Of a stretch of 64,000 bases of DNA, positions 1 through 64,000 are shown in pieces. The notes below the pieces were generated by a model that was given only the letters and a program-made list of their open reading frames with translations, was not told the DNA's origin and ran no database searches. A program made the translations under genes and the position numbers. Positions within the stretch are counted from its first letter, which is position 1. Each line of letters opens with the position of its first letter. The stretch is from a virus, in the IMG/VR virus record IMGVR_UViG_3300035698_009252, positions 64,001 through 128,000 of that record. One strand, given 5' to 3'.

Positions 1-534
1 TGTATATGAAAACGACCAATCCCGTATATCATCTCCGCCGGACCACCAATACGCCGCCGGTTGATTGCTCGGGTCAGAATCATAATCCAAGATGTAACTG
101 TTAGTGACAGCGCCCCCGGCAATCTTATCATTTATCCCCATAAAAGAGACGCTACAATTGATGAGGCCCCCTGGGGACCCCGAAAGGGACACCGTCTGGG
201 ATAGACAATTTTCCATGAGATAGTGGTTTTCTCCATCATGGATTCCCACATCGAATTCCCAGTTTCGGTCAAGTATCCGGTCAACCTTAATCACATTGTT
301 TATCGCATACGTGCTTACATCGAAGTTTAACGAGCCAGTAAAGGTGCTGGTTCCCAGTGCATGAAGAACACGGCCTCGCTTCTGCATTGTCCCATCGAGG
401 ATGGACGGCAAGTCAAGCATATCAAGCGTCGACGGGGCAACTGCCCGGTCAAAGCTGCCACCCGTGACAACGACCTGCACGCCAAAGATGGTCGCACTGC
501 CACCATAACCCAGTCTTTTTGCTGAGGTTGTCAT
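1..534 (-). CDS. Tail tube-like protein, paralog 3 (runs off the left edge; absent from the ORF track)
   Basis: Hand translation MTTSAKRLGYGGSATIFG...PAAYWWSGGDDIRDWSFSYT is open to position 1. ATG overlaps the upstream TGA. Shares the LGYxG start and P-x-x-(F/Y)W...WS motifs with 1853-2746 and 2779-3909. Confidence 0.6.
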   Translation of the reverse strand, partial: MTTSAKRLGYGGSATIFGVQVVVTGGSFDRAVAPSTLDMLDLPSILDGTMQKRGRVLHALGTSTFTGSLNFDVSTYAINNVIKVDRILDRNWEFDVGIHDGENHYLMENCLSQTVSLSGSPGGLINCSVSFMGINDKIAGGAVTNSYILDYDSDPSNQPAAYWWSGGDDIRDWSFSYT

Positions 535-1265
535 TCGACTCTCCGGCCACGAGAAAGCCGCGTGTGCCCTCCCGAAGAAATTTTTGTAGGAGACCCCTTC
601 CGGGTCTTTGTGCGCTGCCTCATGGAGTCCCCTTCCTTACGAGTCATCACCTTGAGCATCAGATATTCCTTGAAAGGCAAAACCGGCAACTCTCCCTTAT
701 TCAGACCGAACTTTTCCCAGAAGCTCCCCAGAGTGCAGAACATACTCACAGCCTCGCATGCATTCGACACTCCCTGAGTATTCTCCGAGAACAAAATAGA
801 ACTTTGACGTTCTATGCGGTTCTCGTCCTCCTCGCTAATGATGGTTGTCTGATAAAATTTATCCAGAAGGGCTTCCAGAAGGGGGCCACAAACATTCCCT
901 ACATGGTCATAACACTCAGAAGTCATCCATCCGCTCTCCCGCTTAATCGGGATGGGCAATGACCACGATAGAAGATTTTTCTTCAACATGAGTCTACGGT
1001 ATTCATTGGGTTCGGAGACCATAACGGATTGTTGCCCATCCCCAATAGGAATGGACCGAGTCGATGCTCGCTCTACGGCATAATTGTCCCCAAATGTGAA
1101 CGTACCGAATACTGCTTTCACCTCTTCTTCCCCATCCTTACCGCTGGGCAAGCACATGCCCTCATGCCAAATCACAGGAACCTTGACCGTAACCCGGTCC
1201 GGGTCACGTATCATTTCCCAGGCTTCGCGAGCCTTGGCATCAACCGTTGTATTCGAGAATTTCAT
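531..1265 (-). CDS. Putative tail assembly chaperone-like protein
   Basis: Lies among tail tube-like genes. LLSWSL...LLEALLD segment resembles LLQSWTF...IIRRILD of its neighbour. Confidence 0.45.
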   Translation of the reverse strand: MKFSNTTVDAKAREAWEMIRDPDRVTVKVPVIWHEGMCLPSGKDGEEEVKAVFGTFTFGDNYAVERASTRSIPIGDGQQSVMVSEPNEYRRLMLKKNLLSWSLPIPIKRESGWMTSECYDHVGNVCGPLLEALLDKFYQTTIISEEDENRIERQSSILFSENTQGVSNACEAVSMFCTLGSFWEKFGLNKGELPVLPFKEYLMLKVMTRKEGDSMRQRTKTRKGSPTKISSGGHTRLSRGRRVE

Positions 1266-1728
1266 TCATCCCGTCCAATATTCGTCGAATGATGTTCGGA
1301 TGCAACTTTTTGAAATTGTTCCACGATTCATCCGTCAGGGTGTCATTCACCCGGTGAATTTTCAGCCTCGGGTTGTCTTTATCAAAAGTCCAGGATTGCA
1401 AGAGTTTCTGCACCTTGAGCCGGTCCAAGAGGTCTGTATCTACCAGGTGCACCCTTCTTGCCGTGTCAAACGACGTAGCGGATTTGCGGAGCATCACAAT
1501 CTCATCATAATTCCATACCCGGAAAACGACCTTATGGGTTGAAATCCCCTTCCCCTTACCTGGCACGACAACCCATCGATTATCAACGGACCGCAAGTGT
1601 ATCTCCACCTCGAATGTGTGCTCCGGTGTAACCTCATACTTCCCCGGCGACATCAAAGCCTCATCCACCCGAGGACCTTCCGGTTTGGGTTTTGTTTTCG
1701 TATTCTGTTTCTGTTTTACAGTTGCCAT
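1240..1728 (-). CDS. Putative tail assembly chaperone
   Basis: 162 aa directly after the tail tube-like genes, with a GAGG Shine-Dalgarno. Function inferred from position. Confidence 0.45.
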   Translation of the reverse strand: MATVKQKQNTKTKPKPEGPRVDEALMSPGKYEVTPEHTFEVEIHLRSVDNRWVVVPGKGKGISTHKVVFRVWNYDEIVMLRKSATSFDTARRVHLVDTDLLDRLKVQKLLQSWTFDKDNPRLKIHRVNDTLTDESWNNFKKLHPNIIRRILDGMNEILEYNG

Positions 1729-1742
1729 GGCTATTCCCTCAC

Positions 1743-1796
1743 AAAAAAAGCGCAGAAATCCACCAGGTCGGGATAGACCTGTGGCGCTCTACGCTT
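1743..1796 (-). terminator. Possible intrinsic terminator
   Basis: Imperfect hairpin (CCACAGGTC/GACCTGGTGG core) followed by T7 on the minus strand. Confidence 0.35.
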
Positions 1797-1852
1797 ATCG
1801 CTCATTTCATTTCTCGTTAATATTGTCGGACTTTTGTCCGGGGTGAATTGCC

Positions 1853-2746
1853 TTACGGCACCAATTCTATTTCATAGACAGTATACTCAACATCCAGAGC
1901 CGTTACTCCGTCCGGCGGTTGCAAATCGTCTTGCTCTGTGTTGTGTTCACATCGCTTCAACCTCAACTGCACATTGTCCCCTGTCGGATAATCACCGACG
2001 GTCACGGTTATCTCGGGAATCGAATCCCCAAGGAAATCTGAGGCGATGTACGAACCGGAGAATACCACCATCAAAGGTCCCACTGCCAGATATTTCGGAG
2101 GCTGAGAAGAAGTATTGTGCTCGCATGTGAAGAACTTAACTACATCTTGAGAGAAACTCAACGACCAAGTTGTAAATTCGTAGTCCTTTGTGCCAACGGT
2201 TATGTTTGTACCCCAGAACGGCAACGGAGAGTTGTTCAAGGGGTTCAGTTGGTAAGGGTACTCCTGACTGGGAGGGCAAATGGCCGTGCCTCCTGAGCCG
2301 GGAGGGTAATTCCCGGACTTCTCTGGGTCGAAATCGCCGTAAGTATATGCAGACCGGTCCAAAGCTACAAATTGGACGGAACCATCCATCAAGGAGTTTT
2401 CAGAAGCCGAAATGGTGATGTTGTTGAACCACGTGTGCTCGTAGAGCTGGTCGTTGGCGTTACGAGTGCTAAACCAAACCGGTTTGCTTGCCTGTCTGTC
2501 AAAGAGCCAACCAACAACAACATCACGAAAAAAGTTGATGTCTACTTCGAGACTCAGGCTTCCATCGTAAATCGCATAGTCGTAGTTGTACGGAAGCCCG
2601 AGTCCCATCTCGCCTGGCGGGCTAGAGATTTTCCCTCCGTAGCCCGCCATCGATTCGAGACGAGGACGCGCCCTTGGAACGGACATGCCAGTTCCAAGGG
2701 CGAACTTGTCGTCAACCGTGACCCAGCCTTCGTAGCCGAGACCCAT
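1853..2746 (-). CDS. Tail tube-like protein, paralog 2
   Basis: MGLGYEG start, beta-rich. PLPFWGT and WSLSFSQ match 2779-3909. Confidence 0.55.
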   Translation of the reverse strand: MGLGYEGWVTVDDKFALGTGMSVPRARPRLESMAGYGGKISSPPGEMGLGLPYNYDYAIYDGSLSLEVDINFFRDVVVGWLFDRQASKPVWFSTRNANDQLYEHTWFNNITISASENSLMDGSVQFVALDRSAYTYGDFDPEKSGNYPPGSGGTAICPPSQEYPYQLNPLNNSPLPFWGTNITVGTKDYEFTTWSLSFSQDVVKFFTCEHNTSSQPPKYLAVGPLMVVFSGSYIASDFLGDSIPEITVTVGDYPTGDNVQLRLKRCEHNTEQDDLQPPDGVTALDVEYTVYEIELVP

Positions 2747-2778
2747 GTTCTTTTATCCCTGCTTACACGCAGACGACA

Positions 2779-3909
2779 TTACATCGAGATTTCGGGTGTC
2801 GCCGAGTAAGCGTTTGCCCCGTAATTGGACATAAGGAACGGCGGAAGCACGTTATCCGCGCCATCGCAACGGCCACCCAACCCCTTCAGGTTGAATGTCC
2901 GGTTTGTCACCGCATCCTGTCCCTGGATTCCGTAGTCATCCCCTTCGATAACACACGCGGGAATGGCCATGAAGCTGTCATTCGTACCATCATTGATGGA
3001 GACACGGAAGATGGTGTTGTTAGCGAACAGGTATGGGCTCGTAATCGTGCCCGTGTGTGCTGGCCCCAGAATCGGGTCAAAGACACCGCCCTGGTTGAAC
3101 AATACCACGCTACCCGTCACATCCATCGGCCCCATCATCACTGCCGTCGGCAAACGACTGCCGTTGCAAGTGTATACGAGGACCTGGTTCTGTGCCACGT
3201 CGACACTCCACTCCACCGTCTCCGTCCCGGACTGAATCTCCGTCTCCGCCGCAAACGGTACCCACGGAGCCGGAGTCGTGGTCGTTCCCGCGATAATCCT
3301 CAACTCCGTCTGGGTCCTCCAGAACGGAATCGGGTTCACGTTCGTGCCACCGGGATTCAATGGATTCGTCGTGTCCAGGGTGAGGCAGGAATCCGCAATC
3401 ACACCGAACTTCTGTGAGAGGTAGGTGTACTGCGAGAAGTCCGTACCACCGATGGGGTCCGCTTCTGCCCGATTCAGGGCGAGTGCGCCCAACGAGCACG
3501 TCAAGAACGACCCCTCCGAGGTGGAGAAACCCGCTGACGTGTTGTAGATACCGCCCTGCACTGGGGATACGACTGAGTTGTCATAAGTGTACACCCGAGC
3601 ACCGTCCGGCGAGATTTGCATGTACGCCGAGTACGCCCTGTTACGGATGCACCACCCGTCAACCCACTTCCAAATGAACCCACTTGCGCCGAACTGCATC
3701 TCAATGTCGATGTTACCCTCATAACGCAGGGCGCTATCGGCATAGTGCGCGGACGTAGCTGCATTGTACCAGCCCGAGCCCCACACTGCTGTCGAATAGA
3801 TGGGCTCCAGCATCAGATTTACGCTCGCCCCTGTCGCCAAGAGTACAGCATCTGTGCCTGTGCCACCATTCTCCGCAATTTTCACAAATCCTTGATAACC
3901 CATGCCCAT
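2779..3909 (-). CDS. Putative major tail (tube) protein
   Basis: 376 aa G/T/S/V-rich beta protein with strong SD (AGGAGG), located after the head-tail genes. Confidence 0.6.
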   Translation of the reverse strand: MGMGYQGFVKIAENGGTGTDAVLLATGASVNLMLEPIYSTAVWGSGWYNAATSAHYADSALRYEGNIDIEMQFGASGFIWKWVDGWCIRNRAYSAYMQISPDGARVYTYDNSVVSPVQGGIYNTSAGFSTSEGSFLTCSLGALALNRAEADPIGGTDFSQYTYLSQKFGVIADSCLTLDTTNPLNPGGTNVNPIPFWRTQTELRIIAGTTTTPAPWVPFAAETEIQSGTETVEWSVDVAQNQVLVYTCNGSRLPTAVMMGPMDVTGSVVLFNQGGVFDPILGPAHTGTITSPYLFANNTIFRVSINDGTNDSFMAIPACVIEGDDYGIQGQDAVTNRTFNLKGLGGRCDGADNVLPPFLMSNYGANAYSATPEISM

Positions 3910-3926
3910 GACTATTTCCTCCTATT

Positions 3927-4721
3927 TTACAGCACTACTTGTCGTTCTTTGAGGTTCCTTACCTCTATTGCGTCTCCAACCGTTCCGGTCGAACCAGCAG
4001 GAGCAAAAGCCGCCCCCGTCACGTCAAGGAACCTGTCTGCCGAAGTCCCAACCGAAATTGATGCCCCCGGAGCACTGCCACCAGGAACCGTCACATCAAT
4101 AGTTGTAGGGTTGTTATTCACGTCTTTTACCGTCAACCTCAAATCCAAATCTGTTCCGCCCATCGTGCCGACCACAATCCGAAGCTGTGTCGCTGCGAAG
4201 TAACTGCCATTTGCCGGATTGAGCCCACTTCCATCTCCGTAATTAATGCCATCCGTAAAGCTGATTACCGGCCCTGCCGCCACACTTACATCGGCAAACT
4301 TGTCATCCCCCTCCGAGAACACATGCACCGCGAGCATGTACGAACCCTGCGTCGCCTGGTACAACTCGGCGAAGTATTGGCTAACCCGCTCATCTTTCGC
4401 ATCGAGGTATCCATCCCATCCTCCAACCTGTAGCGGGTCTCCATTCGAGTCCTTCCTCGTAAAATGTCCATTCATACCAGAAACGATGTTCCGTAGGGTT
4501 GTCCCTACCACCATCTCTGTCGGTGCTAAATCATCATCTACGGCCTTATATGGCCCCAAACACGGGATTTCTACATCCGGGTCGCCCGTGTCTGTTATCG
4601 TCTCCCAGTAGTATTCCGTTCCCTGTGCCTCTATTACGACGGACACCGCTTTCATTTGCCCGTACTGATAGGCAGCCCTATCGGCTACCCTCAGCAGAGT
4701 CGCAACGTCAACCAATGGCAT
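3927..4721 (-). CDS. Virion structural protein (hypothetical)
   Basis: Likely start MPLVDVATLL. G/T/V-rich C-terminus, in the tail module. Confidence 0.55.
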   Translation of the reverse strand: MPLVDVATLLRVADRAAYQYGQMKAVSVVIEAQGTEYYWETITDTGDPDVEIPCLGPYKAVDDDLAPTEMVVGTTLRNIVSGMNGHFTRKDSNGDPLQVGGWDGYLDAKDERVSQYFAELYQATQGSYMLAVHVFSEGDDKFADVSVAAGPVISFTDGINYGDGSGLNPANGSYFAATQLRIVVGTMGGTDLDLRLTVKDVNNNPTTIDVTVPGGSAPGASISVGTSADRFLDVTGAAFAPAGSTGTVGDAIEVRNLKERQVVL

Positions 4722-5203
4722 TTGACAACTCTCTCTCGTACCCCACGACTTTCTTTCGAATATTTGCGACGACGGCCAACGCCTTGCTTGCCTCATTCGC
4801 CACTATATCCGAGAAATCAGCCATCTCCTGCAATCCCTCTTTGTACTTCGAAGTTGTCACCGTGCCACCCAGGAAAAAGTTCTCGGCTTTCCGAAGTTCC
4901 ACAATGGCCTTCCGAATTAGCGCAAACCGGCCTGCCATCTTCGTAAAAGCAGGGACAGTGTTAAGCCTTCCGTAGAAGGGCAACAGACTGATTCCTGACC
5001 TTCGTCGCCTCATTCTTCAACCTCATTAACTCTGATTCTAGAGCGTTCAACCCGCTCAGAACAGTACCAACTTCTTCCCGCCCCGCATCACCGTCCTGAA
5101 GAATATCCAATACCTTCAACGCCCGGCGATTTGCCTGGTACGGTCCTTCTCCGACCTTGATTGTCTGGTCGTATCTTTTCTGAAGCAATTCGCTGTTTCG
5201 CAT
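4708..5203 (-). pseudogene. Helical protein apparently split by a 1-nt frameshift (ORFs 4961-5203 and 4708-5013)
   Basis: ...VALLRK joins LNTVPAFTKM... if one G of AAGG near 4966 is removed. Confidence 0.35.
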
Positions 5204-5216
5204 GTTTGTCCATCCA

Positions 5217-5239
5217 CCTATGGTGCTTATATCAAAGAA
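5217..5239 (-). promoter_or_regulatory. Bipartite phage promoter-like motif TTCTTTGATA-N8-ATAGG
   Basis: One of nine intergenic copies with an identical 8-nt spacer. Confidence 0.65.
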
Positions 5240-5242
5240 TTA

Positions 5243-5791
5243 TCACACCTCGACCTCTATGGGCCTGACGATAGATGGGGAATTTGTATCCCCAATCTGC
5301 CACATAGACTCCGGGAAAGGCTCGTGAATTAAGGCGAACCACGAGAACTCCGCAACCCGCATGGTCCCATCTCGCGAAGCACCGTACGAGATATCCTCCA
5401 CCAAGCTGTCCAGGATATACGTATCCACGAGCCCCATGCTCGAATCCCAACGGGTTTCGTTCTGAACCAGGAGCTGTAAATTCTGAGGGCTCGTCATTAT
5501 CTCACCAAGGATGGTTGCCAAGGTGGTTATGTACTCCACCCCATATTTCTCCTTGGAATTAGAGACTGTCAGGGTACAAGTGAAGGTGTATCGGGGCCTT
5601 TGAGCCCGTGTCGTAGCCCACTGATTTGCCCCTGTCCCCGGCTCAATCTCGAAGCTGGGATAAGCCTTAATGGGAAGGGTCTGGCGCATCCCCTCCAAAA
5701 CGGTAAGCCGCCGCGAGCCCTGAAACTCCCGAACAACTCGGTTGATTTGCTGTTCGTTCCTGTTCAACAGGCTTATCACGGTTTGAATCAA
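5243..5791 (-). CDS. Putative tail terminator / tail completion protein
   Basis: YPSFEIEP followed by beta strands and a helix, typical of tail terminators. Positioned between neck and tube genes. Confidence 0.45.
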   Translation of the reverse strand: MIQTVISLLNRNEQQINRVVREFQGSRRLTVLEGMRQTLPIKAYPSFEIEPGTGANQWATTRAQRPRYTFTCTLTVSNSKEKYGVEYITTLATILGEIMTSPQNLQLLVQNETRWDSSMGLVDTYILDSLVEDISYGASRDGTMRVAEFSWFALIHEPFPESMWQIGDTNSPSIVRPIEVEV

Positions 5792-5827
5792 ATTGTGTGG
5801 ATTCGTATAGATGGCGTCACCTTTATC

Positions 5828-6229
5828 CTATTCCGGGAACTCGACCCGCAACGACTGTGCCACCTTCTTCATCTCCAAAGCCGCCTGAAGGTCATCCTCA
5901 AGCCCTTCCTCTACAAATACTCCTACTGTCTTTATGCCATAACGATTCGCAATATGAGAAGCTCTATGCGTCAATTCCCGGACAATCGCAACCTTGGCGT
6001 CATGGGCTGTGAAGCCAACATCTATGGTCATCTCGTCCGGGGAATCTTTCCGCAAGAGGAAGGTTTCGATTTCCTCGTTAGCCCGGATACGTTCAAGAAG
6101 TCGCTGTACCTCGAAATGGATTTCATTGTAGGCATACTTCTCTACGCCATCCTGCCGAGGAATGTGAATCGACACCAAGAACGGAATGAGGTTATTGGCT
6201 TCCTGCTCGATTGCTGCTACCAGTTTCAT
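5828..6229 (-). CDS. Hypothetical protein (head-tail module)
   Basis: 133 aa ORF translationally coupled to the upstream gene (TAATG). Confidence 0.6.
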   Translation of the reverse strand: MKLVAAIEQEANNLIPFLVSIHIPRQDGVEKYAYNEIHFEVQRLLERIRANEEIETFLLRKDSPDEMTIDVGFTAHDAKVAIVRELTHRASHIANRYGIKTVGVFVEEGLEDDLQAALEMKKVAQSLRVEFPE

Positions 6230-6714
6230 TAGAAGTCTTGCTCCGGTATTGATGGTGGCTGGAAGTTCGGAGGTATCGTCCGAGAGAAATGACTCTTACG
6301 CCTCTGCCCCGGAATCCTGTGATTATACCTCTTCATGGCGAATATCTGCCGTCGTGAGTCCTCAATGTACGTCGTCGCTTGCTCCGTTGTGTTCTGAGAG
6401 AGCTGCTGGAATTCATTGAGCAGAAGCAACGCTGCTGACCAATACCGAGCGGCTCGGCGTAAATCGCCAGGGAAAAGGGGCTTCGTCGTCCCATCCGGCA
6501 TAACCCGGTTCATAGACGTGAGAGGGGTGTGATAGAGTTCGTCCAGGACAGCATCGATTTCCCGATCCACCATCTCCTGGTACTTGTTGACATCCGGTTC
6601 GTCAAGCGTGGCCAGCTTACCCTCGTCGATATCCATGACACTCAAGACAGACTGGACGTCGCTCCATGCCCCCGAATAGTATTCTTCGCCGGTCGTTGGA
6701 CTCAAATCGGCCAT
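6229..6714 (-). CDS. Head-tail adaptor (Mu gp36/SPP1 gp15-like)
   Basis: REIDAVLDELYHTPL...LRRAARYWSAALL helical pattern, plus position. Confidence 0.55.
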   Translation of the reverse strand: MADLSPTTGEEYYSGAWSDVQSVLSVMDIDEGKLATLDEPDVNKYQEMVDREIDAVLDELYHTPLTSMNRVMPDGTTKPLFPGDLRRAARYWSAALLLLNEFQQLSQNTTEQATTYIEDSRRQIFAMKRYNHRIPGQRRKSHFSRTIPPNFQPPSIPEQDF

Positions 6715-6995
6715 ATCGTATCTCCCCTGCGAGCCTCACTTATCCCAAGAACACCCTCTGCAATTCTTTCCACCCGAGCATCTGGCATCTTCTCTCTGAT
6801 TCGGCGAGCAATTTTGTCTGACCCGGTCAAGCTTCTGACGACAACATCAAACTCCGACGCTCCGGCACGCTTCCCGTCGGTAACGATGAATCCTTCCTTC
6901 CGCACCCGGTAAACCTCCCGGCGCACTTCTGTAAGGAACATCGTTGACGTGATAAGGTCACCGATTTCCGCAATTTCTTCAGATAAATCCTTCAT
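6702..6995 (-). CDS. Hypothetical protein
   Basis: 97 aa ORF overlapping both neighbours. Confidence 0.55.
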   Translation of the reverse strand: MKDLSEEIAEIGDLITSTMFLTEVRREVYRVRKEGFIVTDGKRAGASEFDVVVRSLTGSDKIARRIREKMPDARVERIAEGVLGISEARRGDTIWPI

Positions 6996-7384
6996 GGTGT
7001 TTGGTCGTAAATGATGTAAAACAGCTCAACCCCTCCAACGATGTTTGATACCGCATAGAGATTCGCAGCCGCAATCCCGATTCTAACAAGCTGCTCATCC
7101 CCACCATACAGCCGGATGAGCGGATAAAGTGTTCCCCCCGTATAGTTCCCGATATCTATGTAATCTGTCGCCGTGGTCGACAAACTCTTAAACACAGACC
7201 AACCTGGAAGGAGAACGCTTCCCGGCTCAATCAGGACGTCCACGTTCGTGATGGTCATTGTGTTTCTGATAAGGCGAGCGGATGTTGACTCCTGGTCCGC
7301 TTTCAAAGTCTGCGATGCGTAGGAATCGTTAAGAGAACCATTTGCCAACGCCATCTGTAATTTGTATGTAATTTCTAAAGACAT
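6992..7384 (-). CDS. Small beta-rich structural protein
   Basis: 130 aa, SD GAGGTG. Confidence 0.55.
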   Translation of the reverse strand: MSLEITYKLQMALANGSLNDSYASQTLKADQESTSARLIRNTMTITNVDVLIEPGSVLLPGWSVFKSLSTTATDYIDIGNYTGGTLYPLIRLYGGDEQLVRIGIAAANLYAVSNIVGGVELFYIIYDQTP

Positions 7385-7394
7385 ATTTACACCT

Positions 7395-8192
7395 CTACAT
7401 CCATTGGTTAGGCTTGAAGCCCCGCAATCTTCCCGTTAGGAATGGGATTCCGTGCGCTCCCCTTGAGCCACCCATTCCCCGAATCGCATCGTAATAGAAA
7501 GTCGTTGGAGGGGAAAGGTAATTGCCCGACTTGAATTTCTCATTGTCCATCGCCCTATCAGCCCGCGACTCGGCGTTCGACTTCAGGGTCTCAAACTGAC
7601 TGGCAATATCCCCACCGCCACCCTCAATATCGTTCGGCCCGATGGCAAAAAGCAGTCGGTACTTCCACAAATCGTAATCCAGCAGCAATTTCTCCATACA
7701 CTGGGCAAAAGCCAGGTCCGTCATCACGCCGTACCAGAACGTTGGGGCAGTGGCCACCGTATAGCCCGTGGGAGGCCCGTATGCACCGGCATTGATGATT
7801 TGAACGGCACACTTGAAGAACCCCTCAAGGACAGCCACCGGGAAGTAGTCAAACCAGTATGTGCAAAGGACTTCCTCCCTGGGACGGCCATCGCCTCCTA
7901 CCGTTACCGCCCCTGCCTGGAATGTTCCATAGGAGTACCCGACGTTCGTAACGCTTGCTGACGCCAGCTCCTGGCCCATCTTCCATACCCGCAACGGGGC
8001 ATCTTGGAGCCAATTGCCGAAGGTCACCTGCCACGTCAAGTTGTCATCCGGGCTCAAATTGCACGGTTCGTCGTGAATGTGAATCTGCCGAAATGACATC
8101 AGCCGAGGTGTCAAGTACTCATCAATCAGCACGTTGAACTGACTGCTGCTTGCTACCCCGGTTGGTATGTAAGTGCCTGCGAAGACCGCCAT
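7395..8192 (-). CDS. Putative neck / head completion protein
   Basis: 265 aa, first gene of the head-tail block, SD AGGAG. Confidence 0.5.
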   Translation of the reverse strand: MAVFAGTYIPTGVASSSQFNVLIDEYLTPRLMSFRQIHIHDEPCNLSPDDNLTWQVTFGNWLQDAPLRVWKMGQELASASVTNVGYSYGTFQAGAVTVGGDGRPREEVLCTYWFDYFPVAVLEGFFKCAVQIINAGAYGPPTGYTVATAPTFWYGVMTDLAFAQCMEKLLLDYDLWKYRLLFAIGPNDIEGGGGDIASQFETLKSNAESRADRAMDNEKFKSGNYLSPPTTFYYDAIRGMGGSRGAHGIPFLTGRLRGFKPNQWM

Positions 8193-8204
8193 GATTCCTA
8201 CTCC

Positions 8205-8615
8205 TTAGAACGCTCTTAGGTCCACCCTTCCCGATTCGGAACCGAAGGTATTTGAGAAAATCTTGTCATCATTGGGATGCCATCCGAACATCTTCAAGAA
8301 TTCCTGAAGGCCACGCGGCCCTTCGCCGTGGTAGCCAAAGCTGAACCCATTAAAAGTATGGGTTTCGGTGCTGCCATCCACCACCCACCTGAACCGTGCT
8401 TCCGTAATCCATTCAATGTGTTTGCTGTCGTAGGTAAAGGTCCCGTCGACCAAGAGATATCCAGCCTCCTTGATGCGCCGTGCATTTTCAAGGCTGTCGC
8501 GAGTCGCCCCTTCCCGCTTGAGCTGCAACATCTTCACGACCTGGAAGTCGCTTTTGAGAGCGACCAATTCCTTTGCCACCCCCAAAAGTTCTTTTGCCAC
8601 GGCTTGTCTGTTCAT
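8205..8615 (-). CDS. Leader-tagged protein (MNRQAVAKELLGVAKELVA), cargo with GFSFGYHGEGPRGL motif
   Basis: Shared leader. ATG coupled to the upstream TAA. Confidence 0.75.
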   Translation of the reverse strand: MNRQAVAKELLGVAKELVALKSDFQVVKMLQLKREGATRDSLENARRIKEAGYLLVDGTFTYDSKHIEWITEARFRWVVDGSTETHTFNGFSFGYHGEGPRGLQEFLKMFGWHPNDDKIFSNTFGSESGRVDLRAF

Positions 8616-8962
8616 TACCAACCTCTCATGTATTCGGATATCTCATCACCGTACTTGCGCCAAAGTCGCCTAATCGGGGGAGCATTCAGCAGAAAATGCC
8701 CCTTAGCCGCTTCCAAGAATAGATAAACAGCATCTTTCCCCTTCGTCCCCCACTTGCCGTTCAGTTGCTTTTTAACAGCCGCTAAAGAGTCGACGACCTG
8801 CTTGACAATCGGGGCGGTATTCGGTCTGTCATCAACCGAAGCAAGAGCCCACTTCTCAAGACTCACATACAGCTTCGAAAGACGTTCTCGGGCCATTGGG
8901 TCGTCATCCGCAAACATCTCGGCAATCTCTACCAGTTCCTGTGCAATTGCTTCTCTTTTCAT
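8615..8962 (-). CDS. Leader-tagged protein (MKREAIAQELVEIAEMFA)
   Basis: Shared leader. Confidence 0.75.
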   Translation of the reverse strand: MKREAIAQELVEIAEMFADDDPMARERLSKLYVSLEKWALASVDDRPNTAPIVKQVVDSLAAVKKQLNGKWGTKGKDAVYLFLEAAKGHFLLNAPPIRRLWRKYGDEISEYMRGW

Positions 8963-8976
8963 ATCGCCCTCAATAT

Positions 8977-9555
8977 TTAGAACATCTTCATAAGGGATTT
9001 GGCATAAACCAACGTCAAAGCCCCCATAACCATACCCTCTTCATTGTTGTCGTCCTCGGCATCTAAGAGCATCATCCGCCCTTTGCGACGCATCGAGTCC
9101 AGCTTACCCTTGTCCATCCCTGACAACTTTTTGTAGACGGCCTTTGAAATCCTGTCTATCTCGGAACTGCTAAGGGATACTTCCAAATCCATATCCTTAA
9201 GAACGGATTTCAGCTTCCCCGCCGACAATAGCCCGGCACTATCACTCCGGTGTGCCAACTCGTCCTTGAGCATCCGTTCGATTATCTGATTAACATCACG
9301 GTCAGTCGTGTTGGCACGAGAAGGCGTCTGGAGCGCCCCCCTCGTCCCAACTTGGATATCCCACCAAACCCTTGTCCCGAGACTCCTGTCCGCCGGATTC
9401 CTTACGACATAGACATGGACCCCATCAATCTCTCCGGCCCAAGCATACGCGCCAAGACCTATATCCATTTTCCGAAGTCCCCTCAGAAAGTTCGGAGCCG
9501 CCATCAGTTCCTTAGCAACCCTCACCAACTCTTTTGCTACTGCTTGTCGGTTCAT
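8977..9555 (-). CDS. Leader-tagged protein (MNRQAVAKELVRVAKELMA)
   Basis: Shared leader. Confidence 0.75.
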   Translation of the reverse strand: MNRQAVAKELVRVAKELMAAPNFLRGLRKMDIGLGAYAWAGEIDGVHVYVVRNPADRSLGTRVWWDIQVGTRGALQTPSRANTTDRDVNQIIERMLKDELAHRSDSAGLLSAGKLKSVLKDMDLEVSLSSSEIDRISKAVYKKLSGMDKGKLDSMRRKGRMMLLDAEDDNNEEGMVMGALTLVYAKSLMKMF

Positions 9556-9566
9556 TACGTCCCCCC

Positions 9567-9956
9567 TCAGCTCACATAGGCTGTCACGTCGTACCGGTCC
9601 AGCGGGTCATCGACACTACCGGCCCCCGCCGCAATTACGACTCCGTACAGCACGGTACGACGGCCCTTTTCATTATTGAAATACACTTCGAACTTCCACG
9701 TCTTGCTCTCGGGGACCCCGTCCCGGTTATTGGTATAGAAGTTGTCCGTCATCGCCCAGTCGAATGCGGCAGAATCCAGGGTCTTCCAAATCTGGTTAAC
9801 CCAGCGCCAATCGGTATCCCGGAGAAGCCCCTTTGGAGAGTTACGATGAATCACCTTGTTCACCTCGCGCCGGGCCTTGACATTCTTCATACCGGTGAGG
9901 GAGTTCTCATCTTCGGCCAGGTTCTCGGCGATTCTTATGATTCGTTTTAGGTCCAT
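9567..9956 (-). CDS. Short-leader protein (MDLKRIIRIAENLA)
   Basis: ATG coupled to the upstream TGA. Short leader variant. Confidence 0.7.
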   Translation of the reverse strand: MDLKRIIRIAENLAEDENSLTGMKNVKARREVNKVIHRNSPKGLLRDTDWRWVNQIWKTLDSAAFDWAMTDNFYTNNRDGVPESKTWKFEVYFNNEKGRRTVLYGVVIAAGAGSVDDPLDRYDVTAYVS

Positions 9957-10855
9957 CAGTGCCCCCATCCCAGTGCTGTTTGATATTTCGGCTTTCCGTC
10001 CCACAGGGTAGCGTGGGCATATGAATTGATACGAACCGAGTTGCCAGGACTCACGCGCTTTCTCATTTTCGGGCCAGTGAATTTGCCAGGAGCCGCTGAG
10101 ACATAAGCGGCACCTCTCTCCTCCTTGACAATCTTGGACCCTATTTCCCGGATAATCACGCTCTTTTCGCCCGCCTCGACGACCTCGTAGAAATCGATAT
10201 TGGTCTGGTCATAGCCCCACGAGGTGTACAAAATCGAGCCCACCACCAACCCGTGCTTGAATTCGTTCCGTTCCTTCTGGCGCTTCTGCTTGTCCTTGAG
10301 CCGCCCCTGGCGCTGCTCAATAGTCTCATTCACCTTCTTTTCAAACCGGTTCATATCCCGGAACCGGAAATGCCACAAGGGTTTCTGTGCCCGGCCCTGG
10401 AACGCAACACCGTAAAGATTGCCGTTCTGCTCATAGCTCCACGCCTCAATGTCCACGTCCGAGGGTATTTTAACTTCCTGGATGTTCTGATGGCGTGCCG
10501 GATTCGGACGATAGAACTCCCGCTTTTGAACCATCCGAAGTGCGGTCCTCTCTCTGGAGGAAGCAAAATACACCCTGCGAATGTCTTTCAGGAGCCTCCG
10601 AACCTTCTCCGGGGTCACGCTGTTCAGTCTCCCCGCGTCAATTGTGTAATCGTCACCGTCGAACAAGTCCCAGCGGCCACTGTCCTTCTCGATGAATACA
10701 CGCATCCCCTTCTGCCTGCGACTGATATACTCAAGGCCGTTACCCGCGTCCATGTTCGCCCATGCCCGGCTCACATCAAAATCGGGGTCACCACGACGAG
10801 CCATCAAGTCCTTCGCTACGGCCACCAACTCTTTTGCCACTGCTTTCACATTCAT
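9956..10855 (-). CDS. Leader-tagged multidomain protein (MNVKAVAKELVAVAKDLMA), C-terminal SWGYDQTNIDFY domain
   Basis: Shared leader and an internal ASSRERTA linker. Confidence 0.8.
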   Translation of the reverse strand: MNVKAVAKELVAVAKDLMARRGDPDFDVSRAWANMDAGNGLEYISRRQKGMRVFIEKDSGRWDLFDGDDYTIDAGRLNSVTPEKVRRLLKDIRRVYFASSRERTALRMVQKREFYRPNPARHQNIQEVKIPSDVDIEAWSYEQNGNLYGVAFQGRAQKPLWHFRFRDMNRFEKKVNETIEQRQGRLKDKQKRQKERNEFKHGLVVGSILYTSWGYDQTNIDFYEVVEAGEKSVIIREIGSKIVKEERGAAYVSAAPGKFTGPKMRKRVSPGNSVRINSYAHATLWDGKPKYQTALGWGH

Positions 10856-10862
10856 AGTTCTC

Positions 10863-11273
10863 TTACCTTACGTTGTAATCGGCTTCTTTGGTCTCTTCCG
10901 AAAACGACTTGAGTTTGTACTTGGGGCTGTACTTCGTCTGCAAACGGGGCAATAGCTTATCCGCGTTTGCCTGGGTCCCGGCAATCACCTTCAACTTAGC
11001 CGATGTCACAAACCGACTGCCACGGTACTGTCCCAGGGAAATCTTCAGTTCGACGACCCTTATGCCACTGGCCGTTAAATCGTCCGTTAGGGCCTTTGTG
11101 ATGTCCACAACGGCCTGGTCTTCCCACTGGTTCTTGAGTTTCTTGGCCTTCAGGCGAATATCGAAAAAGACGCCCGCAAACAAATCGGTTGGGCGCTCTT
11201 TCGAGAAAAAGAACGAGGCAGCAACAGCCTCTGTGGCCGCGACTTGCCTCGTTATCCTTTTGATTCTCTCCAT
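10863..11273 (-). CDS. Short-leader protein (MERIKRITRQVAA)
   Basis: First gene after the promoter motif at 11287. Confidence 0.7.
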   Translation of the reverse strand: MERIKRITRQVAATEAVAASFFFSKERPTDLFAGVFFDIRLKAKKLKNQWEDQAVVDITKALTDDLTASGIRVVELKISLGQYRGSRFVTSAKLKVIAGTQANADKLLPRLQTKYSPKYKLKSFSEETKEADYNVR

Positions 11274-11286
11274 GATGGTGTCTCCA

Positions 11287-11309
11287 CCTATAGAGAGAAT
11301 ATCAATGAA
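11287..11309 (-). promoter_or_regulatory. Bipartite promoter-like motif (TTCATTGATA-N8-ATAGG)
   Basis: Repeated motif. Confidence 0.6.
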
Positions 11310-11339
11310 TTATCACACCACGGAGCACATCACGCGAAG

Positions 11340-11990
11340 CTACCCAGCAAATCGATTGCCCTTAGATGAGTTGTCCTTCAACCACAAGGGTTGAAGATTT
11401 TCCAATGCCCAGCACTCTCGGAACTGCTCATCATCTGGATTCTGCATGGAGAACCAACTTTTCGGCACAACATGGTCAACCTGCCACCCTTGCTTGCCTC
11501 CATAATTGTCCCAACTCATGCCATCCGAGAACTGCCCCTTCAAGTGGGCCATTAGCTCTTCCAATGTAAAATCGACCAGCTCTTCCCAATGACGACCGCC
11601 TTTGGAACTCCCGCCGTTTAGATGGTCACGCAAAGAATACCACACCTGGAAACCCACCCGCCGGGAGATTCGGATGCCTGGCTTACTCGTATATCGGCGA
11701 GAGGCGGCTGCTTGCAGTTCACGAGTCCGTGGCCGCTTCCCGTACTCCTTCGCATACACCCGTTGCCGGGCATTCCTCCGTTTTCGGAACTCCGGGTCGG
11801 CAGCATTCTTTCGATAACGAGCTAAAGCAGAAGCCTTCCGGGCCTCCTTGTTCTCCTGGTAACTCTGTTTACAATGCGCCTTGGCACAATCTCGACACCA
11901 GTTGAACAAGCCATCTTTGGCCTTACTATCCTTGCCGAACTCAGATACTACATCCTTCGGATGACCACATTTGGTACACCGTTTTTCCAT
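11340..11990 (-). CDS. HNH homing endonuclease
   Basis: N-terminal CxxC...CxxC and C-terminal WQVDHVVP...NLQPLW...NSSKGN HNH motif. Confidence 0.85.
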   Translation of the reverse strand: MEKRCTKCGHPKDVVSEFGKDSKAKDGLFNWCRDCAKAHCKQSYQENKEARKASALARYRKNAADPEFRKRRNARQRVYAKEYGKRPRTRELQAAASRRYTSKPGIRISRRVGFQVWYSLRDHLNGGSSKGGRHWEELVDFTLEELMAHLKGQFSDGMSWDNYGGKQGWQVDHVVPKSWFSMQNPDDEQFRECWALENLQPLWLKDNSSKGNRFAG

Positions 11991-12002
11991 AATATGCCTC
12001 CA

Positions 12003-12025
12003 TCTATGGTCGGCATATCAAAGAA
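12003..12025 (-). promoter_or_regulatory. Bipartite promoter-like motif (TTCTTTGATA-N8-ATAGA)
   Basis: Repeated motif, upstream of the HNH gene. Confidence 0.6.
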
Positions 12026-12028
12026 AAC

Positions 12029-12364
12029 TCAGTGAAAGCACATGAGACAGGCGGAGGGCATCAATAGTATCCATGAGACCACGGCGAAGCACATGCTCTT
12101 CAAACTACGAATGCTACTCACGAACTTCTGAGCCTTGACCGTCCCGGCACCGCCGAAAAACTGGGTTTTGGCGTGCCGGATATGTTCTTCGCGCATTTCG
12201 AAGACAAACACAACCTTCCGGTTTCCATTCGGGGACTGACCCGTCTCAGTCGTTACGAGAGGGAAATCCAGCGAGCACAAATAGGCCGCAAAATAAATGT
12301 CCGAAGTCCTATAGAGCTTCTTTTTAGCCTCAGACGCCCCGGACGTCTCCGTTTCCGTAGTCAT
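12029..12364 (-). CDS. DUF5659-like small protein
   Basis: YRTSDIYFAAYL...VVFVF pattern. Start MTTETET with SD GGAGG. Confidence 0.55.
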   Translation of the reverse strand: MTTETETSGASEAKKKLYRTSDIYFAAYLCSLDFPLVTTETGQSPNGNRKVVFVFEMREEHIRHAKTQFFGGAGTVKAQKFVSSIRSLKSMCFAVVSWILLMPSACLMCFH

Positions 12365-12490
12365 GCCGCCGCCTCCCTTACCTGTTCGATTTCGTATTGC
12401 CATCTGTGAGAGAGTCAGAACGAACAGTGATGACATTTCCGCAACTCCCGAATCTTTGGCCTGTAAGGTCATTGAATCTGGCTTTTCTTT

Positions 12491-12778
12491 TCACTTGGCC
12501 TCCCTCACATCGCCGCCGCCGTAATCGTAAGCCACGGTTTCCACTGGGGCTTTGCGCCCCTTCATCCGTTTTGCTGCCTTCGCGTTGCCATTCCGCATGG
12601 ATTCTCCGAAGGTACTTTTCCGGTTAATACCACCGTCAATCGCTAAAGCGAACGCGCTGAAAACGCGGGAGGCTCGGCCCCCGCACTTGCCACATTTGAC
12701 AGTGCGGGGAGCCTCACCCATACGAAACGGCTTTTCTGCTCGCGTTTCGCAACCGTTGCACTCGAACTCGTACAGCAT
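12491..12778 (-). CDS. FmdB-family zinc ribbon protein
   Basis: MLYEFECNGC...CGKCGG...RVFS. Confidence 0.8.
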   Translation of the reverse strand: MLYEFECNGCETRAEKPFRMGEAPRTVKCGKCGGRASRVFSAFALAIDGGINRKSTFGESMRNGNAKAAKRMKGRKAPVETVAYDYGGGDVREAK

Positions 12779-12781
12779 GGC

Positions 12782-13906
12782 TTACTCCGAGGCTACGGCT
12801 GTTCTGGTCACCTTCGTTGCCGTTTTGGCCTTGTTTTTCGACCCTCTCGGCCTACCCCTGCCCCGTCGAGGCGCTACTGCCGTTTTCCCGCCCGATTCGA
12901 GCTTTTCAAGGCGAGCCATAACAGCAGCCATGCCACCCTTCAACTCATCGTTCTCGGCCCGTAGAACGGCATTCTCGGCCTCTACAGCCACCTGAGCCCC
13001 TGCTTCCTTGGCCATGTCCGCCTCAAGGGCTTCCACGTCCGCATCTGACACAGTTGTGCCGGAAACGGCGAGCTGGGTTTCCCCAACGATTGAGGACGCG
13101 TCCGTGCCGCCAAGGACTTCCGTTGCCGCTTGCAGCTCTGGCGGGATGTCCTGGTCGATGACAGCCGCCGCCGTGGTGCCATCGGGGACTTCCACACCGG
13201 CCCGCTTGCGTGTCATTTCGACGTGCTTCTTGCGAACCTCGGCCTCGGCCCGCTTGCTTTCGGCATTGGCATCGGCTTCTTCCCGACTGGGAAGGTGTTG
13301 TCCCGCGTTCATGGGGATTTCGCTCCTGCCCACTCCCATACCAAGGCTGTCGTCATGGACCACCGGCATCGCCGCTCTCTGGCGCTTGAGAGCGACACGC
13401 TCGGCCATCGAAGCCATGTCGGTCTTGTCTGCCAAGTCGGCAAGCCTTTCCTCGACAGTCTCGTCGCCCTTGATGACTTCCATGGTCCTGTTGGCCGTCC
13501 GAGCACGGGCATCTGCACGCGAGGCTTCCTTTTCGGCCTGGTGGACCTTAGAGACTTGCGTATGGCGGATGTCAATGACCGGGTGGTCCGATGAATCATC
13601 CTGAACGATAGGCAAATCGTTGTTGGAACGACGAGGAGGGGCGTCCACAATCGTAGGAGCAATGCCTTTGACTTCGTCAAGCATCTCCGGCGAATATGGT
13701 ACAACCCAAGGGTCATCCGGGGTTTTCAGGGCTTGACGCTGGAGGATTTCCAGGTCACGGGTATCGTCGAACTTGCGTCCGTCGACGATGAGGATACCAC
13801 GCTCCTCATCGAGTTCAAGGACAGTCCCTCTTCCGAAGGTCTCCTTGATGTATCCGAGGTGCATTTGACTCGGAATAGTTAGAATCCATTTCGAATTCAT
13901 ATCCAT
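12782..13906 (-). CDS. Hypothetical protein with coiled coil and C-terminal AT-hook
   Basis: RRGRGRPRGSK near the C-terminus. Confidence 0.7.
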   Translation of the reverse strand: MDMNSKWILTIPSQMHLGYIKETFGRGTVLELDEERGILIVDGRKFDDTRDLEILQRQALKTPDDPWVVPYSPEMLDEVKGIAPTIVDAPPRRSNNDLPIVQDDSSDHPVIDIRHTQVSKVHQAEKEASRADARARTANRTMEVIKGDETVEERLADLADKTDMASMAERVALKRQRAAMPVVHDDSLGMGVGRSEIPMNAGQHLPSREEADANAESKRAEAEVRKKHVEMTRKRAGVEVPDGTTAAAVIDQDIPPELQAATEVLGGTDASSIVGETQLAVSGTTVSDADVEALEADMAKEAGAQVAVEAENAVLRAENDELKGGMAAVMARLEKLESGGKTAVAPRRGRGRPRGSKNKAKTATKVTRTAVASE

Positions 13907-13978
13907 CTCCTCTATATGGTGTTATATTTCCAGGCTTTTCGCCTGACTCCCAGCGCACCATGCGCCGAAATCTCTCTA

Positions 13979-14539
13979 TCAACCGAGTTTTCCGGCCAAC
14001 TCAACAAGCATGCCATATTCAACCGGGTCTCGGAAAGCATCTTTTCCATCTTTTATGAGGGCCTTGACACGGTCCTTTACTGCATCCGCGCAGCCCTCGT
14101 AAAAGTATTTCTTCTGTTTGTCTATGGCGTCAAAAAGGTCATCATCCCCCAGCAAGGAATAGAGGGCGTCGCTAGGGTCGGTCTTCAAGCTGCTGGGCTC
14201 ATCACCCTGCCGCATGTTGTTGACCATCTTGACGATTTTATCAACGTCCCTGGAGTTGTTCGGTAACGCCCATGTCCCAGCAACTCGCGTGCTTCCCAAT
14301 TTCCCGTTCCAGGGATGGCGTATCTTCAATCGTTTCATTCCGACGCCGACGGCATCTTTAAGGTCAATGATATTACGGATGCCGCTCATCTCAGAGATAT
14401 ACCGTATCAGGCGGTCTCCGTCCCGACGGGATATACCCAAGTCAGTGACATATCTCTCAATCTGGCCCTCCGTAATACCGGACGAGACGAGAGCTTCGGC
14501 AACGGTTATCAGCCGCTTTGCTATCTTCTGGCTATCCAT
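13979..14539 (-). CDS. Leader-tagged protein (MDSQKIAKRLITVAEALVS)
   Basis: Shared leader and an internal STRVAG linker. Confidence 0.75.
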   Translation of the reverse strand: MDSQKIAKRLITVAEALVSSGITEGQIERYVTDLGISRRDGDRLIRYISEMSGIRNIIDLKDAVGVGMKRLKIRHPWNGKLGSTRVAGTWALPNNSRDVDKIVKMVNNMRQGDEPSSLKTDPSDALYSLLGDDDLFDAIDKQKKYFYEGCADAVKDRVKALIKDGKDAFRDPVEYGMLVELAGKLG

Positions 14540-14604
14540 TTCGTTTCCCTTACAGACCAGGGCCAAGGCCAGAAAATATCCTGGCCCAGCCCATCGCCGT
14601 CAAG

Positions 14605-15018
14605 TTACGGAATTGTCACAATAGAACCACCAACGCCACCGAAGTTCGCGCCCGTGCCGTACCGGCGATTGCCTGTTGCGGCAATCAGGGTGTCGGACAA
14701 CGTCTTCTCTGCGTCCGTCATGGGGATTTTGTCGAGGTCCCGACCTACAGCTCCCAGCATCTCCACCAGGACGTACGTCGGCTCGCTGTCGATGTCCCCC
14801 TGATAACTTGAAGCGGCTGCCGTTACGCTCTTCTTGTTGAACGTCGTTTCTAACCATGACCGCGTACCCGTCTGAGTCTGCGGGTTCCAGATGGCCTTCA
14901 GGAACGTCTTGACTGCTGCCAATTCGACTCCCGTGGGCTCTGTGATTCTTGCATTGCGGGCAATGTTCCATACCCACCGTGAATACTGCCACCAACTACC
15001 TGTCGTGCTACCGGCCAT
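14605..15018 (-). CDS. Hypothetical protein
   Basis: 137 aa, SD AGGAGG. Confidence 0.65.
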   Translation of the reverse strand: MAGSTTGSWWQYSRWVWNIARNARITEPTGVELAAVKTFLKAIWNPQTQTGTRSWLETTFNKKSVTAAASSYQGDIDSEPTYVLVEMLGAVGRDLDKIPMTDAEKTLSDTLIAATGNRRYGTGANFGGVGGSIVTIP

Positions 15019-15137
15019 GACTGGCCTCCTTTCGCTTTTCTGCTCTTAGAGGTCTCGCAAGCGATAACCTCAACATGGTCGCGTTAGTGCTCCATGCCGA
15101 CCCGTATGAGCATAGGGTCAAATCCATCTGACTTCCC

Positions 15138-15416
15138 TTATTGAAATGTGTCCGGGTCCTTGAACGCATCAATGGTCTGACGCACTTCATTCGCCGTCCC
15201 CATGTTCACATCGGACGGGTCTGCGTCATCCATCTCCCGAACCAACGCTTCGCGGGCCTGCATCATCGCCTTAAACGGTTTGTCGGCCTTGGTCAGATAG
15301 TCCTGGTAATCCGTCCAGGCTTCATCTGCCTTCTTCAAGGCACGCACCAAGCCACCGGCTGCCGCAAGTTCTCTTGCCACGGCCACTAACTCTCTTGCTA
15401 TACGCGCATCGTTCAT
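15138..15416 (-). CDS. Leader-tagged protein (MNDARIARELVAVARELAA)
   Basis: Shared leader. Confidence 0.8.
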   Translation of the reverse strand: MNDARIARELVAVARELAAAGGLVRALKKADEAWTDYQDYLTKADKPFKAMMQAREALVREMDDADPSDVNMGTANEVRQTIDAFKDPDTFQ

Positions 15417-15423
15417 ATCGAGT

Positions 15424-15642
15424 CTACATCTGGCTCAAAGCCCTTGCGATGTCCTTTTCCAGCCTAACCACCTTACGGTTTCTCATCTTCCTCGGGACAC
15501 CCCCGAGGGCTTTGAGGATATCGCTCTTCAATTCTTCTTGGACTTCAGGAGACAAGTCTCCGATTCCTCCTGCAAGCCGCTCGGCAGCCGTCAAGTCCTT
15601 CGCTACGGCCACTAACTCCCGAGCTATACGTGCGTCGTTCAT
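15424..15642 (-). CDS. Leader-tagged protein (MNDARIARELVAVAKDLTA)
   Basis: Shared leader. Confidence 0.8.
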   Translation of the reverse strand: MNDARIARELVAVAKDLTAAERLAGGIGDLSPEVQEELKSDILKALGGVPRKMRNRKVVRLEKDIARALSQM

Positions 15643-15864
15643 TTACCATTCCAGAGAGTTGTTCTTAACGGTTAAAGTCCGTGGCTTGACGTCCTCGATG
15701 GCCTTCGTCCTGCTCTTCTTTATCCACCACTTGCCCTTGTACTTGAACCGCTGGCCACTTCTCAGGTCCGGCCATGACGGACGGCCCCGGTCCATCTGAG
15801 GAGCCTTCGCCGTCAAGTCCTTGGCCACTGCTACCAGCTCGCGTGCTATACGTTGATTATCCAT
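15643..15864 (-). CDS. Leader-tagged protein (MDNQRIARELVAVAKDLTA)
   Basis: Shared leader. Confidence 0.8.
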   Translation of the reverse strand: MDNQRIARELVAVAKDLTAKAPQMDRGRPSWPDLRSGQRFKYKGKWWIKKSRTKAIEDVKPRTLTVKNNSLEW

Positions 15865-16118
15865 CAGGAAACCTCACTATTAAATCTTATGTGCAACTTG
15901 CTTTGTATCGCGTCGAGGTAATTCGTGGCGTCCAATCGGCCATGAAACTCATCCGCCATGTCAATCTCCCGGCCATAAACATCATAATCTATACCATCCT
16001 CGTCCAACAAGTCTGTCACCTTCTTCAGGTCCATTGTAGACCGGACACGAATCGTGATGGATGCCGTCAGCTTGCGTGCCACGGCTACCAATTCGCGTGC
16101 TATCTGTTGCCTGTTCAT
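15864..16118 (-). CDS. Leader-tagged protein (MNRQQIARELVAVARKLTA)
   Basis: Shared leader. Confidence 0.8.
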   Translation of the reverse strand: MNRQQIARELVAVARKLTASITIRVRSTMDLKKVTDLLDEDGIDYDVYGREIDMADEFHGRLDATNYLDAIQSKLHIRFNSEVS

Positions 16119-16480
16119 GACCTCCGATAGATGACGCTCAATGCCGCATTGAGTTCTTCGTCGCTTCCGTTAAATCCATTGGAGACGACGAACAGAGTCT
16201 TTTTCTTCATGTCGATGCGTGCCCGGTCATCGTAAATACGGCGCTGCTGGAACTTCCCGACAATTTCCGGCATCGCTCGAAGAATCTTTATGGCATCTTT
16301 CGCAGCCAATTCCTCCAGCTCGTCGGCAGCGTCCTGTACGAAAAAGAGGTGACCCTTCTCCACAGGCACCCGCGTCTCCCAGACGATGTTGCCATAAGAG
16401 ATGTATCTTTTCACAGAGGACAGCGCCGTCAACTCTCGGGCTGCTGCGACCAACTCTCTGGCTATCTGCTGGTTTTTCAT
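16115..16480 (-). CDS. Leader-tagged protein (MKNQQIARELVAAARELTA)
   Basis: Shared leader. Confidence 0.8.
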   Translation of the reverse strand: MKNQQIARELVAAARELTALSSVKRYISYGNIVWETRVPVEKGHLFFVQDAADELEELAAKDAIKILRAMPEIVGKFQQRRIYDDRARIDMKKKTLFVVSNGFNGSDEELNAALSVIYRRS

Positions 16481-17073
16481 AGAAGAAACTTCCTCTCATC
16501 CCTGATGTAGCTGCGAAGCTCTCTATCCGAGATGCTCATCTCTTCAATCTCTTCCGCGAGAAAATCATCGTTCTTGACGATACGAAGAATGGCCGAATCG
16601 CTTTTGTTCTTGTTCATCATAACGATTGCACCAAAGACACCCGTAGCATCGCCACTGAAACTGCCCATGCTGCTCGCTATCCTCTCGTAGTCGTGCTCAC
16701 CCGCCTCTGCCTTGCCCATTTTCACAACGGCATCTGCGGGGACCGCCGCGTACTTACCTATCTTCAACCACTTCTGGCGTTTTCCCGATACCTTGAACTT
16801 GCTGCCGATAGGAATATCCCTCCACTGCTTCTGCATCTTCGGGGGACCCTTTCGGGAAGCTTCTAGTCGGCGAATCTTGGAGTCACTGTAACCGATTTTC
16901 TTCAGGAACGCTCGGGCCTCGTCCTTGTTCATTCCACCCATGACGTTGGCCATGGCATCGTTCATCTTGAGCGTCTTGAGGGCGATAGCCCTCTGGTGAC
17001 GCTCCGGGACAGACAAAGCCGTAAGCTCTCTTGCGACTGCCACCAACTCGCGTGCTATCGCTTGCCTATCCAC
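16477..17073 (-). CDS. Leader-tagged protein (GTG start, MDRQAIARELVAVARELTA)
   Basis: The leader defines the start at GTG 17073. Confidence 0.75.
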   Translation of the reverse strand: MDRQAIARELVAVARELTALSVPERHQRAIALKTLKMNDAMANVMGGMNKDEARAFLKKIGYSDSKIRRLEASRKGPPKMQKQWRDIPIGSKFKVSGKRQKWLKIGKYAAVPADAVVKMGKAEAGEHDYERIASSMGSFSGDATGVFGAIVMMNKNKSDSAILRIVKNDDFLAEEIEEMSISDRELRSYIRDERKFLL

Positions 17074-17074
17074 G

Positions 17075-17332
17075 TCAGTATGCCTTCCTGGCCTTTTTAA
17101 GCCCCTCAAGGAGCCCATCCATCAAGGGTGGCATGAATTCGTTGACCCAGAGTTCGCCGGTCGGATTGAGACGGTCGTCATCAGACAGTTTGGCCGACTT
17201 CTTGAGAAGCTCGGTATGCAGCTTTACGGCAAGTTTCTCGCCATACTGGCGTGCCACCTTGTGCCAGAGGTCTTCGGCGGTCAACTCTTTTGCGGCTGCC
17301 ACCAGTTCTTGAGCTACTTGCTGTCTGTCCAT
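17075..17332 (-). CDS. Leader-tagged protein (MDRQQVAQELVAAAKELTA)
   Basis: Shared leader. First gene after the promoter motif at 17351. Confidence 0.8.
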   Translation of the reverse strand: MDRQQVAQELVAAAKELTAEDLWHKVARQYGEKLAVKLHTELLKKSAKLSDDDRLNPTGELWVNEFMPPLMDGLLEGLKKARKAY

Positions 17333-17350
17333 AACATCCATCTCCTCCTA

Positions 17351-17373
17351 CCTATGACGGCTGTATCAAAGAA
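17351..17373 (-). promoter_or_regulatory. Bipartite promoter-like motif TTCTTTGATA-N8-ATAGG
   Basis: Repeated motif. Confidence 0.65.
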
Positions 17374-17384
17374 TAAATGCCCAT

Positions 17385-17855
17385 TTACGAGAGCAAATCG
17401 ATTTCCATCACGCCACGAGAACGCGCCACGGCTACGGCCTTTGCCTTCGCCTGTGCATAGTTGCCAGAGAAGAACACCTCATCACCATCGATGTTGAAAG
17501 CCCATGAACCATAGCCACGTGGCCTCTTGCCGTAACTGTTTTCGAATTGCTGGGTATTGACCCGGACTCCGGCAACCCTGGACCGGTCCGAGACTCGGGA
17601 GGCTTTGTCACGCCCCTGCCACGATGTAAGCCGTTTCTTGGCTTCTTTTTCAACCTTGGCAAGCATCTCCTCTACGATTCTGGCATCTCCCCGCAGAATT
17701 TCATCTTCCCCGGCCAATTCCCATATCACACCTCGAAGGGCACGCAAGACCAGGTCAACGCGCCCATTGGCCTTGTTTACAAGTTTACGGGCGTCAGCTA
17801 CACCAATCCCCGCAGAGAGGTTTCGGGCAATTGTGGCTATGCGTTCTTCATTCAT
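17385..17855 (-). CDS. Short-leader protein (MNEERIATIARNLSA), C-terminal GKRPRGYGSWAF domain
   Basis: Leader variant and an internal SRVAG linker. Confidence 0.75.
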   Translation of the reverse strand: MNEERIATIARNLSAGIGVADARKLVNKANGRVDLVLRALRGVIWELAGEDEILRGDARIVEEMLAKVEKEAKKRLTSWQGRDKASRVSDRSRVAGVRVNTQQFENSYGKRPRGYGSWAFNIDGDEVFFSGNYAQAKAKAVAVARSRGVMEIDLLS

Positions 17856-18559
17856 AGCTGTTTCTCAATATCCGCCAAGGTCTTGTCCAGGCCCTGAGCC
17901 GATTCAATCATCTCCTTGAGATTTTCCCTGGCCCGGTCAATGGCACTGCCAACATCCCTGCCATTCTTCAGCATCCCCAAGGCTGCCATCGTGATGTCGA
18001 ACGTGATGTTGTACGACTTGTGAACTTCCTTAAGGAGAAGCTCGGCAGCCCGGATATCGCCCGGCGGTACATTCGCAACGAGTTCCCAGAAATTGAATTC
18101 GCCTTCGTTCAAGACGCGCTCTCCACGGGTGCCCCGAATCTCCCAAATGCCGTCATCATACTTGCGAAGAACAATCCATGAACCCCATTCGGGGTGTTGC
18201 TTGTTCCTGATGATAACCCGTTCTTTCACGTTCTTCGTAGTCAAATCTTCGGCCACAAGCTGCCGCGCTACTGCCAAAAGCCTGCGTGCTACCTTGTCAT
18301 TGGCTGTCATGGGGCTTCCTTTCTCGTATCCCAAACGGTCCAACATCTTCACTATCTCCCGTGTCGTACCGAACAAGCCATACCACGTCCACATGTGGTA
18401 AGCACCCCCATTCCGGCGCTTACGGCCCTTGTAAAAGTATTCCTCAGTCGTCCCGACACTGTCTTCCACCTCGTCCAGGTCTTTCGAGATGTTAGTCGGG
18501 CTTTCGTCCCCTGTGGCCCAAATCACCAGGCCATTGGCTTTTATGTAGTAACCCTTCAT
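17852..18559 (-). CDS. Multidomain protein with an internal leader (MTANDKVARRLLAVARQLVA at 18310)
   Basis: Likely start MKGYY. The leader motif is internal. Confidence 0.7.
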   Translation of the reverse strand: MKGYYIKANGLVIWATGDESPTNISKDLDEVEDSVGTTEEYFYKGRKRRNGGAYHMWTWYGLFGTTREIVKMLDRLGYEKGSPMTANDKVARRLLAVARQLVAEDLTTKNVKERVIIRNKQHPEWGSWIVLRKYDDGIWEIRGTRGERVLNEGEFNFWELVANVPPGDIRAAELLLKEVHKSYNITFDITMAALGMLKNGRDVGSAIDRARENLKEMIESAQGLDKTLADIEKQL

Positions 18560-18572
18560 CTCATTAACCTCA

Positions 18573-19028
18573 TTATCGTTGCGGCGGGACAATAATTGTA
18601 ATCTTATCTCGGGGCCTAAGCCCGAGGCCCTGGACAACACGCTCCATGTCTCCGACTCGAATCACGAGTCTTTGTTCGGACTGGATTGTCAATCGGTTCG
18701 ATTCCAGTAGTGAAATTTTTCGGGTGCTCTCGTTGAATACGGCAAGTTGTTCCTTCTGCTCCATCGTCTGCCCATAATGCCCTAACGAGAAACTACGAGT
18801 TCCACTGATAGGCGGGACCCGTTCAACCCAATCCCCACGCTGTCCCGACCAGGAAAACAGATGGCCCCGTTCGGAACGAATGACTGTTCCCTTTAGGAAT
18901 CTCATATACCACGAGCCGAAACCAATCCTGAAATCCTTCACCGCCAGGAAATGGCCCAATGGCAATTCTGCCGCCACAAGTTCCCTTGCAACCGTCACCA
19001 GTTCCTTTACTATTCCCTGGTTGTCCAT
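18573..19028 (-). CDS. Leader-tagged protein (MDNQGIVKELVTVARELVA)
   Basis: Shared leader. Confidence 0.8.
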   Translation of the reverse strand: MDNQGIVKELVTVARELVAAELPLGHFLAVKDFRIGFGSWYMRFLKGTVIRSERGHLFSWSGQRGDWVERVPPISGTRSFSLGHYGQTMEQKEQLAVFNESTRKISLLESNRLTIQSEQRLVIRVGDMERVVQGLGLRPRDKITIIVPPQR

Positions 19029-19423
19029 TACCTTCTCCAGAAGCCCGCTCTCTTGCCAATAGCATCCAGCGCCCTATAAATGTCCTTTGGGCTTGGTATG
19101 TCTTCGTTAAATTTCTTACGGACGTTACGTATGATGCTGCCGTTGACCCATCCATCCACCGAAATAAACCATGGCTTGTTGACCGGCTTGAACAGGCTTA
19201 TGCGAACCTGGACGCCGTCCTTGCCACCCGCGCTATCCAGAATAAACCGAACACCACCAACGAACTTCTCTGGCCTCTCTATGACATACCCACGCGACTT
19301 GGCTTCAACCAGAAAATGCGTTGCTCCATCCACGAAGGCATCCATCCACTCGTCGGAAACAAGCCCGGCCATCAAGTCCCTTGCCACGGCCACTAATTCC
19401 CTAGCTATCTTGCGGTTGTCCAT
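19028..19423 (-). CDS. Leader-tagged protein (MDNRKIARELVAVARDLMA)
   Basis: Shared leader. Confidence 0.8.
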   Translation of the reverse strand: MDNRKIARELVAVARDLMAGLVSDEWMDAFVDGATHFLVEAKSRGYVIERPEKFVGGVRFILDSAGGKDGVQVRISLFKPVNKPWFISVDGWVNGSIIRNVRKKFNEDIPSPKDIYRALDAIGKRAGFWRR

Positions 19424-19668
19424 CAGTTCTGCTCCCTCCACGCCTTGTCCAGGTAATCGGCAATCTCGTCGATGTCCTCCGCCATCCCCCGAAGCCTACG
19501 AAGAACTTGTCTCAATTCGAGTTGCTTGGCCGCGTTCTGAAGCGTTTTTAGGGAGAATAGAATGCGCTGACTGGCGCTATGGATATCATTGACGTCGGGA
19601 TTAGACTGACCAGCCGTCAAGTCCTTAGCCACGGCTACCAACTCTCTTGCCACTGATTTACTGTTCAC
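19423..19668 (-). CDS. Leader-tagged protein (MNSKSVARELVAVAKDLTA)
   Basis: Shared leader. Confidence 0.8.
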   Translation of the reverse strand: MNSKSVARELVAVAKDLTAGQSNPDVNDIHSASQRILFSLKTLQNAAKQLELRQVLRRLRGMAEDIDEIADYLDKAWREQN

Positions 19669-19937
19669 GAATCTACCTCTTTTATCGCCTTGCGGACATC
19701 ACTGTCGGCCTTCGTCACGGCCCGAGTCAGCTTGCCCATTGCGGTGTTGATTTTCCGGGTGTACTCGGGAGGTTCCTTGAAGGTGTAAGAGTCCTCGGAG
19801 AACCAAAGAGCACCGACATCCTCCGCAAGTTGTTGAAGTGTCTCAACAGCCTGTCTCCGCTCATCCCACGGGTTACGGGCAGCCGTCAACTCCCTCGCCA
19901 CAGATACCAACTCTTTTGCCACGAATTCGTCGTTCAT
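19665..19937 (-). CDS. Leader-tagged protein (MNDEFVAKELVSVARELTA)
   Basis: Shared leader. Confidence 0.8.
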   Translation of the reverse strand: MNDEFVAKELVSVARELTAARNPWDERRQAVETLQQLAEDVGALWFSEDSYTFKEPPEYTRKINTAMGKLTRAVTKADSDVRKAIKEVDS

Positions 19938-20326
19938 CGAAATCTCCTCGCCACTTTGAGAAGTGTATCTTTTATCCACTTTGCCGCATAAGCAGCAATT
20001 TCATTCCTTCGGTGTGGCTCCACATATCGGAAGGTTTCCCTTGCCTGTTCTCTACCACCCGGCACCTTTTTCGTCGAGAAAATGACCTGCCACTCCCCTG
20101 AATCAGACACTCTGTCACCGAAATCAGTCTGGGCAACATCATCGTCGAACCAGATATGGGCATAGAGAGGAATGTCCAGCCCCGACACATTGAACTCAAT
20201 GGAGACGTGCTTGCCGGGCCGGATTTTCAAAAGGGCCGGAGCCATGCTCCCGGCCTTTCGAGGACGAGATACAGACAAGTCCTTGGCCACTGCTATCAGC
20301 TCGCGTGCAATCTTCTGTTCGTTCAT
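19934..20326 (-). CDS. Leader-tagged protein (MNEQKIARELIAVAKDLS)
   Basis: Shared leader. Confidence 0.8.
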   Translation of the reverse strand: MNEQKIARELIAVAKDLSVSRPRKAGSMAPALLKIRPGKHVSIEFNVSGLDIPLYAHIWFDDDVAQTDFGDRVSDSGEWQVIFSTKKVPGGREQARETFRYVEPHRRNEIAAYAAKWIKDTLLKVARRFR

Positions 20327-20333
20327 AATTCCT

Positions 20334-20747
20334 CTATCTTATCGCGCTCTCCAACATGTCGATTATATCCTGGTCGTAATCGTTCCGGCTTGACTCAACA
20401 TCCTTCGGATTCCTCGACATCTTGCGCACGGAATCCCGAAATTCACTGTAATCCGTATCCTCTCCGATTGAGTTTGCGATGTGCCTTCCATCCCTCCAAT
20501 CTCCATACAGAACGATGTCTATATCCTCATACCCCTTGGAGCGGAGCGCATCTACCCACGCTTTAATAAGGTCATCCCGGTTGTCATGGGACAGCATATC
20601 GCGACTGCCCCAAAACCCCATACCACCAGACATTTTCTTGCCTAGTTTGAAAATTTCCCGGTATGACAGTTTTCTCGCAACCCGGCTTCCAGCCATCAAC
20701 TCCCGTGCCAGGGCTGCCAGTTCTTTCGCCAAATCATCCGACTTCAT
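20334..20747 (-). CDS. Leader-tagged protein (MKSDDLAKELAALARELMA)
   Basis: The leader defines the start. Confidence 0.75.
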   Translation of the reverse strand: MKSDDLAKELAALARELMAGSRVARKLSYREIFKLGKKMSGGMGFWGSRDMLSHDNRDDLIKAWVDALRSKGYEDIDIVLYGDWRDGRHIANSIGEDTDYSEFRDSVRKMSRNPKDVESSRNDYDQDIIDMLESAIR

Positions 20748-20748
20748 T

Positions 20749-21189
20749 TTACCAATCTCCCGGTTTCTCAAGGTCGTACTTGTCGGCAAGCCACTCGGTG
20801 AACTCTTTGGGGCTCTCGCCACTATCATACCCCGTACGGAACTGGCTTTCAGAGAAAATGTCATTCCTGGCCAGCATGTAATCCTTCTGCATGATGGCAA
20901 TCACTTTGTCTTGCCACTCCCGGTACGACATGCCCTGCTTCTTGGCCACATCCAGCATCGGAGAATAGACATAAGCTGCCACGCCGAGTTCGGCAATTAC
21001 CCGCTCCGTCCTCAAGAGCTTACTCTTAAAGGCACGAGCTTCGTCCTGCAAACCCGCCTTGTTCAAATCACCAACGAGTTTGGAACAGGCTTGAACGAGA
21101 TTCCGGCTGGCTTGCTCCACCTCACGGCCACGGTCGTTTTTACCCGCCACACGGCTTGCGATTCTCGAAAAACGGTCTTCTTTGTTCAT
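20749..21189 (-). CDS. Short-leader protein (MNKEDRFSRIASRVAG)
   Basis: RIAxRVA variant. Confidence 0.75.
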   Translation of the reverse strand: MNKEDRFSRIASRVAGKNDRGREVEQASRNLVQACSKLVGDLNKAGLQDEARAFKSKLLRTERVIAELGVAAYVYSPMLDVAKKQGMSYREWQDKVIAIMQKDYMLARNDIFSESQFRTGYDSGESPKEFTEWLADKYDLEKPGDW

Positions 21190-21199
21190 CGGGTTCACC

Positions 21200-21829
21200 T
21201 CAATCCACTGCACAATATTGATGATACGGTATTCCAGCCTTGGACATCGAATTCAGAACTTCCCCGAATGTTGCTCGCTTTATCCAGCTCTCGTTGTCCG
21301 TTGCCCAACGATAGAACATCTTGATTGACGTCTTTTTCGCGCCACGAACTGTCGGGATGCAGGTCGGCTCGTTGAACTTGTCATCCTTGTCACGGACCGA
21401 GAACGTATCAAAATTGGCTTCGATGGAGACGTGCTTGCCATCTATCTTGATGGGGGCAAACCCACCAGGCGGAACATCTACACCCCGGAGAACGCGCTCG
21501 TCTGTATTGGCGCTGTTGTAACTTGACGCCTCGTTGATAGCCTCGACGCCCTTCTCCATGATTTTGACGGCCTGCGCGTAATTCCGGGCGCGAGCCAAGT
21601 CATCCATCATGTCCTCGACTTCGGCCTTAGCGTCGTCGGCATAATCCAGGTCGTAAGCGGAGAACTGGTTGCACCTCTTACCACGCTTGCCCGCATTGGT
21701 CAAGTCAGTCACCTGGACTGACGAGCGGTACCGATGGATACGGATGGAGCCCTGCTCGACAGTCTTGCCGACACTTAGGCCACCAAGAAGGCTCTTTGCG
21801 ATTTTCAGGAGTACCCGAGCTTCGTCCAT
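21200..21829 (-). CDS. Leader-tagged protein (MDEARVLLKIAKSLLG), cargo with TDLTNAGKRGK
   Basis: Leader variant. Confidence 0.75.
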   Translation of the reverse strand: MDEARVLLKIAKSLLGGLSVGKTVEQGSIRIHRYRSSVQVTDLTNAGKRGKRCNQFSAYDLDYADDAKAEVEDMMDDLARARNYAQAVKIMEKGVEAINEASSYNSANTDERVLRGVDVPPGGFAPIKIDGKHVSIEANFDTFSVRDKDDKFNEPTCIPTVRGAKKTSIKMFYRWATDNESWIKRATFGEVLNSMSKAGIPYHQYCAVD

Positions 21830-22200
21830 TAGATGTAGCCCCTCTGTCCAGGCTCTTCGTTCTTGATATAGTCGGCTTTGCCCTTAATGGCCTCAACCAA
21901 CTTCATCACCTTTTCCTCGTCACCCTCGATGCCGATGTAGCTGGCGTAATCCGGCTCGGGGCTACGTTTGCCGTTGTAGTACTCACCGGAGATGGGGTCA
22001 TTCGCGGTAACGACTAGGATGCCTGGACCCTTCCAGACCCATCCCTTGCTCGTCTTCCGGGGCCTTGTACTCACGCCGACACTCTTGAGAGCCTGAATCC
22101 ACTTGGATGCCCGGATTTCGGTCAAGTCAAACCCGTGCTCATACGCTGTAAGCTTCCGGGCCACCCGTATCAGTTCTCTCGCGATTTTCTGCGTTGTCAT
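21829..22200 (-). CDS. Leader-tagged protein (MTTQKIARELIRVARKLTA)
   Basis: Shared leader. Confidence 0.8.
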   Translation of the reverse strand: MTTQKIARELIRVARKLTAYEHGFDLTEIRASKWIQALKSVGVSTRPRKTSKGWVWKGPGILVVTANDPISGEYYNGKRSPEPDYASYIGIEGDEEKVMKLVEAIKGKADYIKNEEPGQRGYI

Positions 22201-22204
22201 ACTC

Positions 22205-23179
22205 TTAGCCCCTTGTCATCTTGATACGTTCGTACCCCTTGCGTTCCTTCGTCCGCAGGTGTTTTTCACAAGCGGCAATCGCCTTGGTCAAACTGCTTAC
22301 GGGACCACCGAAATACTTCGCGGTCAAATCGTAGGCCCGCTCGATGATACCGATACGGCCCGAGCAATTCCAGCCAACGTAGACCTCTTCTCCCATGTCG
22401 TTTTCGACCGAGTACACGACATAATAATGGTATTTGTTGGCATTGGCCCTCGGGTCAACAATGACCAGGTAGGACGACCACCTTCGGTCCAAGTCTCGTG
22501 GTCTTGCAGACACACCGCCGTACTCAGCAAGCGTGGCCACAACCTTTATACGCATCTTCTTGGAGAGCGCCGGTGCATAACTCGTCAGGGACTGCTTGAC
22601 TTCCTTATTGCGCATTCTTATGTCCACGTCGCGCCGGATGGGCTCCCAGTCAGCCTTTTTGACCTTCTTCTTGCACTTGACACAATAGCCAGTCTGCTCC
22701 AGGACCTTCGTGCCACAGTCCGGGCACTTGAAAGTTTCAGCCGCCTTTTTGACCTTTTTCTTGCACTTGACACAGAAACCAGTCTGCTCCAGGACCTTCG
22801 TTCCGCAGTCCGGGCACTTGAAAGTTTCAGCAGCCTTCTTGTCCTTCTTTTCCTTGTCCTTCAGGAAATCGGGCTTGGGCTCATTCTCCTTGCCATCATT
22901 GTCCTTATCCTTGTCCTTCCACTGCTTCTTGAAGGCTTCGGGGACCTCACCTTTCCCAGACACCAATGCCTCGGCGATGGCAACCAGACGTTCGGAGACG
23001 GAGGACTTCTTGTCCTTCTTTTCCTTGTCTTTCAGGAAGTCAGGCTTCGGCTCATTCTCTTTGCCGTCGTTGTCCTTATCCTTGTCTTTCCACTGCTTCT
23101 TGAAAGCCTCGGGGACTTCACCCTTACCTGCCAGCAACCTTGCCACCGCTATCAGCTCTTTCGCTATACGTCTATTCAT
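22205..23179 (-). CDS. Leader-tagged protein with duplicated leader/acidic module, two zinc ribbons and a C-terminal WGR-like domain
   Basis: CPDC...CVKC occurs twice. NANKYHYY...SGRIG...KERKGY resembles WGR. Confidence 0.7.
   Translation of the reverse strand: MNRRIAKELIAVARLLAGKGEVPEAFKKQWKDKDKDNDGKENEPKPDFLKDKEKKDKKSSVSERLVAIAEALVSGKGEVPEAFKKQWKDKDKDNDGKENEPKPDFLKDKEKKDKKAAETFKCPDCGTKVLEQTGFCVKCKKKVKKAAETFKCPDCGTKVLEQTGYCVKCKKKVKKADWEPIRRDVDIRMRNKEVKQSLTSYAPALSKKMRIKVVATLAEYGGVSARPRDLDRRWSSYLVIVDPRANANKYHYYVVYSVENDMGEEVYVGWNCSGRIGIIERAYDLTAKYFGGPVSSLTKAIAACEKHLRTKERKGYERIKMTRG
22661..22840. repeat. 90-nt tandem duplication (zinc ribbon)
   Basis: Two near-identical 90-nt units. Confidence 0.9.
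22841..23179. repeat. ~171-nt-period duplication (leader + GKGEVPEAFKKQW...KDKK)
   Basis: The peptide block is repeated identically with synonymous DNA changes. Confidence 0.85.
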
Positions 23180-23472
23180 GTCAATTCTCCTATGGCACGC
23201 TCTAGCGCCTTTTGCGTTTTCTCCAAATTATCTACTTCGCGAGTCAGTTTTGACAACTTTTGCAGGGCCTTCCGGTCAAGTGTCGCATCCACGGCGTTGT
23301 TTATACGGGACCGGAGTGAGTGAACCATCAACTTCAATGGCTCGGTATCCTCTTGAGCCCATTGCATATAGCGAGCGACATCCATCACCTTGACCCCTGT
23401 CAATTCCTTCTTACCGGAGATAAGTTCCTTGGCTATGGCCACCAGTCTGCGTGCTACACGTTCTCTATTCAC
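23176..23472 (-). CDS. Leader-tagged protein (MNRERVARRLVAIAKELIS)
   Basis: Shared leader. Confidence 0.8.
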   Translation of the reverse strand: MNRERVARRLVAIAKELISGKKELTGVKVMDVARYMQWAQEDTEPLKLMVHSLRSRINNAVDATLDRKALQKLSKLTREVDNLEKTQKALERAIGELT

Positions 23473-23484
23473 GTCAATTCTCCG

Positions 23485-23889
23485 TTACAGCATTCTCTTT
23501 ATTGCTCTCTCAAGTCTACCCACGTCCATTACCCTTTTCAGCTTGACGGAAACCAGGAACGGGTATCCTTGTTCCCTCGGGCGGAGCGCCCGAATCCTCC
23601 CGCTATTCGCAAATATGGACAATCCCGCCTTCCCCAAGACATCTCCCAGTCTGGCAAAAACACGTTCGGCCTCCTTCTCTACCTCTCCCTGCATGTCTAA
23701 CGTGTCGATGGCATCCAGGTCCTCTCCCCGCAAGTAATCCCCCTCGGGGGTGACAATCGTTCTCAGGGCAATAGAATCCTCCGATACCGACACCAGCTCA
23801 AAACTGGGCCACTCTGGCTCGGATGCCGCGACATTCCGCCCAACCAGTTCACGCGCTACAGCAGCCAGTTCCTGTGCTATTTTATCCAT
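23485..23889 (-). CDS. Leader-tagged protein (MDKIAQELAAVARELVG)
   Basis: Shared leader. Confidence 0.8.
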   Translation of the reverse strand: MDKIAQELAAVARELVGRNVAASEPEWPSFELVSVSEDSIALRTIVTPEGDYLRGEDLDAIDTLDMQGEVEKEAERVFARLGDVLGKAGLSIFANSGRIRALRPREQGYPFLVSVKLKRVMDVGRLERAIKRML

Positions 23890-24573
23890 TTACCGGCCTT
23901 TACTGATTTCAAATCGGTCATTTGCTTTGAACCAAATACGTCCAAGCTGTGAGCCATTCGTCCCGCCAGTCACATGTTCCCAATTCAAATCGACCAGGCC
24001 CCCTATGATACCGTCCTTCAAGATTCTCTCGGTGAAGACCACACTCAGGGTCAGCTTTTTGATGGTCATGCCCATAATACCGACGTCATCCTCCAGCCCG
24101 GTCTCCTCGAAGTAGAGATAGCCACGCTGACGCTTGGGTGCCCCCAATGAGGGCTTGTGTCCGAAAGCACTACGGATGGCCGCTTCCACTTTTCCCTTTG
24201 AAGCCATAAGCGTTTTTACGCGATCTTCCACGGCGGCGTCCTCTATCGCAGACCCACCCACCAAATTCTTGGCCAATCCCACCAATTCCTGAGCCATCTT
24301 GTTATCTTTCATGTTCAATCTCCGAGGGCTTGAAGCCCTTCTCATCGCTTTTTCAACCACCTTTGTCATAATCTTCTCCTGCTCTCGAAGGGGAAGCGAT
24401 TCAAAATCTGTGGGTACATCCGTACGCCTTGTCTTATTGTACAGCTCGCCATACCCAAGGGCCTTGAAAGCCTTATCGATATCCATATGTTTCTCATGGA
24501 ATCGGCTCATAACGTCAACAGCGATATCCTCGGCGCTATCCTCATAGTCTTGCTTCGAGCCACGGGCGTTCAT
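23890..24573 (-). CDS. Two-domain protein with an internal leader (MKDNKMAQELVGLAKNLVG at 24312)
   Basis: Internal leader follows an RRASSPRR linker. Confidence 0.7.
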   Translation of the reverse strand: MNARGSKQDYEDSAEDIAVDVMSRFHEKHMDIDKAFKALGYGELYNKTRRTDVPTDFESLPLREQEKIMTKVVEKAMRRASSPRRLNMKDNKMAQELVGLAKNLVGGSAIEDAAVEDRVKTLMASKGKVEAAIRSAFGHKPSLGAPKRQRGYLYFEETGLEDDVGIMGMTIKKLTLSVVFTERILKDGIIGGLVDLNWEHVTGGTNGSQLGRIWFKANDRFEISKGR

Positions 24574-25613
24574 TTCAACTCCACCATTACGGTAATCCAA
24601 CTCTTCTCCCCATCCCCATAGTTTATGCGGACAATGGCCTGCCGGTATGGAGCAAGTAGCGGCTCAAGTATCTTTTTGAAGTTGTCAGTCTCCCTTTCGA
24701 CCATATCCCGGTACGTGCTATACCCAACATCGCTTTCTCCCTCTTTCGGCAAATCGGACCGATAGGAACCTTTAATACGGGTATTGCCACTGGAAATCTT
24801 CGCGTCATCCTTCATCCAGGGACTCTTCCTGGAAATGGCCGTATCGATGGCGTTGCTAACGCCCTTCGCTATTTTCTCCCTATTCGCAATGGCATCCGTC
24901 TCGCCCTTCAATCCACTCCACCCCTTCAGGGCCTCCAACATCTTCTGAGCCGCTTGTTTAGGGGACATTGACGTTGGTGTGCCATAGCTGCCAAACACTA
25001 CCCCAGGCCCCTCTGCCGATGTGGTATTTTCGGTAAGCGTAATTTCACGCTTCATCCCATCCGAATTTCTTCCATCAACGCGCAAGATGACCTGGTACAT
25101 CACCCCGGATGGATAGTCCTTCTTCTGCCACGGAATCACTTCCAGGGCCTTCGGGTCTTCCAGTTTCGAGCGAATAATGCGAACGACGGACTGGGAGAAT
25201 TTCTTAAGGGCCGGAGGAATGGCCTTTTTGGAAAGGGTTTGGACCACCTTCTGGGCCTGGCCGATTTGCCTGGTAAACCGCTTTATCATCACGTCGGCAT
25301 CTTTAACAGCCCGCTGTACGGTCTTGTCTTCGGGGAAGTTCGTCAGGATTTGCTGCACTTCCTTCTGCACCCGGTAAGCCGATTGAATGCCATCCTGGGC
25401 CTTCTTGAGCACGACAAACTGGCCATCCACCTCCGGGTCGAGACCTGCCTGGAAGTGCATGGAAAATGTCCCGATGGTGTCGTCGATATTGTCGGCCAAC
25501 TCATCAAGAGTACCCAAAGTGCGTAGAAGCCCCTTCAGGAGCCCTTTAGAGGCATCTGCTTCAAGCCGCCGGGCAATATTTGACATGCGTACTGGAAAGG
25601 CAATTTTCTTCAT
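24570..25613 (-). CDS. Hypothetical protein with short leader (RMSNIARRLEA)
   Basis: 347 aa ORF. Confidence 0.7.
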   Translation of the reverse strand: MKKIAFPVRMSNIARRLEADASKGLLKGLLRTLGTLDELADNIDDTIGTFSMHFQAGLDPEVDGQFVVLKKAQDGIQSAYRVQKEVQQILTNFPEDKTVQRAVKDADVMIKRFTRQIGQAQKVVQTLSKKAIPPALKKFSQSVVRIIRSKLEDPKALEVIPWQKKDYPSGVMYQVILRVDGRNSDGMKREITLTENTTSAEGPGVVFGSYGTPTSMSPKQAAQKMLEALKGWSGLKGETDAIANREKIAKGVSNAIDTAISRKSPWMKDDAKISSGNTRIKGSYRSDLPKEGESDVGYSTYRDMVERETDNFKKILEPLLAPYRQAIVRINYGDGEKSWITVMVELK

Positions 25614-25616
25614 TTT

Positions 25617-25862
25617 TTACTCGTTTGTCAGAGCCGGGAACACGTCGTAATCGTTCTGCAAAGACTTTACCGCTTCCCCAACCTTATCCGCCGGGATTTC
25701 CCCGGTGACCCTCTGGCCCCTCACTTTCAAGCGGGCTGACGGGAAGTCCGCAGAAAATGCTTCGGCCTCATCCTGCCCAACGAAGTACAGCTCGACTTCA
25801 ACATTCTGGGATGCAGTCGTCATCCGTTCTGCAATCCTCTGTAACCTGGTATTGTCGCTCAT
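25617..25862 (-). CDS. Short-leader protein (MSDNTRLQRIAERMTTA)
   Basis: Leader variant. Confidence 0.7.
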   Translation of the reverse strand: MSDNTRLQRIAERMTTASQNVEVELYFVGQDEAEAFSADFPSARLKVRGQRVTGEIPADKVGEAVKSLQNDYDVFPALTNE

Positions 25863-26485
25863 CTCGCGTTCCTTCCTTGAGTGGTAATACGAATGCCTTG
25901 GGCCATGATTTTGACCAAGCCCTTCTCTGCCAGGCTCTCGATAATGGGGTTGTCTTTGCCGTACTCGCCGAGCCGGTGCCGCAGGAACTCTTGCGCCCGG
26001 TAACTGCTCTTGATGCCTCCAACAATACCCAGAGCCGCCTTCTCGTCCGGGGTGAGGATAACATCGTCATCCGGCTCCGGCATTAACTTGTCGACATCTC
26101 CCGGTCGCACGTAGATACGAAGGAAATTGCCCCGGCCACCAGCTTCCCCGGCAATAACCACGGAACCATTCGGCACATTAAAGGATTCCTCCCGGTCGAG
26201 AGCCCGGTCCTCAAAGGGATTTGAGCCACCCCACGAGCCTTGCTGAGCGTCACTGATGCGACCAGTACTCAAGTCAACCGTCACGGACAGGGCTCTATTC
26301 CCCTCAAATGCCGTCGAAACGGAATACTTTGAGTCGTAGATGACCTCGATGTCCCGTCTGCCGTACCTGAGCCGTTTTAAGGCCCTTTGAACGGCATCAG
26401 GGAGGTCCCTAACGGCTACATGTATTCCACCCATGGCCTTAAGAGAGATTTTCCCTGCAATATGGACAATTCTACGTTCGTCCAC
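25859..26485 (-). CDS. Short-leader protein (MDERRIVHIAGKI), cargo with SWGGSNPF and a C-terminal wHTH-like segment
   Basis: Leader variant. Confidence 0.7.
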   Translation of the reverse strand: MDERRIVHIAGKISLKAMGGIHVAVRDLPDAVQRALKRLRYGRRDIEVIYDSKYSVSTAFEGNRALSVTVDLSTGRISDAQQGSWGGSNPFEDRALDREESFNVPNGSVVIAGEAGGRGNFLRIYVRPGDVDKLMPEPDDDVILTPDEKAALGIVGGIKSSYRAQEFLRHRLGEYGKDNPIIESLAEKGLVKIMAQGIRITTQGRNAR

Positions 26486-26496
26486 GGCAGCCCCCT

Positions 26497-26748
26497 TTAC
26501 GCCTCGGCCAATACCTGCTCCAGGGCACCCACCAGGTCTTCAACCGTGGAGTTCGGGCGAATCACGCCAATGCCGAACTGGTTCAGCTTCCGGCGCTTCT
26601 TCTGGCTCAGTTTGTTGAGTTTCGTCCGAAGGTTACGGATACGCCCCGCAAATGCCTCGTCCACTTCCTCGCCGTCATCGGCTGCTGTCAACTCGCGAGC
26701 CAGTGAAAGGAGCCTCTTCGCCGCCTGAATTCTCTTCGTGTTGGTCAT
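26497..26748 (-). CDS. Leader-tagged protein (RIQAAKRLLSLARELTAA)
   Basis: Shared leader, SD GGAGG. Confidence 0.75.
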   Translation of the reverse strand: MTNTKRIQAAKRLLSLARELTAADDGEEVDEAFAGRIRNLRTKLNKLSQKKRRKLNQFGIGVIRPNSTVEDLVGALEQVLAEA

Positions 26749-26791
26749 GCTATCCTCCGGCTGTTTTCAGCCATTTCTTGTTCGTGACGGC

Positions 26792-27031
26792 TTACGCCTT
26801 GCCTTGCTGTTCCTCGACAATGGCACCAGGCCGGTCGTCCGGGGGCATAATCACCCCGGCATTATTCCGAATCGTCGAACCGGCATTCGCAGTCTTCTGC
26901 GTTGCGGTTTGAAGCCCCTTCGCAACAACACGAGTTTTGGCGTTGTCAAAGACGGGAGCACCGCCCTCAAACTGCGCCTCTTCGCGCTTGCTTTGAGCTA
27001 CATCTGTTGGGTTCGCCCTGTACGTTGGCAT
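26792..27031 (-). CDS. Small hypothetical protein
   Basis: SD GAGGAGG. First gene after the promoter motif at 27067. Confidence 0.65.
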   Translation of the reverse strand: MPTYRANPTDVAQSKREEAQFEGGAPVFDNAKTRVVAKGLQTATQKTANAGSTIRNNAGVIMPPDDRPGAIVEEQQGKA

Positions 27032-27066
27032 ACCTTCCTCCTCTGTGTAAACGATGTGAGTTCCTA

Positions 27067-27089
27067 CCTATACTCCCAATATCAAAGAA
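27067..27089 (-). promoter_or_regulatory. Bipartite promoter-like motif heading the leader-gene array
   Basis: TTCTTTGATA-ttgggagt-ATAGG, just after a terminator. Confidence 0.65.
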
Positions 27090-27109
27090 TTATCATAACA
27101 GAAATGCAC

Positions 27110-27144
27110 AAAAAAAGGCCGCAGGGCTTTACACCCTACGGCCT
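27110..27144 (-). terminator. Intrinsic terminator of the TROVE gene
   Basis: AGGCCGTAGGG/CCCTGCGGCCT hairpin plus T-run. Confidence 0.8.
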
Positions 27145-27159
27145 CTCCTTCGCGTTGTT

Positions 27160-28965
27160 CTACGCATTTACGGGCGTCTGTGCCGCCCAACCCTTACGAA
27201 TCTGCTCCACAGTGGGCAGAGCAACCTCGTCCTTATCTTCTGTCAGGCCCTCGGTTTGCGCAAGCATTCCGAACACCTTCTCGTTGAACCCGGCAAGCAG
27301 GTTCACGTGGGTGCCCTCGTCCACAATCGTGTCACCGTACCCATTCAGGTTGATGCAGTGCAGCCAAGTCTCCTTGGCCCCCTTACCCGATGCCACGTAC
27401 TTTGCCCAGGTGTCACACACAGCCTTCTCGCTGTTCGGGCTCTCCGAACGGTAGCCACGCGCACCCGTCATGCTGGTGTCATCCCACGCCTGGAGGTCGG
27501 ACAGGAGGATAACCCGGTCAGGAGTCAGCCCCTTCTCGATGAGCCACAGCGGAATCTTGAAGGCGTTGGTGTTGTGACCGTTCACGCCGTCATCCCCAAT
27601 CTTGCGGGCCACATCGAGCACTGTATCAGTCTTCGTCCACATAACCTCGCGGATATCCGTTGCGAAAGCGCACACGTAGGAACGCTCACACCCCTTGGCC
27701 ACGATACCGGTTAGCACGTTTGCCACGTCGGCCACCGTCACCTCGGACTTGTCCGACAGCCTGTTGTTCGACATGGACCTCGAAGCGTCCACGAAGATTG
27801 CCGTGGTACCCGGCAGGGAAACCCCCTCCGCTGCGTAGTTTACGGCCAGCTCGACAGCGGCTTCCAGCTCACCCCGGTCGGCCTGGTCCACACCATCAAC
27901 CTGGAGGGCCTTCGATGCGGACAGGAACCGGAACGGGAGCTGCTTGGACCGCTGCACGGCCTGCTTGCTGGAGATATACGCGGACACCTTAGCGATATGC
28001 TCTTGCGAGACCTTCGCCTGAAGGATGTTCCGCAGGTTCCGCAGCATGGCCATGTAGCCGAGCAGCTTCTCGTCAACGAGGAACTCCCAAACACCCTTCT
28101 TGTCGTCCCCGAACTGGGAAAGCAGAACCTCCCAGTTCACCTTGGACTTGCGAGCAAGTTCCTTGGTGATGTTATCGAAAGCCGTCCGCTTGTTCATGGC
28201 CGCACGTGCCGCCACAATCGGGGCGTCCTTCTCATCCGGGATTGCGCCTGTGATGAAGTAATTCGCGATGGGCTTCGCCACCGGCCAGTCGGCCTTGCGC
28301 TTCACCCACCCAAACACGTCCTTCCACGTCGGGAAGTCCGGGCTGTCATACTTCACCAACCCACGCTCTCCAAAGCCCGAGATGGCGTCCCCCAGGCCGA
28401 AGTTCAGGCCATTGGCCAGAGACTTCATGCCGAAGAAGAACCGGTGAACGAGCAGACACGTCTTAACCTCGTCCGGCCTCTTGACAATGTGCGGGGCGTA
28501 CCGACGCACAAGCGACTTGGTCGCATCGAGCCTGGACGCCACAACAAGGAGCACCTGCGGCGTGAGCCGGATGTACATCTCATTGCGGAGCCAGTTGGCG
28601 ATAGAGAGAAGGTCCTCCGGGTTGTCCCCGGTCCCCACATCGATAGCCGTTGCCACGACCTCGCGAGCCACGTCGTTGAGTTCCTCGCAGGAAGCAAAGC
28701 CATTCAGCTTGCCATCCACGATTTCGAGACGCCGAGCGAGTTGCTCGAACTTGCCGCCCTGCACCCTCTTCGGGACAATGGCGTCACCGTTATAGAACTT
28801 CGGCTCGGCGAAAAACGCCCCACCGGTCATGGTGACCAGCTTGAGTGCCGGGTCCTTAATCTCGAATGCGACGCCGCCTGCGCGGTTTACGGTTGCATTC
28901 GGCTGCTTGCTCGGCTTACGAGCGTTCGCGGACTTGGTCCGCGCCATCTTCTGAAGAGTACTCAT
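27160..28965 (-). CDS. TROVE-domain (Ro60/Rsr/TEP1-like) RNA-binding protein with C-terminal vWA domain
   Basis: NRAGGVAF start, YMAMLRNLRNI, SKQLPFRFLSA, MIDAS DASRSM, ILLSDLQ. SD AGGAGGAGG before MSTLQK. Confidence 0.9.
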   Translation of the reverse strand: MSTLQKMARTKSANARKPSKQPNATVNRAGGVAFEIKDPALKLVTMTGGAFFAEPKFYNGDAIVPKRVQGGKFEQLARRLEIVDGKLNGFASCEELNDVAREVVATAIDVGTGDNPEDLLSIANWLRNEMYIRLTPQVLLVVASRLDATKSLVRRYAPHIVKRPDEVKTCLLVHRFFFGMKSLANGLNFGLGDAISGFGERGLVKYDSPDFPTWKDVFGWVKRKADWPVAKPIANYFITGAIPDEKDAPIVAARAAMNKRTAFDNITKELARKSKVNWEVLLSQFGDDKKGVWEFLVDEKLLGYMAMLRNLRNILQAKVSQEHIAKVSAYISSKQAVQRSKQLPFRFLSASKALQVDGVDQADRGELEAAVELAVNYAAEGVSLPGTTAIFVDASRSMSNNRLSDKSEVTVADVANVLTGIVAKGCERSYVCAFATDIREVMWTKTDTVLDVARKIGDDGVNGHNTNAFKIPLWLIEKGLTPDRVILLSDLQAWDDTSMTGARGYRSESPNSEKAVCDTWAKYVASGKGAKETWLHCINLNGYGDTIVDEGTHVNLLAGFNEKVFGMLAQTEGLTEDKDEVALPTVEQIRKGWAAQTPVNA

Positions 28966-29031
28966 AGCGTACCTCCTCCTTCTTTGAAGCGTGCCCAACT
29001 GTAGGGCACCAATTTACATTTCCTGACAAAC

Positions 29032-29066
29032 AAAAAGCCGATGGTCAACTTTTGACCATCGGCTTA
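29032..29066 (-). terminator. Intrinsic terminator after tRNA-Met
   Basis: Perfect AAGCCGATGGTCAA/TTGACCATCGGCTT hairpin plus T-run. Confidence 0.8.
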
Positions 29067-29069
29067 TCG

Positions 29070-29146
<77 letters not shown>

Positions 29147-29159
29147 AATCATACATAAA

Positions 29160-29435
29160 GCCGATACCAATGGGCACAAAGAGTTGCCGAGGGATATACC
29201 ATGATGGCCACATGGGCCTTTAGGAGTCCCTCTATACGGCTCCGTTTTAGGGGAGACGGCTACGATTGACCCCGTAGCCGAGGCTGCACATAATACCCAG
29301 TGCGGGGTCTCCGTTCCCCAGGACTTGGTAGTCCCCGGTTGGGATATTCGGATGGCTTCAGCGTCCGAACCTACGGACTCCACCAACCAGTGTTACTTTT
29401 CAGTAATGAAGTAACTCTTCATTGAAGCGTATCGC
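29160..29435 (-). ncRNA. Candidate Y-RNA-like structured RNA (~275 nt)
   Basis: The ends pair in three blocks (CGATAC/GTATCG, CAATG/CATTG, AAGAGTT/AACTCTT), with internal GGAGTCC/GGACTCC and hairpins. Adjacent to the Ro60 gene. Confidence 0.55.
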
Positions 29436-29495
29436 TTCTATTTTCTGTTTCAATTCAAAGAACAAACGACTGAAGCGTACCAGCCATCACAAACA

Positions 29496-29789
29496 CTATA
29501 CACCCGGACTCTCGTCCGGCGCAACAGAATTTTCATTTTTTTCATCTTCGTCTGGAATCCCTAATGTATTCCGCAGATATTCCTCGATTTCGTTAACGGT
29601 TGTCAACCGGCCAACATCTCCATCGGGTACAGGCTTTCCAAATTCTTCCTCGAATATCACCAACAATTCCACACAGTCCAGCTCATCGGCACCAAGGCTT
29701 GTTACGAGATGTGCATCATCTTCAATACCTTCAACCGGAATTCCCAGTTGCTCGGCCACGATAGACTTGATTCTGTCGCGAATGCTCAT
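29496..29789 (-). CDS. Acyl carrier protein-like protein lacking the phosphopantetheine Ser
   Basis: RIKSIVAEQLG...SLGADELDCVELL...EEEFG...TTV matches ACP except DSLD is DELD. Confidence 0.85.
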   Translation of the reverse strand: MSIRDRIKSIVAEQLGIPVEGIEDDAHLVTSLGADELDCVELLVIFEEEFGKPVPDGDVGRLTTVNEIEEYLRNTLGIPDEDEKNENSVAPDESPGV

Positions 29790-29796
29790 ACGACCT

Positions 29797-30027
29797 CCGT
29801 CATTCGGGTGAAGACACAATCCCTTACGGCCCCTTGTGTCTGAAAGTCCCCAAAAGGGGATGGGAAATCCAACCATGAGTTTAAGGGCTGCCTGTTCAGC
29901 ACTTACCGGGACTCTACCAACCCTTCCCGCCGATTCTCTCTACAGACTTTTTCAAACGTTGCGCGTACCTTCATCAGAGAATGTACCGTCATACTTGTCA
30001 TGTTCAGCGTAATCGGCCCGCTGACGG
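29797..30027 (-). ncRNA. Candidate structured RNA / leader upstream of the ACP-like gene
   Basis: Closing stem CCGTCA..CGGG/CCCG..TGACGG, hairpins GACACAA/TTGTGTC and TCCCC/GGGGA, no convincing ORF. Confidence 0.4.
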
Positions 30028-30035
30028 TTGAAAAA

Positions 30036-30211
30036 TGGTGGAGCGTACAGGAATTGAACCTGCGTCGGTTCCAGCCCTCCCGCCAACTACAGTCAAACCT
30101 GCACCGAGGAAAAAAATAAACCTCTGATTGGTACAGGACTCACTGCTTGGTACGAGACTTCGGAATCCCAAGTGACTTTCGTCACCGGCCTTTCCTCTCA
30201 GCCAACGCCCC
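30036..30211 (-). ncRNA. tRNA-Ala-like RNA with ~115-nt insert replacing the anticodon arm
   Basis: Acceptor GGGGCGT/ACGCTCC with G3:U70, A73, encoded CCA, D-arm-like TGGCTGAGAGGAAAGGC, T arm GCAGG-TTCAATT-CCTGT. Confidence 0.7.
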
Positions 30212-30285
30212 TTTCTCAGACTCTTGGCCAGCCTTTCGGCTGTTACCAGTTGACACCGCGTGGAGGTGGTCTGACATCGTCAACC

Positions 30286-30677
30286 TGGACGTGGGGAGAA
30301 TCGAACTCCCGTCCTGGACAGGCTCACCGTAAACCTCTACATGCTTATCCAGCTACTTTCTTTTGCCGCTGGCGGGCCGCACAACAGTCCTTCCCAGAGC
30401 ACCCCGTAATAAACGGTTCTGTTGTAGTACTCATTGGATGACATAGCCCGGCCACCCGCCGGGGTTCTACCTCTGTCGTTGCCGGACATCCCTTAGAGGT
30501 GTAGGGGAGCCGACACCGGGGCTGTTAAGCCGCCAGAGCGCGAGCGCCCTGGACTCCGGGGAATTGAAGAACGTTGCCGTTTACTTCAGTGTTGGAAGGC
30601 TTTTTAGGAGGCCAACCTTACCAACCTCCGCATGCAGTTAACGACTTGCATCTGCCAGTCGAAACCTTGTCACGCCC
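30286..30677 (-). ncRNA. ssrA: tmRNA, tag (A)GNVLQFPGVQGARALAA* at 30525-30578
   Basis: 5' GGGCGTG-ACAAGGTTTCGAC, 3' GGAC-GGGAG-TTCGATT-CTCCC-CACGTCC-A, G3:U70, tag ORF ending ALAA. CCA not encoded. Confidence 0.92.
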
Positions 30678-30733
30678 ATATTTTCAAAGAACGACCGTAG
30701 CATTCACCGTCTACCGCTACGAGTCAACATCAA

Positions 30734-30742
30734 ATTATACTC
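30734..30742 (-). promoter_or_regulatory. Sigma70-like -10 (GAGTATAAT) upstream of tmRNA
   Basis: Same G(A/T)GTATAAT element at 32467, 36325 and 42680, with a variant at 42235. Confidence 0.45.
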
Positions 30743-30778
30743 TATCCATTGCTCCAGGGAGCATCAATTCTGAAAAAA

Positions 30779-31232
30779 TTACTAGCAGGCCGGGTTTTCG
30801 CCGACACACTTACCTACCCCACCCTCCACGTAGAGCCATAACTTCAACGGGATAGGGTCATAGGCTTAAAGCTCAGTCCTAATCGTTTGCCCCACCTCCA
30901 ACCGGGAGGCTACGGGTTCTCTATTCCACCCAAGGAAGGCCATTTACATCTGCAAGACAGGCTTGCTCCTCTCTCGCGTCCGGGCTCTCACCGGCACCCC
31001 TGGACTTTGCAACCTACTTCTTTCGGTTCGGCGACCCGTTCGGATTCTAACCTACTAAGGGATTTTTGCGCACGGGGACTATTGGTGCGCGGGGTGTGTT
31101 ACGGCTCCAGCAACATCCAAGGTGTTCCGGTACCGGGTAGTCCGCAAGAAGGGGACAAGACCACATTCTCGCGCTTGCCTGGTGTGTCCGGGCTTGGATT
31201 CGCCTTCACCAGCGCCACACCGCTGCCAGTAA
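30779..31232 (-). ncRNA. Large (~450 nt) structured RNA of unknown class with tRNA-like ends
   Basis: 10-bp terminal stem TTACTGGCAG/CTGCTAGTAA, preceded at the 3' end by a 5-bp/7-nt-loop T-arm mimic GTCGG-CGAAAAC-CCGGC. No minus-strand ORF. Confidence 0.6.
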
Positions 31233-31247
31233 AATATCAATGAACAA

Positions 31248-31409
31248 ATCGAGCGACAGGGTTTTCACCTGCACGACGGGTATTTCATCTTTGCTTCAAG
31301 ACTGCGTTTCTTGATTTGGCTTTCGCTCGCCTCAAGGCATTCAGTCAACACCCCGTCTATTTCACCGCATCGCTGCTGGCAGTTTAGCGTCTAATTCCGC
31401 CACGCTCAA
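31248..31409 (-). ncRNA. tRNA-like RNA (~160 nt) with Leu-type D arm and large insert
   Basis: TTGAGCG/CGCTCGA acceptor, TGGCGGAATTAGACGC D arm, GCAGG-TGAAAAC-CCTGT T-arm variant. Confidence 0.6.
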
Positions 31410-32058
31410 AAACCAATGTTGCCTGCCCCGCCCTCACGTCCTCTTACTCTCGGACAGAGGCTTCAGCTTCGCCACGCACCGAGGTCCGGTAATCCGTGAC
31501 AGTAACCCGTCAGACAACAAATCAAAATCAAAGGGCAGGCTTGTTCGCCACAGTCCCAGAGCGGGCCGTTTAACTCCCGCTTTTCTTCCGGCATTGTTCC
31601 TTCTTCTGCAAGCAGAAGTTCACCGGGCCAATTGCAGACTAGCTGCTGGCCGATGCCGAAGCTGAGGCTGTACCTGCCATGAGGCACCGCCGAAGACGTG
31701 GCTGGTTTACGCATCCCAGCCGTAGCCCTGTTTTGCCTCCGCAAATGCGGAGATGGCTTCCCGGATTGTCTCCGGCATGGGGACGACGGTTTCCCGTCAA
31801 TCCTCCACCACCCGGATTTTTGATAAGGTTCCGGGGAACCGCATCGGAAAGGCCGCAACAGCACCCGAAGGCTGCCGTACGACGGTTCCCAACGAAAACG
31901 CCTTTGGGCCAGTCGCACCAGAGATTTGTGCCACACTGTTTTTTTTCTTGGCTCCCGGCGATAGTTCTTACCAACCGGCCCAAAGGTAAATCTTTCAAAG
32001 AACTGGCCTTGCGGCCTCGTCATCCCATTCATTGCGCAACTGGTTCGGGATTCTGAAC

Positions 32059-32430
32059 CTATCTTCCCAAAATCCCTTTCGCCGAATCGGGTTCATCGGC
32101 CAGTTTGTCCGGTAGTGCACCTTTGCCCTGTGGCTTCGCAGGAGAAGGAGCGACTTCCTTGATAATCTTTCCTAGCACCAAATCTACAATACGTCCAGCA
32201 GCAATTTCAACGCCTTCGTCACGCAGCCTCTCGGTCTCATTCAATTTGGCCTGTACCTGGTCCCATTTGCGGTACTCCTTGAACCCGATAGCCCACCGGC
32301 CATCATAAAAAACATCCCAACGATACCGGAGTGGAGCCAAGTTGTGCTCAATATTCCGGCGCTTGGTGTTCGCTCTCTGCTTGTCTTTCTTCTTCTTCTG
32401 TTTGCGCTTCTGTACTTTTGTCTGGCTCAT
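32059..32430 (-). CDS. Hypothetical protein with basic N-terminus
   Basis: 123 aa, downstream of the TATAAT at 32467. Confidence 0.65.
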   Translation of the reverse strand: MSQTKVQKRKQKKKKDKQRANTKRRNIEHNLAPLRYRWDVFYDGRWAIGFKEYRKWDQVQAKLNETERLRDEGVEIAAGRIVDLVLGKIIKEVAPSPAKPQGKGALPDKLADEPDSAKGILGR

Positions 32431-32580
32431 ATATTATCCCCTGAGTCGAATGCCTCAACCATCCTCATTATACTCACGGGATAGCCTTCGTGCTCAAGAA
32501 AAAAAAGCGATTAGGGAAACTGCGGTGGACCCTCACCGTAGTTTGGTGGTACTGGGACATACCCTTTCAGCCCCTCTTCA

Positions 32581-33723
32581 TCATTGTATCATCGATGCCA
32601 CATGAGCCAACTCGTCGTAACTCCCGCAACAAGTCATTTGCGGATAATTCTGCTGCGGCTCACAGCAATCTTCTACGCCAGCCGCCTGTCCCTGGTTTCC
32701 CTCGGGAAGCACTTCCCCAGATACGGGGTGCTCGTCCTGCATCTCCCGAAGCATCTTCATCACCACGTCGTACTCGTCTTCGAGAATGAGGACACCCACG
32801 AACAACTCCTTGAGGTGAGAAATGGACATGCCTTCGGTATCAGCGACCCACCGGTCCAAGTCAATTTCGTTTTCCGGCTGGTACTTTCCCACCAAGTGCT
32901 TGAGGTAAATTGCCCGAGACTTCTCGCCCAGAGGAGGCACTTCAAAGCGCCTGTCAAACCGACTTGGCCGATTGATAATGCGGGAGCCCAGCTTCTCCGG
33001 GTAGTTGGTTGTGGCCAGGAATACTGTCCACTCTAGGCCCTCTACGCCGTCCAGGAGATTCAAAATGCTGGTCTGGGAGAACCGCTCCAGCAGAGAATCC
33101 AGGTCCTCCATAATGACAACCAGGGGCGTTTTCGGCTGAATGGCCCGCAAGATACGCACACACTCCAGGAACACTTCCGGGTCATCCATCTTGATAGCCA
33201 CCCCGCCACGCTCGTACACGTCACTGATGGCCAGCTTGATGGTGCAGGACTTGCCGGTGCCCGGAGGTCCAAACATGAGCAAACCACGTTTGAAGGTAAG
33301 CCCGGCCCGGCCAAACTCGTCTTCCTTCGTCCAGAACTTCTTAATTTCGTTGACGACGGCACTGACGCTGGTCTCTGGGAAGCGGATAAGGTCTTCGGTA
33401 TTGCAAGGAATCCGGGAGAGGAAGTAACCGCACATCGGGCTGAACTTGCATTCGTAGTAGCCGGGAGGAAGCTGGGGCATCGTATTCCCGGCAGGACGCC
33501 ACTCGGAGCCATCACCGGTCGTCCATTGCTTCATACTCTTGAGTCGGTTCTCGTCGTCCGTCGCCGCGACAAAGCTTCGTGCTACCCGTTCTGCGATATT
33601 GTCATTCATAGTAACTTTCCCAATTTTCCTTAACATGTCCCCAGTGTCCACGTCCACCATTTCCATCCCACCATCAGGACACATGATAGGCACTGTCTTG
33701 GAGTCCAGTATCTTCTTGAGCAT
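32581..33723 (-). CDS. AAA+ ATPase (BCS1/classical AAA-like)
   Basis: RGLLMFGPPGTGKS Walker A, IMEDLD Walker B, TTNYPE sensor, RPSRFDR arginine finger. True start uncertain (see the 33768 finding). Confidence 0.9.
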   Translation of the reverse strand: MLKKILDSKTVPIMCPDGGMEMVDVDTGDMLRKIGKVTMNDNIAERVARSFVAATDDENRLKSMKQWTTGDGSEWRPAGNTMPQLPPGYYECKFSPMCGYFLSRIPCNTEDLIRFPETSVSAVVNEIKKFWTKEDEFGRAGLTFKRGLLMFGPPGTGKSCTIKLAISDVYERGGVAIKMDDPEVFLECVRILRAIQPKTPLVVIMEDLDSLLERFSQTSILNLLDGVEGLEWTVFLATTNYPEKLGSRIINRPSRFDRRFEVPPLGEKSRAIYLKHLVGKYQPENEIDLDRWVADTEGMSISHLKELFVGVLILEDEYDVVMKMLREMQDEHPVSGEVLPEGNQGQAAGVEDCCEPQQNYPQMTCCGSYDELAHVASMIQ

Positions 33724-33866
33724 GACCCTCTTGTTCCTGGTATGGAAGAACTTTTCGAGGAAACGCTCGTATTTCTCCCGTATTTCTCGATATACATGTC
33801 GATACAGACTCTACGGCCCTTACACTCGACATCGACAAACCAGGGTATTGCAGTCCTTCTCATCTA

Positions 33867-33889
33867 CCTATAGGTAGAATATCAAAGAA
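33867..33889 (-). promoter_or_regulatory. Bipartite promoter-like motif
   Basis: TTCTTTGATA-ttctacct-ATAGG. Confidence 0.65.
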
Positions 33890-33896
33890 AAAATAC

Positions 33897-34502
33897 TCAC
33901 GACACTCTCAAGAACTCGACTTTCATCACTTTCAGTGGCCTGCTCGACGCAACTGTCCCCTGGAAAAGTTGGTCAAGGTCTCTGGGCGAAAGGGTTTTTA
34001 CCGCCTTTTCGGATATATTCTTCATGTCCTCGGCAACCTCCGCGTCGGACAAAGTCTCTGCCCAGTAATCCATCTGCGCTTCCCCGAACTCGCTCAGGCT
34101 ACCCTCAAATGGAATATCCTCATCAAGAATCTTCTTGTAGATTTCCCACAACTTCTTTGCTATCCCACTGACCCCATCATTCATCAACTCGAAAATGATA
34201 TCCTCATCCGGCACCGCATTCTTCCAGTCCATCTTGGCAGTTATGAGTGCCCCATCTTTCGCCCTAGCCCTGCGACAAACTTCTTTCATATAGCCAACAG
34301 CCGCATTTTTATCCGTCGCCGCGTAGACCAGATTCGGGTTAGATGGATTCCCGCCAAACATCCCGCCTCCCCAATTTCCGGGATTGTCTCCACGAGATGA
34401 AATGACCCCCGCCTTCTCTATCTTGCGACCAGCCTCGGCAGTTGTCCCGTGATAAACGATTGAGACTGATGCCACTCTCTCAACTATTCTGGCTTCATTC
34501 AT
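33897..34502 (-). CDS. Short-leader ADP-ribosyltransferase-like protein (H-Y-x ART fold)
   Basis: MNEARIVERVA leader, then VYHGT...VYAATD...AVGY. Confidence 0.6.
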   Translation of the reverse strand: MNEARIVERVASVSIVYHGTTAEAGRKIEKAGVISSRGDNPGNWGGGMFGGNPSNPNLVYAATDKNAAVGYMKEVCRRARAKDGALITAKMDWKNAVPDEDIIFELMNDGVSGIAKKLWEIYKKILDEDIPFEGSLSEFGEAQMDYWAETLSDAEVAEDMKNISEKAVKTLSPRDLDQLFQGTVASSRPLKVMKVEFLRVS

Positions 34503-35536
34503 AGCACCGCTTTCGCCAGTTCCTTGACGGCTTTCTGCCACTTGCCCCTGGCATGCTTCTTCAGAGCCTTGAAGTATTTGCTCACATAGTGCTTCCCCCT
34601 AAAACCAAGGCCGTACCTCACTGGGTCTTCCATCCCGATAAAGACCTTGAAGAACGTATCTTTTGTTCCGAAATACTCCAATGCGTTTTTAGTCTTTAGC
34701 TTAAACGCCCTAATCTCATCCGCAAGGTCGGTGTAGAACTCCACGTCATCCAAATTATGGAACTCGCTTGGCTCAATCCCCTTCTGCTTTAGCTTGCGAG
34801 CTTCGGGTCCCTTGGCCCGCTGTATCACGTCCGGGGTCTTATCTCTCTGGGACGGCATCCCGAACTGTCCAGACTTTCCAATGAGGACGTTCATGTATGA
34901 CTGCGCCCAATGAGCCAGCTCGTGTTCGATAATCCAGTGAAGGTCTCCGCCTATCCTTATCCTGAGAGTCGCATTGTTGGCCAGCCAGTAGCCCTTGCCC
35001 TTAGTTTGCAAATCACCCTTGACTAGTTCAACCGTGATGACCCCGAACGAGTTGTCCGCGTAGGCTTTCCGCATCGGGTCTGCCGCCTTTACCTTCGAAA
35101 GATAGCGCCACCCCGTCATGTCGGCAACGAACTTGCGCTTGACCCGACTCCATTTCTTAATCTGGACTCGGGGGAATGATTTAACAATAGCCAATAGCTC
35201 GGCAACGCGCTTCTCCCGAGTTTCGATAGCGTCCCGAAACTGCTCGGCCCGACGCTCACGCTCTTCGGCGTACTCTCTTTCAAGCTTCATCCTGTCCGGC
35301 GAAAGGCCATCGTCTATGAGCTTCTGAATTTTCTCTCGGGATTCTTTGGCCTTGTTCAGGGCCTGTTCCATAAATTGCCGGTCTTCTTCAATACTTTTCT
35401 GATTACTCTTGACCCGATACGCCGCAATCTGGGCCTCAGACCACCGATAGATTTCATCCACCATAGCGGGTGGGGGGTGGATGGTACCCCCGGCAAGGCT
35501 CCGCGCCATCCTGAGTAATTCCTGGGCTTCTCTCAT
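34499..35536 (-). CDS. Leader-tagged zincin-like metallopeptidase
   Basis: MREAQELLRMARSLAG leader, IEHELAHWAQ (HExxH), downstream DDVEF. Confidence 0.65.
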   Translation of the reverse strand: MREAQELLRMARSLAGGTIHPPPAMVDEIYRWSEAQIAAYRVKSNQKSIEEDRQFMEQALNKAKESREKIQKLIDDGLSPDRMKLEREYAEERERRAEQFRDAIETREKRVAELLAIVKSFPRVQIKKWSRVKRKFVADMTGWRYLSKVKAADPMRKAYADNSFGVITVELVKGDLQTKGKGYWLANNATLRIRIGGDLHWIIEHELAHWAQSYMNVLIGKSGQFGMPSQRDKTPDVIQRAKGPEARKLKQKGIEPSEFHNLDDVEFYTDLADEIRAFKLKTKNALEYFGTKDTFFKVFIGMEDPVRYGLGFRGKHYVSKYFKALKKHARGKWQKAVKELAKAVL

Positions 35537-35549
35537 AGTAGGTTCTCCA

Positions 35550-35572
35550 CCTATAGCCCCGTTATCAAAGAA
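35550..35572 (-). promoter_or_regulatory. Bipartite promoter-like motif
   Basis: TTCTTTGATA-acggggct-ATAGG. Confidence 0.65.
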
Positions 35573-35603
35573 AAAGCACCCCTCGGGCCTTCCAAGGGGT
35601 GCC
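35571..35603 (-). terminator. Intrinsic terminator
   Basis: GCACCCCTTGG/CCGAGGGGTGC hairpin plus T5. Confidence 0.7.
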
Positions 35604-35625
35604 TTCATCATCAATGTGTGACGTG

Positions 35626-36279
35626 TTATTCCATGCCGATATCCGACGGGCCTTCCAGTCCGGGAGAAGTCCATTTCTGCCGGAGCCCACGCAAGAAATC
35701 AATCTTGCGCCGGACGTCCTGGATTGCAGCCATCTGCTCCGTCACCGCATCCAGGCGCTTGTCGATTTCGCTGCCAAGCTGCTCGATAGCCTCTCCGAGC
35801 TTCTCAACGGCTGCCGGGCTGAACTTAGCCTTGGTATCGGCCAACAGCTCATCCCCCGTAGGATTCGTAGGAAGATTGCTCCGGTCCACGATGTAAGCGT
35901 TGAGCTTCTCAACCGCGTATGTAATGAGCTTCGCGGAAGTTGGCGAGACACGCAGCGTTCCCAGGTCGACCGGGGTTGTGCTTGCCGGGTCAGTGATTCT
36001 CACGCCCGCCATCTCCACGCCAACCGAGGTCTTTTTCGGAGTCATATCCTCCGACGCATCCGCCGCGAACGGAATGGGGAGCTTCAAGAGTTTCTTCCGG
36101 GAGTCCCATTTGAGCTTCTCGATGGGCTTGTTTGCATCGAAGTCCCACCAAACAACATTGACGCCGTTGTCGGCCCGGACTCTTGGGAAACGACTACCCC
36201 ATCCAGAATTCTCGGGAAGGGTCAGAACGACCTTCCGCTGTTTGCCTTTGCCAGTTGCCTTGCACGCAATCATATCCAT
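35626..36279 (-). CDS. Hypothetical protein
   Basis: 217 aa with SD GAGG. TATAAT at 36325. Confidence 0.65.
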   Translation of the reverse strand: MDMIACKATGKGKQRKVVLTLPENSGWGSRFPRVRADNGVNVVWWDFDANKPIEKLKWDSRKKLLKLPIPFAADASEDMTPKKTSVGVEMAGVRITDPASTTPVDLGTLRVSPTSAKLITYAVEKLNAYIVDRSNLPTNPTGDELLADTKAKFSPAAVEKLGEAIEQLGSEIDKRLDAVTEQMAAIQDVRRKIDFLRGLRQKWTSPGLEGPSDIGME

Positions 36280-36370
36280 CTCCTCTCATATTTCCAGCAC
36301 ACAGTGCTGATGTTTCGTAGAAACATTATACACCGGGAAGATGACCCCGTGCGCACGTCTCTACTAAAAT

Positions 36371-38761
36371 CTACTGCCGTCTACGGTCTATCGTATAGAT
36401 ATGGCACTGATTCATGTCGCTGCGACCCCAGAAAATGGTGTCACCCCGCCTTGCCACATTCCCGCCGAAGTCCCGCTGCCGGTCCTCCGCCGTCTCCCCG
36501 GTGATACTCCCCACATCGGTAAACTGGCTACCGTCATACGCCACCAGCTTGTCCGGGTCAGTTGCCGCGAAATAGACAAAGTGCTCGTCCGCCTTGGCAT
36601 CCTGGATACTCAATGTCCACGTGTCATGCAACACCTGCCAGTTACTACCGACCTTCTTGCTGATACGCCCGTCAGCCGCGAACCTCGACCCTGCCCCGGC
36701 ACCATGTCCCATGTACAGCTCATCCTGGAATACCACCAATTTCAATCCCGGAGATGGCTCGGTATGACCCGAGAACGTACCGTACACCTCGTCACCGAAG
36801 TTGGTCAGGTAATGATAATCATTCCCAAACTCAACGATGGACCGGACCAGTGCCTTAACCGGAAGTGTCAGGTAAACATGACCACTCCAGACATCAACCA
36901 CCTGTGGGTTCGTATGGAAGTTAGCCGGAGGCCGCAAGTCCCCACTGGAAGTGTATACCGGATGGCCTTGGTATACCGTCCCCGCCAAGTTCCACGGGTA
37001 CGGGCAACTATGGGCTTCCGTTAAGGCACCGTTCTCGTACACCAGGCACTTATTCCCGCCGTGCTCCGGGCAAAAGATAACCTGGTCATACCAAACAGTC
37101 GCAAGCTGCCACGTCTCTTCTGCGTCATACTTGTCATACAAGGTTTTGATGGGGCCAAAAGGAGGGTCCTCCCACATGAATATCTGGACATGCCACGGGT
37201 CCCGATAGACATTGCTGGTGCCCCAGAACAGGGCCTTGTACTTCTCGACGTACTCCATGAACGTAACCTTGTACGCATTGTCATCACTCGACCACACTTT
37301 CTTCGGGGACGAATGAACCCACTCACCCGTAGGAGGCGCATCTTCCGGGAAGTCAATCTGCTTCACCTCTAACTGTAAATCCCTCTTGTTGGCCGGAGCC
37401 TTCTCGTCATTGTCCACCAACCACATATTGACGTACAGATGCAGGTTGTCCTCTTCCGTCGGGATGTCGTCGCCCGTGTAGCTCCACTCGTCAATGACGT
37501 AATCGGAGGACGGAGGCTCGGCATAATGCCCATGGAACGACTTGAACGTAACCTTGTCGGGCTGCCATTCAATCACATGCGTCGTTGCCCCGCCATCCAA
37601 GTCCATCATCTTCTTGTGCTTGTGACCCGGCACGTCCCATGGCTGGACGCAATACTGGAGGTTGTATGACGCATTCTTCTTGCCCCAACGTGAGGCTTCG
37701 ATGTCAACTTCCTTGTCATCATCCGCCCACAGGAACATGCCCAGAACGATGTTCCGGTCGATATCGTCCAAGGATGGATTCGAGCAGTTGACGTAGAATC
37801 GGTACGTGCCGTACTTGGCCACGTCAACACACTTGGCTTCACCACACAACCACTTGCAGTTATCCTGCCGAATCTTCATATACAGACGGTTGGCATGGAT
37901 ATCCGCGTTGTATGGATGCCACCAGTTGCTCCCCGGCGCATATCTCTGCCCGTCCTGCTTGATGTCCCATTGACGGCCCATGAATGTCTGCGGGCTGCGC
38001 TTGTACATGGGGGACGTGGGTTCCGGCTGCGGGTCCGGGTCGGGCTGGGGGTCTGGGTCCGGCTGCTGTGGAGAGTCCGGGTCAACCAATTGAATGATAT
38101 TCGAGCGTTCCTGTACGCTCGTGACTCCTACCCGGTTATGGCCGCACACGCACAGCCAGACCTTGTCCGTCGTGCGATAAGCATAGTTCTCCCATGCGCC
38201 GGTAAAGATTTTCTTGTTGCCACGGTCACTCTTGAGAATCTTCTTCGCCTGAGTGTGCTGTCCTTGGAGCAACCATTCCGTCCACATCTGCGACTTCTGG
38301 CCATCCCGCTCCACGAATATCATAATGCTGCCATTCGGGTCGTTATGAATCTTGTCAGTCTTCGGCCATCTATCAGGATGGGAACCTTCCCATGACACGG
38401 TAGCGCCACCAATCTTGCCATTGCTGATATGACAAGTGATTGGCCAATTGTCTACACGGGCATCGCCACCATTCAGGGCGAAGCCAGCCGGGTTGATTGC
38501 GTCCAAAGACGGTTCGGGCTCAGGCTCTGGGTCCGGGTCTGGGTCCGGCTCTGGTTCTGGTTCTGGCTCCGGGTCCGGCTCTGGTTCTGGCTCTGGCTCC
38601 GGGTCCGGCTCTGGCTCTGGCTCTGGCTCCGGCTCCGGCTCTGGCTCTGGCTCTGGCTCCGGCTCCGGCTCTGGCTCAGGTTCTGGCTCTGGGTCCGGGT
38701 TATTGGGCTTCTTACCGCGTAAGAAATCAATTATCGACTGAAAGAAATCTGACAATGACAT
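36371..38761 (-). CDS. Multidomain protein: Pro-Glu linker, GH16-like glycoside hydrolase, C-terminal beta-propeller-like region
   Basis: [10 protein letters not shown] (GH16 ExDxE), [16 protein letters not shown]. Confidence 0.75.
38510..38700. repeat. Hexanucleotide repeat encoding (PE/PD)n
   Basis: About 30 consecutive Pro-Glu/Pro-Asp dipeptides. Confidence 0.9.
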
Positions 38762-38871
38762 TACCCACCTACAGATATGCTCCGAAAGGGAGACTCGTTT
38801 GTAACTCCCGCATTATCTAAATATCCAGGAAAACTGTCAACGGGATTGATTTCACAGAGTGCGAAAGCAAC

Positions 38872-41391
38872 TTACGGAGCGCAATTGTCACATTTCCCAC
38901 ACGGCCCCGACAACGACACGTCCCCAAAATGTTCGCAAACATAGGCATACCGGCAATCCCTCGTCCGGTAGAACCGCGTCAAAGCATTCAACTTCTCCAT
39001 CCGGTCCTTCCTTGAGCCATCAATCTGTACAACATCAAAGGTGTCGTCTTTATCAAGCCACACCTTGTACTTCCCACGGCCAAGTGTTTTGACAAGGCCC
39101 TTCTGCTTCAATGCCGAAATACAGGCCCCGACATTATGTACCCTGGACAATTGCCCCATGACCTTCTGAGTCATGTGTATCTCGGCAAAGTTGGCCCCAT
39201 TCGCCTCCTTGAGAGCTGTGGACTTGAGCCACTTCCAGAACCCCTCTACATCCTTGCCACTGGGATTGGTCATGTCTATAAGGAAAGTTTGGGTTCGGTA
39301 ATCATCTTCAAAATCACAAACCGTTAGACAAAAAGAATCCTTACCATCGCGCCCGGCACGCCCTACCGCCTGGAACCAGTCTTCAATGCTCTGAGACAGG
39401 CCAACGTGCACAACAAAACGAACATCAGGCCGGTCTATACCCATACCAAATGCGGAAGTCGCAACAATAATTCCACCATCCTTAGACCATTGAGTCTGGG
39501 TCTCAGCCCGTTCTGTTTGAAGAAGGCCCGCGTGATAGAACATAGCCGGAATGCCCCGTTTGCACAGGTAATCGCAAACCGCTTCCGCTTCCTTGCGCGT
39601 AGCGGCATACACAATTCCCGTCTTGAAGTCTTCAGCAACAGCGAGGACATACTCATACCGCTCGGCCCCACGCGCCTCCACCATCGCAAATTGCAAATTG
39701 GGCCGATAAACACTCTGAACGAACCTCTTGGCCTCCTCGATATGAAGCGAGCGACAAATGTCTTCCCGGACCTTTTCCGTAGCCGTAGCCGTCAAAGCAA
39801 CCACTTGCCGGGGATTCAGGCGTTCGATAACTCCGCCCAGCTCAGCATAAGCCGGTCGGAAGTCGTGCCCCCACCTGCTAATACAGTTGTGAACTAAAGA
39901 GCCATTTGCGAAGAAGTTATGACTTCCTTCAACTTCGATGTCGTAAAGCCGCACCCCAACCGGATTCTTTCCAAGGCATTCCCCGGTTGGGAGAGTGCCT
40001 CCTCGTTCGACACGCGAAACACTTTCCACCCGAGCATACGAAGAAACGACTCCTTCCGCTGGTCTGCATCCCGCACCTTCATCGCCTTGTGTGACGGGCC
40101 GTCCACTTCTATTGTGACTTTCTCCAATGGCCACGACAAGTCCAACTTGTAGTGTGTCGGATAGCCACTCCCGTCCCGACAATGTCCTGTTTTTACTATA
40201 TGGTTCAGAGAAAGTCCTCCCGCGACTGCAAGAGCAGCCTCCGGTCCCGTCGCACCTCTCCCGTTCCCTCCCCGATTCGTCTTGAACCTGTCCTGGCCCT
40301 TCGACGCCTTCGACACAGACGCCCTGACCGATTCCCTCTTCATTGGGTTGTCCCGAGTCATCCTCTCCGACGCCTCCGACCTCTTCGTCTGCGAACGCTG
40401 GCCACACAGAGTCGAACAGTGCAGAGTCCTGTACCCCGGCTTCGTGTGGAAGCTCTTCCCGCACGAAAGACATATCTTCTCTACAGTCGGAACACTTCTT
40501 GTTTTTGCCGACCCTGCCCTTTGACATGCCTGTGAACAATACCTGCTCGGAGGCCGCCCCTTTCTGAGTCGCATCTCCCGAACCTTCCCGCATTCCTCGC
40601 ACACAACTATCTGCTTTGATGATTTCATACCCAGACTGTAACTTGTCCACAGGAACTAAGCCAGTGTTTTTTACGAAAAACTCTTGCCCCCCATCGCAGT
40701 ACCCGTCCCGCCCATTTATGCGAACCTTCCACAGGTCCAGACCACGATGAAGGAACAGTCTCGCTACCTTGCCGACGACCGTATTCCCGTCATACTTCGA
40801 GATAACCTCGTCACCCACCCTGATAGAATCAATCCGGCGCTCACCGGAAGGCGTCAGAACCATCGTATCCCCGATAAAACAGTGAGCCTCATCCACGGCA
40901 AAGATGTCTACCTTCAGTTTCTCCATGGCCCGGTTAAACTCGGAGTTTCCAAAGCGCTCCGGGGACACATACAAGGCCCGCACGCCGCCCGACGAGACCT
41001 CTGCCAAGGCCAATTTCGCATCCCGCATCGGCACAGAGGAGTTGATTAGGACGGCATTGACACCAAGACCCTGGAGTTTGTCCACCTGGTCCTTCATCAA
41101 AGCAATCAACGGGCTTGCAACTACCGTCAAGGTGTCAGACAGAATCGATGGGAGTTGGTAAACCAGGGATTTCCCTGAACCCGTGGGGAATACACACAAC
41201 ACACCTTTTTCGCCCTCTATGGCCTCTGTAATGGCTTCGCGTTGCCCCTCCCGGAACTTTGTATGCCCGAATACCTTCAGGGCATCGTCAAGGCTCATTT
41301 GGGCCACCTTGGGCTTTGATATGACCGCTACCTGTGGTTGGTTACTCTTGGCGGCCCGGAGCGCCCGAACTCTTTCCAGCATGCTACTCAT
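38872..41391 (-). CDS. recQ: RecQ-family DNA helicase interrupted by an intein
   Basis: FREGQ, PTGSGKSLVYQLP, SPLIALMKDQV, VDEAH|CISRWGHDFRP, ALTATA, AFGMGIDRPDVR, GRAGRDG, CGKCDNC. Confidence 0.95.
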   Translation of the reverse strand: MSSMLERVRALRAAKSNQPQVAVISKPKVAQMSLDDALKVFGHTKFREGQREAITEAIEGEKGVLCVFPTGSGKSLVYQLPSILSDTLTVVASPLIALMKDQVDKLQGLGVNAVLINSSVPMRDAKLALAEVSSGGVRALYVSPERFGNSEFNRAMEKLKVDIFAVDEAHCFIGDTMVLTPSGERRIDSIRVGDEVISKYDGNTVVGKVARLFLHRGLDLWKVRINGRDGYCDGGQEFFVKNTGLVPVDKLQSGYEIIKADSCVRGMREGSGDATQKGAASEQVLFTGMSKGRVGKNKKCSDCREDMSFVREELPHEAGVQDSALFDSVWPAFADEEVGGVGEDDSGQPNEEGIGQGVCVEGVEGPGQVQDESGRERERCDGTGGCSCSRGRTFSEPYSKNRTLSGREWLSDTLQVGLVVAIGESHNRSGRPVTQGDEGAGCRPAEGVVSSYARVESVSRVERGGTLPTGECLGKNPVGVRLYDIEVEGSHNFFANGSLVHNCISRWGHDFRPAYAELGGVIERLNPRQVVALTATATEKVREDICRSLHIEEAKRFVQSVYRPNLQFAMVEARGAERYEYVLAVAEDFKTGIVYAATRKEAEAVCDYLCKRGIPAMFYHAGLLQTERAETQTQWSKDGGIIVATSAFGMGIDRPDVRFVVHVGLSQSIEDWFQAVGRAGRDGKDSFCLTVCDFEDDYRTQTFLIDMTNPSGKDVEGFWKWLKSTALKEANGANFAEIHMTQKVMGQLSRVHNVGACISALKQKGLVKTLGRGKYKVWLDKDDTFDVVQIDGSRKDRMEKLNALTRFYRTRDCRYAYVCEHFGDVSLSGPCGKCDNCAP
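39886..40881 (-). mobile_element. Intein (332 aa) inserted in RecQ motif II (DEAH/C)
   Basis: Starts CFIGDTMVLTP and ends LYDIEVEGSHNFFANGSLVHN, followed by extein Cys. Confidence 0.92.
39894..40628 (-). CDS. Zn-finger + DUF559/Vsr-like endonuclease encoded in an alternative frame inside the intein
   Basis: CEECG..YCSQAC, CLSCG..HCSTLC, YKLDLSW...IEVDGPSH...DQRKESFLRMLGWKVFRV. Confidence 0.85.
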   Translation of the reverse strand: MKSSKQIVVCEECGKVREMRLRKGRPPSRYCSQACQRAGSAKTRSVPTVEKICLSCGKSFHTKPGYRTLHCSTLCGQRSQTKRSEASERMTRDNPMKRESVRASVSKASKGQDRFKTNRGGNGRGATGPEAALAVAGGLSLNHIVKTGHCRDGSGYPTHYKLDLSWPLEKVTIEVDGPSHKAMKVRDADQRKESFLRMLGWKVFRVSNEEALSQPGNALERIRLGCGFTTSKLKEVITSSQMAL

Positions 41392-41574
41392 ACCCTACCA
41401 ATCTCCCTGTCACGCCCATATTCGTGCTCAAGAGCGCGAACGCTTACCGGAGTCTCGGCTGTTTTCAAGGGGACAATTTGTCCTCTTGATTCTGAGCGGC
41501 CTCACTTCGGGAATTGCGCGTTAGCGTGACTCCCCCGTTATTCGGTCCAATCGCCCATGGTCCGGGTGCAGAAC

Positions 41575-41865
41575 TTAGCCACGCCGCTTCACTAACCGGC
41601 AAGCGTACCCGTAGTAGTCCAGCACCTGCACCAGGTTGTCCACGCTGGGGTAGCGCTGTCCACGCTCCCACTGCGAGACCACCGAGATGCTCACATCCAG
41701 GTCGGACGCAACCGCCTTCAGAGGCAAGCCACTTTTCTTACGGGAATCCAGTGCCATCTTGGCAAAGGACTGCACGATAGGGTTGTCCGTGTAGTCCTTG
41801 GCAGCCACACGGCGTGTCTTCTTTGCCTTCTTTACCGTCTTCTTCGCTCTCTTCTTGGCACCCAT
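41575..41865 (-). CDS. XRE-family helix-turn-helix regulator
   Basis: SRKKSGLPLKAVASDLDVSISVVSQWERGQRYPS. Confidence 0.85.
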   Translation of the reverse strand: MGAKKRAKKTVKKAKKTRRVAAKDYTDNPIVQSFAKMALDSRKKSGLPLKAVASDLDVSISVVSQWERGQRYPSVDNLVQVLDYYGYACRLVKRRG

Positions 41866-41875
41866 AGGGTCCTCC

Positions 41876-42229
41876 TTATGTTATGTTTTGAAGCATTTCG
41901 ATGTAGGTTGTCGTCCATTCCCCATCAGAAGGGCTAAACCCGGCAAGTTCCAGCCTTTGACGAGTCCGACGATTGCACGTTGCCTTGCAACTTTCGATAA
42001 TGATATTTTTGGCCCATCTTTTGGAGGGAGGGGTTTCTACCCACCGATGCAAAGTGTCCGACCCGTGGTGGTAGCAGGTAACAGTAGTGCGGAGATAACC
42101 ACAGATATTTTTCCGAAAGATAACCCGTTCGCCTCTTTCGTGCATCTTGACGATGCTGAGGTGGTCCTTCCGGTGAACCTCAAGCCAAGCCAAGAAGTCT
42201 TCGAAGTCTCTGTGCCTTTTTTCCTTCAC
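41876..42229 (-). CDS. Hypothetical protein
   Basis: 117 aa. GTG start a few nt after TATAGT, possibly leaderless. Confidence 0.55.
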   Translation of the reverse strand: MKEKRHRDFEDFLAWLEVHRKDHLSIVKMHERGERVIFRKNICGYLRTTVTCYHHGSDTLHRWVETPPSKRWAKNIIIESCKATCNRRTRQRLELAGFSPSDGEWTTTYIEMLQNIT

Positions 42230-42368
42230 GCCCTACTATACACTTGGAAGCCGGGGACAAGACAAAAAAAGAGAGGGTTCTCAGTCAACCCGAGGTTCCT
42301 TGGCGGCGGCGAGGGCATAATCGAGTCGGCTCTGCTCGTTTAACGCATGCTCCAGTTCATCACCCTTA

Positions 42369-42641
42369 TCAGGTCAATGCCTGGTATGTCCTCTGCCTCA
42401 ACACCCTGGTGGCATCCATTTCGACTGCAACATCCGCATACTTACTTTTCCATTTCGTTACTTCAGCCTGCGCCTCGTCCAGTTTATCCACCAAACCCCG
42501 CAACTTCTCCCGCTCGGCGTCAAGAGCGGCTTCGGCTTTGATGGCGCGTTGCTGATAGGCATCCGCTTCTGCGTTCAATGCCCGTTCGTGTTCCCTCGAC
42601 GCTGCGAGGGCAGTCTGGATATTCGTTACCTTACTACTCAT
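42369..42641 (-). CDS. Small coiled-coil protein
   Basis: SD GGAGGAGGGG, heptad pattern. Confidence 0.65.
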   Translation of the reverse strand: MSSKVTNIQTALAASREHERALNAEADAYQQRAIKAEAALDAEREKLRGLVDKLDEAQAEVTKWKSKYADVAVEMDATRVLRQRTYQALT

Positions 42642-42710
42642 CCCCTCCTCCGCTCCTCCCGTTAATCCCTGCCTACCCCATTATACTCTTCTGCAAGGAT
42701 TTCCGGGCAC

Positions 42711-42742
42711 AAAAAAAGACCCTCGGTTTCCCGAGGGCCTTT
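42711..42742 (-). terminator. Intrinsic terminator
   Basis: GGCCCTCGG/CCGAGGGTC hairpin plus T7. Confidence 0.75.
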
Positions 42743-42749
42743 CTAGCTT

Positions 42750-43157
42750 TCAAGATAGGCAAACCTTCTCCCCCCAAACAAATGCCACTCCGCAAGGCCA
42801 CCCATCCCTCGGCAAATTATCCGAGACTGTCCTGAAGATATCCCCGATGATAGTGGAGAACTCATCCGAGAGTTGAGACGAGATTCGATGCGCCGAGGAC
42901 CACCGCCCTCCACAACTTATGTGTGCTCCCTTACATTGAGAGCCAATGTTTTCCTTCCACTTCTTCCTGATGGTCTGGGCCAAGCCCACCGCCTCCAACC
43001 GAGAACCAAAAGCACGGGAAGCACGACCATCATTGTCAATCGAGCCAACATTCCACCTCAAACTAACCGTTTTTCGGTGCCGGGTAATTTCAATCCTTGA
43101 GCATGATGGACGCCCCGCAAGAATCGGACCCGGTATCTCTATAACTTGTTTAGGCAC
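42750..43157 (-). CDS. Hypothetical protein
   Basis: 135 aa, SD GAGGA. Confidence 0.55.
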   Translation of the reverse strand: MPKQVIEIPGPILAGRPSCSRIEITRHRKTVSLRWNVGSIDNDGRASRAFGSRLEAVGLAQTIRKKWKENIGSQCKGAHISCGGRWSSAHRISSQLSDEFSTIIGDIFRTVSDNLPRDGWPCGVAFVWGEKVCLS

Positions 43158-43171
43158 TCCTCAACTCCTAA

Positions 43172-43669
43172 TCACGCAGTTCTCGCCGCTGTTACACGCG
43201 GGTGATGGAAAGGCATACCCACCGCTTCTCCGAATCCCATCCCACATAGTCTCTCCATCAAGCGGCCTACCCTGTCATCCAATGCGGCGGGCAATAAAAC
43301 TTCCCCAAAATCCCCATATTTCTTGCAAATCTTTTCTCTAATCCGGCACAGGTCATTCCTGTCCGGCTCCCATTCTGACAGGATGCCGTTATTACGCTGT
43401 CGGGGCGGGTCCCACGCCCACACGCCACAGAATCTTTTTCCATTTTCATCTTGTCCAATATGGATTAACGCTCTCCGTTTCCGCCCATCTTCTCTTGTCC
43501 AAGGAACATCTCCCCCGGCAAGAAAACATGGCTTACCCTGACATCTTTCACCGAATTCGTTAGGGGCATCCCCACATACGTCTTCTTGAAGATACCTTTC
43601 GCCGAAACTTGCCGATGCCATCATACCGCAATGTGGACACACGCAAAAAATTCCCTCATACATCATCAC
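43172..43669 (-). CDS. Hypothetical Cys-rich protein
   Basis: CPHCG near the N-terminus, SD GGAGGTG. Confidence 0.6.
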   Translation of the reverse strand: MMMYEGIFCVCPHCGMMASASFGERYLQEDVCGDAPNEFGERCQGKPCFLAGGDVPWTREDGRKRRALIHIGQDENGKRFCGVWAWDPPRQRNNGILSEWEPDRNDLCRIREKICKKYGDFGEVLLPAALDDRVGRLMERLCGMGFGEAVGMPFHHPRVTAARTA

Positions 43670-43676
43670 CTCCGAA

Positions 43677-44819
43677 CTACAATACCATCAAGCGCCACCC
43701 CTGCTCGACATTCTTATCTTCTATTTTTCCCTCAACCACGAGAGAACTGATGGCTGCTGCCACATCGGTATCTGTGAAAATCGGCTCCGAGTCGTCATCC
43801 AGAAGATGACAGCAGCTATCAATTGCCGCATCCCTGTCAGCAGAAGCCTCGGCGATTTCATCCGCACTACACATACCCGACCACCATCCATCCTCCTCCC
43901 GGATAATCGTCATCATCACATCCTTGAGGGCCGCGAACAAATCAACCCCATCCGACTTCGCGTCCACGCCAAGGGCTCCGGCACCAATCCCGACATTATG
44001 CAGGAAAAACATTTCGCTATCATCATGCCCCTGGTGAGAGAAATTGCATTCTCCACAGTCTTCGCAGTGCATGTAGGTTCCTGTAAAATCGTGACAAAGG
44101 GCTTCATTTATGAATATCCAACGACTTCCGCAGACAGGGCACCTCGCGCCATTCACGAAACCACTCCGCTCCCACTTGGTCTCCTTGTAGGGATTCACAG
44201 CATTCCCCATCAGAAACCACCTCAGCCAGGCAGAAACCATGTTATCTGACACAGCGTGCCACTCACTCCCGTCAGAGAAAGCACATTCGATGCAAGAAAA
44301 CGCTCCGTCCATCTCCTCAAGAAAATCTTCAGAATCGTAACTCCTTGCCCAGCGGACGCGGTACGCCTCGAAAACTTCCACCAAGCTACTTGGCAGGGAT
44401 GCCCTGGCTTTCTGCCGGTCCTCATCACTCTTCAAATCATCCTCTCTCGGGAGAACAACAATTTGAGCATTCTTCCACCCCGGAACCGTTGCCTCCCGGA
44501 GCAAGGAAACCCGTCTTTGAAGCTCAAGGACCCGCCCCTCTTCTGAAAGTGCATCAACAAAGTCCTCAAAGGCATCCGGCTGACGAGCGGCGACATCGGC
44601 ATCTCGTATCGCCTTCAGAATTTTTCCGCCATCGTCGTCGGAGGCCATTTCTGCCCCCGCCAATCTATGTGCAAGAAGTTGGGCACGCACATAGTCAAGA
44701 ATAGGCTGCACACGTTTGTTACGCTTTTGCCTGTCCCGGTCGTCCTTCTCGTATCCCTTGATGCGGGCGTCACTCTGCTCTCGTATCTCTTCCTGGCTCA
44801 TCTCAACAGGCATTTTCAT
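43677..44819 (-). CDS. Hypothetical protein with zinc ribbon
   Basis: CPVCG...CEDCG. Confidence 0.65.
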   Translation of the reverse strand: MKMPVEMSQEEIREQSDARIKGYEKDDRDRQKRNKRVQPILDYVRAQLLAHRLAGAEMASDDDGGKILKAIRDADVAARQPDAFEDFVDALSEEGRVLELQRRVSLLREATVPGWKNAQIVVLPREDDLKSDEDRQKARASLPSSLVEVFEAYRVRWARSYDSEDFLEEMDGAFSCIECAFSDGSEWHAVSDNMVSAWLRWFLMGNAVNPYKETKWERSGFVNGARCPVCGSRWIFINEALCHDFTGTYMHCEDCGECNFSHQGHDDSEMFFLHNVGIGAGALGVDAKSDGVDLFAALKDVMMTIIREEDGWWSGMCSADEIAEASADRDAAIDSCCHLLDDDSEPIFTDTDVAAAISSLVVEGKIEDKNVEQGWRLMVL

Positions 44820-44832
44820 TTTCTACTCCTCT

Positions 44833-45525
44833 TCAGTTTTTCGGCTTGGCCGCATTCACCGCCTTAACAATCTCATCAAAAATCATACTGATGACGGGGC
44901 CGAATAGGTCGCCATTCTTGTCGGGATGGGCAATCATCATAATCCTTCGGTAAGCGTCCTTAAACTTTGCAGGGTTCAGAAGCTCGCTGAGGGATGCCCC
45001 CTTTAAGATGTCCGACAACTCACTTCTGGTCAGAACAGAGCGGCCCCTATTCTGCATTTGAATATGATTCGACTGAATAATCATCTTCAGAAAAGCAACC
45101 TCGTCCCGCAGGTAGTGAACGCTTTCAGTCAGCTCCCCATTCTCACGGCTAACAGAGGACAAAGCCGAACGAAGGTCTTCGTTATCGCATTCCAATGAGT
45201 AGACTTCTTTGGAAATATCCAATCCCGCCGCATCCCTAATCCCGGTCTCCGAAACAGGACTCGCGATATAGTATTCATTCCCCGTTTTGCTACGGCGAGA
45301 ACACAAAGACACTAGAACACGTTCTTTTAGAGGCGGAATCCAATCTCCATTTGGATAGCACGTCCTGCCATCACTAGAGCGGGCACCCACCGATTTCTCA
45401 TCCCATGGAAGCGGATTGAAGACAACCCATTCCCAACGATTGTCCGGCAGCTCGCCCCACTCCATCTTGTGCTCTGTCCACTTCTCCCTCACCCTCTCCA
45501 AGATTGAACTCATAACTTCAGCCAC
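44833..45525 (-). CDS. Protein with coiled coil and a C-terminal J-domain-like segment
   Basis: FKDAYRRIMMIAHPDKNGD (HPD motif). Confidence 0.65.
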   Translation of the reverse strand: MAEVMSSILERVREKWTEHKMEWGELPDNRWEWVVFNPLPWDEKSVGARSSDGRTCYPNGDWIPPLKERVLVSLCSRRSKTGNEYYIASPVSETGIRDAAGLDISKEVYSLECDNEDLRSALSSVSRENGELTESVHYLRDEVAFLKMIIQSNHIQMQNRGRSVLTRSELSDILKGASLSELLNPAKFKDAYRRIMMIAHPDKNGDLFGPVISMIFDEIVKAVNAAKPKN

Positions 45526-46595
45526 TCCTCAACTCGCCTCCCGGTTACGGCCCAATCCTCAAGCACATCGTGCTCCCATAGGACAAGGCAATAAATGCCT
45601 GCCCCATTATACGCTTCAACCAGCTCCTGAGCATGAATCTCTTCAGGAATCCCCGTAACTTCCTCCGAATGCCACCAACTCCCCAGCAATTCCACCACCT
45701 TCACCGCCCGCCAATACCTGGGGAATCGCTGCTTCCCCGCCGATAACACCTGGGCCTTTGCCGCAATCCCCGGCGAAAACACCATGAAATCAGGATTCAG
45801 GTCGTGAAACACCCGGCCCAGCTTCCTTACGCCCACCTTTGTCCTGATGAACCGTGCCCCATACCCACTATACACCACAGTCTCCGGCGTATGCTGGTCG
45901 AAGAACCACTCCAAGTGTGTAGGACGGACCCCGTTGGCCTCCCGGTTGCGGATAAAGACCTCTTCATCCTTCATGGGGTGGTCCACGCCATACCGACGCA
46001 TACTCGTTTGCACAAGCCTCTTCTTTACCTCCGGGTCGGCAAAGGGATTGGCATGGCCATGCCTACTCAAATGAGTAGCCTCACGCTTCTTCTGGATAGC
46101 CTCGAAGTCTTGCTTGGCCTTCCACTTATCGGCAACGGATGATGCGATAAGCTGGAGTCCACGGTTCTTTTCAAGGACTATCTTGTCCTCAGACCACCCA
46201 TGAACGCGCCGGAGATGCTTACCAAGCCGCAGGAGGGCTACACCACACTCCGGGCACGCCACGTAGTCCACGCCCTTCTTATAGGCTTCAGGGTGAGCCT
46301 GCACGCACTCGGCACGATGCTTCGTCGCTGTCTCGGGCTGATACCACTCAGAACAGACATGGCACTGTTTTGCACCACGCTTTTGGGACATAGGCTTATA
46401 GCCGCCCTTGGCCCGCTTAGAAGCCGATTGCCTATCGATAGCCCGTCTGACGACCAATTGTGCTTCAGGAAACCTGTCCCGATACCCCGAAGCGTCAAGT
46501 CCGTGAAGCTTGATATGGCAAGATAAAACCGGGGACCTGTAACCACACACCATACACACAAGATGGTCAACGCCCTCTTCTTTGTACCCCGGCAT
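45510..46595 (-). CDS. Zn-finger + PD-(D/E)XK (Vsr-like) putative homing endonuclease
   Basis: CMVCG..HIKLH, CPECG..HLRRVH, YGVDHPMK repeat, NPDF...VVELLGSWWH...LVLWEHD. Confidence 0.75.
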   Translation of the reverse strand: MPGYKEEGVDHLVCMVCGYRSPVLSCHIKLHGLDASGYRDRFPEAQLVVRRAIDRQSASKRAKGGYKPMSQKRGAKQCHVCSEWYQPETATKHRAECVQAHPEAYKKGVDYVACPECGVALLRLGKHLRRVHGWSEDKIVLEKNRGLQLIASSVADKWKAKQDFEAIQKKREATHLSRHGHANPFADPEVKKRLVQTSMRRYGVDHPMKDEEVFIRNREANGVRPTHLEWFFDQHTPETVVYSGYGARFIRTKVGVRKLGRVFHDLNPDFMVFSPGIAAKAQVLSAGKQRFPRYWRAVKVVELLGSWWHSEEVTGIPEEIHAQELVEAYNGAGIYCLVLWEHDVLEDWAVTGRRVEEWLKL

Positions 46596-46711
46596 TTCGT
46601 TCGGTGGTGATAGACCTGCTTCCCGTTAACGACATCCCCGCCACATATTTCGCATGACACGGTATTCATAGTTCCATGTATCGTACAACAACTGGCAGAC
46701 ACTACCAAGAC

Positions 46712-46745
46712 AAAAAGAGACCCACGGTTTCCCGTGGGCCTCTCT
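46712..46745 (-). terminator. Intrinsic terminator after the major capsid gene
   Basis: AGAGGCCCACGG/CCGTGGGTCTCT hairpin plus T-run. Confidence 0.8.
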
Positions 46746-46797
46746 GGCTTTCAACCAGTTCGCACTAGTCTCTCCACCAGGTGTAAGTCGTTGAGAC

Positions 46798-47658
46798 TTA
46801 GACCCTTGTGATGGCGAGGACTTGCAGTGCAAATGGGTTATATGCCCCAATGCCGAGCTGCTCGAAGATGCTGAATCCAATCAGGCGGTTCTTCGGGTCA
46901 TCGGCGGACAGCACCGTCAGCTCCGTACGCACCGGAATGCGACCGAAGAATTCGGGCTCACCGCAGACATACACGGTGCCTTCCGGCACAATGCGGCTGA
47001 CCATGAGCTTGGCACCCCAGAGGGTAGCCATGAGACCGGTCTTCAACAGAACGGCCTGCGTCTCGATGTCGAGCGTGTCCCTGTCCCACTTACGCAGGTC
47101 GGCGTAATCCTTGGCGTTCAGGAAGACGGACGCGACACGGATGTCGGTACGCTCCACGTTCGCGAAGGCATCTGCCAGGGCGTTCGCCGTCAGGTTGCCC
47201 GTGACGGGGATGCTCGGGTTCGGGTTCGTCGGGTCGGCGGCAAGGGCGTCCATAACTGCGAAAACCTTGCGGTCCTCTTCAGCCTGGATTTCGGCCTTGG
47301 CCAGGTCGACGGAGCGCTCAATCAGGTCGAAACGACGCTGCTTGATTTCCGTGAGCTGGATTTCCGGGTTCGACGCGATTTCGAAGAGCGGGAACAGAAC
47401 ACGCTTCGGCTTTGCGACCGCAACGATGTTCTCGCCTTCCTCACCGACCACGTAGGCGGTGATGTTCGGGTCCTTGTCGTAGATGGGGAGTGCGCCATCG
47501 GGAAGCGGCTCGACATAGAATGCCTTGCGACCGACCGAGGTGTAGTCCCTGCGACGACGCAGAGGCTGAATCATCGAGCTGGCCAAACGCTGGCGTCCTG
47601 CCGCCGTACGAATGTGCTGGCCAATGATTTCTTGTTTGGTTTGGTTGTCAACAGCCAT
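46798..47658 (-). CDS. Major capsid protein (HK97 fold)
   Basis: Follows the protease-scaffold-decoration genes, strong codon bias, own terminator. LPDGALPIYDKD and IQAEEDRKVF motifs as in large-phage MCPs. Confidence 0.85.
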   Translation of the reverse strand: MAVDNQTKQEIIGQHIRTAAGRQRLASSMIQPLRRRRDYTSVGRKAFYVEPLPDGALPIYDKDPNITAYVVGEEGENIVAVAKPKRVLFPLFEIASNPEIQLTEIKQRRFDLIERSVDLAKAEIQAEEDRKVFAVMDALAADPTNPNPSIPVTGNLTANALADAFANVERTDIRVASVFLNAKDYADLRKWDRDTLDIETQAVLLKTGLMATLWGAKLMVSRIVPEGTVYVCGEPEFFGRIPVRTELTVLSADDPKNRLIGFSIFEQLGIGAYNPFALQVLAITRV

Positions 47659-47791
47659 GGTTGTACCTAACCTTTCTTTTTGTGCTTCCGGTTTCAGTCG
47701 GCGTTATCGCCGCCCTGTCCTTCTTGCGTTTTGTTTCTTATCCACTCGCCTGAGCTGCTCCCCACCGGTTAGGGCGGGGAGCACTCACACG

Positions 47792-48286
47792 TTAGATGCG
47801 TTCGTCGAGTCCGAGCGTCGGGCTGGCCGTGCTCGGGGCCTTCGTCACGATACCGATGATTTCGCTCGACGCGGTCGTCTCGTTCGTCAGCATGCCCTGT
47901 GCGGAGCCGTACAGCTTGTTCCCCACCGCCCAGGTGATGTCCGCGTTGTCTGCTGCGTTGCGAGTTTCGTACACGTCCACCTCGACCGATGCCTGTGCCT
48001 TCATCACGGCGACCTTACCGCTCGCGACCGCCGGGGCATTCTCGAATGCCGCACCTGCTGCGTCGTTTACGAAAAGACCAACCGGAATCAAGCCGGTAGT
48101 CATCGGTACCACGGTGTAATCCAACCCGGCGGAAATTGCCGCGATGGAGCCACCGAGCACGCCGCGAGGCGTGTTGACGCTCAGCGTCGAGTTCGTGTTC
48201 ACGCCATAGTTGCTCTTGGTAAAGCAAGCATCCGACAGAACCGGAATCGAGTTGAGCTGCCCTCTGATGAGAATTGTGAGTGCCAT
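47792..48286 (-). CDS. Capsid decoration/cement protein
   Basis: Small A/G/T-rich beta protein directly upstream of MCP. VGNKLYGSAQGMLT motif. Confidence 0.65.
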   Translation of the reverse strand: MALTILIRGQLNSIPVLSDACFTKSNYGVNTNSTLSVNTPRGVLGGSIAAISAGLDYTVVPMTTGLIPVGLFVNDAAGAAFENAPAVASGKVAVMKAQASVEVDVYETRNAADNADITWAVGNKLYGSAQGMLTNETTASSEIIGIVTKAPSTASPTLGLDERI

Positions 48287-48322
48287 TTTTTAGCTCTCCC
48301 TTCCTACTGTTTTTTCTCCGGC

Positions 48323-49450
48323 TTACCTGAAGACACTGCTGACGTCCGGGGCCGTGTCCCAGATGCCGCTGATGTCATCCGCTCCACTGCCCTGACCTGC
48401 GGTCATGGCACGCGGCTGTCCACCAAGTTCCTTAATACCAGCCTTGGCCTTGCGAGCCTTCGGCTGAACCGTCTCGGCACCTTCCTTCGGGATGGTTTCA
48501 TCCTCGAAGATTTCTGCCAGACGGGGGTCTGCTTCGACATCGTCGCCCAGGTCCATCCCCGACGCGGAGGTCAGTTCGATGTCCAGTTCGTTCATGCCGC
48601 GACGCGGAGCGGAGGCTTCCTTCTTCTCGTCGTCCTCGTCCTCGTCATCATCCGCTTTCTTGTCCGAGGCATCGGAATCATCCTTCTTGGAATCATCCTT
48701 GTCGTCCTCGTCTTCGGCCTTCTTCGGCTCGACGGCGGCGTCCTTCTTGGACTCGTCACCCTTGTCGTCCTCGTCCTTGTCGTCGGCGGCTTCCTTGGCG
48801 TCGTCCTTCTTCGACTCGTCCTTGGCGTCGTCCTTCGACTCGTCAGCGGCTTCCTTGGATTCCTCGTCCTTCTTGGCGTCGTCCTTCTTGTCGTCGTCTT
48901 CGGCCTTCTTCGACTCGTCCTCGTCCTTCTTGTCGTCTTCGGCCTTCTTCGACTCCTCGTCGTCCTTCTTGTCGTCGTCTTCGGCGGCTTCCTTCTTGGA
49001 CTCCTCTTCTTCGTCCTTCTTGTCGTCCTCCGCGACGTAGAGTTCCTGCGAATCGACGAAACGCTGAAGTGTCCGGTCGAGAGCTTCAGGGCCGAGGGCC
49101 ATAAAGTCACGAGCCTGGGCTTCGATGGTCTCGTCATCGACCTTCTCGCCCAACAGGAGCACTGCCGCCCTGACCGCCTTCGATGCGGCTATCTTGACGG
49201 AAGCAACGGTCGGGCCGTTGGTTTCGGGGATACCGAAACCGATTTCGTCCCTGGCGTCACTCTTCCACTCGGTCCGCATGTCCGGGAAGGGGTGATTGGT
49301 GGTTTCCCACTCAATCCCGTATTCGTCACGTTTCTTGAACTTCCGTTCCGGCTGATTCACTGTACCGGGATAAGGGATGGAATCTTCCACCGCCCTACGC
49401 CCACGCGAAGCTGCCCGACGGGGGTCTGTAAGTCTGATTCTCCTTGCCAT
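48323..49450 (-). CDS. Capsid scaffolding protein
   Basis: Highly acidic KKAEDDDKKD repeats, located between protease and MCP. Confidence 0.7.
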   Translation of the reverse strand: MARRIRLTDPRRAASRGRRAVEDSIPYPGTVNQPERKFKKRDEYGIEWETTNHPFPDMRTEWKSDARDEIGFGIPETNGPTVASVKIAASKAVRAAVLLLGEKVDDETIEAQARDFMALGPEALDRTLQRFVDSQELYVAEDDKKDEEEESKKEAAEDDDKKDDEESKKAEDDKKDEDESKKAEDDDKKDDAKKDEESKEAADESKDDAKDESKKDDAKEAADDKDEDDKGDESKKDAAVEPKKAEDEDDKDDSKKDDSDASDKKADDDEDEDDEKKEASAPRRGMNELDIELTSASGMDLGDDVEADPRLAEIFEDETIPKEGAETVQPKARKAKAGIKELGGQPRAMTAGQGSGADDISGIWDTAPDVSSVFR

Positions 49451-49452
49451 GA

Positions 49453-50136
49453 TTATGCCCTCCTCGATGCTTTCTTGGCGCGGGCACCAATGGCGTCAGA
49501 AATCCTGTCTATTCTGAGCGCCAATTCGGTGCGACCTTGCCGTTCCAAGTAACTAGCCACCCGGTCCAAGCGGTCACCCGCCCGGCCCAGACGGGCCACG
49601 TATTCTTCCGCAGCGGTATGACCGGTCGGAGCCACGTCCAGCATCGAATCGCCGGTTGTGAGTTCCTTCCCGTGTGCCACTTCCTCGACCGCGTCGAGGT
49701 AATCCTGCGAAATATCATCCTCGACGCCGGGAGCTGTCTCGCTGCCCTGCTTGCTGCTGCCCATCATTGGACCGTCGCAGAATTCTTCGCCGAGCCCCAA
49801 GTCCTCGTCCATGCCGAGTTCCTCGTCGAGGTCTTCTCCGAGTCCCAGGTCTTCGCCGAGCCCCAGGTCTTCGCCGAGTCCCAGGTCTTCGCCCATGCCG
49901 AGTTCGTCGACAACGACTGATTCGCCCAGGTCCTCATCCATGCCGAGTTCGTCGACAACTACCTCGTCTCCGAGCCCGCCCTCGTCGTCCATATAGGACA
50001 TCGCGTCCAAGCGACGGTCGAGTGCATCGATTTCAGAAGCAAGGGTTGGGGCATCGCTGCGCTGGGACTTTGGCTGGGCCGAACCCAGTTTCTGTTCCAG
50101 GGCCTCGACCCTATTCCTCAATGTTTTATCCGCCAT
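49453..50136 (-). CDS. Acidic head-assembly/scaffold-like protein
   Basis: GLGEDL repeats, C-terminal helix ELALRIDRISDAI. Confidence 0.6.
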   Translation of the reverse strand: MADKTLRNRVEALEQKLGSAQPKSQRSDAPTLASEIDALDRRLDAMSYMDDEGGLGDEVVVDELGMDEDLGESVVVDELGMGEDLGLGEDLGLGEDLGLGEDLDEELGMDEDLGLGEEFCDGPMMGSSKQGSETAPGVEDDISQDYLDAVEEVAHGKELTTGDSMLDVAPTGHTAAEEYVARLGRAGDRLDRVASYLERQGRTELALRIDRISDAIGARAKKASRRA

Positions 50137-50180
50137 TTTCCGTCCTCCTGTCATTACGCAAAGACACCATTCAGTTCTAC

Positions 50181-50203
50181 CCTATGAATGTATTATCAAA
50201 AAA
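50181..50203 (-). promoter_or_regulatory. Bipartite promoter-like motif upstream of the scaffold-MCP operon
   Basis: TTTTTTGATA-atacattc-ATAGG. Confidence 0.6.
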
Positions 50204-50256
50204 TAATTACACATTACATTAGATAGATAGTGTCCGTGTTTTTCTTATTTTTGGGG

Positions 50257-50550
50257 TTACGTCATCAAACGCTTGGCCATCGCGACTAAACGACGGGCAA
50301 GTGCTTCACTCTCCGATGCCGACAACGGCCAATTCTTATTGGCGCGTGCGTTCTCGTCCTTGATATCTTCACTCACGGACTCGGGGATCGCTTCGGAGAC
50401 TTCCTTCGCCTCTTCTTTTGCCAACCCCTGGGCCTCATTCGCGAGTTCTTCGTCAATTCCGCCCTCAACCATCCTCTCAAGCGCGTCAATTTCCGCAAGG
50501 ATTCCACGCGGACCACGAGCCGTCAATCTCTGTCTTGTTCTCATCTTCAT
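50257..50550 (-). CDS. Small head protein with C-terminal leader-like helix (ALARRLVAMAKRL)
   Basis: Shares LAxEIDAL with 49453-50136. Confidence 0.6.
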   Translation of the reverse strand: MKMRTRQRLTARGPRGILAEIDALERMVEGGIDEELANEAQGLAKEEAKEVSEAIPESVSEDIKDENARANKNWPLSASESEALARRLVAMAKRLMT

Positions 50551-50555
50551 CTCCT

Positions 50556-51548
50556 TTATTGCCACACACCACGAGCAACGCGCTCGATAATAGATTCACG
50601 ATTCCTACGTAGAAGTTCCTCGCGAGCCACACGCAAAACAATCATGCCAGCCCGGTCGGCAACTCTCAGCTTGAATAAATCCTCAACCGTTTCAGACAAT
50701 CTCGCCGTCGGGAATTGGAGAACCTGCGCGGCCTTTGGTATTTCGGAAATCAGGTGATTAAGTACGGCACCAACAAATGCGGGCTTGTCTACCCAACTTG
50801 CCTCAATAAATTTGACGGATTTCGGGTCACCCGCCAATTTACCGTCCTGCTCAATCATCCGGCCACACAACTCAGCGACTATGCGCTCAATACCATCCTC
50901 GTCCATAAAGGATTGCATGAGCTGCCTGTCAATGTGTTCGCAATTCGGGTCATTATCGGCGAGAACCTTGCCGCACCGGCTGCATGTGACATAATCCGCC
51001 AGACACCCCATACTCATTGTTGTGAGTTTCCCAGACGTAATATCTCGGACAAGACCACCGTGTTTCAGGTTCGTGGCAACGAGAATATCAATATAGTAGA
51101 CATCGGCTTCACGGCCCTTCTCGTCCTTGTAGCAAATGGGCCGGGCAACGGCATCCAGGATTTTGCCCTTGGAGAGTTCGGGGATTTGTACGTGCTCCAG
51201 GTAATTCTCTCCGCCAACGAACGAACGGAAAGTGGACAGTAATACCTCGTTCGTCCACGCATTACCGTTATTATTGACGAGTTCGGAGCACGCGGGTTCA
51301 ATATAGTAGCCATTTTTCGCGGTGGCAACTGACGAGACGATAGTACAATGGCTGAATAGATGGCTGTCCGGCGTAAAGGTGCCCCAGTCTACGTCAATAT
51401 CCCTGGCTACACGAACGCGGCCATGCCCGGACGCCAGACGGTGCCAATCCTGCCGGGGATTGGGAAGAATAGTGGCAACGGGCATATCCAGGCTGAACGT
51501 CCTGGCCCCGGCCATCATCAAACACGCATCTGTAGTGCAACGTCTCAT
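50556..51548 (-). CDS. Prohead maturation protease
   Basis: NNNGNAW...ENYLEH...TMSMGC..CSRC..CEH...FIEASWVDKPAF pattern of herpes/HK97-like serine prohead proteases, plus position. Confidence 0.7.
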   Translation of the reverse strand: MRRCTTDACLMMAGARTFSLDMPVATILPNPRQDWHRLASGHGRVRVARDIDVDWGTFTPDSHLFSHCTIVSSVATAKNGYYIEPACSELVNNNGNAWTNEVLLSTFRSFVGGENYLEHVQIPELSKGKILDAVARPICYKDEKGREADVYYIDILVATNLKHGGLVRDITSGKLTTMSMGCLADYVTCSRCGKVLADNDPNCEHIDRQLMQSFMDEDGIERIVAELCGRMIEQDGKLAGDPKSVKFIEASWVDKPAFVGAVLNHLISEIPKAAQVLQFPTARLSETVEDLFKLRVADRAGMIVLRVAREELLRRNRESIIERVARGVWQ

Positions 51549-51844
51549 TATGTGGCTTCCTCTAAAATGTCCATCAATGCTGTTTGCAACACGGTCTCTT
51601 CGTAACTCGGCGTATCCCACTGAATCTTCCGCATGGCCTTGACAGCCTGCTGGGCATCTTTGGACAGCATCTCCATCTCACGAATGCCCAACTCAAGCCC
51701 ACGCCCACCCGCCTTAATCATGCGTTCGGCATTTGCCAGACGCTTGGACATACTCCCGTGCCCGGCAGACAGAACCTTTGAGATACGAGAAATGGCCCGC
51801 AGGTCTTCCTTTACCGCAAATAATTCGTGTGCCAGCTTTATCAT
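51548..51844 (-). CDS. Hypothetical protein with leader-like start (MIKLAHELFAV)
   Basis: Coupled ORF. Confidence 0.6.
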   Translation of the reverse strand: MIKLAHELFAVKEDLRAISRISKVLSAGHGSMSKRLANAERMIKAGGRGLELGIREMEMLSKDAQQAVKAMRKIQWDTPSYEETVLQTALMDILEEAT

Positions 51845-52365
51845 ATCCCCAATCTCCGCATAACGTGAGCCGCGCCTCTGCTGTCCAAACCCTTTACGAA
51901 TTCCAACAACTTCTCTTGCGGGTCAACCTCTGGCTCTGCATCCTGAATCGAATACTTCGCACGTGCCGCCATGATGACATTGGCCAACTTTGCGTCTCTA
52001 ACCTGAAACTCTTCACTGGACCAACCGTTACGCGGGAATGGGCCGCCCGCCCGTGTTCGCTCGTGCCCGTACTTTTTCAGTGCCGAATTGATATTCTGCA
52101 ACTTCGGCTTGGCCAGCGTGCCCACGCCTTGGTCGAATATCGTCGCACTGCGAGTCCTATCCCCACCGAGCCCGGAGCTGCGGCGTTCCTCCACGATTTT
52201 TAGCGACAGCTTGCCCGACGCCGTATTGAGGGACAATTCCGCTCTACGGCTGTTACTGTCGTACTCCCATTGCCAGTACGACGAGTTCTGGGCAATTAGC
52301 ACCTCGCCAGAGACAATGCCTCTGGCAAGACGCACCAATCGCCGAGCAATTGCCACCTCCCGCAT
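51841..52365 (-). CDS. Leader-tagged protein (MREVAIARRLVRLARGIVS)
   Basis: Shared leader. Confidence 0.7.
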   Translation of the reverse strand: MREVAIARRLVRLARGIVSGEVLIAQNSSYWQWEYDSNSRRAELSLNTASGKLSLKIVEERRSSGLGGDRTRSATIFDQGVGTLAKPKLQNINSALKKYGHERTRAGGPFPRNGWSSEEFQVRDAKLANVIMAARAKYSIQDAEPEVDPQEKLLEFVKGLDSRGAAHVMRRLGI

Positions 52366-52420
52366 CGGAACCTCCATTTCAACTCACGCGCCCTTATGGA
52401 GCGACGCCGGAAAGGCAGGT

Positions 52421-52663
52421 TTAGGATACGGTGAGCGAGGCCGGGTTGTATGCCGACTTGTTGTCCGAAGTCGTGCCCGTCTTGCCGATACCGGGATGCT
52501 GCAAGTGGTCGGTGGATACCACCGGCTGCTTGATTGCCGACCGGTTCGTGATAGTCGAAACACGGGCCGGGGTCACAATACTGTTGTTCCCGAAGAAACC
52601 GATTGCTTCGTCCTCACGGACGCGACCTGCGGTCACGGTCTGATATGCCTTGGAATATGCCAT
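52421..52663 (-). CDS. Small hypothetical protein
   Basis: SD GAGG. Confidence 0.6.
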   Translation of the reverse strand: MAYSKAYQTVTAGRVREDEAIGFFGNNSIVTPARVSTITNRSAIKQPVVSTDHLQHPGIGKTGTTSDNKSAYNPASLTVS

Positions 52664-52703
52664 TTCCTCTTCCTCCTTGCGGCTTTATGCCGCCTTATTA
52701 CCG

Positions 52704-53018
52704 TTACAATGAAGCCTGAATTTCAGCCGCGCTCTCCTGGAGCCCGTACTTGTTCGCATATTGCAACACGAACTTCTTGAAAGACGTAATCCCGTGCTTG
52801 CACAGATTGTTGTTCGGATTGGACGGGCCACCATTGACCGGGTCCGGGAACAAATTCCGAAGGTAATCATTTATGTCCAACCAGTAGAAATCCCACGCCT
52901 GCTGAGGAAGCTTCGCAGCCAGCTTGGCATACTTCCTCTTGGACACCCTGTGAGACTTGATATGAGCATCCGTGACTTTTTTCGAATACCCCTGTCCGCA
53001 TATTACACACGCTGTCAT
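52704..53018 (-). CDS. Small C2H2-like zinc-finger protein
   Basis: CVICG...HIKSH. Confidence 0.6.
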   Translation of the reverse strand: MTACVICGQGYSKKVTDAHIKSHRVSKRKYAKLAAKLPQQAWDFYWLDINDYLRNLFPDPVNGGPSNPNNNLCKHGITSFKKFVLQYANKYGLQESAAEIQASL

Positions 53019-54265
53019 TGTTGTATTGTCCTTACTCGCCGGGACGCTTCAATCTCCACCTCAACCGTGCCGTCCGGCTCTACTTCGATTTCAACCTTGG
53101 GTCTTTCCAAAATGACCTTGCCGCTTGGAATCTTGAAACCGCAATCCGGGCACGTCAAAAGTTTCTCGCTCTTCGTGAACTTCTGGTCCTCCATGTCCTT
53201 CTTACACGACGGACAAAGGGAATTCCCATCTTGCTGTTCCCGCCTGGTCTTCCGGTACACGCGCCCCTTGTCGCCCCAGTAGAGAGCACGGCGACTGCGG
53301 AGTTCGTTAAAATCCGGGCACTCCGCCTCCCGGCGGCTTTTGAGTCCGCTACCAATAACCTCGAACGCAGGACGGTTCTTGAAATCGCGGATAATGCCCT
53401 TGTCTTCCCACTCGGCCATGACCTCGCCACTCTCCTGGTCGATGATTTGGCCACCATAAATCGCTCCGCGCATGCCAAGATGCCCATTCACGCCACCGGG
53501 CTCGGTACTCTCATTCATCTTCTCGACGTATTTCCTGATGCTGGAGGCTGTGGGCCTGCCGTACACCCTCTTCCACTCCGAATCCGTCGTGCGGTACCGG
53601 CTAAAAACGGGATAAGCCTTAAAAACGTAACGGATACTCCTGGATGAACCTGCGGACCTGGGCATAACAGGCGAACTCTCACCTTCGGCACCCTCAGCCA
53701 CACCCTCGTCCCAGTGGGTTTCGCTCACGCGGTCGACGACCCCGTCATCTTCCCACCGCGTCGTCACCCGTTCCACGATGGCTGCATTCCGCCCCCGCCG
53801 CCGGGAAGCCTCGATTTCGACGGGTTCCGTGGGGGCAATCTTCGGACCGGCCTCGGCCTCTTCCATCATTTCGGGTGCCAAATCCTTCTGGAGATTCTGC
53901 ATGATACTGAATCCACCACCTCTGGGCTGCTCAATCCCGTGCGTCTTGGGGTCTCCCACGTACTGGTCACCCGACGGCACATCCTCTACAGCCGAACGAC
54001 GGCCACGACGACTCGCATCCATTTCCATGCGCTCTACCAGGAAATTCGAAGCGTGTTGTACCTCGTCCGGGTCGTGCTGGCTTTCACCACCATCGCCCCA
54101 ATTCACAAATACCTTGGCACACTTCAAGTCGACTCTCGTCACTTCCCCGACGAAATCGATACTGCCCGCAACGACGGAAGTTACGATATCTCCGGGATTA
54201 AAGCGTTCAACTTGCTTGCGCAAATCAGAAGCTAAGACCATTGTTCCTCTACGTGTCCGCATCAT
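53015..54265 (-). CDS. Multidomain protein with SH3-like N-terminus, ASRR linkers and C-terminal zinc ribbon
   Basis: FNPGDIV...VFVNW, CPSC...CPDC. Confidence 0.65.
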   Translation of the reverse strand: MMRTRRGTMVLASDLRKQVERFNPGDIVTSVVAGSIDFVGEVTRVDLKCAKVFVNWGDGGESQHDPDEVQHASNFLVERMEMDASRRGRRSAVEDVPSGDQYVGDPKTHGIEQPRGGGFSIMQNLQKDLAPEMMEEAEAGPKIAPTEPVEIEASRRRGRNAAIVERVTTRWEDDGVVDRVSETHWDEGVAEGAEGESSPVMPRSAGSSRSIRYVFKAYPVFSRYRTTDSEWKRVYGRPTASSIRKYVEKMNESTEPGGVNGHLGMRGAIYGGQIIDQESGEVMAEWEDKGIIRDFKNRPAFEVIGSGLKSRREAECPDFNELRSRRALYWGDKGRVYRKTRREQQDGNSLCPSCKKDMEDQKFTKSEKLLTCPDCGFKIPSGKVILERPKVEIEVEPDGTVEVEIEASRRVRTIQQ

Positions 54266-54276
54266 TCATCCTCCAC

Positions 54277-54299
54277 CCTTGGTAGTGAATATCAAAGAA
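54277..54299 (-). promoter_or_regulatory. Bipartite promoter-like motif variant (TTCTTTGATA-N8-CAAGG)
   Basis: Repeated motif. Confidence 0.55.
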
Positions 54300-54320
54300 T
54301 TATCACACAATGTCGTCTTC

Positions 54321-54785
54321 TCACGTCCGCTTTTGCGGACGCTTTCCCCTACGAGGCCCTCCCGCTCCCAACGAGACTGCAAGCTCCACAGGCCATTTCG
54401 GTCGGAATTTTCTATCTGTCAAGGCCACTTTCCTGATATTGCGAAGGGCAAATCCCTTGATGTGCCTATCTCTCATGTCGTATGCAAAAAGCATTTTCCG
54501 GCGGCCAACTCTCAGCTTGCGATACCGGTACGAATATGGAGCCACGATATATTTTTTCGTCTCTCCCGTAGTTGTTTTCCGGTAGGTAATGATAACCTGA
54601 ACCAATCGCAAAGACGCCTCGACAATGGCAACCTTCTTGTTTCTGAGTGCGAACATAGTGCCGTATCGAGGTTTGCGCCCTACCCGGCGCGGCAATCGAC
54701 GAGGAGCCTTCTTCTCCTGACCCTCCATGAACTTTTCGACAGAACTGGAGAAATCCTTGAGAATTGCATCTGCAAATGACGCCAT
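54321..54785 (-). CDS. Stand-alone WYL-domain-like protein
   Basis: VIITY...YIVAPYSY...LFAYD...IKGFALRNI. Confidence 0.65.
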   Translation of the reverse strand: MASFADAILKDFSSSVEKFMEGQEKKAPRRLPRRVGRKPRYGTMFALRNKKVAIVEASLRLVQVIITYRKTTTGETKKYIVAPYSYRYRKLRVGRRKMLFAYDMRDRHIKGFALRNIRKVALTDRKFRPKWPVELAVSLGAGGPRRGKRPQKRT

Positions 54786-54801
54786 ATCTAAACCTCTATC
54801 C

Positions 54802-55131
54802 TCATGGCAACCTGTTCGACCCCGTCACGGCGTCGGTGATACCACTACGATTGGCCTCCGAGCCAATTCCCTGGTTGTACATGTATTCCCCTTCGGCCAA
54901 GTCGCGAGCATTTACGGCTGTCACGATATCCGCCGGGTCATTGGACCAGGACTCACATGCCCGGCCCAAACTAGGGTCATCGACCGGCTGCTGCCTGAAT
55001 CCCCGGCTATCCCCACCCCGACGGAACCAGTACAGAGCTGGGCAATACGTACTATGCACGCAAGCAGAACATCCTTGCCCTGGCTGACGAACCACCGTAC
55101 CCAGCACGGGGTATGGAAAACTGTAATCCAT
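54802..55131 (-). CDS. Small Cys-containing hypothetical protein
   Basis: CSACVHSTYC...C. Confidence 0.6.
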   Translation of the reverse strand: MDYSFPYPVLGTVVRQPGQGCSACVHSTYCPALYWFRRGGDSRGFRQQPVDDPSLGRACESWSNDPADIVTAVNARDLAEGEYMYNQGIGSEANRSGITDAVTGSNRLP

Positions 55132-55556
55132 TAAGCCCCTACAACTCGGTCTCCACCCGTCCTTCTCTCAAACCGGCCATCCGCTTCCTTCTCATCCACC
55201 GGAGTCAACGTGCTCGTCGGGTCATTCTCCCACCGGGTCTTGTCCACGATGGTTGTAACCGCCGGAGTCCCGGCATGCGGGAACGTGCCTCCGTCACCGT
55301 GCATGACCTGGTCATCCACGATGTTCCGACCCAGTTTGACAACCCGAGACCGCTGCATTTCCACCGGCCCGGCAGCTTCACCGCTGAATGCCGGAGTCCC
55401 CTGCGGAATACGATTGTCCTTCTCCCAAGCCATATCCCCTTCACGGGAAGTTGCCTTACCGGGATAAAACTGGGTACGACTGGCCTGGGATGGGGATTGC
55501 TGCCCCGCACCGAGGTCATTGCTTGTGTAATCTACTCTTTCGTTTGTCGCCATCAT
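55131..55556 (-). CDS. Hypothetical protein
   Basis: Coupled ORF, SD GGAGGTG. Confidence 0.6.
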   Translation of the reverse strand: MMATNERVDYTSNDLGAGQQSPSQASRTQFYPGKATSREGDMAWEKDNRIPQGTPAFSGEAAGPVEMQRSRVVKLGRNIVDDQVMHGDGGTFPHAGTPAVTTIVDKTRWENDPTSTLTPVDEKEADGRFERRTGGDRVVGA

Positions 55557-55819
55557 TCACCTCCTTCAAATTGCTGCATGGCTTTTACGATGTCGGCCAA
55601 ATACGGCGCAACACCTTCGTCTAACGATTCCCTGGCGGAATCCAGTGCCGCCTTCTGAGGAACACTCTCTGCCTTGATTTTCGGCAAATTCTCGTTGATG
55701 ATTTGTACGCAGCGAATCATCATATCGATGGACTGGTCGACCATCTCCAAGGGCTCATCGCTCTCTTCTCCTTGTGCGACCCTGTTTGTCATTTTGGCTA
55801 TCCTCGTTTGGTCCATCAC
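55553..55819 (-). CDS. Short-leader protein (MDQTRIAKMTNRVA)
   Basis: Leader variant. Confidence 0.6.
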   Translation of the reverse strand: MMDQTRIAKMTNRVAQGEESDEPLEMVDQSIDMMIRCVQIINENLPKIKAESVPQKAALDSARESLDEGVAPYLADIVKAMQQFEGGE

Positions 55820-57291
55820 GCATACTCCTCTTTGAGAAGGCGGATGGCATCCTGCCTGGACAACTCCTTGCCCAACCCCGCCAATTCGTCCATCTTGTCC
55901 CGCAGAAATTGAATGGCTTTGCCCACTTCCGGTCCCTGACCTAACCCCAAAATCTGCTGTACCTCGTGCCCATTCAACGGTGGTTTCTCCGATATCGGGA
56001 TGTCCTGAACGTCCTCAATCATTTCGCGAAGCTTCGGAATTTCGTTCCGAGGCGGCAGATTCCCCAACAAATCAGCTTCGGCCAAGTCCAGCACGGCGTC
56101 AATCAACTCCTCACCCACATTGCGAATGAACTTCCGCAAAGCCTTCGGCCCCACCCTGTCGTCACGGGTCATGGCGTGTGGACGCATGTGCATCTCCACC
56201 ATGCGCCTGACAGACTTGATGTCCTTCTTCTCAAACTTCAACCGCCGCATGATGGCTTCGGCAATTTCCCCACCAACCTTTTCATGGCCAATGAACCGGA
56301 CCAGGCCGTCAAGAATCTCCCTGGACTTCGGCTTGCCCACGTCATGTAACAGGGCACCTAGCTGGTTTAGAACGCCTGGCTGGGCACTCCGCAACACCAG
56401 CATGGTGTGTTTGAAGACATCGCCCTCCTGGTGAGCACCACGGGTGTATTCATGTTCCACGCCCTGCATTGCCTCTATTTCCGGGAAGACGTACTTCAAC
56501 AACCCTAATACCTTCATCAACCGGATAGCCTGGGCCAGCTTGCCCACATCCATCACTTTGATAAGTTCATCTCGGATACGTTCCCCTGAGACAATCTTGA
56601 TACGGCCCGCATTCGCCCGCACAATCTTGATAACCGATATAGGAACCTTCCACCCATACTTAGCCTGGAAGCGAACCAGGCGAATCATCCTGAGAGGGTC
56701 TTGCCGGAGAATCTCGGCAAAGTCTACGCCCGGATGGCCCCGCAAGAGTCCCTTCTTGATGTCGGCCACGCTGGTCCCGGTCAAATCCTTCAGCTCGCCG
56801 GTTGTCAAATCCTTCAGGACCATGTTGACGGTAAAATCTCGGCGCTCGATATCTTCTTTCAGGGTGCCAGGCTCAGTTAGCCGCTGCCGGGAGTCCTCAT
56901 CAGGAAATGATTCCTTCTGAGCATCGGCAATCTCAATCTCCGCACCTGCGGTTGCGTACTCTTCGCCATCGAACTCTATATCGTCCTTGAAGGTGATAGC
57001 CCATATGGGGTACTTCCCTTTCTGGACTGGGCGGCTTGTCTCCCTCGTGAACTCGCGATGGAGATAGGTAGTGAGCTTCTTCGCTCCACCCTTCATCTCG
57101 ATGACAACGTCCAGGTCCTTGGACGGCAATCCCATGATTTCGTCACGAACGTATCCGCCCACCGCGAAGGTCTTATTGGCAAAGGGGGTGCCCCGCAGTA
57201 ACGCCTTCATCAGACGTTCCACTTCTTTCTCGGCGGATGCCGCCAAGATTTCGCGAGCTACCTTGAGCACTTCTTTGACCAATCCGTTCAT
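55816..57291 (-). CDS. cca: CCA-adding tRNA nucleotidyltransferase (class II) with HD domain, leader-tagged
   Basis: VGGYVRD..DLD, EDIERRDFTVN, DPLRMIR, ERIRDEL, HT..LLHDVGKP. Start MNGLVKEVLKVAREILAA. Confidence 0.88.
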   Translation of the reverse strand: MNGLVKEVLKVAREILAASAEKEVERLMKALLRGTPFANKTFAVGGYVRDEIMGLPSKDLDVVIEMKGGAKKLTTYLHREFTRETSRPVQKGKYPIWAITFKDDIEFDGEEYATAGAEIEIADAQKESFPDEDSRQRLTEPGTLKEDIERRDFTVNMVLKDLTTGELKDLTGTSVADIKKGLLRGHPGVDFAEILRQDPLRMIRLVRFQAKYGWKVPISVIKIVRANAGRIKIVSGERIRDELIKVMDVGKLAQAIRLMKVLGLLKYVFPEIEAMQGVEHEYTRGAHQEGDVFKHTMLVLRSAQPGVLNQLGALLHDVGKPKSREILDGLVRFIGHEKVGGEIAEAIMRRLKFEKKDIKSVRRMVEMHMRPHAMTRDDRVGPKALRKFIRNVGEELIDAVLDLAEADLLGNLPPRNEIPKLREMIEDVQDIPISEKPPLNGHEVQQILGLGQGPEVGKAIQFLRDKMDELAGLGKELSRQDAIRLLKEEYA

Positions 57292-57293
57292 AA

Positions 57294-57566
57294 TTACGGC
57301 AGAACATCTGCTGTTCTCTCCAGCTCCCAAGCCTCTTTCTCAAGGCTTGCCGCCACCTGCCCGCACAGTGATTCAAGATGTTTGTATGCCGACACCGCGC
57401 TATGGCAATCAGACGCCAACTCGTTAAGCATCAAGGAGTCGCCCGCCTCGTTCTTCGCGTCACGATACGTATTGAACCCCGCCGCCTTCATCACCCTTGC
57501 ACGCTCACGCTCCCGAGCAAGTACCGTGTCGAATGCCTTCCTGAACTGTCTATCAAACGTCGCCAT
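57294..57566 (-). CDS. Hypothetical protein
   Basis: 90 aa, SD GAGGTG. Confidence 0.6.
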   Translation of the reverse strand: MATFDRQFRKAFDTVLARERERARVMKAAGFNTYRDAKNEAGDSLMLNELASDCHSAVSAYKHLESLCGQVAASLEKEAWELERTADVLP

Positions 57567-57574
57567 GTCTCACC

Positions 57575-58150
57575 TCACTTTGCTGTTACAATTTCCGCGA
57601 AGATGCACTCCGCACAGTACTCTGCTCTGTGATTCCCCAACTCGAACCGCCGGATAATATCCTCAGCTTCCGGGGTCCGCACAATCCGGTCGGTTTCTGC
57701 CATCAACCAGTCTTGCCTCTTGAAATCCTTCTCACTGATGCCCTGCTCAGATTCAAAGATGTTGTGCAGCCCCGACTTCACCTTCCGATGGTAATTCTGT
57801 TCCGGCAGCATCAGCCCTTCCCAGGCTCCGGCTTCCGTCCTATCGAGAGGGTGGACTGACGATTTTTTAACCATTGGCCGACGACTTGGCTTCTTCACCG
57901 GACGGTCCTTGTTCTCATTCGTGTCCTTGTCCTTCTGTTCCGGCGTCTTGCGCCTGTCCCGATGCCGTTCCTTCACGTCATCCCGTGGGGGCTTGACATG
58001 CGGCTCACGGTCGCGCCCCTTGGACGTGCCACCCGTGTCCTGTATCAAGTCCTTGTCCTTGCGAACAACCTGATTCCCTCGGGACGCCAAAACGAATTGA
58101 GCAACCCGCTCAGCTATCGCGATTCTCTTTACTATGAGGTTTGCGTCCAT
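57575..58150 (-). CDS. Hypothetical protein with short leader (KRIAIAERVA)
   Basis: Coupled ORF. Confidence 0.6.
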   Translation of the reverse strand: MDANLIVKRIAIAERVAQFVLASRGNQVVRKDKDLIQDTGGTSKGRDREPHVKPPRDDVKERHRDRRKTPEQKDKDTNENKDRPVKKPSRRPMVKKSSVHPLDRTEAGAWEGLMLPEQNYHRKVKSGLHNIFESEQGISEKDFKRQDWLMAETDRIVRTPEAEDIIRRFELGNHRAEYCAECIFAEIVTAK

Positions 58151-58896
58151 TACCACTCTATGATTTGGTTCCGCTGGTCGTACTTGAACCTTGGCCGGAG
58201 CAGGGGCTCATCGTTCAGGGCCTGTACCATCTCTCTGGCATCGTTGTAATTCACGCGCTCGCCCAGGATAAGGTCACCCATCTCAAACCAGAAGTCCTCG
58301 CCCTGTGAGAATCCAGCATCCTCCAAGGTGCTCCCGACAATCTTCTCGAACCCCGCCACGCGGGCACTTGCCTCCAGGGACCGTTCCTTAACAATCCTGC
58401 CAATGATGGGTGCCTCGCGGTCTGCGAGCATGGCCACCTTCTCCTTTGGCTTGGCACGGCCCGGCTTGGCACCGAGCAGTTCGTTGACCATCTTCATCAT
58501 GTTATCCATGAGGCCCATGACTTCGCCCGGTGTAACCTGGCCATCACTCTTGATTTGCTCGATTTCCTGGGAGATACCATCCACGATAGATGTCAGGTCA
58601 TCTTCTGCCGGTGCGGATTCATCCACTGCCGCGTCCTCGGCTACCTCTTCCTCGGGAGCCTTTTCTTCCGGGGGCGTCTTTTCCTTACCCTTCGGTGGCT
58701 TCTTGTCTTTCTTCGACGGGGCCGCCTTCTCGTCCTCCTTCTTTTTGCCGTTCGTCTTCTCTTTGACTTTCTTGACAACCTTGCCTTTGTCGTTATTGGA
58801 AAGTTTCGCAAAACGCTCAAAAACGGGATTATCCCGAATGGAAGCGAGAAGAATTCTTCCCCATGCCACTCTGCCCTCAATCGCTTCTATATTCAT
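58150..58896 (-). CDS. Hypothetical protein next to portal
   Basis: 248 aa, with IEGRVA and SARVA motifs. Confidence 0.6.
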   Translation of the reverse strand: MNIEAIEGRVAWGRILLASIRDNPVFERFAKLSNNDKGKVVKKVKEKTNGKKKEDEKAAPSKKDKKPPKGKEKTPPEEKAPEEEVAEDAAVDESAPAEDDLTSIVDGISQEIEQIKSDGQVTPGEVMGLMDNMMKMVNELLGAKPGRAKPKEKVAMLADREAPIIGRIVKERSLEASARVAGFEKIVGSTLEDAGFSQGEDFWFEMGDLILGERVNYNDAREMVQALNDEPLLRPRFKYDQRNQIIEW

Positions 58897-58914
58897 TCCA
58901 TCCTCCTAACGGGG

Positions 58915-60876
58915 CTACATTGCCGCCCCGACTTCTTCAACCGCCTGTGATATATCGTCATCCGTCGCGCCCTCGGGCAACTGTTTGGCAATACCTTCGG
59001 CCACCGATTCAATATCCTCATCGGACAAAGCCGCCGCCGGAGCACCACCTTCTTCAGCCGGGGCACCTTCTTCTCCACTGCCAAAGTCGCCGAAGCCGCC
59101 GAATTCCCCTTCTTCTCCACCACCCTCACCGCCTCCCTCTTCTTCAGGCTGCTGGTATTCCAGGGCCAGGTACTTGGAAACCTTCTCGACAATGTCGGTC
59201 CGCTCTACAACCGCCCGGCCAATCTCTTCACTGGCCCCCTCGATAATCCGATTGAAGTTGGCATCCTTGACGGTGAACAGGTCTTCCAGCAACTGCGAGT
59301 CAATCTCGTCCGAGTTGAGGTTGAACAGCTCGTAGATGATATCCACGGGAATACTGCCCTTCTGGTAAAGCTGGAACAGGCTATCGAATACTTCCGCGTT
59401 GTCACGGATGGTAAGCCGGTTGAAGCCAACCTTCGGATACCAATATTCCTTGATGCCGTTGTCGTCCTCATCGTACCAGTTATGCGCTTCACAAATCGGG
59501 AGGAACAGGCTTTTCTCGATGTAATCCTGAAGCACCATCCTGGTAAGCAGGAACATCGTGTTTAAGATATCCACCGTGATTTTACTGCCACTGAAGGTGC
59601 TTTCACCTGTCAACAGCTCACGAGTAACACCCATCGCCGCAAAAACCTCACGCTCGATACGCTCATACTCGTCGGTGAGGCTGAGCAACCGGTCCTGTGC
59701 CCCTATCTGCTCCCAGGTCACCTCGTAGTTCGTCACGATGGTGTAGTCCGGGTCCAGGTAGCTCAAGTCAATCTGCGTGCGCAAATCATCCAACTCATCC
59801 CGCAGCAAACCAGGAGCCGTAACCATGTTCTTCGGAGTCATGTTACGGGATGCCAAACTGAGCTGGGTATACCGGTAATGCTCCTTTTGAAGCATGGGAA
59901 CCATTACGCGCTCCAGCACGGATGCACCAAGGTCCTGGTAGGGGGATTTCCGCCGGGAAATGTGGTGGACAAAAGAGCCCGTGCTGGGGTCACTGTCCAT
60001 CACAATGCAGTTCTGGTCCTTGACCATCGCCACAATCTCTGGCGGAATCCCTTCCAGAATCTCCCCGGTCATATTCGACCGGTCGCAATCCCCATCGGCA
60101 CCCGGAACCATCGAGCCACTACCATCCCCTGTGCCATGCCCAACGTTGTCCCTAATCAGCTTGATGAGCCGTTCGGGGCGATACTCGACACGCTTGTTCT
60201 TCTGGAAGGGGTATTCGAAGACGCCAACTTCCTCGGGTGGCAACATAACGGCCCGAGACCACATCTTCTTTTTATCGTCCCACTCGTGGAACATGTAGAC
60301 ATTGCCAATCATGTTCCATTCCCAGAGGATGCTCTGGCAGGTCTCAAAGCCGCCAATGACTTCCATCTGGTTGTTAAAGAACCGTAGAATATCGTCACGC
60401 TGCTTCTTCTTGAGCTTCTTCGAAACCTTGGGCATCGTGAGGGTAAGCTTCGACATGGGCAAGTCGGAGAGCAACTCCAAGGCCCGGCCAATGTAAGCGT
60501 CACTCCTCGCCCAGTATCGATACCAACTATACTTCTCCTTGAGGGTCGTCGGCCAATAGAGGATGCCGCCATTCTGCTCGTTCATCTGAACGAAGTAGCG
60601 GGGAATATCGTAGGTACCACTACGGCCTCCAAGCCCGTAAGCATACGACGTGCGGTACGCCTCAAGCTGATAGCCGGACTGGTAGTACGATGTGTCCTGG
60701 GACATATCGAGCATCATCCCAGCCTGCTTGTTCATGCCAAAGCCTCCCGCCCCCATCGCCTTCTTTGCGATACGGCCCTTGACGGGGTCGAGCTTACCTG
60801 TGCGGACTTTTGGTCGTGGCAGCCCTCCCTTGGTTGGGCTGGTCACTGGCGTTCTTTTGAGTTCTTCGTTTGCCAT
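58915..60876 (-). CDS. Portal protein
   Basis: 653 aa between terminase and protease. YIGRALELLSDLP, WNMIGNVY, HHISRRKSPY, acidic Gly-rich tail. Confidence 0.8.
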   Translation of the reverse strand: MANEELKRTPVTSPTKGGLPRPKVRTGKLDPVKGRIAKKAMGAGGFGMNKQAGMMLDMSQDTSYYQSGYQLEAYRTSYAYGLGGRSGTYDIPRYFVQMNEQNGGILYWPTTLKEKYSWYRYWARSDAYIGRALELLSDLPMSKLTLTMPKVSKKLKKKQRDDILRFFNNQMEVIGGFETCQSILWEWNMIGNVYMFHEWDDKKKMWSRAVMLPPEEVGVFEYPFQKNKRVEYRPERLIKLIRDNVGHGTGDGSGSMVPGADGDCDRSNMTGEILEGIPPEIVAMVKDQNCIVMDSDPSTGSFVHHISRRKSPYQDLGASVLERVMVPMLQKEHYRYTQLSLASRNMTPKNMVTAPGLLRDELDDLRTQIDLSYLDPDYTIVTNYEVTWEQIGAQDRLLSLTDEYERIEREVFAAMGVTRELLTGESTFSGSKITVDILNTMFLLTRMVLQDYIEKSLFLPICEAHNWYDEDDNGIKEYWYPKVGFNRLTIRDNAEVFDSLFQLYQKGSIPVDIIYELFNLNSDEIDSQLLEDLFTVKDANFNRIIEGASEEIGRAVVERTDIVEKVSKYLALEYQQPEEEGGGEGGGEEGEFGGFGDFGSGEEGAPAEEGGAPAAALSDEDIESVAEGIAKQLPEGATDDDISQAVEEVGAAM

Positions 60877-60878
60877 GA

Positions 60879-61421
60879 TTATGCCCTACCCATCTTGCTC
60901 TCAGACGCACCACGCTCAAACGCATACAACAATCGCTTAAGCCGGACTGTTCTTGCAGCATTCATACGATGTTTACCCAAAACGCCTTCATGTGTTGCCA
61001 GCGCCTTGTAGAGTCCTCTCACGGAATCTAACGCTGTGTCAATGCCCTTATTCACATCAGTAGCAGCCGTTCGCAGTTCTTTGCTCTCATCTTCGGCCTC
61101 TACAATCTCCCGGCGTCTGACTGCCGCCCGGTCAAGTTTCTTCGCCTGCCGAACCGTCCGGGCCTTGTCCTGAGCCTTATCCGTCTCTTCCGCGACATCA
61201 TTATCGTACCGCTCCTGGGCCGCCTTCAGCTCCCGCAATAACGGATGGCCTTCGGGCAAACCTGCAAGGTCTCCACCGGACTCTGCCACCAAGGCTTCCG
61301 CCTCACCAGCGAGAGGGTGACCCTCGGGAAGAGCTTCAACCATTTCCCGTATCTCTGCCCGTTTCAACGTGCTCTCTACGGCCCTTACGCCGGAAAGAGA
61401 ATCCAATCCTACTTTATTCAT
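60879..61421 (-). CDS. Hypothetical helical protein
   Basis: LPEGHPL occurs twice. SD GGAGG. Confidence 0.6.
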   Translation of the reverse strand: MNKVGLDSLSGVRAVESTLKRAEIREMVEALPEGHPLAGEAEALVAESGGDLAGLPEGHPLLRELKAAQERYDNDVAEETDKAQDKARTVRQAKKLDRAAVRRREIVEAEDESKELRTAATDVNKGIDTALDSVRGLYKALATHEGVLGKHRMNAARTVRLKRLLYAFERGASESKMGRA

Positions 61422-61456
61422 ATTTCCCTCCTTTGGAGGATGGCCACACAACGTGG

Positions 61457-61870
61457 TCAATCTTCGACACCTGCTTCTTCTTCCATTGCCTTCAATCGCG
61501 TGTAGTAATCCTTGATTTCTGCCAAGTGGTCTAGGGTAATCCTCACCGCCACGAACATGCAGGACGTGTGCTCCATCTCAATCTCAATGCCCATCGCGAG
61601 TTCCGTCGGGTCTGCATCATCCGCCGTGAACCCTTTCTCATTCGCCCGCCCAGCAAACAAAAACGTCGTGAACAGGGTCGCCAGCCGGTAAGCCGCTGCC
61701 TCTGCCACATGCTTATCCATGCCCTCTTCTTCGGCCCATGCGTGGAAATCGCTGTCACTGGGAGCCGGGTGCTCCTGAAGGAACTTGGCCACCTGCAACG
61801 CCATGGGGTCAATCCCCATCGTGTCTGCCGCAACCCTGCCCGCAATTTTCTCGAACCTGTTCATTTTCAC
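61457..61870 (-). CDS. Short-leader DUF5661-like protein
   Basis: RFEKIAGRVAA, then ELAMGIEIEMEH...DHLAEIKDYYTRL. Confidence 0.7.
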   Translation of the reverse strand: MKMNRFEKIAGRVAADTMGIDPMALQVAKFLQEHPAPSDSDFHAWAEEEGMDKHVAEAAAYRLATLFTTFLFAGRANEKGFTADDADPTELAMGIEIEMEHTSCMFVAVRITLDHLAEIKDYYTRLKAMEEEAGVED

Positions 61871-62481
61871 GCTCCCATCGCTGCAACTGCAATAACGTAA
61901 TTACCTTCCACGACATTCGAATACTTCGCACAGACGAAGCCAGTCCAGCCATGAGCCCCGGATTCCTGCTCACTAGTCAAACGGCCCCGGTTACTGACAT
62001 ACAGCAAGGCTCCCGACGTATACGTCAGGGCGGCTCCTGTCCCCGGCGTTGTCCGTTCGGCCAAGTCGTTCACCTCGAAAACATAGAATTTGTGGAACCC
62101 GGTTGGCGGCACAACCATTGTCGCAATCCGTGTCCCCTGACGCTGAAGTTGAAAATCCCCATCCAGAGAGAACTTTGCCGATGCATCGAACGATGACCAA
62201 TCGGCCTTGTTGGAACCACCATCCCTTTGCCTGGTATCCGTGGTCCACATGTCGCTCAGTTGTTCAACTGGCTGATTATGCTGCGGACCCGTTTTCAGGA
62301 ACCCGGCAAGTATGCCCGTTCCATCCGAGAGGTCTACGGTACACATCGCCCCGGAAAAGGTGATATCTATCGCGGCATACTTCACCCATGCGCCGGGCAT
62401 CCAGCCATCTGTGGCCAGAACTCCCGTCGGCTCAACTGGTACTTCTTCACCAGCTTTCAATGGATAATAGAGGTCGCCCAT
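61867..62481 (-). CDS. Capsid decoration-like protein (paralog of 47792-48286)
   Basis: YTSGALLYVSNRGRLTSE vs WAVGNKLYGSAQGMLTNE. Confidence 0.5.
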   Translation of the reverse strand: MGDLYYPLKAGEEVPVEPTGVLATDGWMPGAWVKYAAIDITFSGAMCTVDLSDGTGILAGFLKTGPQHNQPVEQLSDMWTTDTRQRDGGSNKADWSSFDASAKFSLDGDFQLQRQGTRIATMVVPPTGFHKFYVFEVNDLAERTTPGTGAALTYTSGALLYVSNRGRLTSEQESGAHGWTGFVCAKYSNVVEGNYVIAVAAMGA

Positions 62482-62489
62482 TTTCGCTC

Positions 62490-63569
62490 TCAGTCCCTGT
62501 ATTCGATTGGTATCCCTATACTATTGGCAAGAATATCAAATAATTCTCCATGTGGGCTATCAGTTTTTCCGATAAGGGCATGAATCAACTCGTGCCCTAC
62601 AACAGCCTTCCACTTGTCCGCTGTGAAATTCTTCGGGCTGATGGTAATCAGTCCCTTTCCCCGGCCCTCATCCAGGTCCAGGGGAAGATATGACCCGACC
62701 TTGCCTTCCGGGAGGTCCCAGTCATTAATTTGAATCTGTAAGGGGATATACGGAGGCAACGCGCCCTCTACCTCCTCGTAAGCCGCCTCTAGCAAGGGGA
62801 TTACGTCTTTGGAGTAAGCCATCGCCATGCGCCAGTAAGCCCAGTTCTCGACCGCAAGTTGGACGGCAATCCGACTATCTGAGGCATTCTTGATCTTCTT
62901 GACGGTGCCATTCTTAACGTAGGCTTCCTCGACACCCGGCAAGAGATAATGTTGTTTCAGGGTTGCTTGTTGGTGCCCCACCTTCTCGGCAACGGCTTTC
63001 AAAACCTCCCTAAATTGTTTTTTTCGTTCGTCGGGGTCCTTCGGGGTCTTGCTGTTCTTCAGCATGTTATAGACCAGGGTGTTGGCGGCATAGCCCCGGA
63101 TGTCCTTTGCCGTAACCCCAAACTCCTTCAAGTACCGGTTTACCTGGGGGGCCTTAATGTGCAACCCCTCAGAAGTCACCAGGACCGGTCCATTCTTGTC
63201 CTTACAGTTCCCTTTGCATGCATTCAAGAGCTTGGCAATTAGCTTATCGGTGAATGTCTTCTCGTGGTCGACCCCGGACTTCCCGGTGTACTTGAACGTA
63301 ATGGTGTTGCCGGAAATCGTCATCTGACTCTTCTTGAAGCCCGTTACTCCGACATGCCCGTCCTTGGCAGACGATTCGTTGCCAACCCGCTCTGCCGTCT
63401 TATCGATGATTGCTACCGCCAAGGCCGTAATCCGCGTTTTCTCGTCATCGGACTTCATGTCCTTGGTGATTTTGCTCCGCAGCTTGTGAATCTGCTGGGC
63501 AAGAGAACGGACGGACTTCGTCTTTTTCTGTCGCCGGGTCTGCTCTTCTGGTGTCATTGGCTTTGGCAT
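62490..63569 (-). CDS. DNA topoisomerase IB catalytic domain fused to a SprT-like zinc metalloprotease
   Basis: Catalytic pentad in RVGN, GKSG, KDIR, VGH, TLKQHY. C-terminal GHELIHAL...PHGELF. Confidence 0.8.
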   Translation of the reverse strand: MPKPMTPEEQTRRQKKTKSVRSLAQQIHKLRSKITKDMKSDDEKTRITALAVAIIDKTAERVGNESSAKDGHVGVTGFKKSQMTISGNTITFKYTGKSGVDHEKTFTDKLIAKLLNACKGNCKDKNGPVLVTSEGLHIKAPQVNRYLKEFGVTAKDIRGYAANTLVYNMLKNSKTPKDPDERKKQFREVLKAVAEKVGHQQATLKQHYLLPGVEEAYVKNGTVKKIKNASDSRIAVQLAVENWAYWRMAMAYSKDVIPLLEAAYEEVEGALPPYIPLQIQINDWDLPEGKVGSYLPLDLDEGRGKGLITISPKNFTADKWKAVVGHELIHALIGKTDSPHGELFDILANSIGIPIEYRD

Positions 63570-64000
63570 TATCGTACCGCTCCTGGCATTTTCCTTCTCG
63601 GGGCACCAAGCCTGGGGTGTTCGCCGTGTTTCTTGAGCCGATCTAACTGGAATGTCTTCATCGTGGTTTGCTTCACTCGGAGTTCGGGCGGTCCCCTGTA
63701 TGCACTTCCGACTCTACCTCCCGAAGCCATACCCCCTGCCCCCGTGACAAGATTCGGATTCTGCTTCTTGAAAGTGGTATAGCAAAGCCAGACGGCCCGC
63801 GCAAAAGCATCAGAGATGTCATCGTGAGCACCACGACGATTCGGAGCCCGGACAATAAGGATATTCTTGCTTCGCTTCTCTCCCTCCAGGGTCAATATCT
63901 CCGGTATCAAGACCGGATGGTCATAAACCCTAAGCAAGCTCTCGGCATAAAGTCGTTTTGTTAGCTCGTAGACTTGGTGGTTCTTCTTGTCGGTAAAATG
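63569..64000 (-). CDS. terL: Terminase large subunit, C-terminal nuclease part (partial)
   Basis: Frame open to the window edge. EILTLE...APNRRGAHDDISDAFARAV, located upstream of portal. Confidence 0.75.
   Translation of the reverse strand, partial: HFTDKKNHQVYELTKRLYAESLLRVYDHPVLIPEILTLEGEKRSKNILIVRAPNRRGAHDDISDAFARAVWLCYTTFKKQNPNLVTGAGGMASGGRVGSAYRGPPELRVKQTTMKTFQLDRLKKHGEHPRLGAPRRKMPGAVR

What the first reader, a model, noticed from the sequence alone, without database searches (positions are those of the whole stretch)
8205..26748. About 30 unrelated small proteins share one N-terminal leader: a modular capsid-loading tag for a virion-delivered arsenal
Seen: about 24 genes in this interval begin with M-x4-(I/V)A(R/K)ELVAVA(R/K)(E/D)L-x-A and about 7 more with a shorter RIAx(R/N)(V/L)A form, while the domains after the leader are unrelated to each other. 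The genes are tightly coupled (ATGA/TAATG), sit between the capsid and neck genes, and share the promoter-like motif that precedes the scaffold-MCP operon. A similar helix ends the prohead protease (ESIIERVARG) and the head protein at 50257 (ALARRLVAMAKRL). Known: T4 internal proteins are packaged via a short N-terminal capsid targeting sequence that the prohead protease removes. Inference: the helix docks cargo onto the scaffold/procapsid and is cleaved after L-x-A/R-V-A, so the phage can graft any domain onto the tag and eject it at infection (anti-defence or host takeover). I know of no described family of this size with this motif.
Basis: partly seen in the sequence, partly recalled or inferred. 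Interest (0 to 1): 0.92.

Follow-up and report, generated by a model that had tools for sequence, protein, structure and literature searches.

The report
Shared address tag on phage proteins
A huge uncultured salt-lake phage starts about 25 unrelated small proteins with the same 19-residue helix, plus about 8 with a shorter form. The helix is a swappable tag found on hundreds of proteins in related phages and probably loads them into the virus head, though that destination is not proven.

Summary
Twenty-five minus-strand genes at window 8.2-26.7 kb carry M-(N/D)-x-(Q/E)-(K/R)-(I/V)-A-(R/K/Q)-E-L-V-A-V-A-(R/K)-(E/D)-L-T-A. About 8 more carry a shorter h-h-x-R-V-A form. After the tag the proteins are unrelated.

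A profile of the tag finds 243 protein clusters among 1.84 billion. Of the 148 examined, 134 have the tag at residue 1-10, and their bodies fall into 117 unrelated groups. Conservation ends abruptly after residue 19. The tag has no Pfam model, no name and no paper.

The tag is separable. Homologues of one cargo body occur with this tag, with no tag, or with two quite different tags. Each of those other tags marks 6-15 proteins in other huge phages.

Capsid loading, as with the T4 capsid targeting sequence, is the best reading but rests on circumstantial evidence:
- tag-like motifs in the C-terminal region of the prohead protease;
- tagged genes inside the head module;
- a promoter-like motif shared with structural operons;
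- unusually basic cargo.

Cleavage after L-x-A is untested.

The scan noted this array before only on overlapping windows of this same genome, not on other DNA.

The parts
8205..8615 (-). long-form leader gene, 136 aa
   Evidence: HMM 33.5 bits. The body matches residues 111-233 of a 236-aa leader protein in relative G001.
8615..8962 (-). divergent long-form leader gene, 115 aa
   Evidence: HMM 12-18 bits.
8977..9555 (-). long-form leader gene, 192 aa
   Evidence: HMM 35.3 bits.
9567..9956 (-). short-form gene (MDLKRIIRIAENL), 129 aa
   Evidence: The G001 orthologue starts MDQDRIAEKIASY.
9956..10855 (-). long-form leader gene, 299 aa, with a widely distributed C-terminal body
   Evidence: HMM 30.5 bits. 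It has 192 homologues, most without this leader. In the AlphaFold model the leader is a helix at residues 3-20, residues 21-80 have low confidence, and the body from about residue 110 has pLDDT 96-98.
10863..11273 (-). short-form gene (MERIKRITRQVAA), 136 aa
   Evidence: The G001 orthologue starts MKRGAIADRVAV. The G005 homologue aligns only from residue 31.
11340..11990 (-). HNH / endonuclease VII-like gene without a leader, inside the array
   Evidence: phrog_1035, E 3.8e-18.
12029..13906 (-). three conserved genes without a leader (147, 95 and 374 aa)
   Evidence: Orthologues in G001 and G005.
13979..14539 (-). long-form leader gene, 186 aa
   Evidence: HMM 31.1 bits. Residues 86-185 match a G001 protein in which the leader abuts this domain.
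14605..15018 (-). conserved gene without a leader, 137 aa
   Evidence: 80% identical in G001. In G005 it lies next to the orthologue of gene 26497-26748, with nothing between.
15138..15416 (-). long-form leader gene, 92 aa
   Evidence: HMM 34.2 bits.
15424..15642 (-). long-form leader gene, 72 aa
   Evidence: HMM 38.5 bits.
15643..15864 (-). long-form leader gene, 73 aa
   Evidence: HMM 44.2 bits, the best in the window.
15864..16118 (-). long-form leader gene, 84 aa
   Evidence: HMM 43.2 bits.
16115..16480 (-). long-form leader gene, 121 aa
   Evidence: HMM 37.7 bits.
16477..17073 (-). long-form leader gene, 198 aa, GTG start
   Evidence: HMM 36.6 bits.
17075..17332 (-). long-form leader gene, 85 aa
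   Evidence: HMM 36.4 bits. The G001 orthologue has an extra K/D-rich module after the leader.
17344..17379 (-). promoter-like motif inside the array
   Evidence: Matrix score 38.2.
17385..17855 (-). short-form gene (MNEERIATIARNL), 156 aa
   Evidence: Read directly from the sequence.
17852..18559 (-). gene with an internal long-form leader (Met at 18307; the HMM match starts at 18301)
   Evidence: HMM 18.9 bits. An SD-like AAGGAAG lies before the internal ATG.
18573..19028 (-). long-form leader gene, 151 aa
   Evidence: HMM 36.8 bits.
19028..19423 (-). long-form leader gene, 131 aa
   Evidence: HMM 40.9 bits.
19423..19668 (-). long-form leader gene, 81 aa, GTG start
   Evidence: HMM 36.3 bits.
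19665..19937 (-). long-form leader gene, 90 aa
   Evidence: HMM 36.9 bits.
19934..20326 (-). long-form leader gene, 130 aa
   Evidence: HMM 37.2 bits.
20334..20747 (-). long-form leader gene, 137 aa
   Evidence: HMM 28.6 bits.
20749..21189 (-). short-form gene (MNKEDRFSRIASRVAG), 146 aa
   Evidence: Member of the matrix training set. Sequence.
21200..21829 (-). short-form-like gene (MDEARVLLKIAKSLL), 209 aa
   Evidence: Pattern hit.
21829..22200 (-). long-form leader gene, 123 aa
   Evidence: HMM 36.1 bits.
22205..23179 (-). 324-aa gene: (leader + K/D-rich module) twice, zinc ribbon twice, then a WGR domain
   Evidence: HMM 28.3 and 6.6 bits. Pfam WGR 23.3 bits and double zinc ribbon domains just below their cut-offs. 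One metagenome contig skips 144 bases within the repeat.
23176..23472 (-). long-form leader gene, 98 aa, GTG start
   Evidence: HMM 30.9 bits.
23485..23889 (-). long-form leader gene, 134 aa
   Evidence: HMM 28.7 bits. Its N-terminal domain recurs fused to the 9956-10855 body in G001.
23890..24600 (-). 236-aa ORF with an internal long-form leader (Met at 24312)
   Evidence: HMM 14.8 bits. GGAG lies 7 nt before the internal ATG.
24570..26485 (-). three short-form-like genes (MSNIARRLEA; MSDNTRLQRIAERM; MDERRIVHIAGKI)
   Evidence: Read from the sequence. One scores 9.4 with the matrix.
26497..26748 (-). divergent long-form leader gene, 83 aa
   Evidence: HMM 15.7-18.9 bits. The G005 orthologue has a canonical leader.
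26792..27031 (-). conserved 79-aa gene without a leader, first gene after the promoter-like motif
   Evidence: 68% identical in G001 and 54% in G005.
27060..27095 (-). promoter-like motif at the head of the array
   Evidence: Matrix score 46.5.
11280..12031 (-). two further promoter-like motifs (11280-11315 and 11996-12031)
   Evidence: Scores 46.4 and 44.1.
50174..50209 (-). variant of the same motif before the scaffold-capsid operon
   Evidence: Score 20.2. Sequence.
50257..50565 (-). 102-aa head-module protein that ends in a leader-like helix
   Evidence: HMM 11.8 bits at the C-terminus. A 55-aa G002 counterpart ends RIAGKLLSLAEALITE.
50556..51620 (-). prohead protease with two tag-like motifs in its last 30 residues
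   Evidence: phrog_18299, E 3.3e-11. Matrix scores are 16.7 (GMIVLRVAREEL) and 12.9 (IIERVARG). The first is conserved in G001, G002 and G005.
51841..52377 (-). head-module gene with a long-form-like leader (MREVAIARRLVRLARG)
   Evidence: HMM 9-18 bits.
55816..57291 (-). CCA-adding enzyme with a leader-like N-terminal extension (MNGLVKEVLKVAREILAA)
   Evidence: Solved homologues align from query residues 11-44, depending on the structure, and the catalytic GG motif lies at residues 44-45. The G001 orthologue starts MDLAVEIIRVAKELISS.
55553..61870 (-). further head-module genes with short-form tags (starts 55819, 58156, 58896, 61870)
   Evidence: Sequences. Matrix scores 17-21, but all four are members of the training set.

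Best explanation
The 19-residue helix is a separable address tag. The phage, and a clade of related uncultured huge phages, grafts it onto many unrelated and mostly basic small proteins.

The conserved residues A7, L10, A14 and L17 form one small-and-large stripe of a two-to-three-heptad helix. That stripe is suited to tight packing against a partner helix.

The most likely partner is a component of the assembling procapsid interior (scaffold or core). Tagged proteins would then be co-assembled into the head, like the prohead protease, whose C-terminal region carries tag-like motifs. They would leave with the DNA at infection, as T4 internal proteins do through their capsid targeting sequence.

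The array is a hypervariable slot where tagged cassettes are gained, duplicated and shuffled.

Shown: the tag exists, it is under peptide-level selection, it is modular, and it is lineage-specific.
Inferred: the tag docks onto a phage-encoded partner.
Inferred more weakly: that partner lies inside the procapsid.
Not shown: removal of the tag by the protease, and ejection into the host.
For: Existence and peptide-level selection.
- 25 long-form genes.
- Synonymous codons vary at every conserved position. Third-position identity is 0.44, against about 0.25 expected from codon usage.
- All 19 positions are conserved, including polar ones (E9 in 146 of 148), and the boundary after residue 19 is sharp.

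Spread.
- 243 clusters at E <= 1e-3 among 1.84 billion representatives.
- Of the 148 examined, 134 have the tag at residue 1-10, and the bodies form 117 groups.

Modularity.
- Bodies are unrelated.
- The same body occurs with this tag, with no tag, with an LIRLAH-type tag, or with an MDKIAxPxEL-type tag.
- Domains are shuffled between G000 and G001.
- In G005 the slot between two conserved genes holds no gene, where the window has about 25.
- The modelled leader is a helix followed by a low-confidence stretch, and only the distant body is modelled with high confidence.

Lineage specificity.
- The LIRLAH-type tag is on 11 proteins in LR745208.1 and gives 15 matches in G010.
- The third tag type is on 6 proteins in G008.
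- This fits co-evolution with a phage-encoded receptor.

Link to the capsid.
- A matrix trained only on N-terminal short tags puts two sites in the protease C-terminal region among the top hits of 78,780 positions.
- The two phages that use LIRLAH tags have protease tails reading TLIRLASLLS and QMVRLGKLLS. Four phages without that tag read LLEKGxLF.
- Protease C-terminal peptides are proposed to target the enzyme into the prohead in SPN3US (PMC7411985).
- In G002 five leader genes directly precede the protease gene.
- Tagged genes lie between the portal and protease genes in the window.
- 10 of the 12 promoter-like sites lie in the structural half of the record.
- Array proteins have median pI 9.3 against 6.4 elsewhere, p = 2e-4.

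Precedent. T4 internal proteins are diverse and share only a capsid targeting sequence of about 10-20 residues that the prohead protease removes (PMC3012670, PMC7411985).
Against: - There are no virion data for this phage or any relative, because none is cultured.
- The nearest cultured phage by capsid protein, Tunturi_5, has no such tag.
- The array is 20 kb from the capsid gene.
- The promoter-like motif has not been shown to be late. It also precedes genes of unknown role at 33.9 and 35.6 kb.
- A probable AAA ATPase may carry a short tag, which is not an obvious capsid cargo.
- For the third tag type I saw no likeness to the protease tail, so the co-variation rests on two lineages and was noticed after the fact.
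- Homologues of one cargo body in small temperate Streptococcus phages lie at about 16-18 kb of their 40-kb records, and their role is unknown.
- The tag has no detectable sequence likeness to the T4 sequence.
- The capsid protein has no N-terminal delta domain that the protease would need to remove.
Confidence: 0.5

Rival explanations
1. The tag is a docking or oligomerisation helix for a hub that is not the capsid. Candidates are a phage-encoded assembly in the infected cell (a compartment, chaperone, unfoldase or transcription/replication factory) or a host factor. It would gather or regulate many accessory proteins.
For: - All the evidence for modularity and lineage specificity fits equally well.
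- Internal copies of the helix without a Met occur in multi-module proteins and in a 1243-residue open frame in G010, as expected of a generic docking module.
- In LR745208.1 the tagged genes are scattered over the genome on both strands.
- A probable AAA ATPase carries a short tag.
Against: - It does not explain tag-like motifs in the protease C-terminal region.
- It does not explain the clustering of tagged genes in head modules.
- It does not explain the motif shared with structural operons.
- No candidate hub was identified.
Confidence: 0.25
2. The array is an ordinary tandemly duplicated paralogue family. The bodies have diverged beyond recognition, and the N-terminal helix is simply the best-conserved part of each fold, with no targeting role.
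For: - Neighbouring leaders are close at the DNA level (15416 and 15642 share about 41 of 51 bases).
- Third-position identity of 0.44 exceeds the codon-usage baseline, so duplication has occurred.
Against: - Body lengths range from 72 to 324 aa with no detectable similarity.
- Bodies include a WGR/zinc-ribbon protein and a CCA-adding enzyme.
- Homologous bodies exist without the helix or with unrelated leaders.
- There are 117 body groups among 148 representatives.
- Conservation stops sharply at residue 19.
- The model does not pack the helix against the body with confidence.
Confidence: 0.08
3. The conserved unit works at the nucleic-acid level. It would be a recombination cassette boundary or a translation-initiation element, and the peptide would be a by-product.
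For: - The rare Ile codon ATA is used in 8 of 10 cases and GCA in 11 of 17 at position 7.
- Contigs from other samples diverge near some gene boundaries.
- T4-type phages shuffle genes through conserved regulatory cassettes (PMC2839356, abstract).
Against: - Every conserved residue is encoded by several codons.
- Across metagenomes the protein motif is kept, yet an exact degenerate DNA pattern finds only 8 viral contigs against 243 protein clusters.
- Sequence upstream of the start codons is not conserved.
- Homology between leaders may still aid shuffling as a side effect.
Confidence: 0.04
4. The helix is an export or maturation leader of the bacteriocin or RiPP type. In that type many precursors share one leader that a dedicated peptidase or transporter removes after a small-residue pair.
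For: - The formal likeness to precursor families with one leader and many cores (my own knowledge of prochlorosins, not checked here).
- The leader ends in A/G followed by A/G.
Against: - Cargo proteins are 72-324 aa, and 491 aa for the enzyme.
- The scans I made, which did not cover every gene, showed no modifying enzyme, C39 peptidase or transporter.
- The tag pattern is absent from the bacterial and archaeal genomes searched, one for each of 185,579 species, and is known only from viral or metagenomic contigs.
Confidence: 0.03

Closest known systems
Capsid targeting sequence (CTS) of T4 internal proteins IPI-III and Alt
   Same: A short N-terminal peptide of about 10-20 residues is the only thing shared by otherwise diverse small proteins. 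Their genes vary between related phages. In T4 the peptide directs them into the scaffolding core and the prohead protease removes it (PMC3012670, PMC7411985).
   Different: - I saw no sequence likeness, but I ran no formal comparison.
- There are 25-33 tagged genes per genome here, against a handful in T4.
- The tag is 19 residues, conserved at every position, and predicted helical.
- It also occurs as an internal repeat.
- The protease belongs to another PHROG family.
- Packaging and cleavage are unproven here.
N-terminal propeptides of head and ejection proteins, and the C-terminal propeptide of the prohead protease, in giant phages SPN3US and phiKZ
   Same: Giant phages load many proteins into the head. 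The propeptides are proposed to do the targeting, and the protease's own C-terminal peptide is proposed to carry it into the prohead (PMC7411985).
   Different: Those propeptides are long (about 110-130 residues) and do not share one consensus. Here a single short consensus is reused and resembles the protease C-terminal region.
Encapsulin cargo-loading peptides
   Same: A short terminal peptide docks unrelated cargo enzymes onto the inner face of an HK97-fold shell (my own knowledge, not checked here). The capsid protein here is of the HK97 family.
   Different: Encapsulin peptides are mostly C-terminal and extended rather than helical, and the shell is not a virus. No interaction with the capsid protein could be predicted here.
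Scaffolding-protein C-terminal helix-turn-helix that binds coat protein (P22, 80alpha)
   Same: The 233-aa scaffold-like protein ends in two helices (RLDRVASYLE and RIDRIADAI) that resemble the short tags. Cargo could therefore mimic the scaffold's docking element. The P22 and 80alpha precedent is from my own knowledge.
   Different: The likeness is by eye only. These sites did not rank among the top matrix hits.
RiPP or bacteriocin precursor families with one leader and many cores
   Same: Many genes share a conserved N-terminal leader followed by hypervariable sequence.
   Different: Here the 'cores' are whole proteins and enzymes, the setting is a phage structural region, and no maturation machinery was seen.

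Membership tests
T4-type capsid targeting sequence system | A short N-terminal peptide shared by otherwise unrelated proteins of one phage | tested here: met
   25 long-form genes; bodies unrelated; 19-residue module.
T4-type capsid targeting sequence system | Tagged proteins are present inside the virion | not testable with these tools
   The phage is uncultured and no proteome exists. Only indirect indications are available.
T4-type capsid targeting sequence system | The prohead protease removes the tag at a consensus site | not testable with these tools
   A prohead protease is present and the tag has a sharp end after L-T-A, but no cleavage data exist.
T4-type capsid targeting sequence system | The tag is sufficient to load a foreign protein | not testable with these tools
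   Natural grafting onto 117 body groups and onto a CCA-adding enzyme shows portability, not loading.
T4-type capsid targeting sequence system | Sequence homology of the tag or the protease to the T4 counterparts | tested here: inconclusive
   The protease matches phrog_18299 and no Pfam protease family. The tag matches no Pfam or PHROG model. I made no direct comparison with T4 sequences.
Encapsulin-type cargo-loading peptide | The peptide binds the inner face of an HK97-fold shell protein | not testable with these tools
   The shell protein is of the HK97 family. The one complex prediction gave no verdict.
RiPP / double-glycine leader families | Short core peptides, with a cognate modifying enzyme or a peptidase-transporter | tested here: not met
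   Cargo proteins are 72-324 aa and include enzymes. The family scans, which did not cover every gene, found no such machinery.
Tandem paralogue family | Members are homologous over their whole length | tested here: not met
   No similarity after residue 24. Homologous bodies occur without the helix.

The most novel reading that the evidence does not exclude
Huge phages of this capsid lineage use a programmable protein zip code. At least three unrelated short leader families each mark 6 to about 30 unrelated proteins per genome: ARELVAVA-type, LIRLAH-type and MDKIAxPxEL-type. They are swapped onto the same cargo domains between lineages. They co-vary with the C-terminal tail of the prohead protease, because cargo and protease dock on the same procapsid receptor. 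If so, the phage head delivers dozens of pre-made effectors, and the tag alone predicts the injected proteome from sequence.
Probability: 0.4. Interest if true: 0.9.

Novelty: new variant of a known kind. Interest (0 to 1): 0.8.

Why it matters
- If the tag loads the capsid, it identifies the injected arsenal of a whole clade of uncultured huge phages from sequence alone. That is hundreds of protein families of unknown function that act in the first seconds of infection, and so are prime candidates for counter-defence and host takeover.
- It would be by far the largest tagged-cargo repertoire known for a phage.
- A 19-residue helix that already carries more than 100 natural cargo types would be a ready-made handle for packaging proteins into phage-derived particles.
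- Even if the destination is not the capsid, the finding is a general, lineage-specific protein address code in viruses of bacteria, which is new.
- A leader-GFP fusion co-expressed with the head genes would test it directly.

Tried and rejected
- Complex prediction of capsid protein + 233-aa scaffold + leader: no verdict (score 0.02, below the mark). It counts neither for nor against.
- A degenerate DNA pattern of the leader found nothing in the genome collection, which holds one genome for each of 185,579 prokaryotic species, and only 2-8 viral contigs. The DNA is too diverged for pattern scans.
- LR745208.1 and the cultured Tunturi_5 phage have no ARELVAVA leader.
- The fold of the 9956-10855 body has no significant PDB match. 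The Atlas feature search gave nothing usable.
- Pfam and PHROGs give almost no function for cargo bodies.
- Sigma-70 promoter-like and terminator-like sites are no more frequent than in shuffles.
- No RNA holder is listed among public runs.
- Full-text search for the motif strings found no paper.
- I saw no likeness between the third tag type and its protease tail.
- I considered cleavage at A-x-E (positions 7-9), by analogy with Glu-specific prohead proteases. I left it as speculation, because nothing tests it.

Full report
CONTEXT
The window is bases 64001-128000 of a 139.6-kb IMG/VR virus record. CheckV rates it 43% complete, so the genome is probably above 300 kb. Public runs that hold the stretch are salt-lake metagenomes. 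All genes are on the minus strand.
- The window holds a head module: an HK97-family capsid protein at 46798-47658, two acidic scaffold-like proteins, a prohead protease at 50556-51620 and a portal at 58915-60876.
- It also holds a RecQ region, a Ro60 gene with a tmRNA/tRNA island, the array in question, and then probable connector and tail genes.

A strict pattern for the helix matches 21 times. All matches are on the minus strand, at window 8.5-23.9 kb, and directly behind a start codon. There are none elsewhere in the record.
- A 20-residue HMM scores these at 28-44 bits. It adds weaker members at 8962, 18301, 24312, 26721 and 52353, a C-terminal copy at 50310, and two genes near the start of the record.
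- Iteration over four related phages saturates at 44-45 N-termini.
- In the interval I count 25 long-form genes and 8 with the shorter h-h-x-R-(V/I)-A form. That motif occurs at 10 N-termini in three phages where 1.5 are expected.
- After residue 24 no two proteins are similar.
- Many genes overlap by 1 or 4 bases.

PEPTIDE, NOT DNA
Each conserved residue is written with several codons, and the sequence upstream of the start codons is not conserved. Third-position identity is 0.44, against about 0.25 expected. Some leaders therefore share recent ancestry, but selection acts on the peptide.

A LARGE UNDESCRIBED FAMILY
A profile of 23 leaders (A1) searched against 1.84 billion cluster representatives gives 243 proteins at E <= 1e-3.
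- Of the 148 examined, 134 have the leader within the first 10 residues. Median length is 115 aa. With leaders masked, the bodies fall into 117 BLAST groups.
- Information content is 1.9-4.8 bits at positions 1-19 and about 0.2 from position 21 on. E9 is kept in 146 of 148, A14 in 148, and L10 in 147.
- A7, L10, A14 and L17 form one heptad stripe of alternating small and large residues. I infer that this suits tight packing against a partner helix.
- The conserved polar positions suggest specific recognition rather than mere amphipathicity.
- No Pfam or PHROG model covers the leader. All looked-up members are metagenomic and unnamed or 'hypothetical', apart from one that carries what looks like a spurious automatic name.
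- The motif strings occur in no paper of the library.
- The DNA pattern is absent from the bacterial and archaeal genomes searched, one for each of 185,579 species.

THE TAG IS SEPARABLE AND LINEAGE-SPECIFIC
Relative G001 (68 kb, syntenic) has 14 leader matches. G002 has five leader genes directly upstream of its protease gene. G005 has about three. Between the window and G001 the modules behind the tag are rearranged:
- the body of 8205-8615 lies 110 residues further from the leader in G001;
- the C-terminal domain of 13979-14539 abuts the leader in G001;
- a K/D-rich module is present once in a G001 protein and twice in 22205-23179;
- one G001 protein combines the N-domain of 23485-23889 with the body of 9956-10855.

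In G005 the orthologues of 14605-15018 and 26497-26748 are adjacent. The roughly 25 genes between them in the window are therefore a lineage-specific expansion.

The strongest test used the body of 9956-10855, which has 192 homologues. Of the 120 listed, 18 carry this leader. Many start directly at the body (MPRxxYLP...). Others carry a quite different leader of the LIRLAH type, a third type (MDKIAxPxEL...LAERVA), or a short h-h-x-R-(F/W/V)-x-x-A helix.

Each alternative leader is itself reused:
- the LIRLAH type heads 11 proteins in the 485-kb phage LR745208.1;
- it gives 15 matches in G010, three of them inside one 1243-residue open frame;
- the third type heads 6 proteins in the complete 398-kb phage G008.

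All these phages share the same protease and capsid lineage.

An AlphaFold model of 9956-10855 shows the leader as a helix at residues 3-20, a low-confidence stretch, and a confident body from about residue 110. The CCA-adding enzyme at 55816-57291 has a leader-like N-terminal extension. The catalytic GG motif lies at residues 44-45, and solved homologues align from query residues 11-44, depending on the structure.

WHERE THE TAG POINTS
No result shows the destination directly. Five indirect lines point to the head.
1. Protease C-terminal region. A position matrix trained only on N-terminal short tags was scanned over 78,780 non-N-terminal positions of four phages. Among its top hits are two sites in the last 30 residues of the prohead protease (GMIVLRVAREEL and IIERVARG). 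The first is conserved in all four orthologues. Another top hit is the C-terminal tail of the G001 protein next to the portal. Protease C-terminal peptides are proposed to target the enzyme into the prohead in SPN3US (PMC7411985).
2. Co-variation of tag and tail. The two phages that use LIRLAH tags have protease tails TLIRLASLLS and QMVRLGKLLS. Four phages without that tag read LLEKGxLF. I noticed this after the fact, and I saw no such likeness for the third tag type.
3. Gene position. Tagged genes sit between the portal and protease genes in the window and in G001, and directly before the protease gene in G002. A small protein between protease and scaffold ends in a leader-like helix in both the window and G002.
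4. Shared promoter-like motif. The motif has 12 minus-strand sites and none in shuffles. Ten lie in the structural half of the record. They include the head of the array, three sites inside it, the scaffold operon and the tail module. Its timing is unknown.
5. Charge. Array proteins are basic, with median pI 9.3 against 6.4 for the rest, p = 2e-4. This is as expected for proteins packed with DNA, but it is not specific.

The precedent is T4. Its internal proteins are a diverse set that share only a capsid targeting sequence of about 10-20 residues, which directs them to the scaffolding core and is then removed by the protease (PMC3012670, PMC7411985).

WHAT SPEAKS AGAINST OR REMAINS OPEN
- No relative is cultured. 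The nearest cultured phage, Tunturi_5, lacks the tag.
- Cleavage after L-x-A is untested.
- Internal copies without a Met exist, so the element is a docking helix or a polyprotein delimiter rather than a signal that needs a free N-terminus.
- A probable AAA ATPase may carry the short tag.
- The single complex prediction gave no verdict.

VERDICT
The 'capsid loading and ejection' half is the best available reading (about 0.5) but is not shown.

The system works like the T4 capsid targeting sequence but is not a member by sequence. It differs in scale, in conservation, and in belonging to a set of interchangeable lineage-specific tags. I rate it a new variant of a known kind, with high interest.

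Noticed in passing
L028 (LR745208.1) 16723-17124 and 8445-9497; places in the record listed: A related 485-kb phage has no ARELVAVA leader. Instead 11 proteins start MTTLRSKLIRLAHENPALRPQLLPLLKEAG. They are scattered over the genome on both strands, and one lies between the decoration-like and scaffold-like genes.
   Followed up: partly
L061 (G010:26000-32500): There is an array of LIRLAH-type leaders. Three are internal, without a Met, in one 1243-residue open frame, and one of these is followed directly by the 9956-10855-type body. It looks like a cargo polyprotein.
   Followed up: partly
G008, places listed: A third leader type (MDKIAxPxEL...LAERVA, about 45 residues) heads six proteins of a complete 398-kb phage.
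   Followed up: partly
window 5210-5245, 11280-11315, 11996-12031, 17344-17379, 27060-27095, 33860-33895, 35543-35578, 50174-50209, 54270-54305: The motif TGATAATTCTTTGATAT-N7-(C/T)ATAGGT(A/G)G runs into the ribosome-binding site. The spacing does not fit sigma-70, so it may be a promoter for a phage-specific factor or an operator.
   Followed up: partly
window 22876-23021: One metagenome contig skips 144 bases inside the internally repeated (leader + K/D-rich) region of gene 22205-23179, which would be a copy-number variant of the repeat. Contigs from all four runs diverge at 16520/16540, and contigs from two runs at 25633/25662, so strains may differ in neighbouring cassettes.
   Followed up: no
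window 32581-33723: The AAA ATPase ORF has an internal Met followed by MNDNIAERVARSF, a high-scoring short tag. The true start may be there.
   Followed up: no
window 9956-10600: The body of this cargo (conserved SSWGYDQTN.DFY and WDGKPKYQT) is a widespread phage domain with no Pfam model and no PDB fold match. It also occurs in cultured Vibrio (about 190 kb), Paraglaciecola and Streptococcus phages.
   Followed up: partly
window 62490-63569: One protein has a topoisomerase IB catalytic core (Pfam E 3.6e-31) and a weaker SprT-like metalloprotease match at its C-terminus (below the Pfam cut-off). It sits in the head module next to the terminase end.
   Followed up: no
window 49453-50154: The C-terminus of the scaffold-like protein is a conserved helix-turn-helix (RLDRVASYLEKQGR..LALRIDRI.DAI) that resembles the short tags.
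   Followed up: partly

Follow-up and report, generated by a model that had tools for sequence, protein, structure and literature searches.

An acyl carrier protein homologue with glutamate at the phosphopantetheine site in a phage RNA gene array, and its counterparts in other viruses

Introduction

Acyl carrier protein (ACP) is a central hub of bacterial metabolism, and a phage-borne copy that cannot be modified is a plausible tool for stopping or re-routing host lipid synthesis; it might likewise strike any other AcpP-dependent process. A short gene in an IMG/VR virus record raises this question directly, in that it encodes an ACP homologue with glutamate where AcpP bears its phosphopantetheine on serine. 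What would a phage do with such a protein, and is the replacement an oddity of one genome? The stretch of DNA that we analyzed (the window) comprises 64,000 nucleotides, bases 64001-128000 of a 139.6-kb record estimated to be 43% complete, and its genes lie almost all on the minus strand. The record is a viral contig that carries a portal protein, other phage-type families, a tRNA nucleotidyltransferase, and a Ro60-like RNA-binding protein. The answer to the second question is clear: replacement of the carrier serine by Glu or Asp has occurred repeatedly in viral ACPs and is kept by selection. The window case contributes chiefly a series of Ser, Glu, and Asp alleles at one positional gene and a C-terminal tail that turns out to be a nucleotide element.

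A divergent AcpP homologue that lacks the carrier serine

The gene and its defining codon are placed as follows.

29496-29789, minus strand: ACP-like coding sequence, 97 amino acids (stop codon 29496-29498, ATG 29787-29789)
29682-29684, minus strand: GAG codon of Glu36, aligned with the phosphopantetheine-bearing Ser36 of AcpP; contig L165 has the same codon
29794-29798, minus strand: GGAGG ribosome-binding site, 4 nt 5' of the ATG

The protein reads L32-G-A-D-E36-L-D38, with LGADELD replacing LGADSLD, as the initial annotation had described. That annotation also judged a read error unlikely from the codon, and GAG is indeed two changes away from the TCN serine codons and three from AGY. An independent contig in ENA (L165), 99.8% identical to the window over 938 nt, encodes the identical ACP-like protein, Glu36 allele included, which excludes a read error at this position. 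We rejected a 126-residue form extended to 29876, given that five of six orthologues start at the aligned Met and that each of the orthologue starts is preceded by a purine-rich GGAGG-like box; the ACP-like protein of contig L012 has four additional N-terminal residues.

A range of comparisons places the protein squarely among ACPs. It matches Pfam PP-binding (PF00550) with an E value of 2.8e-12 and 47.2 bits against a cut-off of 20.8, and it matches PHROG 5934, "acyl carrier protein"; the NCBIfam acyl-carrier models all match below their own cut-offs (TIGR00517, 61.6 versus 70.45). Its nearest solved relatives are housekeeping AcpPs, with the Aquifex ACP 2ehs the best (E = 1.6e-17) and E. coli AcpP also among them. 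In an AlphaFold model, block-mean pLDDT is 77 to 91 at residues 1-80 and about 50 (low confidence) further on; the AcpP-type four-helix fold spans residues 1-76, and Foldseek superposes the model on E. coli AcpP chains with an RMSD of 0.8 to 1.0 Å and a target-normalized TM score of 0.90 to 0.94. AcpP docks on its client proteins via acidic residues of helix II, and this recognition helix is present in the window protein (D35, D38, E41, and E47-E49).

The window protein thus has the fold of bacterial type II AcpP (PF00550; TIGR00517), especially of its apo form, and is 40-50% identical to cellular AcpPs, with helix I, the LGAD loop, and the acidic helix II in common. It differs from them in a disordered C-terminal extension of about 20 residues, in being encoded by a phage among RNA genes rather than in a fab operon, and, above all, in Glu36, which makes phosphopantetheine attachment impossible: with no hydroxyl at this residue, the protein can be neither modified nor acylated. 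Offering nothing to a phosphopantetheinyl transferase, it would never exist in a holo form. The earlier description of an ACP-fold homologue closed to phosphopantetheinylation is borne out by the family and structural matches together with the residue itself. The window protein, an AcpP homologue that has diverged and lacks the chemical feature by which its family is defined, does not merit annotation as an acyl carrier, although source annotations name several of the viral proteins without the serine "acyl carrier protein." Our literature searches turned up no description of phage ACPs without the serine.

Positional orthologues form a Ser, Glu, and Asp series

The gene was initially noted as embedded in an array of RNA genes, and the tmRNA, the tRNA, and a ribozyme-like element that scores below its cut-off do surround it.

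30285-30677, minus strand: tmRNA, phage type, CCA not encoded, tag GNVLQFPGVQGARALAA
30215-30285, minus strand: HDV-like ribozyme, directly 3' of the tmRNA, 37.8 bits versus an Rfam cut-off of 44
30005-30042, minus strand: hairpin CAGCG-GGCCGAYNA-CGCTG, invariant in all orthologous loci
29869-29954, minus strand: structured leader 5' of the start codon (at a distance of about 80-165 nt), with 77-86% nucleotide identity across all six orthologous lineages
29070-29146, minus strand: tRNA-Met (CAU) with a U1-U72 mismatch
27160-28998, minus strand: Ro60/TROVE-vWA protein, downstream; it also follows tRNA-Met in L012 and is absent at that place in L003

An exhaustive profile-free search returned more than 10,000 ACP homologues, only a handful of which align over the full 97 residues. 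After a second search, the orthologue group stands at seven proteins (P0001, P0069, P0040, P0154, P0026, P0041, and P0088, plus the copy in L165). Wherever the DNA reaches far enough, the gene order is tmRNA, conserved leader, ACP-like gene, a gap of 100-370 nt, and tRNA-Met (CAU), with the HDV-like ribozyme accompanying the tmRNA in two cases, and this common order establishes the seven proteins as positional orthologues. Searches for further members in IMG/VR (by protein and by alignment), in metagenome contigs, and with flanking nucleotide motifs in viral and GTDB contigs returned generic ACPs or chance matches.

The residue at the carrier site varies within this group. Glu occurs in the window and in L007, Asp in L010/L011 and in L013, and Ser in L008/L009, L012, and L003, so that the acidic residue is not fixed among the window protein's own relatives (E, E, D, D, S, S, S). 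The initial annotation had asked whether Glu is conserved among phage homologues: it is shared with L007 and matched by another acidic residue in L010/L011 and L013, but three of the six orthologous lineages have Ser. The Ser codons of the orthologues are TCN, from which Glu or Asp lies two substitutions away, via Ala. The window and L007-type lineages have both kept Glu even though they are only 47% identical. A protein tree of the cores, meant to count the Ser-to-acid events within the group, had long branches and no resolution. The residues D35, L37, E41, E47, E49, F50, D56, D58, L62, and Y71 are invariant in all seven proteins, and they include acidic positions of helix II at which AcpP docks on its clients. 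The group therefore offers a natural allelic series, with Ser, Glu, and Asp at one positional gene, in which the acidic residue can be put to the test.

Codon-level comparisons support a protein under constraint. Across the orthologue cores (codons 1-76), pairwise identity at the first, second, and third codon positions is 0.59, 0.68, and 0.36, the pattern of a translated, constrained protein; Nei-Gojobori omega between two Asp alleles (L010 versus L013) is 0.16; and the open reading frame, the ribosome-binding site, and the ACP core are intact in all eight loci. By these measures of substitution, the ACP-like gene is shown to be maintained by purifying selection. A singleton allele under relaxed selection, the case that would have told against the initial annotation, is not what these loci contain: the allele recurs, and both omega and the codon positions bear the mark of constraint. 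The gene nonetheless changes quickly. The AAA ATPase that flanks it in L003 is 85% identical to that of the window and the Ro60 protein of L012 is 86% identical, and in the same phage pairs the ACP-like proteins are 41-50% identical versus 60-86% for flanking genes, which indicates unusually fast evolution of the ACP-like gene.

Replacement of the carrier serine across viral ACPs

To look beyond the orthologue group, we recovered 72 ACP loci from IMG/VR regardless of the residue at the carrier site; 69 have Ser, three (L002, L017, and L077) have Glu, and none has anything else. Glu forms are accordingly a minority, about 4% in this unbiased sample, and Ser had been lost in 0 of about 155 of the nearest short homologues of the query outside its orthologue group. 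A scan of IMG/VR DNA for the pattern G-A-D-E-[L/F]-D-x-[V/I/M]-E found 49 sites, 27 of them ACP-like by HMM; clustering at 60% identity divides these 27 into 12 groups. When the Glu codon of the pattern is exchanged for a TCN Ser codon, it occurs in at least 120 stretches, nearly all ACP-like. All told, 14 or more viral ACP lineages besides this group, distinct from one another in sequence, carry the Ser-to-Glu swap. These proteins are AcpP-like with Glu at the Ser36 position and a retained helix II, like the window protein, but they form separate clusters at 60% identity and have only general ACP similarity in common with it. Comparison of these lineages thus shows the same Ser-to-Glu/Asp replacement to have arisen in many unrelated viral ACP lineages.

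Two of these families illustrate the point from different sides. In a cluster of 14 loci with the motif GADEFD, omega ranges from 0.04 to 0.39 (mostly 0.1 to 0.2), dS reaches 0.96, and Glu is invariant. The protein of L017 is 57-68% identical to cellular AcpPs, all of which have Ser and among which those with a named source are Omnitrophota. None of the cultured-phage relatives of the L017, L002, and GADEFD families exceeds 52% identity.

The same pattern was sought in GTDB genomes, where 6 of 121 sites were clearly ACP-like among the matches listed. When scaled to chance matches to the pattern, Glu-ACP sites show an enrichment of about 23-fold in viral over prokaryotic DNA (27:22 versus 6:115), a rough figure in that both denominators are imperfect and the GTDB counts come from the matches listed.

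Across the orthologues and the surveyed IMG/VR loci, the residue that replaces a lost Ser is always Glu or Asp and never Ala, Thr, or Gly. That an acidic residue two steps away was reached repeatedly, rather than the residues one step away, argues for selection of the acidic residue; what has been selected, this pattern argues, would be a negative charge or a helix cap at position 36.

The genomic surroundings of Glu-ACPs differ from lineage to lineage. A gene consistently adjacent to them in independent lineages was sought and none was found; the neighbors that recur are an endolysin, a dCMP deaminase, and a DHH phosphoesterase. One 232-kb viral contig (L002) carries two ACP-like genes 1.2 kb apart (8001-8231 and 9466-9738), one with Glu (GADELD) and the other with Ser (GMDSLS), adjoining genes for dCMP deaminase and thymidylate synthase. 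A cellular Glu-ACP, also with GADELD and one of the six GTDB sites, lies at 4353-4589 of L368, a Candidatus Babeliales MAG with a reduced genome. A fabD-like acyltransferase gene is found about 500 nt upstream of it, separated by one short open reading frame, and the viral ACPs without the serine may have a counterpart here in a cellular genome.

The conserved 3' end of the gene reads best as promoter-like DNA

The C-terminal extension of the orthologues ends in …VAPxxSPGV, and the DNA that encodes it holds several elements.

29488-29545, minus strand: nucleotide-conserved element that takes in the final ~17 codons with the stop codon and extends over the first bases of the 3'UTR
29495-29503, minus strand: GTGTATAGT, the part of the element that matches the promoter-like motif
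29495-29503, 36325-36333, 42235-42243, and 45867-45875, all minus strand: copies of GTGTATART, a strand-specific promoter-like motif
29465-29488, minus strand: hairpin followed by a T-rich run, just past the stop codon

We considered the tail as a peptide docking motif and rejected it. Third-position identity is 0.65 in the tail versus 0.36 in the core, the conservation of nucleotides thus includes third positions and runs past the stop codon into the 3'UTR, and L003 retains the nucleotides despite a frame shifted by one base and a different peptide. None of the other proteins of the record shares the tail. A tie between its final PGV and the FPGV of the tmRNA tag in the window and L003 was discarded as well, given that the L013 tag (AETVSMLAAA) is without FPGV and that the tail is constrained as nucleotides.

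The conserved element is built of an A-rich stretch (GAAAAAGATGAAAAT) and GTTGC, which a variable spacer of ~20 nt separates from GGTGTATAGTGTTTGTG. GTGTATART occurs four times in the window against 0.16 expected, in every case on the coding (minus) strand, and nine times on the coding strand of the 139-kb record, where several copies lie 10-25 nt before a ribosome-binding site and ATG. Conserved third positions, the run into the 3'UTR, the shifted frame of L003, and the recurrence of GTGTATART together favor reading the tail as translated promoter-like DNA that would serve the downstream RNA genes. The hairpin and T-rich run stand at the same place in L010/L013 and in L003, with a different stem sequence; the structure looks like a terminator, or like the 5' hairpin of the next transcript.

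The frame of L003 deserves a comment of its own. At 10255-10300 (in protein P0088, present on about 10 contigs), an A-run differs by one base and displaces the ACP frame so that the annotated tail differs, and the -1 frame still gives …KSVVSGGGSGV and a stop, as in the other orthologues. Either a recent frameshift or slippage of the ribosome on GAAAAAG could be the cause.

What an ACP without its serine might do

The explanation that we favor, tentatively and at a little short of an even chance, is that the window protein is a cofactor-free mimic of host AcpP that works by binding proteins, most likely as a decoy for the clients of host AcpP. Such a mimic would act through helix II, and the carboxylate of Glu or Asp could supply the negative charge or the helix cap that phospho-Ser36 gives to holo-ACP. 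Most likely, it would compete with the AcpP of the host for one or several AcpP-binding proteins, as a permanently "apo-like" decoy; orthologues with Ser could do the same job whether the host modifies them or not. Keating, Carey, and Cronan reportedly found in 1995 that excess apo-ACP is toxic in E. coli via inhibition of the glycerol-3-phosphate acyltransferase PlsB. In the 139-kb record (43% complete), we found no RelA/SpoT, phosphopantetheinyl transferase (ACPS), ketosynthase, acyl-AMP ligase (AMP-binding), PlsB/C-type acyltransferase, or SmpB, and host enzymes could serve in place of phage genes for fatty acid synthesis and phosphopantetheinylation.

As to targets, the initial annotation named SpoT, MukB, acyltransferases, or a defense protein, and nothing in our analysis points to them. 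It also regarded Glu36 as mimicking the phosphorylated serine. Mimicry of the holo-ACP phosphodiester would agree with an acidic residue 36, but a plainer alternative explains such a residue too: Ser, Asp, and Glu are all favored at the N terminus of a helix, and residue 36 presumably caps helix II.

Several observations weigh against a mimic. The main caution is the Ser kept in three orthologous lineages. Glu is not obligatory for the function of the family, and either the group's function tolerates a modifiable Ser or it differs between lineages. The ancestral and perhaps the current function of the group could be true acyl carriage, with the Glu and Asp lineages doing something different or less. 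Fast evolution of the protein is also what relaxed constraint looks like, and conservation in helix II may reflect fold stability in part rather than docking.

An alternative that we consider rather unlikely, and yet the most serious, is that the protein is not a decoy but serves a phage or host complex as obligate subunit or adaptor, joining that complex without any prosthetic group. The evidence of fold, helix II, and selection speaks for an adaptor just as it does for a mimic. Mitochondrial ACP works with LYR-motif proteins and AcpP sits on MukB, and the structural search with the window protein returned, among other matches, solved complexes in which AcpP accompanies NFS1-ISD11 or MukBEF. 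The replacement residue in the Plasmodium mitochondrial ACP is hydrophobic (Phe), not acidic. The loss of Ser itself has its nearest functional precedent in that protein: in the mitochondrial ACP of Plasmodium falciparum the serine is replaced, and Isd11 is bound independently of phosphopantetheine (PMC8547962). Both proteins lack a modifiable Ser and the Plasmodium one is retained for protein binding, but it is eukaryotic and organellar with a known partner, whereas the window protein is phage encoded. The Glu-ACP and Ser-ACP that L002 encodes within 1.5 kb suggest a division of labor that would suit an adaptor. Against it stand the lack of an LYR-like or other conserved partner gene beside Glu-ACPs in independent lineages and the fast evolution of the sequence, which would be unusual if the protein were an obligate part of a conserved complex.

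Might the gene instead be what is left of a captured acpP, relaxed or in decay? The ancestral phage ACP would then have been a true carrier, as the orthologues with Ser would still be; Glu and Asp would mark loss-of-function alleles, and the reading frame would survive because regulatory DNA overlaps it. Ser in three of six lineages, divergence far beyond that of the neighboring genes, the nucleotide constraint that the promoter-like element imposes on the 3' end, and a record without phosphopantetheinyl transferase or fatty acid synthesis genes would all fit. A remnant would hardly, however, keep its reading frame, ribosome-binding site, and ACP core through eight loci, with third codon positions near saturation and first and second positions conserved, nor show an omega of 0.16 after the substitution to Asp, nor hold Glu in two lineages that share less than half of their residues. 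Purifying selection is clear in other viral Glu-ACP families, and neutral loss predicts the one-step residues Ala, Pro, Thr, or Leu, none of which was seen. We regard decay as improbable.

There is also a small chance that the protein is an acidic nucleic-acid mimic or an anti-defense protein to which ACP ancestry is incidental; it would act on a protein that binds RNA or DNA, possibly as part of an RNA-maintenance module with tmRNA, Ro60, and tRNA. It is very acidic and fast evolving, its place between tmRNA and tRNA-Met is kept in all orthologous loci that reach far enough, and Ro60 lies directly downstream in the window and in L012. The phages that share this layout are, however, close relatives, with flanking proteins up to 85-86% identical, so that the shared synteny is what descent predicts and gives no evidence of a functional tie to the RNA genes. 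L003 is without Ro60 at that place, the Glu-ACPs of other viruses have neither RNA genes nor Ro60 beside them (a check for association with Ro60/vWA proteins found none), and a nucleic-acid mimic leaves the retention of exactly the AcpP docking residues unexplained.

Highly improbable, finally, is a working carboxylate, by which viral Glu-ACPs would be carriers with a novel chemistry instead of inert decoys and would hold a substrate covalently on residue 36 through an amide or anhydride, by analogy with LysW, a small zinc-ribbon-type protein of a different fold that bears its substrate on a Glu carboxylate through an ATP-grasp ligase; a cognate ligase of that type was sought and no RimK or ATP-grasp_4 match occurs in the (incomplete) 139-kb record, and if such a carrier did exist, the Ser/Glu/Asp variation among the orthologues would mark a switch of linkage type.

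Further features of the RNA array

The HDV-like ribozyme of the window begins with the base that follows the discriminator of the tmRNA. A comparable element in L008 (165-236) and L009 (175-246) scores 39.7 bits with the F. prausnitzii HDV model, below the cut-off of 44. The orthologous tmRNAs of L003 and L013 encode CCA and are without the ribozyme, and the window phage encodes a CCA-adding enzyme (55816-57330). "Theta" ribozymes have been described beside phage tRNAs, in an account that does not mention tmRNA (PMC10879173).

The leader of the ACP-like gene has equivalents at 9912-9975 of L003, 451-511 of L007, 488-530 of L008, 153-215 of L010, 94-173 of L012, and 718-780 of L013. It spans about 75 nt with the core AGAGAGAATCGGCGGGAAGG…TCCCGGTAAGTG-hairpin-CAGCCCNTAAACTC, resembles a three-way junction, and has covarying pairs in one hairpin; it matches no Rfam family, and it may be a cis-regulatory RNA. 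The invariant CAGCG…CGCTG hairpin lies a few bases past the CCA end of the upstream tRNA-like RNA in the window and past that of the tmRNA in L003, L010, and L013, and it may be a processing signal.

The tRNA-Met has only two G-C pairs beside its anticodon loop and is initiator-like yet atypical. Immediately beyond the 3' end of the tRNA, contig L165 ceases to align with the window (L165 positions 939-1094), and this break suggests a boundary of recombination. Upstream of the tmRNA, about 1.4 kb (30678-32058) is without a convincing open reading frame and gives no Rfam match at E ≤ 1; L003 aligns to window positions 30286-31245 with 68% nucleotide identity, and the region 30678-32058 may hold further RNAs. 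Elsewhere on the minus strand, a RecQ-type helicase gene (38872-41391; DEAD, Helicase_C, and RecQ_Zn_bind) is interrupted by Hint/intein-splicing matches and probably contains an intein.

Follow-up and report, generated by a model that had tools for sequence, protein, structure and literature searches.

In tmRNA, the domain that resembles a tRNA combines an alanine identity with the lack of an anticodon, and is the first system with which the RNA described here can be compared. The domain has a D loop that is reduced, lacks a stem and binds SmpB, the protein on tmRNA occupies the place of the D and anticodon-type stems, and helix H2 exits the core where the variable arms of class-II tRNAs do (PMC3968760). 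In gut Caudoviricetes theta ribozymes, which are minimal HDV-like ribozymes, are found behind phage tRNAs with their cleavage site abutting a CCA-less tRNA-type RNA, few of these tRNAs have encoded CCA tails, and the CCA-adding enzyme is enriched 250-fold (Kienbeck et al. 2024, PMC10879173). Over-long tRNA-shaped genes that standard bacterial finders miss are also known from very large phages, an example being the Lak megaphages, some of whose tRNAs contain "enigmatic introns" (Devoto et al. 2019, PMC6784885). No published description was found of a tRNA-shaped phage RNA whose anticodon stem is capped and whose CCA ends are free, and the three bacterial tRNA-mimic families of a 2026 preprint differ in connectivity from the RNA considered here.

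The RNA is encoded in a window of 64,000 nucleotides taken from a 139.6-kb IMG/VR virus record (its bases 64001-128000) for which CheckV gives a completeness of ~43%, which points to a very large phage. Public metagenome runs from salt lakes contain DNA identical to the phage locus. Upstream of a Ro60/TROVE gene, the minus strand carries an array of RNA genes that in the order of transcription consists of tmRNA, an HDV-like ribozyme, a 176-nt element (the mimic), an ACP-like gene, a Y-like RNA and an initiator-type tRNA-Met, after which a strong terminator closes the array (Table 1). A first-pass annotation of this DNA had placed the mimic directly downstream of tmRNA, but it missed the 71-nt ribozyme and the 5-nt spacer that separate the two, the spacer filling the gap between ribozyme helix P2, which ends at 30217, and G1 of the mimic. 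Genes for SmpB, a DRB0094-type RNA ligase, a reverse transcriptase, AlaRS, FemAB and RtcB were not found in the 139.6 kb, an absence that says little because the record is only ~43% complete. Elsewhere in the window a "tRNA-Leu(CAG)" called by ARAGORN at 38486-38581 is likely a false call, being a GGCTCT/GGGTCC-type repeat that the Rfam tRNA model does not match.

Table 1. Positions, in the window, of the features discussed in the text
Feature	Position	Strand	Basis
Phage tmRNA	30286..30677	minus	full-length match to Rfam RF00023 (105.9 bits)
HDV-like (theta-type, minimal P4) self-cleaving ribozyme, predicted	30215..30285	minus	RF02682 match, structure, covariation
Rest of the 5-nt spacer AGAAA (30216-30212)	30212..30214	minus	sequence
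176-nt tRNA-Ala-derived non-decoding tRNA mimic, whole element	30036..30211	minus	sequence, fold, ARAGORN, tRNA-Ala genome matches
Mimic: acceptor 5' strand GGGGCGU (30211-30205), U8, D arm (30203-30187)	30187..30211	minus	fold, ARAGORN cloverleaf
Mimic: hairpin GGUGAC-GAAA-GUCACU at the anticodon-arm position	30171..30186	minus	fold, ARAGORN cloverleaf, model R1 alignment
Mimic: 102-nt irregular hairpin, variable-loop insert (nt 44-145)	30067..30168	minus	fold against shuffles
Mimic: variable-loop 3' part GAC, T arm, acceptor 3' strand, A73, CCA	30036..30066	minus	tRNA-Ala genome matches
ACP-like gene	29789-29496	minus	
Initiator-type tRNA-Met	29146-29070	minus	
Ro60/TROVE gene	27160-28998		
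Phage CCA-adding enzyme	55816..57330	minus	PolyA_pol head, RNA-binding and HD domains, tRNA_NucTran2_2

The tmRNA has the acceptor stem GGGCGUG/CACGUCC with G3:U70 and a tag frame that ends ...ARALAA-stop, and its gene ends on the discriminator A (30286) with no CCA encoded. Among the relatives the CCA is encoded at every tmRNA 3' end except that of L029, with 10 distinct CCA-encoding ends seen in L002, L003, L004, L006/L007, L011, L016, L020, L023, L028 and L031. The ribozyme begins at the next base. Its match to RF02682 scores 37.8 bits (E = 3e-5 when 1 kb is searched and 0.002 for the window), and as this is below the gathering score of 44 the call is based on structure and covariation and not on the curated cut-off. 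The sequence has the nested double pseudoknot of the HDV-like and theta ribozymes, made up of P1 (GGUUGAC/GUCAACU, with a G1.U pair), P1.1 (CC/GG), P2 (CAGAC/GUCUG), P3 (ACC/GGU) and P4 (AGCC-GAAA-GGCU), with the predicted catalytic C in J4/2 within GGC-CAAGA. When aligned with the ribozymes of L029, where it is also behind tmRNA, and of L023, where it is behind a CCA-less tRNA-Met, P1, P2, P3 and P1.1 are 100% paired in all three sequences with five pairs changed on both sides, the G1.U pair and the catalytic C are invariant, and shifting the partner strands abolishes the pairing. Salt-lake contigs add two further compensatory changes in P1, and at least one of these contigs has a similar ribozyme behind an apparent tRNA 3' end; two pattern scans of IMG/VR with the ribozyme core gave no matches. 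Structure and covariation thus support both the modelled fold and the way it is aligned with the end of tmRNA, and with G1 at 30285 the predicted cut, A30286/G30285, falls exactly at the 3' end of tmRNA.

An end made in this way would require a CCA, for which the phage CCA-adding enzyme is a plausible finisher. In the E. coli CCA enzyme the HD domain acts as a 2',3'-cyclic phosphodiesterase, and a comparable activity of the HD domain in the phage enzyme would clear the end left by the ribozyme. The arrangement is that of the theta ribozyme-tRNA units of gut Caudoviricetes, with a minimal HDV-like ribozyme, a cleavage site abutting a CCA-less tRNA-type RNA and a phage that carries a CCA-adding enzyme, but here the habitat is a salt lake and the trimmed RNA is tmRNA, which the published account does not mention (PMC10879173). 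The mimic differs from the RNAs trimmed by theta ribozymes in that it lies downstream of the ribozyme and has its own CCA encoded (PMC10879173).

The acceptor stem of the mimic is 7 bp long (GGGGCGU/ACGCUCC) and is followed at its 3' end by A73, an encoded CCA and then UUUUU, the T arm is GCAGG-UUCAAUU-CCUGU, and the D arm is GGCU-GAGAGGAAA-GGCC, with A14, G15 and the D-loop GG all there. The G3:U70 pair, A73, CCA and T loop seen by the first-pass annotation are all confirmed in the sequence on the minus strand, 30211-30036. When nt 44-145 are deleted, ARAGORN folds the remaining 74 nt into a perfect class-I cloverleaf, with all four stems intact and U8, A14, G15/C48, the D-loop GG (G18G19), G53-C61 and UUCAA in place. 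In this core a 5-bp stem, GGUGA/UCACU, sits exactly at the anticodon-arm position, closed by a 6-nt loop, CGAAAG, the C and G of which can close a GNRA (GAAA) tetraloop on the stem. The element therefore shares with a canonical tRNA the 7-bp acceptor stem, the D arm, a T arm whose loop fits UUCRA and the bases for tertiary contacts, without the canonical anticodon arm of a 5-bp stem, 7-nt loop, U33 and 3-nt anticodon; that it has no decoding anticodon, as had been claimed, stands. The related claim that a multi-hairpin insert replaces the anticodon arm does not, because the capped stem occupies the anticodon-arm position and it is the variable loop that holds the 102-nt insert. The covariance model R1 of the mimic gives the same picture, aligning the capped hairpin with the anticodon arm of tRNA-Mets (that of the window and those of L011 and L009), in which the 102-nt insert becomes a deletion at the variable region. 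What remains of the variable loop in the core is 5 nt, UG|GAC, and the GAC that had been likened to tmRNA is simply the 3' part of this loop, its C at the C48 position opposite G15.

The whole mimic has a minimum free energy of -71 kcal/mol against -57 +/- 4 for shuffled sequences (z = -3.4), and none of 200 shuffles is as good. The 102-nt arm, when folded along with the T arm (nt 44-168), reaches -46.7 kcal/mol and is likewise more stable than its shuffles (z = -3.2, 0/200). The arm forms about 40 pairs and ends in a tip hairpin, GAGG-UUUAUUUUUUU-CCUC. Two of the three hairpins listed by the first-pass annotation, GUGAC-GAAA-GUCAC and CCUGUACC/GGUGCAGG, are real, whereas CUUGG/CCAAG is only an alternative local pairing, the minimum-energy fold pairing CCAAG further down the long arm. 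The arm also contains UCCGAAG, AGUGAGU and UUGACU, which resemble metazoan Y-RNA motifs; the likeness was dropped since their pairing differs in the mimic. A strict pattern of acceptor stem, T arm and CCA finds the mimic as its sole match on both strands of the 139.6-kb record, the initiator tRNA being missed because of a 1:72 mismatch and tmRNA because it has no encoded CCA. The 102-nt insert is present as a single copy in the record, so that a repeated mobile element is ruled out, and was absent from the related loci searched with it.

The identity of the tRNA from which the mimic is derived can be read from its ends. When ~185,000 prokaryote species, with one genome each, were scanned with the 3' 25 nt of the mimic with three positions degenerate, all nine matches were tRNA-Ala genes, and all nine have an identical 5' GGGGCGUU and an acceptor stem identical to that of the mimic. 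The best matches agree at 27 of 28 nt over the T arm, acceptor strand, A73 and CCA and belong to tRNA-Ala(GGC) of metagenome-assembled genomes of Verrucomicrobiota. The alanine identity that had been proposed is thus firmer than could be known when the first-pass annotation was made. AlaRS requires only G3:U70 and A73, and the mimic carries the whole identity set of G3:U70, A73, G2:C71 and a CCA end. It shares with bacterial tRNA-Ala the acceptor stem, A73, CCA, a T arm that is the same bar one loop base, a normal D arm, the tertiary-contact bases and, once the insert is removed, the 5-nt variable loop. It differs from tRNA-Ala in the 6-nt loop that a GNRA fold can close, in the lack of an anticodon, in the 102-nt hairpin in the variable loop, and in a D-arm sequence that is that of another tRNA type (Gln/Cys-like). 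The same type of D arm (GCCAAGAGGAAAGGC) is shared by normal phage tRNAs of the Gln, Met, Cys and Thr types, and as these are class-I tRNAs a class-II (Ser/Leu/Tyr) reading of the D arm was rejected. ARAGORN with default settings makes no call on the mimic, and the Rfam matches listed for the locus, including those to tRNA, leave it uncovered. On the evidence of its sequence, the 176-nt RNA is a complete class-I cloverleaf that is derived from tRNA-Ala and has no decoding anticodon, and it can probably be charged with alanine.

Relatives were sought around Ro60 homologues (28-78% identity), with 32 loci fetched from IMG/VR and JGI metagenomes, and those with enough upstream DNA have the layout of tmRNA, ACP-like gene, Y-like RNA and tRNA-Met in common. 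No homologue of the mimic was found in six Ro60-linked viral loci with nhmmer, or with R1 in the 32 loci and in the whole records of five relatives, R1 scoring only ordinary tRNAs, the 3' parts of tmRNA and an RNA of L009 described below. A blastn search of 50,697 GenBank phages matched only generic tRNA 3' ends. Pattern scans of IMG/VR were empty for the hairpin junction of the mimic and gave one chance match for its D arm; a pattern of D loop and T loop gave six normal tRNAs with a short gap, and with a long gap either neighbouring normal tRNAs or a single tRNA downstream, with no homologue in either case. The salt-lake DNA contigs that cover the mimic are identical copies only, and a 38-nt stretch matched a short contig with seven differences, a match that was given no weight.

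The locus L029, whose Ro60 is 77% identical and which is the nearest relative that is informative here, has the tmRNA-ribozyme unit without the mimic. The two loci align at roughly 85-90% (by eye) through the 3' part of tmRNA and the ribozyme, the similarity ends just past the ribozyme, and there are 241 nt before the ACP-like gene in L029 against 425 nt in the window. The mimic is therefore dispensable for maturation of tmRNA, and since close relatives are without it, it is, as far as the available sequences go, an accessory cassette known from one phage population. As a singleton with neither a homologue nor sequence variation found, it has no covariation behind its fold.

A different tRNA-shaped RNA is found in L009 (Ro60 78% identical). 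It is 86 nt long, its anticodon arm is capped by UUCG, it has a similar D loop, ACCA and C3:G70, and it occupies a different place in the same array. As a second tRNA mimic in the clade it counts in favour of the reading set out next, but with C3:G70 in this RNA, alanine charging is not a shared property of such RNAs in the clade.

The reading favoured here, with a probability of about one half, is that the RNA is a non-decoding mimic of tRNA-Ala which the ribozyme and RNase P set free and which acts in trans as a decoy or adaptor bearing a 102-nt arm. It would share a transcript with tmRNA and form the 3' part of it; in the window, L003, L004 and L006 tmRNA is preceded at 5-8 nt by a conserved GTTCTTTGA motif, which recurs upstream of the Y-like RNAs, but neither a motif of this kind nor another promoter-like motif was found before the mimic. 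The ribozyme would then cut itself from tmRNA, leaving a tmRNA without CCA that the HD-domain CCA-adding enzyme of the phage may complete, and a cut by RNase P at 30212/30211, predicted from the tRNA-like geometry of the acceptor and T arm, would free the mimic with its encoded CCA. Host AlaRS should charge such an RNA, given how little the enzyme requires. The T stem of a tRNA tunes its affinity for EF-Tu, and since that of the mimic is of the true tRNA-Ala type EF-Tu should bind it. Codon reading would be impossible, and the mimic most likely serves as a tRNA-shaped handle for machinery that binds the ends or the elbow of tRNAs, candidate partners being AlaRS, EF-Tu, the CCA enzyme and host factors that attack tRNA ends; the 102-nt arm may be a payload or a tether, making the RNA a decoy or adaptor and not a translator. 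Against this reading stand the lack of any homologue or sequence variant, the tmRNA-ribozyme unit of L029 that has no mimic, and the C3:G70 pair of the tRNA-shaped RNA in L009.

It is possible, but unlikely, that the element is instead a dead tRNA-Ala gene that lost one base from its anticodon loop and gained a 102-nt insertion, its product being functionless. The RNA cannot decode, it is absent from the 32 syntenic relatives, and tRNA pseudogenes have been annotated in phages, for example "tRNA-Pseudo-2" of KVP40. Decay would, however, have had to spare the perfect pairing of every stem, every tertiary-contact base and the CCA, the change in the loop gave a stable GNRA cap closed by C-G that is not what random damage would be expected to leave, and the insert is strongly structured and is not a repeated mobile sequence.

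A decidedly unlikely alternative is that the tRNA shape serves in cis, as a site for RNase P and a nuclease-resistant block between the ribozyme and an ACP-like mRNA, thus as a module for processing and stability. An exact set of tRNA-Ala identity elements and a 102-nt arm would be superfluous for a mere RNase P site, and both L029 and L011 do without the mimic. The idea is nevertheless in keeping with the position of the mimic between ribozyme and ACP-like gene, in one transcription unit and lacking a separate motif, and the use of tRNA-like elements as punctuation is well established, mascRNA being an example (PMC11693755).

The first-pass annotation took the element for a tag-less mini-tmRNA, an alanine-charged RNA that enters stalled ribosomes or titrates SmpB, which now appears improbable. 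Reduced tmRNAs without the mRNA-like part are found in jakobid mitochondria. The mimic and tmRNA have the alanine identity in common, the mimic adjoins a true tmRNA with which it is probably co-transcribed, its long helix leaves the core at the class-II variable-arm position as H2 of tmRNA does (PMC3968760), and the reduced tmRNAs described in jakobids also speak for the idea (PMC3590771). In place of the stem-less D loop of tmRNA, however, the mimic has a 4-bp D stem and an anticodon-type stem, and these fill the place where SmpB must sit on tmRNA, so that neither a tmRNA-like character nor titration of SmpB is borne out and the RNA is better described as tRNA-like (PMC3968760). It has neither an mRNA-like domain nor pseudoknots, and among the matches listed at E up to 10 those to the tmRNA (RF00023) and permuted-tmRNA models do not include the mimic. 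The earlier remark that there is no evident tag ORF is upheld, as with frames read by eye the frame that opens with the GCA at nt 111 continues past the 3' end, and the only closed frame, ending ...SSVQV, is inside the long helix, leaving no stop-closed tag frame in a plausible place. A gene for SmpB is also missing from the part of the phage genome in the record, incomplete as that is.

A further reading is that the mimic is an all-RNA analogue, independent of SmpB, of the tmRNA tRNA-like domain with SmpB bound, the capped anticodon stem replacing the protein and the 102-nt arm following the path of H2. Such an RNA, charged with alanine and delivered by EF-Tu to empty A sites, would either terminate stalled chains by adding one alanine or prevent trans-translation of the host in favour of the co-transcribed phage tmRNA, a scenario that is quite improbable.

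Bacterial Y RNAs provide a further comparison. In the YrlA RNAs the free ends form the Ro60 stem and the acceptor is closed, opposite to the layout of the mimic. YrlA-type RNAs are, like the mimic, non-decoding mimics of the tRNA elbow near a Ro60 gene, but the mimic has free CCA acceptor ends, a capped anticodon stem and not the Ro60-binding motif of the local Y-like RNAs (Chen et al. 2014, PMC4201824). It is thus very improbable that the mimic uses its tRNA frame as a Y-RNA-type tether for the Ro60 protein encoded nearby, even with the Ro60/TROVE gene and Y-like RNAs 1 kb downstream, as it lacks the motif CUUCAGU...GGUUACUUC that the local Y-like RNAs share, its ends are not those described by the YrlA model (RF02553), and among the matches listed for that model at E up to 10 there is none on the mimic.

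That the mimic is an intron-containing tRNA spliced to a decoding form is scarcely credible: intron-bearing phage tRNAs are reported and ARAGORN, which had been proposed as a check, does call tRNA-Ser(UGA) with an 83-nt intron once its intron option is used, but in its model the anticodon stem is mismatched and the variable arm is left unpaired, 671 of 1,914 arbitrary single deletions of the mimic are likewise called as tRNAs of many identities, so that the call merely reflects strong acceptor, D and T arms, and Lak tRNAs, unlike the mimic, can be typed once their insert is removed (PMC6784885). Splicing of the insert to give a normal tRNA was the event that the first-pass annotation had named as fatal to its own reading, and in silico no single excision in an exhaustive set restores an anticodon arm with a paired 5-bp stem and a U33-containing 7-nt loop, even with G-U pairs freely permitted; the 102-nt insert matched no ribozyme or intron family of Rfam at E up to 10.

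With a predicted HDV-like ribozyme at the end of tmRNA and a CCA-adding enzyme in the same phage, the locus extends the published scheme of tRNA maturation by theta ribozymes to tmRNA and to a habitat other than the gut. A tRNA-Ala without decoding is also the step that is thought to be intermediate between tRNA-Ala and tmRNA. If the mimic is made and charged, it would be a case of a virus that retains the processing, aminoacylation and EF-Tu carriage of a tRNA whilst removing decoding, and it would provide a compact object for studying aminoacylated non-decoding tRNAs during infection.

The 176-nt non-decoding tRNA-Ala mimic is not the only tRNA-shaped RNA in this group of phages, as a second one of 86 nt is found in L009, one of the related-phage loci (L-numbered here) around Ro60 homologues. 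Its acceptor of 6 bp carries C3:G70, it has a canonical T arm and ends in ACCA, its anticodon arm is capped by UUCG and its D arm is like that of the 176-nt mimic; it scores 28 bits with R1, the covariance model built on that mimic, and was not called by default ARAGORN. ARAGORN did call a 96-nt tRNA-Leu(CAG) at 38486-38581 (+) in the window, which is probably a false positive, since it lies inside a GGCTCT/GGGTCC-type repeat and has no match to the Rfam tRNA model.

The region upstream of the window tmRNA (30790-31410, minus strand) is a GC-rich stretch of about 600 nt without genes, and no Rfam family matches it at E ≤ 1. The equivalent place in related phages is also non-coding and holds GGUGGAG...GGGGAAAC...CGCCCC-like strings. 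The first-pass annotation had proposed a tRNA frame for RNAs in this region, which a scan for acceptor and T arms did not confirm.

Coordinates of RNA features, motifs and protein genes in the window and in related-phage loci
Feature	Location	Strand	Remarks
ACP-like gene	window 29496-29789	-	
ACP-like gene	L002:5012-5253		
ACP-like gene	L011:1845-2074		
ACP-like gene	L029:405-630		
CCA-adding enzyme (phage), HD domain	window 55816-57330	-	
GTTCTTTGA motif	window 30684-30692; about 29447-29455	-	
HDV-like ribozyme, subtype of window copy	L023:1247-1389		directly 3' of CCA-less tRNA-Met
HDV-like ribozyme, subtype of window copy	L029:1-166		directly 3' of CCA-less tmRNA
Twister-P5 ribozyme match	L004:3460-3536		38.0 bits (gathering score 37.6); RNA array
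Twister-P5 ribozyme match	L006:2182-2270		48.6 bits (gathering score 37.6); RNA array
86-nt tRNA-shaped RNA	L009:287-372		between tRNA-Met and Ro60 gene of closest relative

The conserved GTTCTTTGA motif lies 5-8 nt before the genes for tmRNA and Y-like RNA begin, and is also found 5' of these RNAs in L003, L004 and L006. It is similar to the Bacteroidota TAnnTTTG box and may be a promoter element of the -7 type or else a processing signal.

The tmRNA at L004:4420-4875 has a split T loop, with about 430 nt between GGGAGTTCAATCC and TCTCCCCGCGTCCACCA, and the arrangement in L005 is identical. An intron form of tmRNA genes is already known (PMC11915505), and this putative intron looks like that form, here borne by a phage.

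Both further HDV-like ribozymes, in L023 and L029, fall below the Rfam gathering score, yet they show covariation with the window copy. The Twister-P5 matches lie inside the related phages' counterparts of the window RNA array.

A small PP-binding (ACP-like) gene between the tmRNA and Y-like RNA is kept in all relatives with enough sequence, with the window protein having LGADELD at the site of the modified serine of carrier proteins. The phage also encodes a CCA-adding enzyme, which fits a genome whose tmRNA, predicted to be trimmed by a ribozyme, has no encoded CCA.
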